DNA of 63,986 bases, the filler included, from Octopus bimaculoides (Eukaryota): the NCBI RefSeq assembly GCF_001194135.2. It is 8 parts of 8 records of this genome, joined end to end, with 100 filler letters (N's around TTAATTAATTAA, not from the genome) between each part and the next. Parts side by side here need not be neighbours in the genome. Positions count along the whole stretch, not along the records: positions 1 to 29,563 come from NC_068992.1; positions 29,664 to 36,196 come from NC_068991.1; positions 36,297 to 41,787 come from NC_069003.1; positions 41,888 to 54,336 come from NC_069000.1; positions 54,437 to 59,845 come from NC_068987.1; positions 59,946 to 61,255 come from NC_068982.1; positions 61,356 to 62,648 come from NW_026387774.1; positions 62,749 to 63,986 come from NC_068998.1. One strand, given 5' to 3'. The notes below the pieces were generated by a model, which worked only from the letters and a program-made list of their open reading frames with translations, ran no database searches and had not been told where the DNA came from. Below are positions 1 through 63,986 of the stretch, in pieces. Position numbers and translations under genes: made by a program. Position 1 is the stretch's first letter. Every line of letters starts with the position of its first letter.

Positions 1-128
1 AATTTAAGATTAATTAGCTACTTCTGAAATAAGAAATATAATATAGATAATATTTTTTTTTTCAGAACATTCCAAAAATATAATAGTGCAAATAGATGCT
101 TTGGATGACAAAAAAAATTCAAACTTAC

Positions 129-219
129 CGCCAGGTTATTCCGACATGTCAGATGGCTAACTGAGGAATTATGGGATTGCTCTGGTTCGGGCCAGAAAGT
201 GGAACGAAGTTAGCAACAA
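129..219 (-). other. Candidate 91-nt exon (all frames contain a stop: terminal coding or UTR exon)
   Basis: Donor GCG|GTAAGT at 129; acceptor tctctctttgttagtgtacag| at 219; longest frame VANFVPLSGPNQSNPIIPQLAI*. Confidence 0.4.
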
Positions 220-1175
220 CTGTACACTAACAAAGAGAGAGAGGGAGGGGGTGTCATGTGGTCTTCTCAAAGCAGACGAACGAGTCACTGAGAGAGGGGG
301 AAGGGGAGGCAGAATATATTAGAAAACACCTGAACGGAGTTTCTTTGAAACAAAAGTAACAATTTTATGTAATTTTCCGATGATATGGATAAAAAATTAC
401 AGAATATGCAACACATGCCTTGCTTGCCTGGGAGTGCACGCCCCTGATATATATATATGTATATATATATCTTCATTTCTTTTTGCACATACAGGTATAT
501 GTATGTATATATGGGGTTGAGAATGTGTGTGTGTGTGTGTGTGTGTGTAAGTGAGTGTTAAACACTTCATGTGTTACATTTATTTTGCTCTCAAATCAAC
601 TCTGTATGATAGAGTATTTTGCCAGCTATTCAGTTTGAAATACACACACACATGCACATGTATAAATGAGTAGGGGGATGCCATGTGCTTGATAGTTCCA
701 TCTTATTCCATTTACATTTTCATTTGATAATAAACAACATTGTTCAGATTTACAGAAATCCCCAGTTGGTTATAAAATACTGGCTAAGCTTTTCTTCTAC
801 CGAGCATCGTGATGATCGAGTACATTTATGGTATATTGATTGTAGACATGCATGTCTAGATATATAATTTTGTTAATTACTATATGTTGCACTGCCTATT
901 TGAATGGTTTGTATGCAAAATATACAATTACATATAAAATGAATAACCCTTGCTTTACAATTTAGCCCCATTCTGAAAATTAAACAAAGTTGCTTTTCTA
1001 CATATCCCACATTTAAAGTCCATGGAAGGGAAATATAGCTAAATTCTGACAGCACTGTAGGTGGATGGAGAGATAGATTCATGACATTACATTTCAAAAT
1101 ATAATTTGCCAAAGATTATATAATTGTACCCTGTTCTACATTGAGCTATCCCTTCAGATATGATTTAATAATTAT

Positions 1176-1178
<3 letters not shown>

Positions 1179-1220
<42 letters not shown>

Positions 1221-1243
1221 TATATATATATACATACATACAT

Positions 1244-1312
<69 letters not shown>

Positions 1313-1350
1313 CATGCATACATACATACATACATACATATATATATTTA
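1179..1350. repeat. Compound (TA)n/(CA)n/(TACA)n microsatellite, representative of dozens in the window
   Basis: Direct reading; most intra-scaffold N gaps are flanked by such (TA)n runs. Confidence 0.97.
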
Positions 1351-1456
1351 TATTTCACTGTAATTAATTAAAATATTTGTAACTTCCAAATTCTGAGAGA
1401 TTTTCAATTAATCTTTACAGAGTTTAAAGATTTGTAAAGAATATAGAATGACTCAC

Positions 1457-1528
1457 CTCTTGAGACATTCTCTCTTCTATAATCAATCTGGTAAATGAAT
1501 GTATTGAATTGGAGTGAGTCCTGTCTGC
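1457..1528 (-). other. Candidate 72-nt exon of a minus-strand spliced transcript
   Basis: Acceptor tttagatttgcag|G, donor GAG|GTGAGT; two open frames (RQDSLQFNTFIYQIDYRRENVSR or ADRTHSNSIHSFTRLIIEERMSQE). Confidence 0.45.
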
Positions 1529-4447
1529 CTGCAAATCTAAACCAATTCTAACAAGGAATTAATTAAACCTTTACAGTGGTAACACCTCTCTGTCACTGAT
1601 ATTTCTTTTTCAGTTTAGAAATAGCTTAGCAATTGGTTATCACCTGGTTGTATTATGTAGAACAATACTCAGAAAACAATTATACTTAAATTCTCAAAGA
1701 TAATTCTACATGTGACTATATAATAACATCCAATTAGTTAAATCTTAATTAATAAGTATTTTATTAATCGTTTAGCTGGTAATGTCTCCTTGGTTAGATC
1801 TAGGATTAATTTGATGGTTTTGATATTAATTCCCAATAGTTACTGGTTGAAGAGTGAGGGAAGAGAGAGTTAAATATATTGAAAGATCAAGTGAATGTTA
1901 GATAGATAGACAGATAGACAGCTTGGTATATAAAGCAAGAGAGAGATAGAGAGATTTCTAAATCATAGGTCAGAGATGATAATCAGAATTTCATGCAAAC
2001 AACTGCTGTTATTGATGGTTGAAACGTCTAATTATATTGCTTACGATAGAAGATAGAATGAACAGACATTGGAAGCATTGATACAACAAAAGTACTTTGA
2101 CAGAGAGGAAAGAGGGAGAAAGCGAAAGGAGTGACAAAGAAAGGAGAAAGAGTGAGAAAGTAGGAGAGAAAAGAGTATGTAATACAACAAGCTCAAGCGA
2201 GGGAAAGAGAGAGAGAGAGGATAGATGTCTTTTCTATTGAAAGACTAATCAAAAGAGAGGAAATATGCCAGGATTATGAAAGTAGAAAAAGAAGATTGCT
2301 CATAAAAAAAAGGGTAACAATAAAAAGTATTCTAGCGAAATGTCTTATAGTAGATTCTTTCCTAGTGACTTTCTGTCAGTGTGGAACAGATTTTGGTTTA
2401 TCGTCACCGTTATCTTCAAAAAATAAAAACCAAAAAAGGAAAATATAAAAATACAAGAAATAACAAATGTAGTAAGAAAAAAAAAAGTAATAATAATAAT
2501 AATAATCAATTATTGAACTGAAATATACTATTCAAGTATGATTAGGGTCTGTATTGGAGAAAAGAAGAACTGTAAAATCTAAAAATCAGATATAAAAAGA
2601 CATAAATGAAGAAAATGAAGAATGAAAACTTTATTCTGACTGCAATCTAATCATTTTCCTTCAGTTGATAATGTTGGAATAATAATGTCTAGAATTATGT
2701 TCAGAGTATAAATCTCTCATCATTATTATTTTATTTTATTTTATTCTTTTTAGTGCCCCTTTCAGAAACCTGCCAATTGTGAGGGTACCTTCAGAACATT
2801 GTGTTCATTTATTGATGTCTACTTGCCACAGGCAGATAGTTCCTTCTCTAATCATTTTACTTTCACATATTCTACCCTCCAACTTTAATATTAGTCTCCT
2901 ACTCTTTTTCCTTCTCTTTATCTCCTCTTTTTTCTTCAACAGTGATAGTAAATGTGAGGAGGCAATTTATATTTCTCATTTGCAGTGTTTACTTCATACT
3001 TCAAGCAGAAAGAAAAAATGTATTGCTTTTAAACCCACACACTATGGAAAAGAAATTAAGAGACTTTATTGCCACAAGAGTTGCAAGTACAAATCCAAAA
3101 TTACAGTCTTCAGTGATGGGTTGTTCCAACACTAATTTTCTTATAAATAATTATGGAGAGTAAGAAGAAAGTGACATCAACATCTCAAAGATTATGGATT
3201 CTAATATTTAAGCTTTCAAATCTGCCCAACAAATACTGAGTAAGTAAAGCACATTCAACAGTGACCCATACATTAGGGGTGTCAGTCAAATTATGAGCAG
3301 TTTGAACAAGCATAGCAGCAGAGTGAAGAAATTTAATCATTGTTCAATCACAATATCTCCGATCAGAATTTCAGATCATTTGCTGCAATAGTGATGGACG
3401 TAGCAGTGTCCAAGATGTACATGGTTGAAAATAGAACTCTTCTTTTCTGACCTAGTCAGTTTTTTCAGATTGGAGGGAGTAAATGTACTAATCTATAATT
3501 GTTCTAAAAGTCACATATGTAACAAACATGATTTGAATGTATTAACTTGCTCTGAATATTTGCCTTTAGATTGTGCAATGAAATTTCTTGTATTAATTAG
3601 AGTAGTTCAGATTTTATTTTTATAGAGACCTCCCAGTTTTGTGATTGAATAAAGCATAAAATGTTTCCATTTAGATACATCATAGCAGGATTCATTTCTT
3701 TGTAACTTCTAAGTGTATATTGAGAAGTTAATGAGATTAGATATGATTGTATGTTTTTTTGGGGAAAATGTTACAATTGACAGCAACCAGATTCATTGGA
3801 AAATTTTATGCACACATATGCATAGTTTTGTCGAACAGTTAATTCACCCCATCTAACTATCTGTAACTGTGTCAATACTTATAAATGCTAGTTTATGGGC
3901 ATTGCCAGGTAAAGCCATTAGTATAATGTATTAAAGTATAACCAAGTAACAATTTGAGACCAGAGATTTTCATTGGATTAATGGAACATAGTTATAAGGT
4001 TTGAATTTTTCAATAGATGCATACTTTCACTAATTCTGAAAGATAACTTTAGGTGCAGGCAAGGCTGCGTGATGAGAAGCTTGCTTCCCAACCACATGGT
4101 TCCAGTTCTTGTGAAACCATCTAATGCATACCAGCTAGTAATATGGATGCTGAATGTTAAATGAGAATGAAGAATTCTTTAAATGAAGGCCTCAAGACTG
4201 AAATCTAACATAATTCTTTCAGCAAATCATCAGCACTTTCAACGTGTCCTATTATATATATTACTCTTTCATATACGGGTGTGTTTTACTAATATTTCTT
4301 ACCCAATTGTTCACAATAAGGAAAGATGGTAATAAGGAAGCCAATTAAGTAAGTTTTTACCTCCAAGCAAATAATACTTCTTCGTTCTTATTCACTCGCT
4401 TTGTGTTCATGCAAACAGACGTACAAACATATACTTATACATGTGGG

Positions 4448-4481
<34 letters not shown>

Positions 4482-4924
4482 NNNNNNNNNNNNNNNNNNN
4501 NNNNNNNNNNNNNNNNNNNNNNNNNNNNNNNNNNNNNNNNNNNNNNNNNNNNNNNNNNNNNNNNNNNNNNNNNNNNNNNNNNNNNNNNNNNNNNNNNNNN
4601 NNNNNNNNNNNNNNNNNNNNNNNNNNNNNNNNNNNNNNNNNNNNNNNNNNNNNNNNNNNNNNNNNNNNNNATATATCATCTCAGTGTGTGTTTCAAATGT
4701 ACGCCCTACATGAAGAAAACTATGGTACACAATGCACTTTCTGATAGTTGTGGTGATTTAGGAAAGCTGTTAAAGCACTGGAAAAAATGTCTTGCAGTAT
4801 TTCTACCGAGTCTTTATGTCCTGAGGTTAAATCCAGCTGAGGTCATCGTTGTCTTCTGTCCTTTCAAGGGCTGATATAATAAAGTACTAGTAAATTTCAG
4901 GGCTTGTGTCTATAGCAGACAGGA

Positions 4925-5620
4925 TTATTATTATTATTAACGACAGTATTCAATGTTGTGATGTTGTAGGTTGAAGATATTGTGTGTACTGGGGGTTTGT
5001 ACTATCTGTCAAGTCACAAGGATCTCAGACAGACAGTACTTTATGCTGTATGCATGCAGTTCCAAGCAAAGCCAATTTTTGCAATCCACCAAGATTGTAG
5101 AGTATTTTTTAAATGTCCAGATGTTTCTTCAGGTTGAGTGGTATTGAACCCAATGCTCTTATGACAAAAGGGACAACCTCTATGTCTGACTCTCACAGCT
5201 GTCACATCTTGGTGATCTCAGTCCTCAGGTCTCCATACTTGTCAACCTTTTCTCTTTCTTTCATGATAACATATTGATCTCCTGGCACTGCCACATTGAT
5301 TATTAGGCACTCTTGTTTGTCTCACATAAAGGTTACTATCTCCGGCCTTCGGTGCTCTAACACTTTGTCTGTCTGAAAGTCAAAGTCCCAGAGGATCCTT
5401 GCCTTTTCATTTTCCTCCATTAACTTTTCTAGTGCATGTTATAACAAAGCAACCATGTTCTTGTATCCATACCTTCGGCATAGTAGCCAGTGAAAATTTT
5501 GGCCTGCCTTGTTGTGTCTGTGCTTGTTGTCTTTCTGCATAAGGCTTTCACAAGCACATTGATTTACCTCAGGCTTCTAATGCTACTAAGAGTCCTGATG
5601 TATAGCATATGTGTATTGAT
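4925..5620 (-). mobile_element. RLE-type (R4/Dong-like) non-LTR fragment with (TAA)n tail
   Basis: ILWDFDFQTDKVLEHRRPDIV, NVAVPGDQYVIMKEKEKVDKYGDLRTEI, VVPFVIRALGSIP; (ATT)n at about 4925-4938. Confidence 0.85.
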
Positions 5621-5824
5621 GTTATTCAATGAAAATTAGTTCTCTATCCACCAAGAGAATAGCACCACCATATATTCTGAACAAGTCTGGTATGAAGCGT
5701 TCAGTTATTTATGCAGATGACACCTCTGTGGGAAAAGAGTACCATGTTGTCAAAGGAACATCAGCAGTGTAGAAAAGTATGAGGATAGAAGTTATGTTAA
5801 AAGTTACAAATGTACACATGTTAT

Positions 5825-6206
5825 GTGGAGGCGCAAAGACCCAGTGGTTCGGGCAGTAGACTCGCGGTCATTGGATCGCAGTTTCGATTCCCAGACCGGG
5901 CGTTGTGAATGTTTATTGAGCAAAAACACCTAAAGCTCCACGAGGCTCTGGCAGGGGATGGTGGCGAACCCTGCTGTACTCTTCCACCACGACTTTCTCT
6001 CACTCTTACTTCCTGTTTCTGTTGTGCCTGTAATTCAAAGGGTCAGCCTTGTCACATTGTGTCATGCTGAATCTCTTTGAGAACTACTTTAAGGGTACAC
6101 ATGTCTATGGAGTGCTCAGCCACTTGCACGTTAATTTCCTGAGCAGGCTGTTCCGTTGATTGGATCAAGTGGGACCCTCGACGTCGTAAGCGACGGAGTG
6201 CCCACA
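5825..6206 (+). mobile_element. Full-length tRNA-derived SINE, family A
   Basis: A/B-box-like head GGAGGCGCA...CAGTGG...GTTTCGATTCC; AAC-type tail; 11-bp TSD ACACATGTTAT (5814-5824, 6207-6217). Confidence 0.93.
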
Positions 6207-6796
6207 ACACATGTTATATAACATAGAAGAGTAAGTCTCCAGCTACATTAGCTCTTTTGGAACCGTACAAGTGGACCAGTGCAGTATTTCATGGTAGCAA
6301 TAGGATCATAGAGGTTGTCCTCCAGAAAATAGAACAGTCCATTTCCTAGAGTGAAAATGTTTGATAAAGATCATTACCTTTATATAGTAAACTGGAGCTC
6401 ACTGTGTGATGTTAATGGAAAGAAGGCCATCAGAGTCAAGGAGAGGGGTGAATGATCAAAGCAATAACATGTACAATGATAATACAAGTATTAGAGTTGA
6501 GAAGTAGAGTTTGTGAGAAGTTCTGAAGAGTGTAAGCAATGTTTAGTTTGAAAATATGTTGCAGTAAATGTGTGCATTCGTATTTCTTTGTATGTGATTA
6601 AATAAATTATGTATATAAATTGCTATAAGTGCATAAATATATCAGTATATAAATATATACATGTATGTGCATATGTCAATATATATTTGTGTGTACTTAT
6701 ATATATATGTGTGTGCGTGCGGATGTATGAGTACATAGATATTTTCGTTTATATGTGTATGTATAAATACATGTATATATATCCATATGCAAATAT

Positions 6797-6837
<41 letters not shown>

Positions 6838-9623
6838 NNNNNNNNNNNNNNNNNNNNNNNNNNNNNNNNNNNNNNNNNNNNNNNNNNNNNNNNNNNNNNN
6901 NNNNNNNNNNNNNNNNNNNNNNNNNNNNNNNNNNNNNNNNNNNNNNNNNNNNNNNNNNNNNNNNNNNNNNGTTTGAAAATATGTTGCAGTAAATGTGTGC
7001 ATTCGTATTTCTTTGTATGTGATTAAATAAATTATGTATATAAATTGCTATAAGTGCATAAATATATCAGTATATAAATATATACATGTATGTGTATGTA
7101 TGTATGTATGCATATACTACACACACATTTATGTGTGTGTAGATAAATAGACTGATATCGATAGATAAATAGAAGGTATCAGCATGTGTGTCTTAATGTA
7201 CACTTATATCCTCAAATGTTTCTCAGGCTTTGATGTGTATATGTGCTAATGTGTGGCTGTGTTTGTTTTTGCATATGTTACACATGAATATATATCAGTT
7301 GGTACACGCATGTAAACACGAGCTAGTGGGTATCTGTGTGTTTGCATGTATGTGTGTGTGTGTGTGTGTGTGGGACGTGGTGAGTGAATGTGTAGGTGTT
7401 CTGTTGTATGATGTAAAAAATAATTACAATAAATGGATTATTATCACATGATTGAAATTAGCAGAAACACTGCATGAAAAACAACAAAGATGTTACATGT
7501 TGCATGTGTATAGGAGATTGTAATACGTTCAATAAAAATATATTTTGAAAATTATATATCTTTTTTCTCCTCACTGCTTGAAATCGATATATTTTGAGAA
7601 TTATTACTATAAATATATATCTCTTTTATATTTTATATGCATGTGACTGTATGTGCATCAATGCATACATATATGCATGCACACACTTCATATACCTGCA
7701 TTTATAATACACACATTTACAGACATACATTCATATATATNNNNNNNNNNAATTTTTTAATGCATATATATATGTGCGTATGTATGCGTTTATATATACA
7801 TTGGCATGTGCGTTTTTGTGCATGCAAGTACAAAGGAAGAGTACTTAATACCTAATGCAGAGTTCATGATAACAATGATTAAAAACTGAGATTTTACAGC
7901 TTCACTACTCTGAGTTTTGTGCTTCCGCTTTTTGCCATGACTGACATTTTATGATATCGCACACAGCATTTATAGGAAATACAAATCTGATCAAAACGTG
8001 ACTCATAAATTACTAAGATTTTTAACATTTAAAAGATCGTCAATTTCTACATTTAAAACTCGACCACTGACGAGGGAGATTATTATGAAAGTTGAAATAC
8101 TGTAAGGCAACGACACAGGTAGGAGAAAAAAGAAGCACACATAAGAAATACAAAATAGAATGAAGGAGAAAAGGTGAAAGAGTAAAGGAAAAAAGGAGAA
8201 AAGAAAAGGGGAAGAAAGAAAAGGAAAGAGAAAATGCAAAAGACTAGTCTCTGAATTGTCTTTATACTAAAGCATATTCATGTGTTAAAACACAGTTATG
8301 TTGTAGTGGAGCAAGTATAGTATATAGCTGTGTGTTTGAGGGACTGGCATTTTAAACATTTTATTGTTTTTGATACCACTGCAAGAAAGATTTGGCAGCT
8401 GATGCAAATCATGCCAGTCATGTGCTGATCAACCACTTTTGAATGAATGAATATATATGCATATATATTTCCACCAAAGACTTGTGAGAAAATTTGGTAG
8501 ACAGAAACTGAAGAAAGCTCATTGCCCAAGTGTGGGACAGTATATGTTTTTGTCTCCTCGTCTTGTCATCATGTGATACTTGTGAATGGGTGTCAGTGTA
8601 GCAAATGGAATGTCACTTATTGCCAATATTCTGCACAGACCCCAGTACTCAACATGTTATTCTTGCAACATTTTTGCTTATACTTCTCTTCTGTAATGGT
8701 TGACAATAACAGCAATTATGTTTAAATGTCATCTAAGACTGAATGCAGTATCGTAAAAAATGTAACACAACCCCACCAACCCTAAAGACCATAATTTTAT
8801 CTGCTATTTTTTGTTTTGTTTTTTGCACAGTTCTTAGCTTGCTCTTCAGTTTGGGTTAAATTGTTGGAGATTTCTATCAAGATCTCTGGCACTAAAGTCT
8901 ACCAAATCACTTTGGTGAAACTCCAGGAAAATATTTTATGTATCATTCTAATCTCTGGAATATGAGTTTATATATATAGGTAATAATAATCATCGGTTAT
9001 TTCATTAACCATAAAAACAGCCCCAAATGATCTTCAAAAATACCATCTCCACCCTCACATGCCTGGACTAACATTGGATAATATCACAGACTATGTTGCT
9101 ATGGGAACACATGAGGTAAAATATTAGTTTGGTTTCTTGTTTGCATAGAAGGTAACTCCCTATTAATGGACATATTGCTGCTGTCTTTGATCTACAAATG
9201 TAGCATAGATACGAGATGGTTTATATAGTTCGTACAGAAGTGGGAATGTGATGTAGATGATGAAAATGCAGTGGATTAGGAGTGAACGGATTGGGATAGA
9301 GGTTGGTAAAGAGGGGGGTCGTAGTGGAGGCAGTAGATGTGATGATGTAGATGGAGATGTAAAATAGACAAGTATATTTCAAGTATCAATTTGTTCTTCG
9401 TAGCTTTAGAGAACATTCTTCATTATATGAATGTTGTGCATATATTTTGGTTTGTGTATTTATCTGTGTATGTTTACATGTGTGTTTTTGAACAGAGAAA
9501 GACAGACAGAGAGAGAAAGAGAGAGAGAGAGGAGGGGAGTATATGTTATTGGTAATGATGAATGATTTTTCCATTGCTTTGAATTTTGCAACAGAAAAGT
9601 ATTCATCAGGTGTTATATCAATG

Positions 9624-9672
<49 letters not shown>

Positions 9673-9833
9673 TACTTAAGAGACCTTCGAAGAAATTTAA
9701 TGGCTACATACTAACATTCAATTCAGCAGTAGACTTCTCTCTATATACTGAAACATTACAACTCTAGATGTAAAAACTTATCCTACAAATTATATGATGA
9801 TTGTTTTGAAAAAAAAAATTATTGAAAACGTAC

Positions 9834-9920
9834 AATTTGGCCAAAAAACTGGGTCTTTGGCTTCATTTGATCCATATTACAAGTAATTTGAAGAAATTGC
9901 AAGTTAAAGTTGGAAAACAT
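9834..9920 (-). other. Candidate 87-nt exon
   Basis: Acceptor tttttctcctgttcag|, donor ATT|GTACGT; frame 0 open (MFSNFNLQFLQITCNMDQMKPKTQFFGQI). Confidence 0.3.
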
Positions 9921-10471
9921 CTGAACAGGAGAAAAATAAAGACATCGAAAACAAATTAAATGAGAATGAGATAACCAGGATTCGAAACTGTATAGCAAGC
10001 ATTGTGTTTAATGATTCAACTAGCTTAAAACACTTAATTCTTCTAGTGTTTGGGTCTAGAATAACTGAGATGTAATTTTCATCTAAATTAATCAAATTCT
10101 ATGAACCTCTACTAATTAAAATCTAAACATATGACATGGTTTGTGATTTCAACAATATTTCCAAAGTTTTTCAGACTCACACTGCAGAGATATTAACCTC
10201 AGTCACAGCAGCTCACATTGCAGTCACTCACATTCATGGAAAATAACGTGCTTGCCGATATCAATTTAGTGATTGATGTACGTACAGTAATTCAGTAGGG
10301 AACAACATGGTTTAGAGATAAAAGACAGACGAATGGTAAATTAATTACTGATGAACAGCTCAAAGAAGTCTCACATATATTTAGTTTCATGCCTCTTTCC
10401 TGTCTTATCTTCCTAAATTAATGATATAACTTAATATTTATACTGCACAGTGGCATATCTAGAGCTACAAA

Positions 10472-10533
<62 letters not shown>

Positions 10534-10935
10534 GTAGGTATGTATGCATGTATCTATGTATATATNNNNNNNNNNNNNNNNNNNNNNNNNNNNNNNNNNN
10601 NNNNNNNNNNNNNNNNNNNNNNNNNNNNNNNNNNNNNNNNNNNNNNNNNNNNNNNNNNNNNNNNNNNNNNNNNNNNNNNNNNNNNNNNNNNNNNNNNNNN
10701 NNNNNNNNNNNNNNNNNNNNNNNNNNNNNNNNNNNNNNNNNNNNNNNNNNNNNNNNNNNNNNNNNNNNNNNNNNNNNNNNNNNNNNNNNNNNNNNNNNNN
10801 NNNNNNNNNNNNNNNNNNNNNNNNNNNNNNNNNNNNNNNNNNNNNNNNNNNNNNNNNNNNNNNNNNNNNNNNNNNNNNNNNNNNNNNNNNNNNNNNNNNN
10901 NNNNNNNNNNNNNNNNNNNNNNNNNNNNNNNNNNN

Positions 10936-10990
<55 letters not shown>

Positions 10991-11334
10991 GTATTTGGAT
11001 GTGTGTGTGTGTGTGTATATAATGTTGGTATATGTTTTACACTTTCATAATTACATAATGCTGGAATTGGCAGATGCTTTATACTAACATAATGTGTTCG
11101 TTTATATGTAGAATATTAGTTTCTGTGTATATGTATATATATATTTATTATCATCATCAGCTTGTCCTCATTTCAGATATCTTTTCTTCTTTCTGTCTTG
11201 CTTGTTATGTCAGTATTTCTGGTGACAGTGAAATTTGGTCCTTGTTTAATACACGTGACCACATAAGGTGTACTTGACTGACAGAGGTTGGCATGTATGG
11301 AGTTGATGGATTTTGTTTTTTGCCATATTTTCTC

Positions 11335-11545
11335 TTTGTTTCTAAGACACTATTTTTTCATAGATTTCTGTAACAGTTGAGATGGCTTGGTGCCAAACTT
11401 TTCAGTATAGTGTTTCCTTTTTCTCAGGTTGCCACATTGATGTGGAAAGTCTTCATAGTTTCACTTAATCTTTGTATGACTGTAATGGATATTTTTAGTG
11501 AAATTTTCTTGAGGTTGTATCACCATAAAAGATTAGATAGTCAAA
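11335..11545 (-). mobile_element. Highly degenerate RTE LINE 3' fragment
   Basis: LIFYGD...YKD*VK...FHINVATW-like remnants of the RTE C-terminus. Confidence 0.45.
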
Positions 11546-11562
11546 TGTGGTGTTACACATAT

Positions 11563-11723
11563 AGGCATAGGAGTGACTGTGTGGTAAGTAGCTTGCTTAC
11601 CAACCACATGGTTCCAGTTTCAGTCCCACTGCATGGCACCTTGGGCAAGTGTCATCTACTATAGCCTCGGGCCGACCAAAGTCTTGTGAGTGAATTTGGT
11701 AGACGGAAACTGAAAGAAGTCTG

Positions 11724-11795
<72 letters not shown>

Positions 11796-12010
11796 ATGTT
11801 TGTGTGTTTGTGTTTGTCCTCCCAACATCGCTCGACAACCGATGCTGGTGTACTTACGTCCCCGTAACTTAGCGGTTCGATAAAAGAGACCGATAAAATA
11901 AATACTAGGCTTACAAAGAATAAATCCTGGGGTCGATTTGCTTGACTAAAGGTGGTGCACCAGCATGGCCGCAGTCAAATGACTGAAACAAATAAAAGAT
12001 TAAAAGAGTA
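11563..12010 (+). mobile_element. Composite SINE family C (tRNA-like head, CORE-like segment, internal TA/TG microsatellite, conserved tail)
   Basis: Head shared with 58837-59003 and about 4050-4110; ccttgggcaagtgtc CORE-like motif; tail shared with 40385-40600 and 50752-50900. Confidence 0.88.
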
Positions 12011-12189
12011 ATGTAAATGAAATGTCTATTTGAGCCAGTAGTTGATAAAGGAGACTGAGTATTAGTCTTGCTATACTGGTAAATGTATTTGTCATTGAAA
12101 GGAACCACGCGAGGTGGGGTGGTCATTATATTTTAGGACAAAATATGACAAAAGTACAAAATGTGCATGTGTATGTTTATTTGTACGTG

Positions 12190-12575
12190 TGGTGAAAGCA
12201 CATGGTTTAGTGGTTAGAGTATTTGGCTCATAACTGTAAGTTCATGAGTTTCATTCGCAGTGATGTATATTCTTGAGCAAGTCACTTTATTTCAGTGCCT
12301 CCTGACTGGCTGGTGGCATGTAAAAGGCACTATTCAAATGTGATCGATGCCAGGGCTGCCTGACTGACTCCTGTGCTGGTGGCATGTAAAAAGCACCCAC
12401 TAGACTCTCGGAGTGGTTGGCATTTGGAAGGGCATCCAGCTATAGAAACATTGCCAGATCAGATTGGAGCCTGTTGCAGTCTCATGACTTGCCAGTTCTC
12501 AGTCAAATCGTCCAACCCATGCCAACATGGAAAATAGACGTTAAACGATGATGATGATGACGATTACGATGATGA
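12190..12575 (+). mobile_element. SINE-like chimera: tRNA-like head, CORE-like segment and RTE-type (GAT)n tail
   Basis: Head tggtttagtggttagagtattt; cttgagcaagtcactttatttca; tail aaaagcacccact...gacgttaaacgatgatgat matches 47390-47569. Confidence 0.75.
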
Positions 12576-13190
12576 TGCTCCACTCCATTCACCTGTCAAA
12601 GGTGAGTAATACTTGAATTTCAAAGGGCCAGCATTGTCACATTCTGTGTCGATGCTGAATGACACAGAATGTCTCATCCCTGAGAACTATATTAAGGGTA
12701 CACATGCCTGGTGATCTTCATTGCTGCTATGAAGAGTCTTTCCATGAGATGCCTAGAGAGGTTGAAGTTACTGCTATTCTTCAAATCCTTCAGCTCTCTC
12801 CAGGCTAGACATCTGTACAACTCAATGTTCTTCGCTGAGCTGCCCCATCAACAGCCTGAATAATTTCAAGACAAAATTTCAGTAATGTATCGTGCATGTG
12901 TGTGCGTGCGTATGTGCCTGAATATTGAGAGAAAGAGAGAGAAAGAGAAAAAGATGATGAAGAAGAAGAACAACAACAACAAGAACAAGAAAAGACATTG
13001 AAAATGTGAGAGTGTATGTCGATGTGTGACACATACAAAGAGTAAAATGGAAAGACAAAATGAATATAAGCGATATGAAATCAAATACATAAACCAGTGG
13101 TCAAAGAGATTTATGTAGTGCGATAAAGACCATAAAAAAGAGAGACAGATACAGTAATACAAATAGAGAAAGAGAGAGAAAGTGACATCC

Positions 13191-13232
<42 letters not shown>

Positions 13233-13762
13233 AAGATCATCTATTATCCATTGACGGTGACTGTTTCTAAGAGATAATCTATATATTCAGAGCCAGAACA
13301 GACACTGGTCCAATCTGTAAAATAATCTGGCCATTGTTTCGTTCAGCCAAGAGTGGCAGCCATTTACACAGTAAGTGTTTTACTGTCTTCTTTTAACACT
13401 ATATGGCCACATATTCTCTCAGAAAGAATCTTCAATTAACTAAATATGGTGGAAGAACTTGTATGAAACATGAATAAATATCACCAATAATGGTCCCTGT
13501 TAATCGATAATTGAACTTATATAGCATTTGTGTAATCAATTTATTGATAAAAAATAGGGTGATTAAGTGGTGTTGCCTGTAGCAATCACATGGCATTGAT
13601 TTCCTCCAAAATGAAAAGATTTACGAGACTAAAAGAGTCTTAGCATTGAATAGGGACGCTAAAGAGTTTGTTTGCTTACACTGGAGATTTGAATTCTTCA
13701 TTTCCACCATTACCGTTACAAGATTACACGAGGAAGAGAAGAAGGAGAAAGAGGATAAAAAC

Positions 13763-13799
<37 letters not shown>

Positions 13800-14123
13800 C
13801 TAAGAATGGTAAAGATATATAAGAAAGGTATTAAAAATGTATATGGAGCGTAAATATATATAAAAAAAAAACAGAAGCAGTTAAAAAAAATAATAGTGTT
13901 AGGTAAGTAAAAACAAATATTTGTGCATGGAGGAGAGAGAGAGGTGAATATAGACAGTGGGGGGTGAGGAGAGCAGTTTAAGTTGTTCAACTAATTCTGT
14001 AGTAAGTATATATACACACGCACACACTCACATGTATACTAATATAAATATATATACATACCTACATGCACACACACACACATACACACATATGTATACA
14101 TACATATATATACACACACATTC

Positions 14124-14176
<53 letters not shown>

Positions 14177-14229
14177 NNNNNNNNNNNNNNNNNNNNNNNN
14201 NNNNNNNNNNNNNNNNNNNNNNNNNNNNN

Positions 14230-14261
<32 letters not shown>

Positions 14262-14442
14262 CTTATAAATAACCATATATATTACATAAAAACTAATATA
14301 TAAATATAAAACATATATACACATATGTATAACATATACATGACATATACCTACCTCTCTCTATATATATATATGTATAGAGAGAGAGAGAGAGAGACGA
14401 GAAGAGAAGAGAGAGAGAGAGAGAGAAGAGAGAGAGAGATAT

Positions 14443-14523
<81 letters not shown>

Positions 14524-15332
14524 TACATACATGTAGGTATATAAAGCACACACACGCATACACATGCACACACATACACATGCACACACATACACACACA
14601 CGTTTACAGTTAAACTGAGGAAAAATATTTTTTTGTTTCCCAGTTTTATTGATGAGGTTTTAGTTTGTTGATGCCAGAACAATTTCTATTTTCTCTGTAA
14701 ATATTACATAACAAAGCTTTTCTGCTTGTTTTGCTGAACACTTTGTTAGGACTGACATTTTATGCGTGCATGTGAGTGTGTGTATGTATTTACGGTTTGT
14801 TTGTTTCTCTGTGTGTGCTGTGTTTGAGGTTTTTTAGTGTAAAAAAAGTTGTTTCTCGGAGGTTAGTAATAATGTTATGCAAAGTACAGTGTTGTGCTCA
14901 AGAGAATAAATTTTCGGCATTTCATAAGTATTTCCTATGTAGTCCACAGCAGAGATAGAATGGACATACTTCCAGGTGTTAAATATCACTGAGCACTGTT
15001 GAGTGTTAAAGGATATGTCAATGCTGGGATATCTGCTGAAGTTGAAGCATAGGTAGTAGAGACAGCAGAAAAAAACATAGGTAGAGACAGCATAGGTAGA
15101 GACATGCATATGTACAAGGCAAGATGGTAGAATTGATAACACACTGTGTGAAATGCTTAGTAGCATTTCTTTTGGTTCTTGATGTTCTGAGTTCAAATGG
15201 TACTGATGTCAACTTTGCCTTTCAGCATTTCAAGTTCAATAAAATAGTACCAGTTATACATTGGAAGGTGATGTAATCAACTAAGTCTCTTCCCTCAAAA
15301 TTGCTCCCCTTGTGCCAAAATTAGAATAAATT

Positions 15333-15380
<48 letters not shown>

Positions 15381-15998
15381 NNNNNNNNNNNNNNNNNNNN
15401 NNNNNNNNNNNNNNNNNNNNNNNNNNNNNNNNNNNNNNNNNNNNNNNNNNNNNNNNNNNNNNNNNNNNNNNNNNNNNNNNNNNNNNNNNNNNNNNNNNNN
15501 NNNNNNNNNNNNNNNNNNNNNNNNNNNNNNNNNNNNNNNNNNNNNNNNNNNNNNNNNNNNNNNNNNNNNNNNNNNNNNNNNNNNNNNNNNNNNNNNNNNN
15601 NNNNNNNNNNNNNNNNNNNNNNNNNNNNNNNNNNNNNNNNNNNNNNNNNNNNNNNNNNNNNNNNNNNNNNNNNNNNNNNNNNNNNNNNNNNNNNNNNNNN
15701 NNNNNNNNNNNNNNNNNNNNNNNNNNNNNNNNNNNNNNNNNNNNNNNNNNNNNNNNNNNNNNNNNNNNNNNNNNNNNNNNNNNNNNNNNNNNNNNNNNNN
15801 NNNNNNNNNNNNNNNNNNNNNNNNNNNNNNNNNNNNNNNNNNNNNNNNNNNNNNNNNNNNNNNNNNNNNNNNNNNNNNNNNNNNNNNNNNNNNNNNNNNN
15901 NNNNNNNNNNNNNNNNNNNNNNNNNNNNNNNNNNNNNNNNNNNNNNNNNNNNNNNNNNNNNNNNNNNNNNNNNNNNNNNNNNNNNNNNNNNNNNNNNN

Positions 15999-16032
<34 letters not shown>

Positions 16033-16033
16033 G

Positions 16034-16074
<41 letters not shown>

Positions 16075-17048
16075 TAGATATTTGTATTTCTCAGAGTAAT
16101 TAAGATTAATGAGTATGTCAAAGCCTGAGCAAAGAAACGCTGTTCATTTTCCATACAAAAAATACAAAAAATTCCCGATTGGATGAAATATAAAAGATTT
16201 AACACCAACTTTTGGAAGTTGTTAATAAAAAAAAAAAGTACAAAGGCTCAACAGAATTGGTATGGTCAAACCCCGAGAAAATTTCTATTGTTTGGAAATA
16301 TTATTAAGCATTCGTTTTGTCAAAGAATTAATCATTGTCAAAGATCTGAAAGAATCAAAGATATAAATGTTGCTGAGAATAATGGAAGATGTTTTTTTGA
16401 TTTGCAGGAATTGCCATAATTGTCTGATGGAATCATTGTAAGTTGTTGAATAGTTTATCATTCTCTGTCTCTGTATAGTTGCATGACTGTATGACAGTGT
16501 GGCAGTTTGGTTGTGTGGTTTTGTGTGTGTCATACGGTGTTTACATATTGTGTGACTCTGTATGTGTGTAGGAGTACCGTAATGTGATTTCGGGTGTGTG
16601 TGTGTGTAGTTAACTGCCAGAATGTATTGTTGTCTTATTTTGTAACTCAATGACATCTTGGTTGTGTATGTAGTTGACTGTCACTATGCCTGTAAGATTT
16701 TGTGATTAACCAGCAATGTGGTTGTGTAGTTATCTGATTATCTGTCAGTGTGGTTTTATTTTTACACATTGCATGATTCTCTGTGTGAGTGTCATTGCAT
16801 AGATAAATGATTTTGTAATTGCGTGAATCAGTGAATGTGAGCCTGTAGTTGTGTAGTTTTGTGACTCACTATCAATGTGGTTGTGGAGTTATGAGAAAGG
16901 TATCAGACTGTGACATTGTGTGACTATGTGGAACTGTGGTTATGTATGTGTCATTCTAAGTTTGATGGTTTGGTGCATGACTTTGTTCTGATGTAGATGT
17001 GTTACTGTGTAACAGCATGTCTGCATGGATGTATAGTTGTGTATGTGT

Positions 17049-17266
17049 TATTTCTTTACTACCCACAAGGGGCTACACACAGAGGGGACAAACAAGGACA
17101 GAAAAACGGATTAAGTCGATTATACCGACCCCAGTGTGTAACTGGTGCTTGTTTGATCGACCCCGAAAGGATGAAAGGCAAAGTCGACCTCGGCGGAATT
17201 TGAACTCAGAACGTAGCGCAGACAAAATACCGCTAAGCATTTCGCCTGGCGTGCTAGCGTTTCTGT
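17049..17266 (-). mobile_element. SINE family B
   Basis: Reverse complement of the gactttgcctttcatcctttcggggtcga body plus cccttgtggg tail. Confidence 0.88.
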
Positions 17267-17680
17267 ATGTGTGGGGTTATTTGAAGGCACTAATATGCTT
17301 GTGACAGCATGCTAGTGTGATTATACTAAAATTTTAAGAAAGAGATATCGACTAAAAGAATTAAACCAGATATAGATTATCTTTCAGACAATTATGTTCA
17401 TAAATACACACATATATATGTTCACATGCACAAATATTCATATGCATGCACATACATGCAAATTCTCACACTAACATACAAGTATACACACATGAGTATA
17501 TACACATCCATACACAGGTACATATGCACACACATATATCACCCAAAAATGCAAAAACATAGAGCCACATACATTGTGACAATGTTTATATAGGGACTCT
17601 CTTCAGAACTCATTGTCTTACTTATACCTGTTACCATTATTTTTGTTTTTTACAGATCTGATATGACGCCTATATAATAC

Positions 17681-17711
<31 letters not shown>

Positions 17712-19401
17712 TGTATGTATGTATGTATGTGTGTGTGTGTGTCTGTCTGTCTGTCTGTGTATGTAATATGTGTGTATAGATATAGAATGTGCATGCATAT
17801 TTGTATTGGCTATATATCAATAAATATATAATCAGCATACACCTCCCCACACACACACACACTCATACCCCACCACATATATATATATATATATATATAT
17901 GCATATATATATCAAGTAAATGTTCTTTATTTTAATTTTATTTTATATGTGATGAACAAATTTTGTCATTAGTGAAAACTTCATGACATATTATTCACTA
18001 TGAACCTATGAACATTAATTCACACCACCACTTTCACATTATTCTACCAATTTTCATCTCTGATATTAGCGAGTATATGTAATTAGTAGAGTCAGCTGAG
18101 GCTATAGATTCTCATTATTATAATTGTAGTTTTATAGATGAAATAAAATGTGCTGCCCCCTCTAATTCTGTCAACCTTAAAATCCAGCATTTAGTTTAAA
18201 TGCAAGAACACAACTAGAGACTTTTAAAAATTTCCTCTCATTTCATTTTCTGAGAAACCATTGCTATCATGAGATTTTTAATTGAAATTTTAACAAGATT
18301 AACTATTTGTGTTGTAATAATTTTGCATTCTGGATTACCAATTTAATTCTAAAAAGCTTCCAACTCTAATAATAGAGCTTCTTCTTACATGGAACTGCAT
18401 TGCGCTAAAATTCTTATTGCATTTAAAAAGCTGCAATATATTTGTTAATGGACAAAAGACAACAGTTATTCAAAAGTGAAATTTTTAAATGATCATTGCT
18501 TTAAAGCATAATCATATATACAAACATAATCATACTTACAAACATAGACATAAAAACATAATCACACATTGAAAAGATTAAAATAAAGATTTTGTGTAAG
18601 TTTTCCTAAGCTCCAATTTATTTTTAAAAGGAACAATTCCAATAGTGTTTAAAATGAAATAGACACTTCTCAAACATGCTACCCAATATAAAGATGGTAC
18701 TTTCTTTGCAGTCTTTCTTTAAAATATCTATTTGACATTTGCAGTCTTTCTTTAAAATATCTATTTGACATGTGTTTATATACAAAAGCTTAAACAGTAT
18801 ATAGAATATAATTCTAGGAGACCAATTTAGTCAGAGTACAAAAAAAAAAAAATCAGTTTTGAATATGCAACAGCTTGAATAAACATACTCTAGATTATAC
18901 TGTGAATTAAGGAAACCATGCTAATGAGAACTGTCTACATTGATTGAATATCTCTGGTTTCTATTAAAATGGTGGATATTTGGAAGTAATTTAAATGTTT
19001 GCTTAAATGAATTTATACATGTATGTGTAGGTATCTATGAGCAAAGAGAATCATAAAGATAAGCTGTTAAACAGAGAGATAGACAAATAAAAAAGATATT
19101 ATGGCATGACAGTTTACTTAAACAGCACACCCTTGTGTATAATAATCAACAGGTCAATTTTAAACCTGAGAAACAAACATACAGTATGAAAGGCAACATT
19201 ATATTAGACAGTGATGCTTAGCATTAAAATTCAAATAATGATTGCCATTTGAAATGGTTTTTCTATAGATATGAAGTCAGAAGATAATAGAGTCAAGTAT
19301 TATGTATGTGTTGATAAATCCTCTAAATTGTCCCTTATTTCACTTGAATTACATCAGATCATATAGTTAGAAGAAGCTGAAATAGAAATGCAGGGTGTGT
19401 G

Positions 19402-19444
<43 letters not shown>

Positions 19445-19447
<3 letters not shown>

Positions 19448-19685
19448 ATCATCTCATAAATACAGCAGATTTTTAATACTTCTTTTATTTTTCAAAATTA
19501 AGATAGAAAAAAGTTCTTTTAAATCTAAAATATATTCTCCTTCATTTTCTACAATGCTCTTAAATCTATCTGGTAGACTTGCAAGGTCCCTCTTCCAAAA
19601 TTCACTTGTCTGTTATGAAAAATACTCCTCCAGTATTGTTCTGACCTCATCTACAGAATTCATATTTTCTCTGTCATCCATATTG
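19445..19685 (-). mobile_element. Mariner transposase C-terminal fragment
   Basis: SVDEVRTILEEYFS*TSEFWKRDLASLPDRFKSIVENEGEYILD* matches the mariner C-terminus; abuts an RTE-tail repeat. Confidence 0.7.
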
Positions 19686-20524
19686 GCATGGATTGGATGG
19701 CTTGACAGGAACTGGCAAAGCCAAGGGCTGCACAAGGTTCCATAGTATGCCCTTCTTAGCACCAACCACTCCACAGAGTGTACTGGGTGCTTTTTATTTG
19801 GTACCATCACCAGTGCTTTTTTCCATTAAACCAACACTCACACCAATTCATAAGAAGATAAATTGGTAAGAGATGATACTGGAAATGCATAAGAAAAATG
19901 TGTTTCTGAGATGGAAATAGGGTAAATTCAATGGGGATAGAATAGGCTCTACTCCAATAGTTACAAAGGCTTAAGAAATAGTGCTATAAGAAGTGTGATG
20001 GTGGAGGGGATGTTGGGAAGATGAGTTGTGGGAGAGATGCACATGCATATACATACTTGTGTATATATATGTGTGTGTGTGTATATATATGAATATATGT
20101 ATACATATGTATGTGTAAGTATTGCCATCAAAACATGTGACAATATAAGCATGCCTCTGATAGATAAGACGGCATTTAAATTGTATGGGACAATGAGTCT
20201 GGTGTATCACCATACAATTCATGTTCTACAAAGAATACATGGTCGTTTTGGGCAAGAATCTATATCACTTTTGAGATTCCAATAAATTTTACACAATTTT
20301 AAATTATAATACCTTCATTATATTTGTCACTCATAAATATGGTTCAGTCTTGTTCACTCTAGTAATGTCACTGACTTTCCATTGTGAACATTCAAGCAGC
20401 TTTAGAAACTAAGAACCAAGTAATGTTAGGAGAGAAATGAGACGCTTCTGTATGTTTATATTTATGTTGCTTCAGCAACGGGCATGTACACGTATGTGTG
20501 TGCGTACGTGGGTGAGAGAGAGAG

Positions 20525-20566
<42 letters not shown>

Positions 20567-20714
20567 AGTGAGAGTATGTGCATGTTAGTGTGTTTATATA
20601 TACAATTATAAGCAAATACATATACATATATAAACATATATATCTTCTCTAAACATATATATCTATCTGTGTATCTATTTACCTATCTATCTACCTCTCT
20701 CTCTTTCTCTCTCT

Positions 20715-20759
<45 letters not shown>

Positions 20760-20813
20760 CACATATATAGACATACTTTCATTCATATATATGTGTACAT
20801 ACATATACATATA

Positions 20814-20844
<31 letters not shown>

Positions 20845-21051
20845 NNNNNNNNNNNNNNNNNNNNNNNNNNNNNNNNNNNNNNNNNNNNNNNNNNNNNNNN
20901 NNNNNNNNNNNNNNNNNNNNNNNNNNNNNNNNNNNNNNNNNNNNNNNNNNNNNNNNNNNNNNNNNNNNNNATACATGCACATATATATATTGACTGTCGA
21001 CTGAACACTACTCAATTTTTTTTCTCCGTGTTTTTCTCCTTGTCTCCGTAT

Positions 21052-21088
21052 TCTTTCTGTTGAAGAGCGTAGCTCGAAACGTCAAAGA
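21052..21088 (+). ncRNA. Minimal hammerhead-ribozyme-like motif (non-canonical core)
   Basis: TCTTT-CTGTTGA-A-GAG-CGTAG-CTC-GAAAC-GTC-AAAGA. Confidence 0.55.
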
Positions 21089-21176
21089 CTTTCCGTATTC
21101 CCGAGCGTCATACTAATATATACTTTTGTTATTTACACCACCTGTCCTCGTCTGTTGTTATTATTTGTATATTCTC

Positions 21177-21234
<58 letters not shown>

Positions 21235-22779
21235 GTATGAACTATGAAAATTAAGAAAATACATCTGAACAATTATTACATATGAAACCATTAGCTTCAA
21301 CAATACAAAATTTAATATACATCAAATATGTGTGTGTGTGTGTGTATACACAAGTACACATACACATATATATGTACATATATGCATATATATGTGTATA
21401 TATGTGAATGAATATGTATACTCCTGTATATGTATATATATATATGTGTATACATATGTATGCTCATATATGTGTACATATGTATGCACACACACATATA
21501 CTACAGACTCATGCATGCAAATGCCAAAGTACACATTTTGATAAAATGAACCCACTAATATTTTTTTCTTTGTTGTTTTTCCATGATTTTATTTGTGAGG
21601 TGCATAAATTATCTGTTAGAATCAGAAGGAATAGATATATTGGTGATATTTTTGGTCTCCCCTCCTTGATGTGTGAAGTAATTACTTCACATTTTAACGA
21701 AAGATATTTCCTGCTAAAGATATAAATATGCACACACGCACTCACACACACATACACAAACTACACATACACAAACTACACACACACAATGCACACACAC
21801 ACATATAGAGTTATAAATATTGATTTGTATATTATGTGTTTGTGTCAGTATATATATATATATATATATATATATATNNNNNNNNNNNNNNNNNNNNNNN
21901 NNNNNNNNNNNNNNNNNNNNNNNNNNNNNNNNNNNNNNNNNNNNNNNNNNNNNNNNNNNNNNNNNNNNNNNNNNNNNNNNNNNNNNNNNNNNNNNNNNNN
22001 NNNNNNNNNNNNNNNNNNNNNNNNNNNNNNNNNNNNNNNNNNNNNNNNNNNNNNNNNNNNNNNNNNNNNNNNNNNNNNNNNNNNNNNNNNNNNNNNNNNN
22101 NNNNNNNNNNNNNNNNNNNNNNNNNNNNNNNNNNNNNNNNNNNNNNNNNNNNNNNNNNNNNNNNNNNNNNNNNNNNNNNNNNNNNNNNNNNNNNNNNNNN
22201 NNNNNNNNNNNNATATATATATGATATTAGTGTAGTTTGGTGTTTGTGTGTGTATATGTGCATATGTGTATAGGTGTCTGTGTAATATTCTATATCAATA
22301 CCAGAATATTCTTGTTCTTAAAATATACAACAGTTAATAGAATCAATAACAGAAAAATATATTTAAATTACAGTTTCTTTATTTTTCCTTATGTTGCATA
22401 AAATTGAATAATTTCATAGTTTTTTTTTTGGTTTGTTTTAATTTAATATATTACTCATCTACTTTCAACAAATATCATTATTGTCATCATCATAACCATC
22501 ATCATATCCTATTATCATCATAATTATTAATCATTACAAAAATTATCATCAGCAGTACCAACACAAGTATCAGCAACCATCACAATCATCATTATCAACA
22601 TCATTAGTATTTCCACATTAACATCAACCTGAATTCTCCATCAATGCCATCATCTGCCACTGCCAAACCCGCCAACACCATCCATGGAGACACCTCTACT
22701 TATACTAACATCAACATCATTGTTATCAACGTCTTCACAAGAACTATTGTTTTCATTGTAATTATTATTTGATGTGAAT

Positions 22780-23060
22780 CAAGATTAGTCTTATTCTTAG
22801 TAGAATTGAAGTGAGTAGTGGATTACTACCTGTAACTGTAGATATCCACATGATTTCAATAAATCTTCAAATGCTCAAAACACTTCTGATGATATTTCCT
22901 GTTCTGAAGAGACCAACCTTCTTTATAATTTCTACAGGACATTCCATTCCAGCCTCCTTTCACCATTTGTCTATGTCGTTACTCATTGTCCATCATTCAC
23001 CAATTATTGCAGGTACAACATTTACAGATTTCATATTCCAACTCCTTGCAATTTGAATTC
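22780..23060 (-). mobile_element. RLE-type non-LTR C-terminal fragment
   Basis: WNMKSVNVVPAIIG...DIDKW*KEAGMECPVEIIKKVGLFRTGNIIRSVLSI*. Confidence 0.75.
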
Positions 23061-23214
23061 TTAAGGGTTTGAATTTTTTAAGGTTTATTTAAGGATGTTG
23101 AATGAAATGACCCATGTTTCCAGAGGTGAATTATTCAAAACACTGACTGTACTCAAAGTGTGTAGGCTCATAAGATAAAGAGATGAAAGCATGTGTTAAA
23201 AATAAGGCTACTGG

Positions 23215-23260
<46 letters not shown>

Positions 23261-23280
23261 CAACAACAATAATATTAATT

Positions 23281-23625
23281 GGGGAGCATCATGGCTATGT
23301 GTTGAGATAAATTCTTTGAGGTTTGAATAATTTAATAGGTGCTTCGTTCATCATCTTGAAATAAACATTGTTCAGTGACCTTTTGAACTGAATGGACTAG
23401 CCAACCTGAAGAAACTTTTAACTGGGCCCCACCTGCAAGTTCATGCACTGTTTGTATTGATATGAGATCACCATGTCATCACATATGCTTGTGACGCATG
23501 TACCTGGAGTATCCTTTTCAAATGGGTAATCACAGTGGGTATATTGGACTTCGTATATTTGCACCCCAGCATCACTTTAATGGCATACGTTGCTTTCTCA
23601 TTCACTCAATAATAATAATACTAAT
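23281..23625 (+). mobile_element. Older, shorter copy of the (TAA)n-tailed repeat
   Basis: Shares ggggagcatcat...actgggccccacctgc...gagatcaccatgtc...cactcaataataat with 29674-30266; preceded by (TAA)n at about 23215-23257. Confidence 0.75.
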
Positions 23626-24228
23626 AAAATGAAGAAGAATACCTCCCTTAATTTTTAGTTTGTCTTTTAATTATTTTTTTGCACAGATCATAAAGAAATC
23701 TAAATGAAAAACTAAGACATCAAAATATGAAATGAAATTTTAAAATATAGAAAACAAAGATACAGAAACGGAGAAATAAATGCATGCACACATACATAAA
23801 TGCATATACAAGCACACACATATATATGCAAACATATACACATACACACAGATATACATATGCACACATTTACACATGTACATACATACACACATTCCAT
23901 ATAGTTCCTCGGAAAAAATATACATACAGGAACTGGGTATGTATACACATATTCACCCTTTACATATGCATATCTATACACTCACCTACACATACTGATA
24001 CACATGCCCACACAAACACACAAGAATCTAAACATATATTTACACATTCACAAAAGTATACACGTACATATTTACATATATACACACATCCACAAGTACC
24101 AATCTGAAGACTAATGATTAAATTTAAACAATACCTTATCGAATATATTTGCATTCTCAGCTATATTGCCGAATAGAACAATAAATGCAAATATAAATGT
24201 ATGTGTATATATCAACACACACACACAC

Positions 24229-24274
<46 letters not shown>

Positions 24275-25316
24275 AGACACACACACAAATGCACACACAT
24301 GCACACTTATATACACACAATAACAATACTCACTAACCTGTGAACCTTTATATATACACATTCACCAACCTATCTGAACAGGAGAAACAAATTAAACCCA
24401 ATATATACATGCACAAAAGCATATATATGTATACATATGTATACATATAAGCATCTATACCCACACATATATATGTACATGAATTTATATATATATATAC
24501 ATTATATATATATANNNNNNNNNNNNNNNNNNNNNNNNNNNNNNNNNNNNNNNNNNNNNNNNNNNNNNNNNNNNNNNNNNNNNNNNNNNNNNNNNNNNNN
24601 NNNNNNNNNNNNNNNNNNNNNNNNNNNNNNNNNNNNNNNNNNNNNNNNNNNNNNNNNNNTACATACACACACATATAGATATATATATATATATCTATAT
24701 ATATATATACGCCATATATATATGTTTGTATATGTATGCATGTATGTATGTATTTAAAAAAAAGACAGCATATACATATATATTAAGAAAGAATAACAAG
24801 ATAATGTGTATCTTCCAATTATATTAATAAGATACCCGAAAGAAAATATGTATGTGTGTGTGTACTCTGTGTTCAGAGAGGCAACATACCAACATGGATA
24901 TATGCCAATAAACATACATATATACATACGTGCATATATACACACACACACGTTTTTAGTGTTTGTGTGTGTGTCCACAAATTTGTGAGAAATAAACAAA
25001 ACCTGGCCTCAATTTTACCATCATCATCTCAATTGTTTTTGGAAGCAATTTGGATGTTTCAAACTGTGACAGCTTTCCCATACTGCCAGATCTAATTTTG
25101 TATTTTTAAATATGGTAAATGTTTTGGTTATTTTAGAAAAATGCATGAATAGGTAAATATAATAATTGTTCAAGTATTTGATATGCCACAAGGTTTACAG
25201 AAAATCAAACATTCCAAGAGAGTAGAGAAGAAACTCATATGAGAGAACAAGATCTTTGTATTGTAAACATGTTTTCACAAGTACATATGTACACATACAC
25301 TTACACACAAAAGCAG

Positions 25317-25377
<61 letters not shown>

Positions 25378-27261
25378 TCACCTCAGGAGTGAAATTTGAT
25401 AAATGGAAATTGTTGCAAAAATCCATTGTGCATATATGCACGGGTGCACACCTGAACACACACATGCACACACACACACACACACACATATTTACTTCTG
25501 TGAATTTCAGTTCAAAGGCTGTGGCCATGCTGAGGAGGTGAGGGTTGAGATTTGCACATTCCTATATACGCCACATGCAAACCCATCAGTATATACCCAT
25601 GCATATACAAGCATATTCTTCCCCTTACACATACATGTAAATGCACACACAAATATACATATATGTATAGGTATTCATGTACATGAAATTATATACCCAT
25701 GCACACTGGGATGTAGTTTCACAATCCAATGTAAGATCCAGATCCAATATAGGGAAGGTTCTAGGTACTGTGTCTGCATTTGACCCATTCATGTTCTTAA
25801 TTCATATGTAACCCTACATGGGCATCCTGCCTCGGTGCGGGGTTTAGGGTGCATTCCCTAAAATCCTTTTAACACTTGGCACACAGCTGAATGAGATCTT
25901 TAAGAATGAGATCCTTATTATACAAGCATCCCTACCTATGGCATTGCTTGAAATGCTTGTCCACTAAACTAAGTAAGATCCTTTTCACATAGGTCTTGAT
26001 GTTGAGTGAGAAAGATGGCGAAAACCATATATATATTTATNNNNNNNNNNNNNNNNNNNNNNNNNNNNNNNNNNNNNNNNNNNNNNNNNNNNNNNNNNNN
26101 NNNNNNNNNNNNNNNNNNNNNNNNNNNNNNNNNNNNNNNNNNNNNNNTTATATATATGTATATATGAAAAACCACTAAAATAAATTTTACTACACTGCTT
26201 TCAGCTATACTTAAAAGTAGGGAACAACTCTCACATTTGTGGATATAAGGTTTTTAATTAGGGAATTTTAATAAAGATAATAATATAATAAGGATTCTTA
26301 AAATTATGCTTAAGTGCACCAATTACACACACACACACAAATAAATTCAAATACTTTTCAGGGTAATTCTGGCCGTTTTGATTTTTATTAGCATTTTTAT
26401 TTTATACATTGAAGCGAAACAATAATAAATAATTAGATTTAAACAGAAAATTTAAGTTATAGTTTTCTGGAGGAGGTTTTTTATGTGAAGTTTTTGGAAA
26501 CTTGTATTTTAACCGCTCTGGATTTATAATGCAGAGCATTTTCAGTTGTAGCGGTTGTGGCAGTAAGTCTTTGGATTGAACCTAGGAAACTACGATTCCA
26601 TTGTATTCCCAAATAATCGATACCATTTGTTGGTTACAACTCTTGACAAAAGAATGGTTAATTTTCACAGAAGGGGTGCAATTTGAACTCAGAATGCACA
26701 AGGCCAGAACGGATACTGCAATGCATTCCATTCTATGTTCTAACAATTCTACCATTGGCCCCCTGGACTGTTGCTTCTTTTAATTAACTCCAAATCAATG
26801 AATGGCAAAGCTGACCTCAGTGGTATTTGAATTCAGAGTGCAAAATTTCAAACTAAATTTTCCAATACATTTTATCCAATATGCTAATGAATCTGCCTGT
26901 TGGGTTCCTTTATTATAGCTTTACACAGATGAAAATGTACACAACGTCTAAAATCAGACAACCCTAAGCATTGTCACTTAATTTTTACAGAATGAAATAA
27001 TCCATTTTTTGTCAAAGGCAAAATAGACTGGTTCCAGTTAAGTTGAGAAAATACATGAAGAACTTTGTAATATAATGAATGCTATATTATTTTAAGGAAG
27101 GTGTCAAATATTCACTAGGGTCTCAAAGTCTAGAACCAATGCTCTGGCAGATTCTACATCTTAAAGACAACGCACACACATATATGATTACACCACTTCC
27201 TGTAAACACATAGACATACACTCATATTTCTTCACATGCGTTCATGCTGCCCACCTGACAA

Positions 27262-27717
27262 TTGCATGCACACACCAACAGCAGTTCTGTAATACCACAA
27301 ACAAATGCCACCAGAGTAACATTCTCACATAGATCTCAGACATCTACTGTAAAATCAACAGGCACGAACTATATAACTATAACCATATTCAACAGTGCAG
27401 CTATACCAACTCCAGACAACACCCCCACCAAAAAAAAAAAAATGCAAGAAAATTCTTTTTTAGCCATGATGAATCTGGCAAAAGAAATAAAAAAAACTTC
27501 TAGCACTAACAAAGCACCAACCACTGTTACCCCAGTGCACAACCACACACCAATGCTATCATTGACCCACAAACCTAACTCTATAGTAATGCCAAATGTA
27601 CAAGGCCTTTCATACATCATATGTGTAGTAAACCCTATTTCATTTGTTATGTTGTGGAGTATTATAATACAAAGGAAATGTAGCAGCTTCTGTAAATTAG
27701 CTGAGTTGAGTATTTAA
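27262..27717 (+). CDS. Ser/Thr/Pro-rich ORF with hydrophobic C-terminal stretch (possible mucin-like terminal exon)
   Basis: 151-codon open frame ending GLSYIICVVNPISFVMLWSIIIQRK...; the A/C-rich strand composition could itself suppress stop codons. Confidence 0.3.
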   Translation: MHAHTNSSSVIPQTNATRVTFSHRSQTSTVKSTGTNYITITIFNSAAIPTPDNTPTKKKKMQENSFLAMMNLAKEIKKTSSTNKAPTTVTPVHNHTPMLSLTHKPNSIVMPNVQGLSYIICVVNPISFVMLWSIIIQRKCSSFCKLAELSI

Positions 27718-29099
27718 AGAAAATGATGTCATTTCAATATTTCTTTTATATCTCTCTCACTCTCTCTTTATATCAACATCTGTATGTCTGTTTGTCAGTC
27801 TGTCTATCTATTAGTGTGTGTGCATGTGTTTGTGTATGTTTGTGTGCATGTGTGTGTGTCTGTCTATCTGTTTGTCTCTCTCTCTCTCTCTCTCTTTGGA
27901 AGAGTCTGACCATGGCATGTCTTGCTGAGAGAATGACTTTGTTTAATTACTCATAGTAACTGAAGCATGACTAATGAAGATACATAGAAAAACTAATTAC
28001 TGTACACAAGCACATTGACTAATTAATCACTTTACTTATATTTTCAAAGTTGAATAAATATTTTTCCATCTTCCATACTTCAATAATGTACAATGTTTGA
28101 GTTGCCGGAAACACAGACAGTTGGTCACTGTCAACATGTTATATACTTGTATATACTTGTAAATATATCCTCTCTTTTTTTCTTTCTTTCTCTCTCTTCC
28201 TCTCTCCATGTTTGTGTGTGTGTATATCCTTGGTTTGCCGTCACATGATGGTTGTAAACAAGCATCATGATCATGCAAGTGTTGTTGTTGATTATTTCCA
28301 GTCTTCTGTGAGAAACATGTCTGACCTTGGGAAATATTAACTTGCAGAGAAACAGGTGTAGATTGGTGATAGGAAAAGCATCAAGCCATAGAAAATATGT
28401 CTCAACAAAGTCCATCTAACTCATGCAGATATAGAAAATAATTGAGCATTAAATGATGATGGTTGGAAACAAATGACATAAAATACACCTGTAAAACAGA
28501 GTACACATCATTTTAATTATTCCCTAAAAATTTTACTGATGGACTCGCTTCTGTTTCTCTATTTCATCACCATCATCACCATCATTTAACATCTGCTTTC
28601 CAGTTTCCAATTCAGCCCAATTCATGTAACAGGAGACAGTTCCTTCATGCACAAGTTAGGATTGGATAACAGTTGTGAGAGGCTGAGTCACAAATCATTG
28701 AAAGCATTTTATAGAGATGATAGTGAAATCCCATCCTCAATAGCACTGACAGCTTTGACAACTATGCATACATACTCTCTCACACACACACACACACACA
28801 CACAAATATATATATTCACGTACATATTCTTTGATTCCAAACATTTTCAAAAACACATTGGTACATTTCCAAAATTGTCTAAATTTAGAATTCATCAGTC
28901 AATGATTCCTTCACTAGAGAGAGGGAGGAGAGAGGAGGAGGATGGGAGTGAGATAGGGAGGAGTGAAGAAAGTATGTGAATAAAGTCAGGGGAAGAAGGA
29001 AAATAAGCAAGATGAGAAAACTGGGAATAACAAGATCTGAAAAAGATAAACATCAATAGAAGAACATGTAAGAGAAGGAGTTAAATTATAAAATTAGAA

Positions 29100-29181
<82 letters not shown>

Positions 29182-29344
29182 GAAAGAGAAAGAAAGAAGT
29201 AATAAAGAACAGGTTAGGGGATAGTGACCAAAAAGTGATTGCTGAAGAGTGGTTAAGCAAAAACACAAAATATTTCTGTGAATGATGAATAATGATATGT
29301 GCATGCGTACACGCATGAACAACAACAACAAATTCCATCTGACC

Positions 29345-29540
29345 CATGGAGGCATACAAATGTGGCACGTAAAAAGTACCCACTACACTCTCAGAGTGGT
29401 TGGCATTAGGAAGGGCATCCAGCTGTAGAAACCCTACCAGATAAGACTAGAGCCTAGTACATCTTCTGGCTTGCCAGTCCTCAGTCAAACCATCCATCCC
29501 ATGCCAGCATGGAAAGTAAACGTAAAATAACGATGATCAT
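29345..29540 (+). mobile_element. RTE-type 3' tail copy
   Basis: aaaaagtacccactacactctcagagtggttggcattaggaagggcatccagctgtagaa, homologous to 47390-47569; similar minus-strand copies at about 19680-19810 and 53640-53830. Confidence 0.8.
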
Positions 29541-29563
29541 ATATATATATATATATATATATA

Positions 29564-29663
29564 NNNNNNNNNNNNNNNNNNNNNNNNNNNNNNNNNNNNN
29601 NNNNNNNTTAATTAATTAANNNNNNNNNNNNNNNNNNNNNNNNNNNNNNNNNNNNNNNNNNNN
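29564..29663. other. Artificial scaffold-joining spacer (44N-TTAATTAATTAA-44N)
   Basis: Exact 100-bp structure; the 12-mer gives stop codons in all six frames; identical at seven places. Confidence 0.95.
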
Positions 29664-29673
29664 TAATAATAAT

Positions 29674-30227
29674 GCCGGATGCAGTATCAGGCAGTGGCTC
29701 TCATGGCTTCTGATCTTAACTGATTGGAAGTGTTATCATGTACATTGTTTTGTCTTGATATAAAAAGATGGGCTACAGCAAATATTCTGCTTAATACCAC
29801 AGATTTGCTTGTCAGTTGTTTGACCTTAACCAGTTGAGTATGTCCCTTGGTGGCTGACGATATGTGCATCTCTGATCATGAGTAGGAGTAGTGGGGGAGC
29901 ATCATAGCCATGTGTTGAGAGGAATTCTTTGGGGTTTGAATAATTCACCTTTGGAAACATGGGTGTTTTGCTCAACATCCTTAAACAAACCTTATTCAGG
30001 GACCTTTTGAAGAAGATGGGCTACCGGATCTGAAGAAAATTCTAACTGGGCCCCACCTGCCAGGTCATGCGTTGTTTATCTTGATATGAGATCACCATGT
30101 CACGCACATATGTTTGTGATGCATGTGCCTGGTGTACCCTTATCAGACGAGTAGTCATGGTGGGTATACTGGGCTTCGTATATTTTACCCCAGTGTAACT
30201 TTGATGGCACGTACTGCTCACTCACTC

Positions 30228-30266
<39 letters not shown>
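29674..30266 (+). mobile_element. Interspersed repeat flanked by (TAA)n on both sides, probably a retroelement 3' UTR
   Basis: Homologous to 23281-23625; ends ctcactcaat(aat)n; begins after taataataat. Confidence 0.75.
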
Positions 30267-30630
30267 CCGATATAGTAACCTTTTGGAGGGACAAAAAAGA
30301 GTGCCTAATAATCGACGTAACAGTGCCAGGAGATCAACACATCAACATGAAAGAAAGTGAAAAAGTTGATAAATATGGAGACCTGAGAATTGAGATCGCT
30401 AAGATGTGGCAGCTACGAAATTCGAACATAAAGATTATCCCTGTTGTCATCGGAGCATTGGGTTCAACATTGGGTTCAATACCAGACAATCTGAAAAAAC
30501 ATCTGAAAACCTGGAGAGTTCTAAGCACTTGAAAACCATTGGAAGCTAGTGGATACCTAAGGTTGTAGGTAGTAATCCACTAGCCACATAAATAATGCCA
30601 GGAATAAGACCGAGCCTGAGTCAAATAAAA
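30267..30630 (+). mobile_element. 5'-truncated RLE-type non-LTR fragment starting directly after (AAT)n
   Basis: PDIV...CLIIDVTVPGDQHINMKESEKVDKYGDLRIEIAKMWQL...IIPVVIGALGS. Confidence 0.88.
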
Positions 30631-30632
30631 AA

Positions 30633-30838
30633 GGATAAATCCTTTCTGCTATAGGCACAAGGCCTGAAATTGTGGGGGAGGGAGCTAGTCACTTACATCG
30701 ACCCCAGTACGTAACTAGTACTTATTTCCTCGACCCCGAAAGAATGAAAGGCAAAGTCGACCACGGCAGAATTTGAACTTAGAGTGTAAAGACGACGGGC
30801 GAAATGCCACTAAGCATTTTGGCCGGCGTGCCAACGAT
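30633..30838 (-). mobile_element. SINE family B (alternative tail)
   Basis: Same body with the aaatttcaggccttgtgcctatagcagaaagg-type tail. Confidence 0.85.
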
Positions 30839-30844
30839 TGAAGC

Positions 30845-30889
30845 AAGTACAACAACAATGACAGTAACACGATTAATATGAACAGATAA

Positions 30890-30930
<41 letters not shown>

Positions 30931-31160
30931 GCGGCAAGTAAAATAAACAAGAACAACGAGAACAGCTATTCGACTAACATGAACGAACAGTGAAAACAAC
31001 AGCAAAAATAGGCAACCACACCAGAGAAAATAAACAAGAACAACAGTAGCAACAACATTTCTAAACTAGTAAGAACAACAAGCACAACAGAGAAAGTAAC
31101 AACAACAATAACAAGAACAACATCAATAACCGTAATAACTAGTAACATCACAACAACGTG
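30845..31160 (+). repeat. (AAC)n-rich low-complexity tract
   Basis: Direct reading; pure run at about 30890-30930. Confidence 0.92.
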
Positions 31161-31600
31161 GAATGTAAAACTAAGTATAAAAAAAAATACATGCTAGCTG
31201 AAAATACATTAAAAAGACAAACCTGCCAAAACGAATATATATTAAAAAAATATAAAAAATGATATTAGCGAAAAATACAATATATTTCAAGATATATATA
31301 TAACAACAACAACAACAACAACATAATTCGAACCCCTTCTCTCGCCACCCAAACACACCTCCAAAAAAGAACCATAATTGTCGGTTCCCGGCCACTAACT
31401 ATAATCCTTAATAATAAGATATTCTTTCGATTGGTCTGGTATTTTTAGCTCACGTCAAACGGTGTTTTTCCGCTTCCTCTTCATATCAACTCTTCCCTCG
31501 CACCAGCAACCCACCAACCCCATCCATTCATCACTCCACCACTCCGCCATAACTTCTATTTTATATTCTCCCAATTTTCCCGAGTTTTCTTATTTTATTC

Positions 31601-31655
<55 letters not shown>

Positions 31656-31899
31656 TATATATATATGTATGTATGTATGTACGTATGTATGTATGTATGT
31701 GTGTATGTATATATGTATGTATGTTTCTATGTATGTATGTGTTTGTGAGTGTGTGTGTTGTATGTGGTATATGTACATGTGTTATATTTACTTATTTTCA
31801 TTTTTATCTCGATTGCTTTCTATCTTTCCCGCCAGTTTTAATCAGCATCAATGGCGGACATACGCCAGTTGAGCCAGAGGCGAATATAGAGACAGACAG

Positions 31900-32710
31900 A
31901 CAGACATGCAGACAGGAGGGGGGGACAAGAAGAGTGATAAAGAAACAACAAGAAAAAGGAGAAAAGAAAACTGAAAGAAAAATATGAGAGAGAGAGAAGG
32001 AAGAGAAAAAACAAAAACAAAAGAACAAAACCGAAATACTAAAAGATAGATGCAAAGAAAAATGTGAAAGACGAAATATAAAAAGAAAAATATCCAAAAA
32101 TGAAAATCAAAGCAAAATACAAAACTTCGAAACAATAGACATGAAGAAGGAGAAAAAGAAGAAAAGGAAGCAAAGATGAATGACGGGAAAATAGAGAAGT
32201 GATGAGGAGATGAATAAATAGCACCATTCTCTTGTTTAAACATGGTGACCGAGGCAAAAGACCGTGAAGTTACCAAATGGCTGAAAAGACAGACCAGACA
32301 GAAACAGAAAGAGAGAGAAAGACAGAAAGAAAGACAGTGGGGAGAGATAGAGAGGGAAAGGGAAAGAAAGAGGGGATTGAGAGAAAAAGAGAGGGAGGGA
32401 GGCAAGCAGAACGAAAGAAAGAGAAAGAGAGAAGAATAAGGAGAATGAAAGAATGAAGAAATAAAATAAATAAAATATATAGAACTGTAAGAATGAAAGG
32501 ACGAAAAGAGGGGAAAAAAGCAGAAACGTGGCACACGAAAAACGAAACAAAATAAACAGGAACAAATAAAAGAAAAGAAAATAACAAAAAAAAAACCCAA
32601 AAAAACAAAGGGAAAATGCTGAAGTGAAAGTGAGAGGAAAAGAAAGAAGGAAAGAAAATGAAAGAAGGTAGTTGTGGAAAGAAAGAAAGAAAGAAAGAAA
32701 AAAGAATGAA
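31900..32710 (+). repeat. Long purine (A/G)-rich low-complexity tract
   Basis: Direct reading; source of the F/L/S-rich minus-strand ORFs. Confidence 0.92.
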
Positions 32711-33226
32711 AGAAGGTAAGAAAGCGGGGTAGGATGGGTGGTGTGAGGTTGGGTAGATGAGGTGGGGGGGATGGAATTCAATTTCCTTTCGGTGCCGTTT
32801 ACTTTTCTAATTGATAAATGAAATCATCGTGATTATGGAAATTTGTTACAAGGATGACGACAACAACAACACTGGCCACAACAACAAGAACAACATCATC
32901 GTCGTCATCATCGTCGTTCTCGTCGTCATCATCATCATCATCATCAACAGCAACAATAGCCACAATAACAGCAACAGCAATAATAACAAAAATGACAGCA
33001 ATAACAACAGTAACAACAACGACAGCGAGGCTGAAAGAAAGAATGAATAGCGACTACAACCTAGGTACGGACACCTATAGCAACATTTGCGCAATTGTAA
33101 GAACGCATGCTAACCGGGTACCTGCTACAGAGAACACCCGAGCTTTAGAAATGATAGTAATTATCATTACAGTGCAGAATCGTTACTGCGCCGGAAAAAT
33201 GCTTGGCATAATTTCTTTCGACTAAA

Positions 33227-33462
33227 AAGGCGGCGAGCTGGCAGAAACGTTCGAGCGCCGGGCAAAATGCTTAGCGGTATTTCGTCTGCCGTTACGTTCT
33301 GAGTTCAAATTCCGCCGAGGTTGACTTTGCCTTTCATCCTTTCGGGGTCGATAAATTAAGTACCAGTTATGCACTGGGAGTCGATGTAATCGACTTAATC
33401 CATTTGTCTGTCCTTGTTTGTCCCCTCTATGTTTAGCCCCTCGTGGGCAATAAAGAAATAAG
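33227..33462 (+). mobile_element. Full-length tRNA-derived SINE, family B, inserted into an older family-B copy
   Basis: Head GGCGGCGAGCTGGCAGAA...GAGTTCAAATTCC; 17-bp TSD AATTTCTTTCGACTAAA (33210-33226, 33463-33479). Confidence 0.93.
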
Positions 33463-33624
33463 AATTTCTTTCGACTAAACGTGTTCAAATTCCTCCAGGG
33501 TCGACTTTGCCTTTCATCCGTTCGGAGTCGATAAAATAAGTATCAGTTGAGCACTGGAGTCCACATAATCGATTCACATCCTACTCCGAAATTGCTGGCT
33601 TTGTGCCAAAATTTGAAAGTATGA

Positions 33625-34990
33625 TTATTACTATTATTCTTTAACTCAAGTTTTGTTAGAACGCCTGGAGACTTGCATGTGTAACGGGCTTGCTACCTGC
33701 AGCCTACGGTCCCATGCTATCTGTTCTTTTCAACTATCTAATACTGTCCTGATTATTCTGGCCGTACCAAGGAGGCAAACCTTTTGTAACAACTCTACTG
33801 GTACACTATTGCCATTTCCTTTACATTCTTCTTTGAAGCCTTCTGATACTGTTCCCAAGGACTCAGCAATAATTGGTACTATCTTCATCTTCATTTACTA
33901 CAATCACGCTATCTTCTATTTCAGAGTGATGTATGTCTATTTTTACGTCTTCCTTCTTGACTATACATGTGTCAAAGGGGCATGCAACGTCAATTATATA
34001 GTACATGTGGTTCACCTTGTCTACCACCGCTAGGTCCGGCTTGTTGTGCTGAAGCACCCGGCCTGTTTGGATTGGCAAATATCACTAGACATGCAGGTCC
34101 CCGACTCCGCCGCTCTTTGTGGTTTGTGCCCATATGAAGCTTTGTCTCTCTCTGGCCTCCACTTTTCACAAAGTTTCCAATGTAGCACTTTCGCTATCTC
34201 ATCATGTCGCCACAACTTATATTGATTTTGGCAAGTCCAGAGTATTCGTTTATCATATGAGCAATGGTTTTGTTAACTCTATTATAGATTCGGTGCAATG
34301 GAGACAGTTGCTCATTCCTACAGTTAACCCTTCCATTTGTGGCCAAACCCTGGCCTTGCGCTGCCATTATTGTGCTCTCGGTCTCTTTTCAGTCTTACCT
34401 TCTTCAACCAGTCTCACGTACGTTTACCAACAACTTCATTTGTGGCTACATGGAATTGATTGTGTAGTCTCTTGTTGCGTAGTACTTCTTCATGTCCTTC
34501 CTGTACTTCTTGTTTTGCTCTTTTCTTTTCCTGATTTCAAATTGCCCTTATCTCTAACTGCCCGTAGCAAGGTTTCTTCACTTAGGGATAGATACCGCAG
34601 CAGGTTCCCAAGTTCAATATGTACACAGTCTTCCGCACTTCTCAGTCCCCTTCCTCCATTTGCTCTCTTCATGTATATACGATCAATGTCTGCACATTGA
34701 TGATATGGGCTCCATGCGTCGTTAGGAGCTTTCTTGTCTTTCTGTCCAACTCCTTTACTTCATCCTCAGTCCACTTCAGAATTCCAATTCCATACCAAAC
34801 CACTGCGACTGCGCGCGAGTTTATTGCCGAAATTATGTTCCTGACATTCAACGTTGAATCCAATGCTTTTCGCCATCGCTGCAGATACGCTTTTGTTGTC
34901 TTTTCCTTCATATCATTATGCTTAATTCCATCTGCCTCAAATATCCCCAGGTATTTATATACTGACATCACAATCATCATTAACATCGTT
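33625..34990 (-). mobile_element. RLE-type non-LTR retrotransposon (R4/Dong-like), degenerate 3' part
   Basis: YKYLGIFEADGIKH, LDRKTRKLLT, LYMKRANGGRGL, HDEIAKVLHWKLC, KPDLAVVDK..YIIDVACPFD, LLQKVCLLGTARIIR. Confidence 0.92.
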
Positions 34991-35212
34991 TATCTTTTAT
35001 CTTTTGCTTATTTCATTAGACTACGGCCATGCTGGGGAACTGATTTGAGGTATTTTCGTTGAATGAATCGATGTCAGTACCTATTTTTTAAAAGCCTGAC
35101 ATCTATTTTATCGGTCTCCTTTGCCAAACTGCTTCGTTGTGAGGACGTAATCAAACCAGTACCTGCTGTCAAGTGGTGGTGGGTAACACACGCACGCGCG
35201 CGCAGATATATG

Positions 35213-36140
35213 TATATCCGAACCGGTGCTATAAAAACAAAACTACAGCACGTACCAATTTGGCATTTAATCTCCTTCAAAGTAGTCCCCTTCGAAAGCC
35301 ACACACTTAGTCCAGCGCTGTTTCCATTGATGGAAGCATTCCTGGAACTCGTTTTCTGGGATAATCAGCAGCTGCCTCGTCGTATTCACTTTGATTTCCT
35401 CGAAAGAATTGAAATCTTCCTTTCAAGCTGGATTTGATTTTTGGAAAGAAGAAAAAGTCGGAAGGGGCGAGATCTGGGGATTACGATAGCTGTCGTACCT
35501 GGGGAATGCTGTGCCTAGCTAAAATATGCTGCGCAAGCTGGGCAGGTGCATTGTCATGGTGCAATTGCTACTCACCGGACGCATGCAACTGTGGCCTTTT
35601 CCGACGAATAACTTCCCCTAAAGCCCGCAAAACGTCACGGTAGTACTTCTTGTTTACTGTCTGACCAGGTGGAACATACTTATGATGAACAATCTCTTGT
35701 AGTCGAAGAAAACGGTCAACTCATTCCTGCTTTCTTCGGTCTCGGAGAGGTTGGGGGTCTTCCAATAAGAAGACTTAGCCTTTGCTTCAGGGTCATAGCC
35801 ATAGACCCACAATTCATCATCCGTTATGACTGTTTTCAAAGAGTTTTCATCGTTCTCGACAGAATCAAGGAGATCTGGTGCAACTGAAACCCGAGTGAGT
35901 TTTTGGTCAACTGAAAGCAGTTTTGGCACAAACTTGGCAGACACGTGTCTAATACTCAAGTCTTCAGTGATAATGAACAGAACTGAACCGTAACTAATCT
36001 GCTCATCCTCTGATAATTCACGGATGGTGATTCGACGATTTTCCGCTCAAAGCTGCACGCACATCTGCAATGTTTTTCTCAGTTCTGCTGGTTGCGGGTT
36101 TCCCAGAACGTTCGTCACTATCGACATTTTTTCGGCCATT
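35213..36140 (-). mobile_element. Degenerate mariner (DD34D-type) transposase
   Basis: SAKFVPKLL, VITDDELWVYGYDPE, LHHDNAPA, SPDLAPSDFFFFPK, C-terminal KCVAFEGDYFEGD*; multiple stops and frameshifts. Confidence 0.92.
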
Positions 36141-36196
36141 TGGTGGAAAGGGAAGTCGACTTCATGAACCCCTGCTCTCAGCTACTTATTTTATCG

Positions 36197-36296
36197 NNNN
36201 NNNNNNNNNNNNNNNNNNNNNNNNNNNNNNNNNNNNNNNNTTAATTAATTAANNNNNNNNNNNNNNNNNNNNNNNNNNNNNNNNNNNNNNNNNNNN
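36197..36296. other. Artificial scaffold-joining spacer
   Basis: 44N-TTAATTAATTAA(36241-36252)-44N. Confidence 0.95.
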
Positions 36297-36470
36297 GTTG
36301 TGGTGGTGGTGGTAGGTAGGTATAGAAGAAAGAGTAGCAATAACAACAACAACAGCAACAACAATGATCAATGAGTGTTTTTGTTGTGCTACTTCTATCG
36401 TGACTTGGCCTCTTTCAACGGGTCCTCGCATCAACAGCTTCTCCGAAAAGTAGAATTAGTTGGCGCAGAA

Positions 36471-36471
<1 letters not shown>

Positions 36472-36521
<50 letters not shown>
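36472..36521 (+). repeat. (TAG)n microsatellite within a trinucleotide low-complexity zone (36297-36735)
   Basis: Direct reading. Confidence 0.97.
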
Positions 36522-36695
36522 ATACAGAAACGGTGGTAGTGGTAATGGTGTTGGTGGTGGTAGTGGTGGCGGTTGTGGCGCTGTGTTGTTTTCACTTTTA
36601 TTTCCCGGACAACCATCGTCGTAGTAATTTTCAACTAATTTAACCAGTTTTTCCCGCGCACGCCATCCCTCCCTCTTTTACCAGCCACCACCACC

Positions 36696-36729
<34 letters not shown>

Positions 36730-37270
36730 TTAGCACCATTAACAGCGTCACCAAAAACCTTTTCCCGTTTCTTTAACATTTCTTCAACGCCATTTTATTA
36801 ACACGGTGGAGATATTAAATCGATAGCTACGACCAAACTATTGATCTGTGGCTGGCAGCGAGAGTTCTAACGATAATCACAGCTACTAACTTCAAATAGT
36901 GTTCTCGCGAGATTTGCCGAACAAATGATGAATGCTGTGATCTAGGTTCTTGCATCTTTGTGTATTTGTGTGTTTCGTCGAAAATGGACGCTTTTGGAGT
37001 GTTGTAAATATGTGTTTACATGTGTTGTGTTGCACATGGGTACGCGTACAGCTATGTATGTGTGTATATGATTGTACGTATGCCACGAATGTACTTATGT
37101 GTATAAATGTACATGCATGCATACATACATATATATATATATACATACATATATATATATACATATATATATGTATGTATGTATGCATGTATGTATGTAT
37201 GTATGTATGTATACAGCCATACATAGATGCCTGAAAACATACATGCGTACATATACTTGCTCATACAAAC

Positions 37271-37363
<93 letters not shown>

Positions 37364-37798
37364 NNNNNNNNNNNNNNNNNNNNNNNNNNNNNNNNNNNNN
37401 NNNNNNNNNNNNNNNNNNNNNNNNNNNNNNNNNNNNNNNNNNNNNNNNNNNNNNNNNNNNNNNNNNNNNNNNNNNNNNNNNNNNNNNNNNNNNNNNNNNN
37501 NNNNNNNNNNNNNNNNNNNNNNNNNNNNNNNNNNNNNNNNNNNNNNNNNNNNNNNNNNNNNNNNNNNNNNNNNNNNNNNNNNNNNNNNNNNNNNNNNNNN
37601 NNNNNNNNNNNNNNNNNNNNNNNNNNNNNNNNNNNNNNNNNNNNNNNNNNNNNNNNNNNNNNNNNNNNNNNNNNNNNNNNNNNNNNNNNNNNNNNNNNNN
37701 NNNNNNNNNNNNNNNNNNNNNNNNNNNNNNNNNNNNNNNNNNNNNNNNNNNNNNNNNNNNNNNNNNNNNNNNNNNNNNNNNNNNNNNNNNNNNNNNNN

Positions 37799-37832
<34 letters not shown>

Positions 37833-38267
37833 CGCGTATGCATATGTATATACACAAACGAGCACAAATATACAAAACAGACAAATAAAGACACAGATTA
37901 GGCAAACGTGATCAAACGTACAAACACGCACACGCACACAATCACACACACACACATAGGCAGGTGTAGTTGTATATGCAATAAATACACACCCTTGTAA
38001 ATGTACAGATTCATACGCAGTAGCACATAGGTTACGTAAAGACACATGACTACAACAGAGGACAAGGAAGAAGTATGTACACATACGCATAGAAATATAG
38101 TTACACACGGAGATTGTATTGCAAATGGCGAACCAACGATCGGTTGGGAGGCTCTACCTGGTCGCTCAGTTTGCTAGAAGTAGCAGATAATTGATCTCAC
38201 TAATATCACTCTCTGCAACGGCGACGGCCTTGGCGGCAAAGAGGAGGAGAATGAAGAAAAAGAAGGA

Positions 38268-38319
38268 GAAGAAGAAGAAGAAGAAGAAGAAGAAGAAGAA
38301 GAAGAAGAAGAAGAAGAAG
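38268..38319 (+). repeat. (GAA)n microsatellite
   Basis: Direct reading. Confidence 0.97.
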
Positions 38320-38627
38320 GAAGAAGAAGGGAGTAGAAGAGGAGGAAGCACAATAACAACAATACAACAGAAATACTACAACAATAGTAACAATAACGTT
38401 ATTATAATATAATATTTGTTTTCATCAAACGAGAAACCAAAATGGCCACCCGTGTAATGTATCAAACAGTTGACTACACGGATTTTGGATTGATTCGGAG
38501 AAATATGGCCGCCATTACATGGCTGCCATCCTATTTCCAATTTTTCATTCCTTGCCCGCTCAGAAACATTAATCTTCTCCCGTTGCTGAGAAAGTCTATT
38601 CAAGCGCCTGCTAAATGTGTATACGTC

Positions 38628-38681
<54 letters not shown>

Positions 38682-38808
38682 AGAGAGAGGGGTAGAGAGG
38701 GAGGGAGAGAGATATATATACTTCGTTTTTGCATGTGTGTATCCGGCTTATATATATGTGGGCGAATATGTATATTTATATGTATATCTATAGACACACC
38801 GGTGCCTA

Positions 38809-38886
<78 letters not shown>

Positions 38887-39790
38887 NNNNNNNNNNNNNN
38901 NNNNNNNNNNNNNNNNNNNNNNNNNNNNNNNNNNNNNNNNNNNNNNNNNNNNNNNNNNNNNNNNNNNNNNNNNNNNNNNNNNNNNNNNNNNNNNNNNNNN
39001 NNNNNNNNNNNNNNNNNNNNNNNNNNNNNNNNNNNNNNNNNNNNNNNNNNNNNNNNNNNNNNNNNNNNNNNNNNNNNNNNNNNNNNNNNNNNNNNNNNNN
39101 NNNNNNNNNNNNNNNNNNNNNNNNNNNNNNNNNNNNNNNNNNNNNNNNNNNNNNNNNNNNNNNNNNNNNNNNNNNNNNNNNNNNNNNNNNNNNNNNNNNN
39201 NNNNNNNNNNNNNNNNNNNNNNNNNNNNNNNNNNNNNNNNNNNNNNNNNNNNNNNNNNNNNNNNNNNNNNNNNNNNNNNNNNNNNNNNNNNNNNNNNNNN
39301 NNNNNNNNNNNNNNNNNNNNNNNNNNNNNNNNNNNNNNNNNNNNNNNNNNNNNNNNNNNNNNNNNNNNNNNNNNNNNNNNNNNNNNNNNNNNNNNNNNNN
39401 NNNNNNNNNNNNNNNNNNNNNNNNNNNNNNNNNNNNNNNNNNNNNNNNNNNNNNNNNNNNNNNNNNNNNNNNNNNNNNNNNNNNNNNNNNNNNNNNNNNN
39501 NNNNNNNNNNNNNNNNNNNNNNNNNNNNNNNNNNNNNNNNNNNNNNNNNNNNNNNNNNNNNNNNNNNNNNNNNNNNNNNNNNNNNNNNNNNNNNNNNNNN
39601 NNNNNNNNNNNNNNNNNNNNNNNNNNNNNNNNNNNNNNNNNNNNNNNNNNNNNNNNNTATATATATATATAATAAACTGATATATACACAAACAGGGAGA
39701 ATTCACAAAAAACAACAACAAAGGATGAAGACATGTGGTGTAGACAACAACAAACAGATGTATTAGTTTCACGCTCGGCAGTGAAAACGT

Positions 39791-39826
39791 CTTTAACGTT
39801 TCGAGCCTACGCTCTTCCACAGAAAG
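39791..39826 (-). ncRNA. Minimal hammerhead-ribozyme-like motif (non-canonical core)
   Basis: Reverse complement: CTTT-CTGTGGA-A-GAGC-GTAG-GCTC-GAAAC-GTT-AAAG. Confidence 0.55.
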
Positions 39827-40316
39827 GAACACAAAATGAAACAAGGAGAGAAAATAAAGAATTGAAACCACGATCTCGCGATCGTGAGGTTTGCATGCTA
39901 AACCATTAAGCCATTCACCCTTACATATAATATATATAAAACTATAATTATTCATATTAATGATCTAACGGGGATTCTTATTGTTATAATTGATAATCAA
40001 AGGTAGAGAAAATATTTATATCCTCAGGTGAATGAAAAAACAATTGTCCTAAATAATGATGCTAAGAATGGAATGGGATAGTTTTTAATTTAAAGTTTTC
40101 GTAATATAAAAGTATGTAACCCGTACTTTACACTTAAAGACCGCAAGTCCAGCATCCCAAATTCAGGCTGGTCAACCTATCTAAGAGGTTGATAAGCATA
40201 GTTAGAAAGCATATTCTTAGAATTAGTTCAAGTAAGCTGAGGCACTTCAAGAAATGCATTGAGTCAAGAGTCAATACAAACACATATGCATGTGTGTGTG
40301 TATATANNNNNNNNNN

Positions 40317-40356
<40 letters not shown>

Positions 40357-40384
40357 CATACATACATATTTACATATATGTATA

Positions 40385-40600
40385 TGTTTGTGTGTCTGTG
40401 TTTGTGTCCCTATCATCGCTTGACAAACGATGTCGATGTGTTTACGTCCCCGTAACCTAGCGGTTCGGCATAAGAGACCGATAGAACAAGTACTAGGCTT
40501 ACAAAGGATAAATTCTGGGGTCGATTTCCTCGACTAAAGGTGGTGCCCCAGCACGGCCGCAGTCAGATGACTCAAACAAGTAAAAGAATAAAAGAATAAA
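40385..40600 (+). mobile_element. SINE family C tail
   Basis: tttacgtccccgtaacctagcggttcggc...gtcgatttcctcgactaaaggtggtgcc, homologous to 11810-12000. Confidence 0.85.
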
Positions 40601-40913
40601 AGAATATATATATATATATATATATATTATATACATATATATGTATATATATGCATGCACATATATAAATATAAATGCATATATGAATACATATATATGT
40701 ATATGCATGTATATATGTGTATATATGTATATATATGCATATATCTATATCTATCTATCTATTTATATAATAATAATATAGGGTAAGATTATTAATAATA
40801 ATAATATTACCAAGTAGTCCGTACGTTAAAAAATCCTTTAGGTAAATTATACAAAATGGTCTATAATTATATACATAATCATAATGAGGGTCATCTAATT
40901 ATAGAATATTTTG

Positions 40914-40969
<56 letters not shown>

Positions 40970-41701
40970 ATAGATTTATCGATATACGCGCTGCTATGTT
41001 ATATGCCACGGAGGATTCTATTATACTAACTCTCGTTTTGTAAGAGGTACTGTATACATACTCAAAGAATGTGTACGTACATACACCCTTACACACCAAT
41101 ATATAATTATATACACGCGCGCATGTACACACACACACATACACACATGCACACATGCAAACATATTCACACATTGATGTATATATATGTATGGGTGCGT
41201 GTATTGTGTGCGCGCGTCTACATGTGCACACGTCACATATGATACGCGTTTGCAACGTACAATTTGGTCGTGAGCAAATACGAAACAAACCGGAAGAGCG
41301 TCATCCCTCCGAAATGTAATGTAAACAAGCTATCATAACAGGAAAACATTCTAAGGGAGATCAACAGTTATATAGAAATTACGTTCTGCTCTGATGAACA
41401 GCCTGATGATACGAAACTGCTGGCGAATGGAATGCCGGACGCTGAACTATAATTTATACAGTAAATATTTACTCTATGTAAGTATTGAGTTCTCTTTTCT
41501 TTTGTTCGTTGTGTGACCTCGTTTCTGATGTCGCCCACGCACTACTAGTAATGGATATATGTGTGTATATGGATATATTTAGATTTATATCTATATGTAT
41601 ATGTCTTTCTCTCCATGTATGTGTGTGTGTGTGTCAGTGTGATTTTGTATGTATATGCTGGTGCGACCATGTGTGTTTGCGCGTTTGTGTGTGTATGTGC
41701 G

Positions 41702-41744
<43 letters not shown>

Positions 41745-41787
41745 ATATATATATATGCATATATATATATGCATATATATATATATA

Positions 41788-41887
41788 NNNNNNNNNNNNN
41801 NNNNNNNNNNNNNNNNNNNNNNNNNNNNNNNTTAATTAATTAANNNNNNNNNNNNNNNNNNNNNNNNNNNNNNNNNNNNNNNNNNNN
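41788..41887. other. Artificial scaffold-joining spacer
   Basis: 44N-TTAATTAATTAA(41832-41843)-44N. Confidence 0.95.
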
Positions 41888-41907
41888 GTGTTTTCCATGT
41901 CTTTTAC

Positions 41908-42025
41908 CTCCAACAAACGCGGAAGTACTTGACGGCCGTTGAATCGGGAAGAGAGGTTTTTTTGTATACGTCTCTTCTCCGTTCGTTTGCGGAATTTTTG
42001 TTTTTTTATCTTTCGTTTTGACCAT
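41908..42025 (-). CDS. Candidate first coding segment of a gene leaving the scaffold end
   Basis: AAAAAAATGG start context; MVKTKDKKTKIPQTNGEETYTKKPLFPIQRPSSTSAFVG; possible donor GAG|GTAAAA at 41908; lies in an exon with acceptor tttattgtcatcatttcag| at 42097. A second frame is also open, so the frame is uncertain. Confidence 0.4.
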
Positions 42026-42097
42026 TTTTTTTTGTTTCCGAATAATATTGTATGCATGTCCGCACATATGACAACACACCCCTTCACTCACTCCCAC

Positions 42098-42195
42098 CTG
42101 AAATGATGACAATAAACCTTGTTTTACTTAACTTCGTCTTGCGACTGACTCGATAAAAATAAAATAGAATTACAGTTCTATTTTTGAATACTCAC
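42098..42195 (-). other. Candidate short (98-nt) 5'-UTR intron
   Basis: Donor AA|GTGAGT at 42195 and acceptor ...catttcag| at 42098; upstream exon carries an ATG giving uORF MEATETKWE* after splicing. Confidence 0.5.
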
Positions 42196-42339
42196 TTCGT
42201 TTCGGTGGCCTCCATGCGTGTAAATTAAGAAAACATAAACTAAAATCCGTTTAAAGTAATTCCTTTAGTATTTTGAGCAAACAATCGTTTGATTCCTGAG
42301 TGTAATTTTTCAGAGAAACGACATCGCACATAATTTTAG

Positions 42340-42400
42340 GTCACTGATAATTGACGTTCGCAATGTACACGCACATGCGCATTCTTTTTTTTAGAAACGT
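42340..42400. promoter_or_regulatory. CpG-containing promoter-like segment with NRF1-like site
   Basis: CGCACATGCGCA at 42370-42381 resembles the NRF1 consensus YGCGCAYGCGCR; sits just upstream of the candidate minus-strand first exon. Confidence 0.35.
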
Positions 42401-42489
42401 TTGTATGTATGTGAGTGTATGTGTTATCTTCGATACTAGTACGCAACAACATCCGGTCGTCGTGCGCACGCTTACTGATTACATTACCG

Positions 42490-43045
42490 GGTACTACTCA
42501 AGCAGAGCGGATCCGAACGCGCAGTCATGTTACTGAAAGATAAGAAAAAATTAGGTGGACTGAACCACGTTGTACAAGTGGATGAAAGCCTGCTTTTCAA
42601 GAGGAAATATGAGGTTGGCAGAATGGTTGAAAAGTTTTGTGTGATAGGCTTTTACGATGTCACTCAGAAAAAGGGCTNNNNNNNNNNGTTGAAAAGTTTT
42701 GTGTGATAGGCTTTTACGATGTCACTCAGAAAAAGGGCTACCTGCAACATAGAAAGGCTGAAACGTTAGAAGCTGCAATCATTGAAAATGTGGAGCCAGG
42801 AACTACGATTTTCACGGATATGTGGCCCATTCTGGTCACCTATAAAACGTAGACTGAAATATAAAAGTGGATCATGTGGTAACATGAAACGGTCACATAT
42901 TGATGAGCCAATGTACCGTGATTATTACGATATGAAGTGTGGGAACACATGTATTCATTTGCACGCGCGCACTTTTCGTAGGATCGACCACTCACGACTA
43001 GCTAGCGCGACTGCGCGTTCGGGTCCGCTCTGCTTGAGTAGTACC
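42490..43045 (+). mobile_element. Merlin (IS1016/ISXO2-like DDE) DNA transposon, internally deleted
   Basis: 37-bp TIRs 42490-42526 / 43009-43045 (1 mismatch); 8-bp TSD CATTACCG (42482-42489, 43046-43053); internal KKLGGLNHVVQVDESLLFKRKYEVGR...IIENVEPGTTIFTDMWP resembles the IS1595/Merlin GG...VEIDES...KRKY..GR...PG..I.SD.W motifs. Confidence 0.9.
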
Positions 43046-43454
43046 CATTACCGTATAGTGCGTTTGTTTTAAATTACTTGAAAATATGAAAAGACAACAT
43101 TAAATAGAAAAAAAAAAATTAATGGCCCACTAAACTCAAACCTTCTCCCCCTCAGATGCATACAGTTCTCAAACTTTAAACACATAAACACACTATACGA
43201 TCATGTAATCAGTATAGGGAGGAGATACGCCAGTGGAGGTGCGCTTCACAACGGAGGAGGAAGCAAAAAGCACTCTACAGAGGCAATAAGGACAGAGGAA
43301 TGGGTGCTCTTGCCTTCGTACTGCGGCAAACGTGTGGCCAAGGTGCGAGTGAGTAAGGTGCCATCCGAACTGAAACTTTAAATACATAAACACACTATAC
43401 GATCATGTAATCAGTATGCGTGCGCGCAACGACCAGATGTTGTTGCGTAGGAAA

Positions 43455-44230
43455 ATGTTTTTTTTTTTTAAATGAAATTTTATATAAATACCCTTCAAAC
43501 AGCATGCATTATGGTTATAAAGAAATTTGTGGGTAAATTTTTTTTTCGAAGGTGTAGGGAGAGGACTCTGAAAAATTCACAAGATCCAAGGTTTTCGCCC
43601 ATAACTTTGAGGAAAATAAATATCTTTTAATGAAGTTGTATATGAATACCTTTCAAGCGACATGCATTATGCATACCTTTTGTGTGGTAAACCCTTTATT
43701 TTTGTTCAGAAGAAAAAAATCAGTAGAGGACCCCAAAAAATGCGTTTTTGAAGGTGAGGTGCAAAACTGCAATTTAGCCCTCTAAAACGTAGGAATCTGA
43801 AAAAATATTTTCAAAAAAATGCCATTTGAAAGGTATTTATATAAAATTTCATTTTAAAAAACCCCATGTTCCTCAAAGTTATGAAGGAAAAACTCAGATC
43901 TTGAGAATTTTCTGACTACCCTATTGCTTTCCGCACATTTTGTTTTCATATTCGTTTTCCTACACATTTTTTACACCCGTTGCACTAGTTTTTTTTTTTT
44001 TTTTTCGTTTCCAGGTAATATTCTAAACATTAACCAAAGATACCCATTATGAGGGAAAAAATCAGATCGTGTGAATTATCCCAAAATCCTCTCCCCACCC
44101 CTTCAAAAAACTTTTTCCCCACAAATTTCTTTATAATGGTAATCTGTGCCATTTCTATAAAATTTCAAATATATATATCCATTTGCCTGAAAGTTGTGAG
44201 GGAAAAATTGGATCGTGTTCATTTATGCAA
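43455..44230. repeat. Modular direct and inverted repeat block (foldback-like)
   Basis: 43470-43499 vs 43825-43854 inverted (1 mismatch in 30 bp); CATAACTTTGAGGAA 43600-43614 vs 43869-43883 perfectly inverted; further module copies at about 43630 and 44050-44230. Confidence 0.7.
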
Positions 44231-44624
44231 ATTTTTTATTATTTATTCGTCTTCTACACATTTTTTTACACCTATAAGATTGAATTTTAGGGGGTTTTTT
44301 GGGTGACTGGGAGTTAAAATAAACATTAATCCATAGGTTAAAGTAAACATTAACTATATATGTATAGGCCGGTTTATGGGATTACCTTAAGTTTCCCATC
44401 CATAAAGGGTTTAGCTTTATGGCATATTATCAGATTCCAAAACCTATTGGATCAAGATGTCTTAAAAATATGGAGAACAAAATACCTCACTACTCAAAGG
44501 TTACAATGGTGATTTCTCCCTTGGCTATCAACTTCTGGCTCTGCCACAATCTTATGGGCTCTAAAAGGCTTGCAGGATTCTCCTAAGATGTAAACATGGC
44601 CTGAAAATCTCCATTCTGGAGTTA

Positions 44625-44800
44625 GGAAATCCTTTAGAATTATCGCCTGTTCAGCTATGCATAATTTGCAATATTTTGTCCCATTGATGTAGGGGTCTGG
44701 GTACTTGAGGATTTTCCATGAGATCAAGTATGGAATTCCATTGTCTCTCAGTTGCCAGTCATGTTATGTATCTCGTTTCTGGAACTCCGGTGGGCATATG
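44625..44800 (-). mobile_element. Penelope-like element, GIY-YIG endonuclease C-terminal fragment
   Basis: WQLRDNGIPYLISWKILKYPDPYINGTKYCKLCIAEQAIILK. Confidence 0.75.
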
Positions 44801-44967
44801 TATCAACCAGTTTTGCTGTTGTTGCTGTCACTGTTATCGTTGTTGGAGCTAGGACTGCTGGTGTTGGCGTTGCTGGAGGTGGTGGCGGTAGTAATGGTAT
44901 CAATGGTATTGCCACTACCAGTGATGGTGAAGGTGCTGTTGTCATTATTGTGGTTCATGCATACATA

Positions 44968-46090
44968 TGAGGGGGATACCCATAAGAAACCAGAATTTTG
45001 CAATATTATTTTACTCACTTAGTTTTACATGTTTACACTTTTATCACTGTCAAAGTATTCTCCACTTGAAGCAGTGCATCAGTCCAGATGCATTTTTCCA
45101 CTATCCAAGACAGTCCTGGAACTTTTGCGAAGTGATGCCTTTTAATGCTTCTGTTGTTTTCTCCTTCACCTCTTCAAAACGTTTTCCTTTAAAAACTTTT
45201 TATCGTTTGGGAGAACAGAAAAAGTTGCAGGGAGCAAGATCGGGCTAATAAAGAGGCTGGGTAAGCAAGGTCATGCCAGTTTTGGCAAAAAACTGTTTCA
45301 CATTCAAAGCGGTGTGCACAAGGTGCATTGTAATGATGAAACCACCACTCTTCACTTTGCCACAGGTCAGGGCATTTTATTCTCATCACGTCTTGCAAAC
45401 TCTTCAGAACTGCCAAGTAGAATATCTGGTTAACAGTTTGGTCAGGAGGAACAAATTCTGTAGACAATTCCTTTCACATCAATGAAACAAATCAGCATCA
45501 TCTTGACATTGGACCTTCATTTGATGTACTTTTCATGGTTGTGGTGACATTGAATGTTTCCATTGACTTGATTGCTGCTTCATTTCTGGGTTGTAGCCAT
45601 AGCACCAGCTTTCATCACCAGTGATGACCTTCAGAAAAAGATTCAGATCAACTTCCAACTGTCTTTTCAGTTCATGACATGTATTCAGTCGTGACTACTT
45701 TTGATCTCCCATGCGCAAGCGAGAGACAAATTTTATTGCAACTCTTTTTATTTGCAGTTACTTGCTCAAAATTCGTTGGCAGGAGCTCCAGGACACACCA
45801 GTCATATCAACAAGTTCATCAATTGTTCAATGACAGTGCCCCAAGACCAGTTCATGAATTTTCGTGATGTTTTCATTCATTTCGGAGGTCAATGGTCACC
45901 CCGAACAAGATTGGTCTTCAGATGACAAGTGACCATTCCCAAAGCATGAAAACCACTCGTAAACTTGTGTTTTGCTCATGGCAATGGTCTTGTAAGCAGT
46001 TTGGAGCATGACAACTGTTTTGACTGCCATTTCCCCAGCAGAAAATAGAATTTCCTTTGTTTCAGCCATCACAAAAATTGACAAAATTAT
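44968..46090 (-). mobile_element. Near full-length degenerate mariner transposase with one TIR
   Basis: MSKTQVYEWF, VITGDESWCYGYNPE, TEFVPPDQTVNQIFYLAVL, FHHYNAPCAH, PDLAPCNFF; TA|TGAGGGGGATACCCATAAGAAACC TIR-like end at 44968. Confidence 0.9.
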
Positions 46091-46500
46091 CTTTTACATA
46101 TCTTTTTTAAATCACATGCATACGTACACACTGTCAAACACATACACACTCATTCTATATTGTAAATCCATAGTTATGCTCCAGTTATACTGTTTTTTAC
46201 ATAGAGTGGTGTACAAGACAATTACCTATTTTCCTTCATTGTAGTAAATTTGACATAGTTGCTTCCAGTAGCCATTATAAATTCATTATTGATAGGTTTA
46301 AACTTGCTACTTTCATCATAGTTATTTCTGGCTACCTAAAATAGCTATGATGAAAATAGCATTAATTTTCCAGGTTATTCAATTTCTCTCAACTGATCAA
46401 TGGACCAATTGAGTAAACCTATCAATAACGAACCTATAACAACTGGAAACAACTGTAAGTCAAATTTACTACAATAAAGGAAAATATATATATATATTGA

Positions 46501-47565
46501 AAAAGTGCCACACCCTAGCAGTTGAGGGAGCCTGTGGAAGAGGTAGGCCCAGGAAGACCGGGGATGAAGTGGTGAGGCACGACCTTCGAACATTGGGCCT
46601 CACTGAAGCGATGACTTCTGACCGAGACCTTTGGAAATATGCGGTGCGTGAGAAGACCCGGCAAGCCAAGTGAGACCTAAATCTAAGGCCTCAGCCAGTC
46701 CACTTATGTGTACCTTCCTTCATTGGACACTAAACTCCACTTGCAAAGACCTGTTGAGGCAAGTGAAATCGAAATCGAGTTAAATTNNNNNNNNNNNNNN
46801 NNNNNNNNNNNNNNNNNNNNNNNNNNNNNNNNNNNNNNNNNNNNNNNNNNNNNNNNNNNNNNNNNNNNNNNNNNNNNNNNNNNNNNNNNNNNNNNNNNNA
46901 GTGGTGAGGCACGACCTTCGAACATTGGGCCTCACTGAAGCGATGACTTCTGACCGAGACCTTTGGAAATATGCGGTGCGTGAGAAGACCCGGCAAGCCA
47001 AGTGAGACCTAAATCTAAGGCCTCAGCCAGTCCACTTATGTGTACCTTCCTTCATTGGACTCCACTTGTGAAGACTTGTTGAGGCAAGTGAAATCGAAAT
47101 CGAGTTAAATTCGATGACTGGCACCCATGCCAACGTCGTCTCCTTCATTGGACACGAAACTCAGCTTGCAAAGACTTATTGGGGCAAGCGAAAGCGAAAT
47201 CATGATGGCACCTGTGCCCAGCGTCGCCTTTCTGGCACTTGTGCCCGTGCCATGCGTAAGAACTTTCGAGCGAGATCGTTGCCAGTGCCCCTGGGCTGGC
47301 TCTTGTATGGGTGGCACATAAAAGACACCATTTCGAGCGTGGCCGTTGCCAGTACCGCCTGACTGGCCTTCGTGCGGGTGACACGTAAAAGCACCCACTA
47401 AACTCTCTGAGTGGTTGGCGTTAGGAAGGGCATCCAGCTGTAGAAACTCTGCCAAATCAGATTGGAGCCTGGTGTAGCCATCTGGTTTCACCAGTCCTCA
47501 GTCAAATCGTCCAACCCATGCTAGCATGGAAAGCAGACGTTAAATGATGATGATGATGATGATGA

Positions 47566-47569
<4 letters not shown>
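46501..47569 (+). mobile_element. RTE-clade LINE 3' end (ORF C-terminus, long 3' UTR, (GAT)n tail)
   Basis: LAVEGACGRGRPRKTGDEVVRHDLRTLGLTEAMTSDRDLWKYAVREKTRQAK*; tail gacgttaaatgatgatgat. Confidence 0.88.
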
Positions 47570-47599
<30 letters not shown>

Positions 47600-47610
47600 C
47601 TTATCTCATA

Positions 47611-48415
47611 TATTAGGATGTTCTGAAAGCAATTGTGTTTTTTCACCACTATGTAATGTAAATCAGTCAATCACCTTAGAGCCAAGGTCAAATGGGTGGG
47701 AACTGTCTAGAAATAGAATATAATCTCTTCTATCTGGCAGTGTGCCATTCATAGTTATTTTGGTAATTAACCTCATGGAGGATAAGAACTTTATGAAACA
47801 ACATATTGATCATTGTATGAATTTCAAGAGAAAAGTACTGCTATAAAAACAACGAAAACATCCGTGAAGTGTATCCAGATAAAGTGAAAGCTCGTACATG
47901 TCAGCTGTGGTTTAAAAGGTTTGAAGATGGTGATTGTAACATATCTGACAAGCTTCACTCTGGAAGATGACCCACTCTGAATGATAACCTTTTGAATGAG
48001 ACTATTTATTGTATTGGATCCACATCAAAGCACCATGTAGCACAAAAATTTAATATATGTCATGTCCAACTATCCACAGACATCTCAAGCAAATTGGGAA
48101 TTTGATTTCCACATAAGCTTACACTTGAGAACCGAACAACACATTCCATCATCTGCAGCAGTCTTCTAACCAGAAGTAACAGCCTGTCATTTCTGCACTG
48201 CATTGTTACAGGTGATGAAAAATGAGTTTTGCATCACAACAGAAAACAGAAAAGACAATGGTTATCATGTAATGAGAGGCCAGTGCCAGCACCAAAACCA
48301 GAGCTCCATCCACAAAAGTCCTTGCTCTATGTTTGGTGGAACATGAAAGGTATCATCCATTACGAGCTATGGGAACATGGAAGCTCTATCAATGCAGATG
48401 TCTGTTGCAAACAGA
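47611..48415 (+). mobile_element. Degenerate mariner of Mos1/Hsmar1-like type, 3'-truncated
   Basis: TATTAGGATGTTCTGAAAGCAATTG TIR-like start; CQLWFKRFEDGD, IVTGDEK*V, KPELHPQKSLLYVWWNMKGIIHYEL. Confidence 0.88.
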
Positions 48416-48549
48416 CATGGTCGGGGGAGGGGGTTATACAGTGATGATGTTTTGTTCACTTTCATAAACCTACCATGTTAAAATAGAATAGTATAGGAAA
48501 GAAATTATTTAAGTTTTCAAAGGGCTAGAATTATCCATCTCAGTAGAGG

Positions 48550-48740
48550 AAGAGCATACCATAGTTAATATCTTGGATATTAATTTAGATTTGAGTATGA
48601 GAGTATTCCAACAATACCATAAACCTAATGACAACCTCAGGTGTATCAACTTGAACAGTAATTATCCTAAAAGTATAACCAATTCCATAGACAATAACAT
48701 CTCTATTTGCATTCAGTTATTAACCAAATTGAACACTGTT
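48550..48740 (+). mobile_element. Penelope-like element, RT thumb-region fragment
   Basis: IVNILDINLDLSMRVFQQYHKPNDNLRCINLNSNYPKSITNSI resembles PLE VNFLDV.L.L...Y..YRKPN....YI...SNHP..I. Confidence 0.7.
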
Positions 48741-49361
48741 AACATTTTTGAAGAGGACTGGTGCCTAGCTACATTTTGGCATAAACAAAATGAGATTTGA
48801 TCCAGTAGAAAAAGGTTTACATAAAAATTTGAGGCAACGTTATAGGAGAGTAAGTAACACCACCAATCAAGTTTAGATCTAAATAACATTTTTATTTTAA
48901 AAGCAAAATATATTTATCTTAGCTTCAGTGATAGAAGAGAGCATGAAGAATTTCATAGTTTTGTTTCCATGCAACAAAAATTTGTATAAAAAGTTGTGAG
49001 GTAAAATATCATGAAAAAAATATAAGTAAAGCAAAAAATTGGATTTAAGTATAATTAACTTTTTTATTTTAAAAACAAACTATATTTTAATTAAGCTTAA
49101 ATGATAGAGCTCAATTCAAGGAATTTCATGGTATCAATCTCATGCAATGAAGTTTTAAAAGAAAAATGTTATGAGTGTTTGTTTCTCAAATTTAAGGGTG
49201 CTAATATAGTTTTATCCTTTTTTATGAATATAGTCCTCTGAGGGGACTTTTAATATATGTCGCTGGCGTCATTGAGATAAAAAATTAACAACAATGCTAA
49301 CTAACACATTTGACACATTATTAATTAGTATAATAGCATAGCCTGGCAAAAATGTGGATTA

Positions 49362-50203
49362 CATGGAAAAATGTGAGCAAGAGAAATAATATTCTTAGGA
49401 TTATAATTACAAGACAAGTTATTACATCTGGTAAAGTACAGAACAAGAAAATTTTTACTTAAAATATTGCAGCTAACGATAAAGTTTGTATATAAAAATT
49501 ATTTTATTTTAATTTACAAAGTAACATTATAATTAAAAAGGTACCATCGTTTTGTTAAAATATTGACACACTAGAATACTTAAAAAATGAGAGTCAGAGG
49601 TATCAATATAGCTAAAGTTTTATGCAAAGTAGAATAGTACATATGGTAGGCAAATTCATTATGTAAAAAATAGGCATTGGGTCAAGACTAAAAATGTGAA
49701 GACTTGGATATAACTTAGGAAATAACTCAAGCAAATTTTACTATGAATTTGTTGTTATAGGTAGATTTTACTGTAATAGATAACTAATCTTTGTATTATT
49801 CTATTTATTGTACTAACTAATTATGTACTACTATTACTTTTTATGATCTATTTTCAAATTTCTAATTATTAATAAATAATTTTTTTAATTAATTTTTTTT
49901 AAAGTGCAAAAAATATTTTGAGTTATTTTTAATTTTTAATAGAAGTAACAAGTTATAACAAATAGAAGTAATAACTTGTAATAAAATTTTTGGTTTTAAT
50001 AAAAGCTAATATTTTCTAAATCTAAATATTTTTTTTTGAAACTTTATCCTTAGCTGCGATATTCTAAGTAAAAATTTTCTTGTTCTGTACTTTACCAGAT
50101 ATAATAAGTTGTCCTGAACTTTTCCAACTGTAAAAACTTGTCCTGTACTTTTCCAGGTTTATAATCTTAAGAATATTATTTCTCTTGCTTGCATTTTTCC
50201 ATG
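49362..50203. mobile_element. Non-autonomous long-TIR DNA element (MITE/foldback)
   Basis: Arms 49362-49487 and 50039-50203 are reverse-complementary; termini TA|CATGGAAAAA ... TTTTTCCATG|TA; AT-rich non-coding interior. Confidence 0.8.
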
Positions 50204-50502
50204 TAATAACGTATGAGGAAATTCCTATTAAAGGACAAAGATAAATTCATCCAGATAAATATATAATATATAATATATATTTACACACACACACACTACA
50301 TTTATATGAGTTTGATTGTCATGAGATGTGCTACTTCTGAATGTGTACATATCTGACTGGATTTGAACTACAAACTTTTATTTCTAAACCAAGAGTATAC
50401 AGCCAAGAATAAGATAACTGATGACGATCATTGATGAAATGGATTGAAATAATTGGGAAAATTATAATCTTAGTTTTTTTTAAAATTTTTTACTTCTTCT
50501 AG

Positions 50503-50697
50503 TAAAAGGTAAATTGGTACCACATAAGCTGTCCGAGTCATTTCCTCTTCTAAGAATGGTCTGTGAGAAAGAAAAAAAGGTAATGTTTGCTGGTGATTCC
50601 TCTGAACATTCATCTGAATTTGAGCCTCAAGACATCTTAGATTTCCTGACCGATTCCAAAAATTTTGATGTCAGTTTGTCAGAGTCGTTTACACCTG
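50503..50697 (+). CDS. Internal coding exon, product not recognised
   Basis: Acceptor tttttacttcttctag|, donor CTG|GTATGT, 195 nt symmetric phase 1, open frame KGKLVPHKLSESFPLLRMVCEKEKKVMFAGDSSEHSSEFEPQDILDFLTDSKNFDVSLSESFTP. Confidence 0.68.
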
Positions 50698-50978
50698 GTA
50701 TGTATTTTTTTAAATGAAATATTTTTCATTGGTATTTATCTTTCCTTTGATATTTTACTTGTTTCAGTCATTGACCGTGGCCATGCTGGAACACCGCTTT
50801 TTATCTGGTACTTATTCTATTGGTCTCTCTCTTTTGCTGAACCACTAAGTTACTAGGATGTAAACAAACACTAGCTGGTAGTGGTGGGGAACAAACACAA
50901 TCGCAAAAACACTCACACACTCTCTCTCTTTCTGTCTCTCTCTGTCTCTGTCTCTCTCTCTCTCACACACGCACATAC

Positions 50979-51133
50979 ATGAGTTCAAATTCCCCTGAGG
51001 CCAACTTTGCCTTTCATCCTTTTGGGGTTGATAAATTAAGGACCAGTTACATACTGGGGTCGATGTAATCGACTGGTCCCCTCTCCAAAAATGTCAGGTC
51101 TTGTGCCTCCAGTAGAAAGGATTATAATTATTA

Positions 51134-51176
<43 letters not shown>

Positions 51177-51608
51177 CATTTTTTTTTAAGCAGCAAGCTG
51201 GCAGAATCACTAGCATGCTGGGCAAAATGCTTAGAAGCATTTCATCCATCTTTACATTCTGAGTTCAAATTCCACTGAGGTCAACTTTGCCTTTCATCCT
51301 TTCAGGGTCGATAAAATAAGTACCAGTTGAGTACTGGGGTCGATGTAATCAACTGCCCCCACTTCCCCCAAATTTCAGGCCTTTTGCCTAGTGTAGAAAT
51401 AATTGTTATTATTATTATAAATGCAGTGAACTAGTAGAATCATTAGCAGCATTTTTCTGTCTTTATGTTCTGAGTTCAAATTTTGCTGAGGCTGACTTTG
51501 CTTTTCATTCTTTCAGGGTCGATAAAATAAATACCAGCTGAGTACTGGGGTCAATGTAATTGATTTATCCCCTCCCCGAAATTGCTGGCTTTTTGCCAAA
51601 ATTTGAAA
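50979..51608 (+). mobile_element. Three consecutive same-strand SINE family B copies
   Basis: Copies at about 50979-51120, 51188-51400 and 51420-51608, separated by (ATT)n. Confidence 0.88.
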
Positions 51609-51631
51609 AGAATATATATTAGTATAGTGTT

Positions 51632-52018
51632 GTTGTTGTTGGCACTCTGTCGCTTACGACGTCGAGGGTTCCAGTTGATCCGATTAATGGAACAGCCTGC
51701 TCGTGAAATTAACGTGCAAGTGGCTGAGCACTCCACAGACATGTGTACTCTTAATGTAGTTCTCGGGGATATTCAGCATGACACGGTGTGACAAGGCTGA
51801 CCCTTTGAATTACAGGCACAACAGATACAGAAAGTAAGAGTGAGAGAAAGTTGTGGTGAAAGTGTACAGCAGGGTTCGCCACCATCCCCTGCAGGAGCCT
51901 TGTGGAGCTTTAGGTGTTTTCGCTCAATAAACACTCACAACGCCCGGTCTGGGAATCGAAACCGCGATCTTGTGACCACGAGTCTGCTGCCCTAACCACT
52001 GGGCCATTATGCTTCCAC
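51632..52018 (-). mobile_element. Full-length SINE, family A
   Basis: 12-bp TSD TAGTATAGTGTT (51620-51631, 52019-52030). Confidence 0.93.
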
Positions 52019-53109
52019 TAGTATAGTGTTAACTATATGCTAATACAATATTAACCAGGTCAGTTGAATATTTTATGCTAACGAATCTGGGAAACTGTTG
52101 TCTAAGACTTTTTATGATAAATACAAAGAATGCCTAAGATATTTTTCTATTGTATAGTTGATGAACAAGCCATGTTTATGGATGGTATGTCATATTTATA
52201 TTGAATTAATGATAACTTTTTTTATAATTTCATATTTATTTAATATAGTAAAGGGAGACTTATCTAATTAAAATTTTTTTTTTAGTTAATTTAAAACCAA
52301 TTTAGGAATATTGAGTGAAACCTAGTAACCAGTTGATCTACAAACTGGACCTCATCTCATTGAGGGGTGCCAGTGTGCAATAATGTTGTAGAGAAGAAGG
52401 CCCCAAAATGGCACACATTCTTTCCTGATGACCCCATAAGCTTATGGGATTATTGTCTTTAGACAAAGGTGATATAATCAATGTTTAAATGCCTTTGGTC
52501 ACAGATCTGCTCAAGTATGGCTGACCTGTATCTAGACCACAACATCATTTATATTTCTAATATCCTTGAGAAAAGTAAGAAGATTATGAAGAGAAACAGC
52601 ATAGTTTCTCCTCATAAATTTGTACTCTTGTGATTAAGAAATACATTTTAACAGATTCCAGTTGAGCAATGTAAGTGACATTTTGATATTTTCTTCAGAA
52701 TTTTATTTGATTTTCATTTTTATTTTAAATCTTAATCAGAGTTTCAATGAACAAATGTAGAATAATATTTATGTTCAAATTATGCAATAGAAGCAGCTCT
52801 ATAGTAAAACCTTTAGTAATATAACATACGTAATGTCTGTGTGTAGTTGAAAAGCCAGAAAATAGTTTTTCGTCCAGGTAAAACTCCCTTATAGACATAT
52901 TGCATTAAAAATACAGACTTCAGAACTAGACAAAAAAAAAAAAATCACACTAGAAGTGACCATGAGAGTGACAAATACTTATTTCACTATGGTTGCAGCT
53001 TCTCAATGTCATGTACTCATGTCACTTCTGAAAGGAAATAAAATCAGCTAATCTTGAGATATATAGAGATAGGATATCAGCTATACACTAGTTTGTGAAA
53101 GCACCACAT

Positions 53110-53493
53110 GTTGTTGGCACTCCGTCGCTTACGACGTTGAGGGTTCCAATTGATTCGATCAACAGAACAGCCTGCTCGTGAAATTAACGTGCAAGTGGCT
53201 GAGCACTCCACAGACACGTGTACCCTTAACATAGTTCTCGGGGATATTCAGCGTGACACAGTGTGACAAGGCTGACCCTTTGAATTACAGGAACAACAAA
53301 AACAGGAAGTAAGAGTGAGAGAAAGTTGTGGTGGAAGAGTACAGCAGGGTTCGCCATCATCCCCTGCCGGACCCTTGTGGAGCTTTAGGTGTTTTCACTC
53401 AATAAACACTCACAACGCCTGGTCTGGGAATCAAAACCGCGATCCTATGACCGCGAGTCCGCTGCCCTAACCACTGGGCCATTGCGTCTCTAC
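53110..53493 (-). mobile_element. Full-length SINE, family A
   Basis: 13-bp TSD GAAAGCACCACAT (53097-53109, 53494-53506). Confidence 0.93.
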
Positions 53494-54336
53494 GAAAGCA
53501 CCACATAAGCAGAATAAAATTCAAATTATGCAATAAAAGCAGCTCTATAGTTGTTATGCATCAGCTTGCTAGTTCTGGTAGGGTTGGGCAAGCATAATGC
53601 CAGAGGATCATTGCAGTATAGGAAATAGAGAAATCCTCATCATTTAACATCTTCCTTCGATACTGGCTTGGGTTGGACAGTTTGGCAGAAGCTGGGAAAT
53701 CAGAACACTGCACCAAGCTCTACTGTTTTCTTCGGAATGGTTTCTATGGCTGGATGCCCTTCCTAGTGCCACCCACTTTACAGAGTGTACTGGGTGCTTT
53801 GTATGTGGCACCAACAGCAGTGAGGTTACCAAGTAACTTGCAAGACCAGTAGGACTAAGGGACATGGTTCTATGCCAGATGGTGAGAATAAATAGAGGGA
53901 CAGAAACAAGTGTCTTGCAGTAAGAGAAAAGGAGAGAGAGAGGAAAAAGAAAAAGAGAGGAGAGAGAGAGAGAGAGATAAGATAGTGAAAATGTGATCAA
54001 GTGCACACTCAAGTTACAGGGAGAAGCATTTAGTAAAATAGAACAGTAAAGTAGATAGGGTGAGTGGTTGGGTAAGTTCACGAGGTTGTGAAAAGAGAGT
54101 GGGAGATGAAGGAGAGATGGGAATGTTGTGAGTGAACACAGGTGGAAGTAGAGGGTGTTAAGAAGATATTGATGCGACAACCGAAAATACAATTAGCATC
54201 ATATCCCTATCTCCCGGGCTGGGTTTTGAACCCATACTCTGGTCAGTTGGGGACAATGGTATTTCCTTTGTCTCGTCGGCGACCACAGCTATTTTTAGCG
54301 TAGCTGCCCCCTTTCCGGTCACCGAAAGTTCAGCAG

Positions 54337-54436
54337 NNNNNNNNNNNNNNNNNNNNNNNNNNNNNNNNNNNNNNNNNNNNTTAATTAATTAANNNNNNNN
54401 NNNNNNNNNNNNNNNNNNNNNNNNNNNNNNNNNNNN
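54337..54436. other. Artificial scaffold-joining spacer
   Basis: 44N-TTAATTAATTAA(54381-54392)-44N. Confidence 0.95.
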
Positions 54437-54512
<76 letters not shown>

Positions 54513-54603
54513 CTGAAAGAGAAACAGAAGACAAGTTTGTTAAACGTATTACTACTGCTTGTAAGTTGTAAGTGCAGAGATAAACGAAAGAACGATTTGT
54601 GGA

Positions 54604-54676
54604 TGAACATTAAAAACTGTTTTAATGTTCAACTACAAGTTAATCTGGGATATCGTTTACGTCGACGATATCCCAG
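54604..54676. other. Pair of perfect 12-bp hairpins
   Basis: TGAACATTAAAA-ACTG-TTTTAATGTTCA (54604-54631) and CTGGGATATCGT-8 nt-ACGATATCCCAG (54645-54676). Confidence 0.85.
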
Positions 54677-55353
54677 CTTAGGTTGAATTCAAAGAGACAA
54701 GCTTTCAATATAGTTTGATATATCTTTTAAGAATATTATCTTGGCATGCAAATGAACTAGCACAAGAGAGAAGTTTACATTTAACTATTTTCTGCAGAAC
54801 AACATTCTCCAAAAATGCAAAAAATAAAGAAGGATGTGTCGGAAAAAAGAATTGGAAAATTTTCAGGAAACGAAACGAGAAATCCAGAAACCATACAGGG
54901 AAATGGACCAATATAAAATAAAGTTTGTGTGAAAAATTGCTAATGCTTTCATTTAAACAATATCTGATGATAATATTCCATTTTTGTTGCATTATTGCAA
55001 TCCTAAAACACTTATTCTCCAGGACATGAATTTGTTTAACTTTGAGCGACTTGCTTCTAATAAATAATGATTGAAATCCTACAGTGTATTAAAGTTACTG
55101 GATTAAGAAGGATTTGTACCAATACAATTTTGGTGAGCGATGCACTTTTGTAAAGTATTGCATCACACCCGAGAATCTATTCTCAATAAACCATATTGGC
55201 TGAACCATTATCCGGCCGGTGGTTCTCTGAGAGCGCATGTCATGTTTGCTTATATGAAACTGATGTAATGTGAATATCTGCCAATGTACATACATGCATA
55301 CATACATACATACATACATACATACATACATACATACATACATAATATACTAT

Positions 55354-55411
<58 letters not shown>

Positions 55412-56030
55412 NNNNNNNNNNNNNNNNNNNNNNNNNNNNNNNNNNNNNNNNNNNNNNNNNNNNNNNNNNNNNNNNNNNNNNNNNNNNNNNNNNNNNNNNN
55501 NNNNNNNNNNNNNNNNNNNNNNNNNNNNNNNNNNNNNNNNNNNNNNNNNNNNNNNNNNNNNNNNNNNNNNNNNNNNNNNNNNNNNNNNNNNNNNNNNNNN
55601 NNNNNNNNNNNNNNNNNNNNNNNNNNNNNNNNNNNNNNNNNNNNNNNNNNNNNNNNNNNNNNNNNNNNNNNNNNNNNNNNNNNNNNNNNNNNNNNNNNNN
55701 NNNNNNNNNNNNNNNNNNNNNNNNNNNNNNNNNNNNNNNNNNNNNNNNNNNNNNNNNNNNNNNNNNNNNNNNNNNNNNNNNNNNNNNNNNNNNNNNNNNN
55801 NNNNNATATGTATGTATGTGTGTGTTTGTGGGGGTGAGTATGTAGGTATATATATTGATGTATGTATGCATATATGTATATATATATATGTTCACGTGCA
55901 TTTCTCTCTCTTTCTCTCTACGTATGTATGTATATATATATATATATATATGGCACAACAAATTTTTAAAGCACCAAGATGAGGTAAAAAGGAAACAAGG
56001 TTGACGCTCGGGAAAATTGGAAGAAGTCGT

Positions 56031-56063
56031 GAATGTTTCGAGCAGACGCTCTTCTACGGAAAA
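56031..56063 (-). ncRNA. Degenerate hammerhead-like motif
   Basis: Reverse complement: CCGTAGA-A-GAGC-GTCT-GCTC-GAAAC-ATTC. Confidence 0.45.
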
Positions 56064-56694
56064 GATAAATGAGGAGAGGAAAAAACAATAGGGAGAAAAA
56101 GAACGAAGGAATCTCAATGAGACGGTCCGGTTGTGACTGTCTTGTTTTTTGCATGTATCAGACGACAATGACTAATGTAGTTCTATATGATTTAAGGGAA
56201 TGATGGGAAGAGATAAGATATTTGATAAATATCTGTTCTCATTAGACCATATAACCGCAATCTTATGTCTATCAGTTGTCCGCCTAGAAACATAAATTTA
56301 TAGCAAGTGGTATGAGTGTCTTCATCGCCAATGTATTTACATCATCCAAATTATCATGTCTTGTGTCTGTCAGTTAATAACGTTGTACATCTATCAAATA
56401 ACTGAAATAAAGATCACTATTGTGTTTCTTTAATATGTCGTCAGAATACATCTGTTCATACAATTTAAATCATTGTGTAAACCTTGTCCGAATACTCGAC
56501 ATTAAGAACAGCTTTTATTTTCCAATAAAACTGGTGTAGCTGATATTATTAGAGTTATTCCCTTGTTTGTTTTGTGTTAGATTTTTATCACTTTAGTAAA
56601 AGGCAAAACTTCCTCTGGGGAGTTTTGTCTTTCACTAAAGTGATAGTTACGAATGATTGAAGATTTTCAACTGACTATATTACAAATGTGACTC

Positions 56695-57116
56695 TTATAT
56701 TCTTTTCTACTCTAGGCACAACACCCGACATTTTTTGTGGGAAGGGGCCAGTCGATTAGATCAACCCCAGCATGCAAATGATTTTTAATTTATCGACCTC
56801 GAAAGGATGAAACACGAAGTCGATCTTGGCGGAATTTGAACTCAGAACGTAAAGATAGATGAAATACCGCTAAGCATTTCGCCCGGCGTGCTAACGTTTC
56901 CTATTTCTTTATTGCCCACAAGGGGCTAAACATAGAGGGGACAAACAAGGACAGATTATATCGACCCCAGTGCGTAACTGGTACTTATTTAATCGACGCC
57001 GAAAGGATGAAAAGCAAAGTCTACCTCGGTGGAATTTGAACTCAGAACGTAGCGGCAGACGAAATACCGCTAAGCATTTCACCCGGCGTGCTAATGTTTC
57101 TGCCAGCTCGCCGCCT
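56695..57116 (-). mobile_element. Two abutting SINE family B copies
   Basis: Copies at about 56695-56900 and 56901-57116 with different tails; further remnant at about 57240-57340. Confidence 0.88.
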
Positions 57117-57349
57117 TTATGTGACTCTTATATTGTATGTGAATTTCGTACGATCTACGCTTCCCTATTGCGTTTCTCCTCAGCCTTATTGCTGCATTTC
57201 ATAATCAACGTCACTACTTTCAGTCTATACCTATATATTTTATAGACCCTGAAAGAATGAAAGGCAAAGTCAACCGGAAGAAATGCCGCTAGATAATTTG
57301 TCCGGCGCAGTGATGATTTTACCTGCTCACAAACTTAGCGGTAATATTA

Positions 57350-58140
57350 AGGGGAAAGAAATACCTGTAAGAACTGCACAAAAATCAAATTCAAGCTAAC
57401 ATGGAGAAACAGAAATATCACCATGTAAAGTAATATGAGATTCCGTCCTGCACCGATGCTCTCCATCTCCTTGTGTGCATAAGAGAGATGGAATCTTACG
57501 GCAGAGATTGTTGTTGGCACTCCGTCGCTTACGACGTCGAGGGTTCCAGTTGATCTGATCAACGGAACAGCCTGCTCGTGAAATTAACGAGCAAGTGGCT
57601 GAGCACTCCACAGACACGTGTACCCTTAACGTAGTTCTCGGGGATATTCAGCGTGACACAGAGTGTGACAAGACTGGCCCTTTGAATTACAGGCACAGCA
57701 GAAACAGGAAGTAAGAGAGAGTTGTGGTGAAAGAGTGCAGCAGGGTTCGCCATCATCCCCTGCCGGAACCTGGTGGATCTTTTAGGTGTTTTCGCTCAAT
57801 AAACACTCACAACGCCCGGTCTGGGAATCGAAACCGCGATCCTCTGACCGCGAGTCCGCTGTCCTAACCACTGGGCCATTGCGCCTCCACACGGCAGAGA
57901 TACAAAGAAAGATATTGGAAATGATATGCTGCTGTAGCATCTTAGGCATCTCTTATTTGTACTATATTACTAATAAGCGGGATCACAAAACCATCAAACG
58001 TCTCAGAAATCCCATGAAGGCCTTTTCGCAGCAGAGAAGAAAAGAAATCTGAGAAAATATGGTCACGTGGCAAGATGCAATGGCTCATGCAAAAGGTCGT
58101 TCTTTGAGGAACAATTGAGGGCGAAGAAAGGGAGGCTAAC
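57350..58140 (+). mobile_element. Degenerate RTE LINE RT C-terminal region interrupted by a SINE
   Basis: KLTWRNRNIT...LTAEIQRKI...CSILGISYL...; SINE at 57509-57890 inserted with TSD inside it. Confidence 0.7.
57509..57890 (-). mobile_element. Full-length SINE, family A
   Basis: 11-bp TSD ACGGCAGAGAT (57498-57508, 57891-57901). Confidence 0.93.
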
Positions 58141-58836
58141 GTTTCTGATCCTGAAGGTCACGGTATAATTCTAAAAAAGCTATGGATACAAAACCTTTTA
58201 TTTACTATTGTGTGTGTACGTTTGTATTTGTCCTCAAACCAGCATCGTTTGACGATCAGTGTTGGTTTGTTTTCGCTCCCGCAACTTAGAGGTTCAGCAA
58301 AAGTGACCGACAGAATAAGCGCCTGATTTTTAAAAAAAGACAAATACCGGGTTCGATTTCTTTAACGAAAACTCTTGATGGCTGTACCCCAGAATGGCCA
58401 CAGTCCTACGACTGGAACAAATAAAAAGAAAAATAATATTTCTGAGGAATCAAAGCATAACGACAACAACAAAATACTGGAAGCAAAAACAGCAGAATAT
58501 TTTCCGAAGAAAAGCATGAGAAGTCAAATGCGCCTCGTTGGAATGTATTATTAATAATAAAAAATGGATTGTGAAGGAATATCGATTTTCCAAAACAAGA
58601 TGCAATAGCAAAAAGCTGAAAACCGGTGATATAAGAATCAGATTGGACTAGATTGGAAGTGATATTGAGTGGAATTTTTTTTACGCTTCGTTAAAGATTA
58701 CTTATAAAACAAAGATTGTTCGTATATGCATGGCTGTGTGGTTAGAAGCTCGCTTCGCAACCAGGTGGCTTGTGGTTAAGTTCCACTGCGCAGCATATTG
58801 GCTAAAGTGTCCTCCGCTAGTGGACACTTTATATAT

Positions 58837-59003
58837 AGGCGCAGGAGTGTCTGTGTATTAAGTAGCTTGCTTATCAACTACATGGCTCCGGGTTCAGTCC
58901 CACTGCGTGGCAATTTGGGCAAGTGTCTTCTGTTATAGCCTCGAGCCGACCAAAGCTTTGTGAGTGGATTTGGTAGACGAAAACTGAAAGAAGCCGGTCG
59001 TAT
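58837..59003 (+). mobile_element. SINE family C head, preceded by an older head at about 58725-58820
   Basis: Homologous to 11563-11725. Confidence 0.85.
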
Positions 59004-59077
59004 ATATATATATATATATATATNNNNNNNNNNNNNNNNNNNNNNNNNNNNNNNNNNNNNNNNNNNNNNNNNNNNNN

Positions 59078-59140
<63 letters not shown>
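59078..59140 (+). repeat. (AAT)n microsatellite
   Basis: Direct reading. Confidence 0.97.
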
Positions 59141-59141
<1 letters not shown>

Positions 59142-59529
59142 AAATGATATATGAGCATATGCATGTATACATACATATATGTACATGCCTACATCTAGAT
59201 GTATATATAGATGCATATCCGGGTACAGGACGTCAAAAAAACGTGGACAAAAAAGGAACGGGAACATAAACAAAGCACAAAAAAAAACGGACTTTTTTAC
59301 GGACAACAGAATGAACACATAGGGAAGCAGACAAGCCACAATGAGGCAGAATGCGCTCTTAGAATAGCTCTTCCCGTGAAGTGGATTAACCTACTAAGCG
59401 GAGGATTCCAAAGTAGCAAACAAAAACCATAGATAGATAGATAGAGTGCGTATCAGAAATATAAAGTTAATGCACAAACATTATATATATGACAGACAAA
59501 CAGACAAACAGAGAGATAGATAGATAAAT

Positions 59530-59815
59530 GTATGAGTTCGTTTCTCGGACCGGGCTGTGTGTTGTGTTCTTCAGCAAGACACTTTATTTCACGTTGCTCC
59601 GGTTTACTCAGCTGTAGAAATGAGTTGCAACGTCACAGGTGCCAAGCTGTATCAGCCTTTACCTTTCCTTCGGAAAACGTCGATAGCGTGGAGAGGAGAT
59701 GCTGGTATGGGCGACTGCTGGCCTTCCATAAATAACCTTATCCGGACTTGTGTCTCAGAGGGAAACTTTTTAGATGCAGTCCCAGGATCATTCGTAACCG
59801 ATGCGAGTCTTTACT
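59530..59815 (+). mobile_element. SINE-like repeat with CORE-like segment (family E)
   Basis: cttcagcaagacactttatttcacgttgctcc...actcagctgtagaaatgagt; central motif shared with about 12260-12295. Confidence 0.65.
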
Positions 59816-59845
59816 ATACTTTACTAATCGATACTATACTATATA

Positions 59846-59945
59846 NNNNNNNNNNNNNNNNNNNNNNNNNNNNNNNNNNNNNNNNNNNNTTAATTAATTA
59901 ANNNNNNNNNNNNNNNNNNNNNNNNNNNNNNNNNNNNNNNNNNNN
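59846..59945. other. Artificial scaffold-joining spacer
   Basis: 44N-TTAATTAATTAA(59890-59901)-44N. Confidence 0.95.
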
Positions 59946-60109
59946 TCTTCTTCTTCACAACGAGCTGGAACCCACAAGAATAAACACGATAGACAGAGAC
60001 AGGCAAAAACAAGGAAAATGCCCCTTGTATTTGAATACTATGCAAATATTCTTTTAAAAGATTTTTCATTTAATTTTTCCAAAATTTAATTGTTTTCCAT
60101 ACTTAGAGT

Positions 60110-60420
60110 TGAAAATGTCTCAATGACTGAAACTGACAACAAGGTATGCTATAAGAAAATTCGATGGATATGATAGGTTAGCGTGGGAGGTTAAACAGTT
60201 GTGATCGATGAAAAAATGTGGTAGTACCAATAATTGTAGGTGCCCTGGCAACAGTGAGTAAAAGTCTTGAGAAGTATATGGAGCAAATAAAAGCTGAAAT
60301 AAAGGTGGAGCACTTGGAAAAATTAGCATTGCTTGGAAATGCTCGAATACTCCGGATGGTACTCGAAAAATAAGAGATGTTACCTTAGTTCACTGGTGGT
60401 GAAGTGCTGGCACTGTAACA
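60110..60420 (+). mobile_element. RLE-type non-LTR C-terminal fragment
   Basis: VVPIIVGALATVSKSLEKYMEQIKAEIKVEHLEKLALLGNARILRMVLEK*. Confidence 0.85.
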
Positions 60421-60429
60421 TGAAAGACC

Positions 60430-61255
60430 GAAAACATTTCACTCTATTCTGAAAGAGAGGAAAAAAATTCGCCACTGATCTCTTAGATACCTACCAGATT
60501 GATCAGGTTGAAGGAAATGCGCCAACTGCTGCTGCAAAGAAAATAAAATTAATTGCAAAGACAAAAACACATGAAAAATTAGCTAGCAGATGGGAACAGA
60601 AACCTCTGCATGGCAAGTATGTGGCTCGTAGCAAACAAACTGATGTCGACCAGAAACACACGCATCAATGGTTACGAATCTCAGGGCTAAAAGCACAGTG
60701 AAGGTTTCATATTAGCTGCTCAAGACCAAAGCTTATTCACCCGGAACTACCAAGCCAATGTGACAAAAAATTGAGCTGACCCACAATGCCGATTCTGTAG
60801 CGATGAGATTGAAACTATAGACCACCTAATTTCACATTGAAGAGTCTTAGCACCTGTAGAATATAAAGCAAGACATGACAGAGTCGGACAGTATTTACAT
60901 TATAAAATCAAAACCGCTGACAAATGGTATAAACACCATCCTGAAGCTGTGACTGAGGAAGAAAATGTGTCGATTCTCTGGGACTTCCCCGTACATACCG
61001 ACAAAACTATAAAAGCTGATAAACCGGATATTATTATAAAAGATCAGACAAAATATGTGTCTATTAATTGACATGAGTATTCCTTGCCATCACAATATAG
61101 CGGCGAAACAATTTGACAAGATCAGTAAATATAAAGACTTGCTAATAGAAATTGAAAAAATGTGGCATCTCTAGGAATGATAAAAAAAGTTACTGAAACC
61201 TATTTGAAAATGCTACCAGGACTACCATCCCTACAGGAAGTGCAAAAAATCGTGT
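60430..61255 (+). mobile_element. RLE-type non-LTR fragment (second subfamily), zinc knuckle plus RLE
   Basis: WEQKPLHGKY, EGFILAAQDQSL, CRFCSDEIETIDHLI, RHDRVGQYLH, ILWDFPVHTDKTIKADKPDIIIKD. Confidence 0.92.
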
Positions 61256-61355
61256 NNNNNNNNNNNNNNNNNNNNNNNNNNNNNNNNNNNNNNNNNNNNT
61301 TAATTAATTAANNNNNNNNNNNNNNNNNNNNNNNNNNNNNNNNNNNNNNNNNNNN
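61256..61355. other. Artificial scaffold-joining spacer
   Basis: 44N-TTAATTAATTAA(61300-61311)-44N. Confidence 0.95.
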
Positions 61356-62129
61356 TATATATATATATATATATATATATTTGTGAGTGTGTGTTTGCGC
61401 ACACAAAGGGTGCCATTTTTACTACTTACATCAGACCAAATGAGGGTTTAAAACTAAAATGTTATCTTTTCATTCCCAGTGAAACATTACATTCAGTAGC
61501 TGAACACATGTGAAAATGTGGAATGAAGAAACATATTTCTTATTTGTAGTGACAGGAAGAGCATCCCACTGTAAAAGTACTGCCTCAAATAAGAACCTGT
61601 CTAATTTATGCCAGCATAGACAAATGGACATAAAATGAACAATGCAAAGATGAGAGAGGCAGCTAACAACAAGAATAGATGTTTTGTACTCCTTTATTAA
61701 GTAAGTCCTGTTCTAATTTGAAATCCTGCTGAAATTATCTTATCTTCCATTTTTCACCAAGATGAATAAAATATATATCAGTATGTACTTAAATCTATTC
61801 AAGTATACTTATTTTTTACAAAATATTAGTCTTATGCCTAATCAAAATATATCATTTTAAATAAATATGTCCTTTTATGTCGATGAAAGAAAAAGAAAAT
61901 CAACTTGAGTATTGGAGCAGAAAGATACTGGTCTCTGTTACAAACAGTTTCCATTTAGCAAATTCACTCACAAGGAAATGAAAGCACTAGAAGACATTTG
62001 CCCAAACTGCTACATAATGGGACTGAACTGAGAAGCTGTGGTTGCAAAACAAGCTTTCTAGCCACACAGCAGGGTTTTATATATATATATATGTAAATAT
62101 GCTTATGCCAACATTAATTCAAAACTTAC

Positions 62130-62297
62130 CTATAATTCTTGAAGATTCAGTATTTGCGTTGTTAGAAGATGTACATAATTTCTTGTGAAGAGGCCATGCA
62201 GATTTTTGACAAGATTTTGAGCAGTATTTTGCATTTTTGCATTGGCTACATCTCTTTAAATGTGCATTAAAATTACCACAGCTGTCACATATTCCAA
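62130..62297 (-). CDS. Internal exon encoding a complete MYND-type zinc finger (host gene unidentified)
   Basis: Manual translation: (V)[55 protein letters not shown], matching the MYND pattern CxxC...CxxC...YCS..CQ..W..HK..C. Strong donor G|GTAAGT at 62130; weaker AAG acceptor; 168 nt, symmetric phase 1. Confidence 0.88.
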
Positions 62298-62648
62298 CTT
62301 CATAATCAAATTATTAAATACATGTAAATAAAAGAAATATATCAACATATAAATTGTATTTAAAAAACAAAAAAGTTGATTTATAAACAGGAAAACAAAG
62401 TCAAAATATTTACATAGAAAATGGAAGCGTAGCTACATATTTCGCACAGCCTACTTGGCATCAGTAAGTCGACAGTGACTTATTTGACATCAGGTGTTTC
62501 ACTTGGTCTCTCTTTGTTTATGTGTGTGAGCAGAGTACTTTTTATGCATGTGAGGAGAGGAGCAATTAATACATTTTAATCTCTTTCTCATTCTGTTTAT
62601 CTGTATATGTACATTTCTGTGCAAGCATGGATGTGTGTGTGTGTGTGT

Positions 62649-62748
62649 NNNNNNNNNNNNNNNNNNNNNNNNNNNNNNNNNNNNNNNNNNNNTTAATTAA
62701 TTAANNNNNNNNNNNNNNNNNNNNNNNNNNNNNNNNNNNNNNNNNNNN
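62649..62748. other. Artificial scaffold-joining spacer
   Basis: 44N-TTAATTAATTAA(62693-62704)-44N. Confidence 0.95.
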
Positions 62749-62934
62749 TATATATATATATGCATGCTTGTGTACATATATTATATAGTGCGGTTGTATG
62801 TCGTTGGTTGGTTACCATGAAAGGAAATGATTTGACAATTTCTTTTGTCCGTCATTTTAAACCCAAAACAATCATATCAGATGTTGATAATTCTTTATGT
62901 TGTTTTTAATGCGGTCCGCGCTATTGATTTGTCT

Positions 62935-63180
62935 ATAAATCATTATCATTGTCGTCATCGTCATCGGCGTCATCGCCATCAGCGTCATCGTGGACGTCAC
63001 CATCATCACCTTCGTAATCCTCATCATCAGCCCCGTCCGTCATTTCATCGTCGTCGTTATCGTCATCGGCGTCGACTCCGTATTCATCATCGTCGTCGTC
63101 GTCGTCGTAGTAGTAGTAGTAGTAGTAGTAGCAGCACCACCACCACCACCAGTTGCAGCAGCACTACCAGCAGCGGCACC
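62935..63180 (+). repeat. Mixed (CAT/CGT/TAG/CAC)n trinucleotide tract
   Basis: Direct reading; source of the poly-His/Arg/Val ORFs. Confidence 0.92.
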
Positions 63181-63494
63181 ACAGCTGTTAAACACCAAGT
63201 TTTATCTGTAGATGTATAACAATGAGAATAAATATCAATGGCGGTGTTTCGTAATGCAGCCATTTAAATATACAAGTATAGTTATATTAGGGGTCGCCTA
63301 ACGAAATCCCTCGTCCCTGCAAGTTATTAATGGGTTTGATGTTCGAACCGCTGGGTATATTTTCTGCAAATGAAATAGCAGAATACTATTGTGTGTATGG
63401 GATATTATTATGTGTATGAAAGACAAAGCTAATCTCGGCGGAATTTGAACTCAGAACGTAAAGACAGACGAAATACCAGCTCCACACCTTAAGT

Positions 63495-63615
63495 TATTTG
63501 ATATTCGACTCAACATATGACCCTCTCCGATTCACACATTTATTGCAGTGGTCCTTCAGCTTTTCTAAGTCCTGTAAAATAAATCGGAAGGTTGAGCCTC
63601 CAGCCAGGCCTTTTG
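63495..63615 (-). mobile_element. Mariner transposase C-terminal fragment
   Basis: KAWLEAQPS...LEKLKDHCNKCVNRRGSYVE (frameshifted) matches the mariner ..RW.KC....G.YVE tail. Confidence 0.6.
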
Positions 63616-63839
63616 AAATATCTATAAATTTAGCAACTGTATATAAAGCTATATAAGAAGACGTAAGCAAACTCACCCCTGTTGTCAAGTGAAGGGGCCC
63701 ACACAGACAAAAAGCCACACAAACGCACACATGTATGTGTATATATACACATACATCTTCCGGTCTTTTCATAATGTAACCTCGTGGGCATCGGTACCAT
63801 TTTCCTCTTTCTCCGTTCTTCCATTCTCCGAACTTTCCA

Positions 63840-63871
63840 TCTTTCCGACGAAGGGCTACGCCCGAAACGTC
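63840..63871 (+). ncRNA. Minimal hammerhead-ribozyme-like motif
   Basis: TCTTT-CCGACGA-A-GGGC-TAC-GCCC-GAAAC-GTC. Confidence 0.6.
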
Positions 63872-63986
63872 ATACACTCTCTCTTTCCTTCGTGAGCGTC
63901 CAATAATACTATCCATATCACGTCCTCACTTTGTTGTTTTTTTGTTTCTTTGTTATTGTTTTTTTGAACTATATATATATATATAT

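Follow-up and report, generated by a model that had tools for sequence, protein, structure and literature searches.

An inherited A6U core in hammerhead-type motifs at the 3′ ends of Penelope-like elements of Octopus bimaculoides

Four hammerhead-like motifs in the analysed stretch of Octopus bimaculoides DNA (the window; 63,986 nucleotides in eight joined parts) are the 3′ ends of 5′-truncated Penelope-like elements (PLEs) inserted in (TA)n. Three of them carry U instead of A at position 6, a normally fixed position of the hammerhead core, as a sequence-only reading of the window had noted, and this change (A6U) is inherited rather than a product of decay. The probable explanation is that the fold has been kept and that A6U likely weakens self-cleavage, which the element probably does not need for copying.

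The motifs are present where that reading had placed them, with C3 at 21057 (+), 39822 (−), 56059 (−), and 63845 (+), in four separate stretches of the window (1, 3, 5, and 8 of 8); as for their assignment to different scaffolds, the scaffold level was checked for the 56059 copy alone, which maps to G000:C7:82407948. A pattern built from the four motifs matches exactly those four and has 0 matches in 100 shuffles but, being fitted to its own copies, shows their relatedness only. The copy at 20990..21178 (+), a 5′-truncated 3′ end, belongs to a young subfamily with U6, whose 17 clustered copies differ from their majority sequence by a median of 4%. Its minimal hammerhead-type motif (21053..21087, +; core CUGUUGA) comprises stem I CUUU/AAAG, a bulged A, stem II GAGC/GCUC, and GAAAC-GU-C17, with a predicted cut after 21083, and is followed by a conserved block, CCGAGCGU-N-UAAUA (21100..21117, +; 15,334 genomic matches vs. 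21 for the reversed control), and, at the fixed 3′ end, by the (TA)n target tract (21179..21222, +). The 5′-truncated 3′ end at 39694..39861 (−) belongs to an older U6 subfamily, and its motif (39791..39826, −) has the core CUGUGGA, the same stem I CUUU/AAAG, and U17 at 39795. The 3′ end at 55952..56128 (−) shares its flanks with loci L125 and L138 and comes from an old branch, low in copy number, of the same element superfamily; its motif (56028..56063, −; U17 at 56032) has the core CCGUAGA (U4C and A6U), has lost stem I, and has its CG palindrome broken by A at 16.2. A private mutation as the origin of C4 and U6 in this copy was dropped, since five similar copies among 10 genomic matches form a small, old branch in which four of the five have C4 and position 6 is U or C. 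The fourth copy (63756..63969, +), unlike the other three, has A6 and belongs to a young C4/A6 subfamily of 11 copies (median 4.5%); its 5′-truncated end contains a motif (63841..63875, +; C17 at 63871) with the core CCGACGA (U4C), stem II GGGC/GCCC, and only two of the four stem I pairs, and ends at a (TA)n tract (63970..63986, +).

Most details given by the sequence-only reading for these copies hold. C4 occurs in two copies, CUUU/AAAG in two, which are the only ones with a 4-bp stem I, the GAGCGU motif begins 19–23 nt past position 17 in all four, and the (TA)n tract lies about 80–125 nt past it. Compensatory change in stem II was also observed, although the stem is 4 bp long in all four copies, not 3–4 bp, and the covariation among them is a single pair (10.2–11.2, A-U to G-C) from one event. 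The proposal of one family has to be modified, since the copies fall into three branches with different core changes, even though all of them are PLE ends. The canonical core C3 U4 G5 A6 N7 G8 A9 occurs in sister branches only, A6 being changed in three of the four window copies and U4 in two, with both changes in the 56059 copy; G12 A13 A14 A15.1, U16.1, and H17 are kept in all four, and the CG palindrome at 15.2–16.2 in three.

The identity of the parent element comes from longer copies elsewhere in the genome, which bear out the proposed link between PLE ends and (TA)n sites. The order reverse transcriptase (RT), zinc-finger linker, GIY-YIG endonuclease, long 3′ UTR, motif, fixed end, and (TA)n was established, with RT, endonuclease, UTR, motif, and (TA)n seen together in L072, L074, L076, L085, and L090. 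Among the best 30 endonuclease loci, 12 have the motif 346–1296 nt downstream on the same strand and none on the opposite strand. The Pfam matches to RVT_1 (E 0.005) and GIY-YIG (E 0.0035) are both below the curated cut-offs, and a CX4CxxC linker precedes GIY-YIG (CSRPRCRTC in L036 and relatives). Longer copies of the 20990..21178 lineage (L263, L270) extend into the endonuclease across assembly gaps, and in L255, a sister copy of the 63756..63969 subfamily, a related RT lies 2.4 kb upstream. The RTs of different branches are 63% identical. In contrast to the suggestion that RT-like and endonuclease-like fragments in the window itself could represent the parent, these gave no tblastn match (E<1e-3) to the motif-linked proteins. 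No full-length unit with flanking pseudo-LTRs was recovered, the long copies being interrupted by assembly gaps, and partial head-to-tail pairs are spaced 122–280 nt apart. Judging from its RT, CX4CxxC linker, and C-terminal GIY-YIG, the element appears to be of the Neptune/Nematis type; the Neptune label is based on the domain order together with known motifs. A Naiad element, with the endonuclease N-terminal to RT, was ruled out because RT comes first here.

Most copies are shorter than 300 nt and have no ORF, as would be expected if they were non-autonomous, a retrozyme or SINE using a borrowed Penelope enzyme. That reading is very improbable and largely refuted, given that the 5′ ends are variable through random 5′ truncation, the longer copies run into the endonuclease and RT, and the copies are dispersed, with no arrays. 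The retrozyme-like alternative of the sequence-only reading thus falls, and with it a non-LTR retrozyme made of tandem non-coding units.

The core variant is fixed in the family, as had been proposed, within a minimal type I layout. Single-pattern genomic counts gave 9,374 copies with U4U6 (CUGU), 134 with C4U6, 1,696 with C4A6, 3,092 with A6 in all, and about 1,400 with CUGA, which makes copies of the A6U branch about seven times as numerous as those with CUGA. In a core-independent sample from one chromosome arm, chosen by the downstream block alone, position 6 was U in 62, A in 15, and C in two of the 79 copies with a core (90 examined). In a tree of 136 copies built from flanks only, all 74 U6 copies lie to the same side of a 96/94 branch, and U6 is carried by very young subfamilies. 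From the counts, the one-sided tree, and this presence in young subfamilies it follows that A6U is inherited. Sister branches have fixed other changes, including U4C, G17 (in 8/8 copies of one branch), and a weak stem I in the young 63845 branch, and one branch has the fully canonical core CUGAAGA. The literature covered, which did not include the main survey of such variants (Lünse 2017), yielded neither a naturally occurring A6U core nor a measured A6U cleavage rate.

Across the branches, C3, G5, G8, A9, and G12–A15.1 are constant, whereas N7 and H17 are variable. Over 10 cluster majorities, nine of 11 core positions are invariant vs. 19 of 123 flank columns, a contrast inflated by collecting most copies with core-containing patterns and by flanks that are slippage-prone pyrimidine tracts. 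The bulged base after A9 and the G10.1-C11.1 pair closing stem II are present in 17/17 rows, with 98.5% of stem II cells paired; in the same 17 chosen rows, 85% of stem I cells are paired. Each stem has one compensated pair, the outer pair of stem I being C-G, G-C, or A-U according to branch; covariation support amounts to two pairs and about three events. In the core-independent sample the palindrome positions are C in 73/79 and G in 75/79 copies. Free two-strand folding did not yield an active dimer. No hammerhead family appeared among the 150 listed of 272 Rfam matches for the window, nor in 75 rows for nine loci, canonical-core copies included. A shifted core register (UUGAAGA) was rejected, as it would need U7, yet position 7 varies; so was selection for stop-codon removal (U4C and A6U each remove UGA), because U7 subfamilies retain an in-frame UGA at positions 7–9. 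Where U6 and U7 occur together, pairing of UGUU with AACG can give a plain hairpin. The GAGCG block could pair with stem II or upstream sequence (GCUCG/CGAGC), a pairing for which the GGGC/GCCC branch shows no compensation.

Signs of cleavage were sought in RNA and in genomic copies. The sequence-only reading had pointed to RNA 5′ ends at the GUH site as a check; no read ends were found at the cut site in three RNA-seq runs and depth was unbroken across it, which is a weak test. Genomic truncations, likewise a weak test, showed no peak at the cut site: nine of 91 scored starts were at +1 (11 with two ambiguous), 25 at +5, and the others between −1 and +9, a spread that follows TA microhomology. 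These starts were hand-counted in 100 listed of 127 matches, nine being set aside as indels or N, and the canonical-branch control was swamped by register shifts. A splice acceptor, formed by a pyrimidine tract and a following AG within the core, was also considered, and no GT..AG joint into the motif was present among those listed in a search spanning 430 nt upstream.

Under the preferred explanation, a kept fold with weakened cleavage, RNA with the A6U core would probably cleave itself only weakly, if at all. The endonuclease would nick (TA)n, and reverse transcription would begin about 100 nt to the 3′ side of the motif, on RNA that is for the most part uncut, so that every short copy would retain the motif. 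Having a single pair in stem III, the motif may fold only as an ACGU-palindrome dimer or with the element's protein, and selection would preserve the junction, the stems, and the catalytic guanines and tolerate changes that make cleavage slower or abolish it. G17, C4, and weak stem I in spreading branches suggest a relaxation of catalysis; nevertheless, retention of C3, G5, G8, and G12 across branches with 63%-identical RTs would fit efficient assisted catalysis equally well. A working U6 ribozyme, in which dimerisation, the element's protein, or a metal such as Mn2+ would offset the change and cleavage would process tandem transcripts, is unlikely. It could draw on the retention of all directly catalytic positions, on variation at N7 and H17 like that of active hammerheads, on the head-to-tail pairs, and on the Mn2+ rescue described for A6C (PMC7151607) and the protein-assisted cleavage described for PAc (PMC11167929); however, neither read ends nor a truncation peak mark the site, sister branches carrying G17 or a weak stem I have spread, and U6U7 copies can form the plain hairpin. 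A related reading, also unlikely, has an active hammerhead gated by protein or metal: the natural U6 change at an 'invariant' position would have lasted through tens of subfamily generations because it holds the RNA as an uncut hairpin until the element's protein refolds it.

The opposite possibility, a dead relic in which an overlapping DNA or RNA signal (a promoter, protein-binding site, or priming signal) or simple inheritance conserves the motif, is rather improbable. The compensated pairs in both stems point to a hammerhead fold and free variation falls exactly at N7, loop II, and H17, whereas several independent core violations, the missing cleavage signal in the RNA-end and truncation tests, and a GAGCGU block conserved as well as the core without covariation would agree with it.

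Comparison with known systems places the motif close to the minimal type I PLE hammerheads described by Cervera and de la Peña (2014; PMC4209133), which share the U-rich 5′ flank, the short stem I, the bulged base after A9, G10.1-C11.1, GAAA-CG-UH, the absence of a real stem III, and mostly single dispersed copies. The octopus CUGAAGA branch fits that consensus, as given there, in full; whereas all the examples compared have CUGA or UUGA, as their descriptor required, U6 is fixed in the dominant octopus branch and C4 or G17 in others. Neptune/Nematis PLEs (Craig et al. 2021; PMC8557442) resemble the octopus element in having RT, then a CX2-5CxxC linker and C-terminal GIY-YIG, with a hammerhead in the terminal repeat, and their microsatellite bias has been ascribed to the linker. 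Canonical hammerheads are described there as universal outside Naiad/Chlamys, unlike the mostly non-canonical octopus copies. Natural A6C (phage Bcep176) and U4C (viroid) cores, changed at the same two positions, have slow, low but detectable activity (PMC3088659; PMC7151607); those reported are rare, isolated examples within full-size ribozymes, whereas octopus A6U sits in a minimal motif with >9,000 copies. The PAc hammerhead of the Anolis Poseidon element (PMC11167929), in which C3 and G8 are conserved, depends on the element's protein, and mutants of it still show normal insertion in vitro. PAc shares with the octopus element the terminal-repeat hammerhead, AT-rich targets, a fixed end from internal priming, and, as described, no RNA-seq ends at the cut site; it differs in its clade, in an ORF that starts inside the motif, and in that protein-assisted cleavage has been demonstrated.

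It has been proposed that hammerheads in PLEs may merely ride along (PMC8557442), and cleavage by the PAc hammerhead is dispensable in vitro (PMC11167929). In the octopus, thousands of element copies end in a hammerhead motif and the most abundant branch is A6U, yet the element kept spreading. Searches requiring CUGANGA overlook most such motifs in this genome. Sister branches with canonical, A6U, U4C, and G17 cores within one genome offer a ready comparison, which bears on whether genomic success needs the cut.

Four copies of a hammerhead-like motif, named here by the position of C3, lie in the window, which joins eight stretches: 21057 (+, core CUGUUGA) in stretch 1, 39822 (−, CUGUGGA) in stretch 3, 56059 (−, CCGUAGA) in stretch 5, and 63845 (+, CCGACGA) in stretch 8. 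The sequence-only reading had placed all four correctly and given stem II 3–4 bp; in every copy, the core is followed by a bulged A, a stem II of 4 bp, and GAAAC-(G/A)-U-H. Across the whole window, a profile from genomic copies matches these four motifs only, with 0 matches in the reversed sequence. A distinct hammerhead-like stretch at 41386–41440 (+), with two CUGAUGA boxes, one GAAAC, and a small GGC/GCC hairpin, does not match this profile. In the young U6 subfamily of 21057, a direct repeat, UCCGUAUUC, stands on both sides of the motif (21045–21053 and 21092–21100), and the whole motif is deleted between the repeats in 2 young-lineage copies among the 100 matches listed.

The layout agrees, positions 4 and 6 apart, with the consensus for minimal type I hammerheads of Penelope-like elements (PLEs) in the supplement of PMC4209133. 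Covariation is partial: over 17 chosen rows, 92.8% of cells are paired (19–43% in slid controls), and two pairs are changed on both sides, the outermost in stem I (C-G, G-C, A-U) and 10.2–11.2 in stem II (A-U, G-C), amounting to about three events rather than a significance test. The compensatory change previously claimed for stem II thus holds for that single pair. Invariance of 9 of 11 core positions versus 19 of 123 flank columns (10 cluster majorities) overstates the contrast, because seeds were core-selected and flanks are of low complexity. Energy models do not give the hammerhead monomer fold; as modeled, U6U7 copies could fold as a plain hairpin (UGUU on AACG) and C4 copies as another (GACG on CGUC).

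The carrier is a Penelope-like retrotransposon. A GIY-YIG peptide found next to one motif copy gave 150 scored matches from 8,710 candidates, and in 12 of the best 30 loci the motif lies on the same strand, 346–1296 nt downstream of the endonuclease (EN), while in 0 of these 30 does it lie on the opposite strand. A reverse transcriptase (RT) with GTRMG and YIDD motifs sits upstream, and several loci show the order RT, CSRPRCRTC linker, GIY-YIG, 3′ UTR, motif, (TA)n. Neptune and Nematis elements are defined by this domain order and such a linker (PMC8557442), and the carrier resembles them in these features. In 2 of 30 loci, longer copies from the young lineage of 21057 extend through gaps as far as the EN, and 2.4 kb upstream of one C4 copy, beyond a gap, sits an RT with 63% identity. 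Element copies have a fixed 3′ end, then (TA)n; their 5′ ends vary, and in many cases these too abut (TA)n. Of 111 copies, 78 have a TA run 60–200 nt downstream (17 more have an assembly gap), compared with 381 of 2,000 control windows. This linkage, fixed end, and TA run bear out the earlier proposal that the motifs are PLE ends tied to (TA)n, with flanks leading to PLEs. The RT and GIY-YIG fragments also invoked in the window do not match the motif-linked proteins: the decayed frames at 44494–44763 (−) and 48513–48800 (+), which resemble a PLE EN end and RT thumb of another lineage, match neither these proteins nor any relevant Pfam entry. Decayed frames at 30266–30532 (+), 34669–34989 (−), and 35654–36046 (−) show a putative resemblance to proteins of non-LTR retrotransposons and of mariner. 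Element ends also occur as head-to-tail pairs, 122–280 nt apart, at loci L018, L019, L101/L102, and 16067523/16067645 (G000:C1), and could give two motifs on one transcript. Of 13 words sampled from the 21057 copy, 85–92% recur in contigs of a second organism, and the young subfamily is probably common to a relative.

U at the normally fixed A6 (A6U) is the state of the source elements, since it predominates both in pattern counts and in a core-independent sample. A single pattern, run with different bases at positions 4 and 6 (reversed controls, 0 or 1), matched 9,374 U4U6, 134 C4U6, and 1,696 C4A6 cores, the 3,092 A6 cores in total leaving 1,396 U4A6 by subtraction; the count of core variants suggested by the sequence-only reading thereby finds U6 commonest. 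The GAGCGUA-loop family has 7,014 matches with U6 versus 282 with another base, mostly C among 100 matches listed. The downstream block, a conserved GAGCGU-containing stretch 3′ of the motif, matched 15,334 times by itself, and the first 95 places listed gave 90 distinct copies, 11 of which lack the core (truncated or unrelated). Position 6 in the remaining 79 is U in 62, A in 15, and C in 2; the other core bases are retained in 79 (C3), 72 (G5), 75 (G8), 75 (A9), 71 (G12), 79 (A13), and 79 (A14), all four bases occur at both N7 and position 17, and no subfamily lacking another core base was seen. G5 is changed to A in 7 of the 79, scattered over subfamilies, and other non-CpG guanines in only 1–3, an excess that is possibly a mutation hotspot.

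The variants are inherited. In clustering and a tree that used the flanks but not the motif (136 of 140 copies), a 96/94 branch parts 50 A6 copies from the side with all 74 U6 copies, which also has 12 scattered non-U6 tips, most gathered by non-U6 searching. On the A6 side, one branch is canonical (CUGAAGA, stem I GUUU/AAAC), another has G17 (8 of 8 copies), and others have C4; one of the C4 branches, with stem II GGGC/GCCC and a weak stem I, holds the 63845 copy. The 56059 copy was too diverged for the tree; its flanks are common to loci L125 and L138, the deepest tips on the U6 side, and within its small branch 4 of 5 copies have C4 and position 6 is U or C. Among the tightest clusters are one with U6 (17 copies, median 4% from the majority) and one with C4 (11 copies, 4.5%).

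One study supplied three RNA-seq runs, of which about 6% each was read; a young U6 copy drew 2,601–3,268 reads, about equally in both orientations, with no alternative base at position 6 among those listed. No read ends piled up at its predicted cut site in these runs, depth being continuous across it (855/973, then 876/1003 in one run), and a longer copy showed a pile-up at the element's 3′ end only. This is a weak null because the libraries are fragmented, the reads probably stem from host transcripts that carry the element as a passenger, and the PAc hammerhead of an Anolis Poseidon element cleaves yet also lacks RNA-seq ends at its site (PMC11167929). By hand count among the matches listed, young-lineage truncations do not peak at the predicted cut site (9–11 of 91 at +1, 25 at +5), in a test whose control gave no information.

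As monomers, minimal PLE hammerheads do not cleave, and their dimers cleave slowly; natural cores with A6C or U4C retain a slow activity (PMC3088659, PMC7151607). PAc requires its protein for cleavage, and its insertion proceeds without cleaving (PMC11167929). The U6 motif is unlikely to be an efficient, assisted variant; that the motif is a relic appears a little less likely still. Because the motif departs from the defining core, we class it as a variant that derives from the minimal PLE hammerhead and not as an established member of that class. The literature searched showed neither a natural A6U hammerhead nor a study of PLE hammerheads in octopus. The work of Lünse et al. 2017, reportedly a large survey of small PLE hammerheads, may contain such cores. 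While its class and context are known, the new part is the fixation of A6U together with the set of sister branches. On balance, we favor copying from mostly uncut RNA, with the fold selected and the cutting rate not. Nicked (TA)n would prime this largely uncut RNA at a point about 100 nt 3′ of the motif, and some selection would still act on the fold and none on cutting rate; therefore, branches in which A6U, U4C, G17, or a weak stem I became fixed could go on multiplying.
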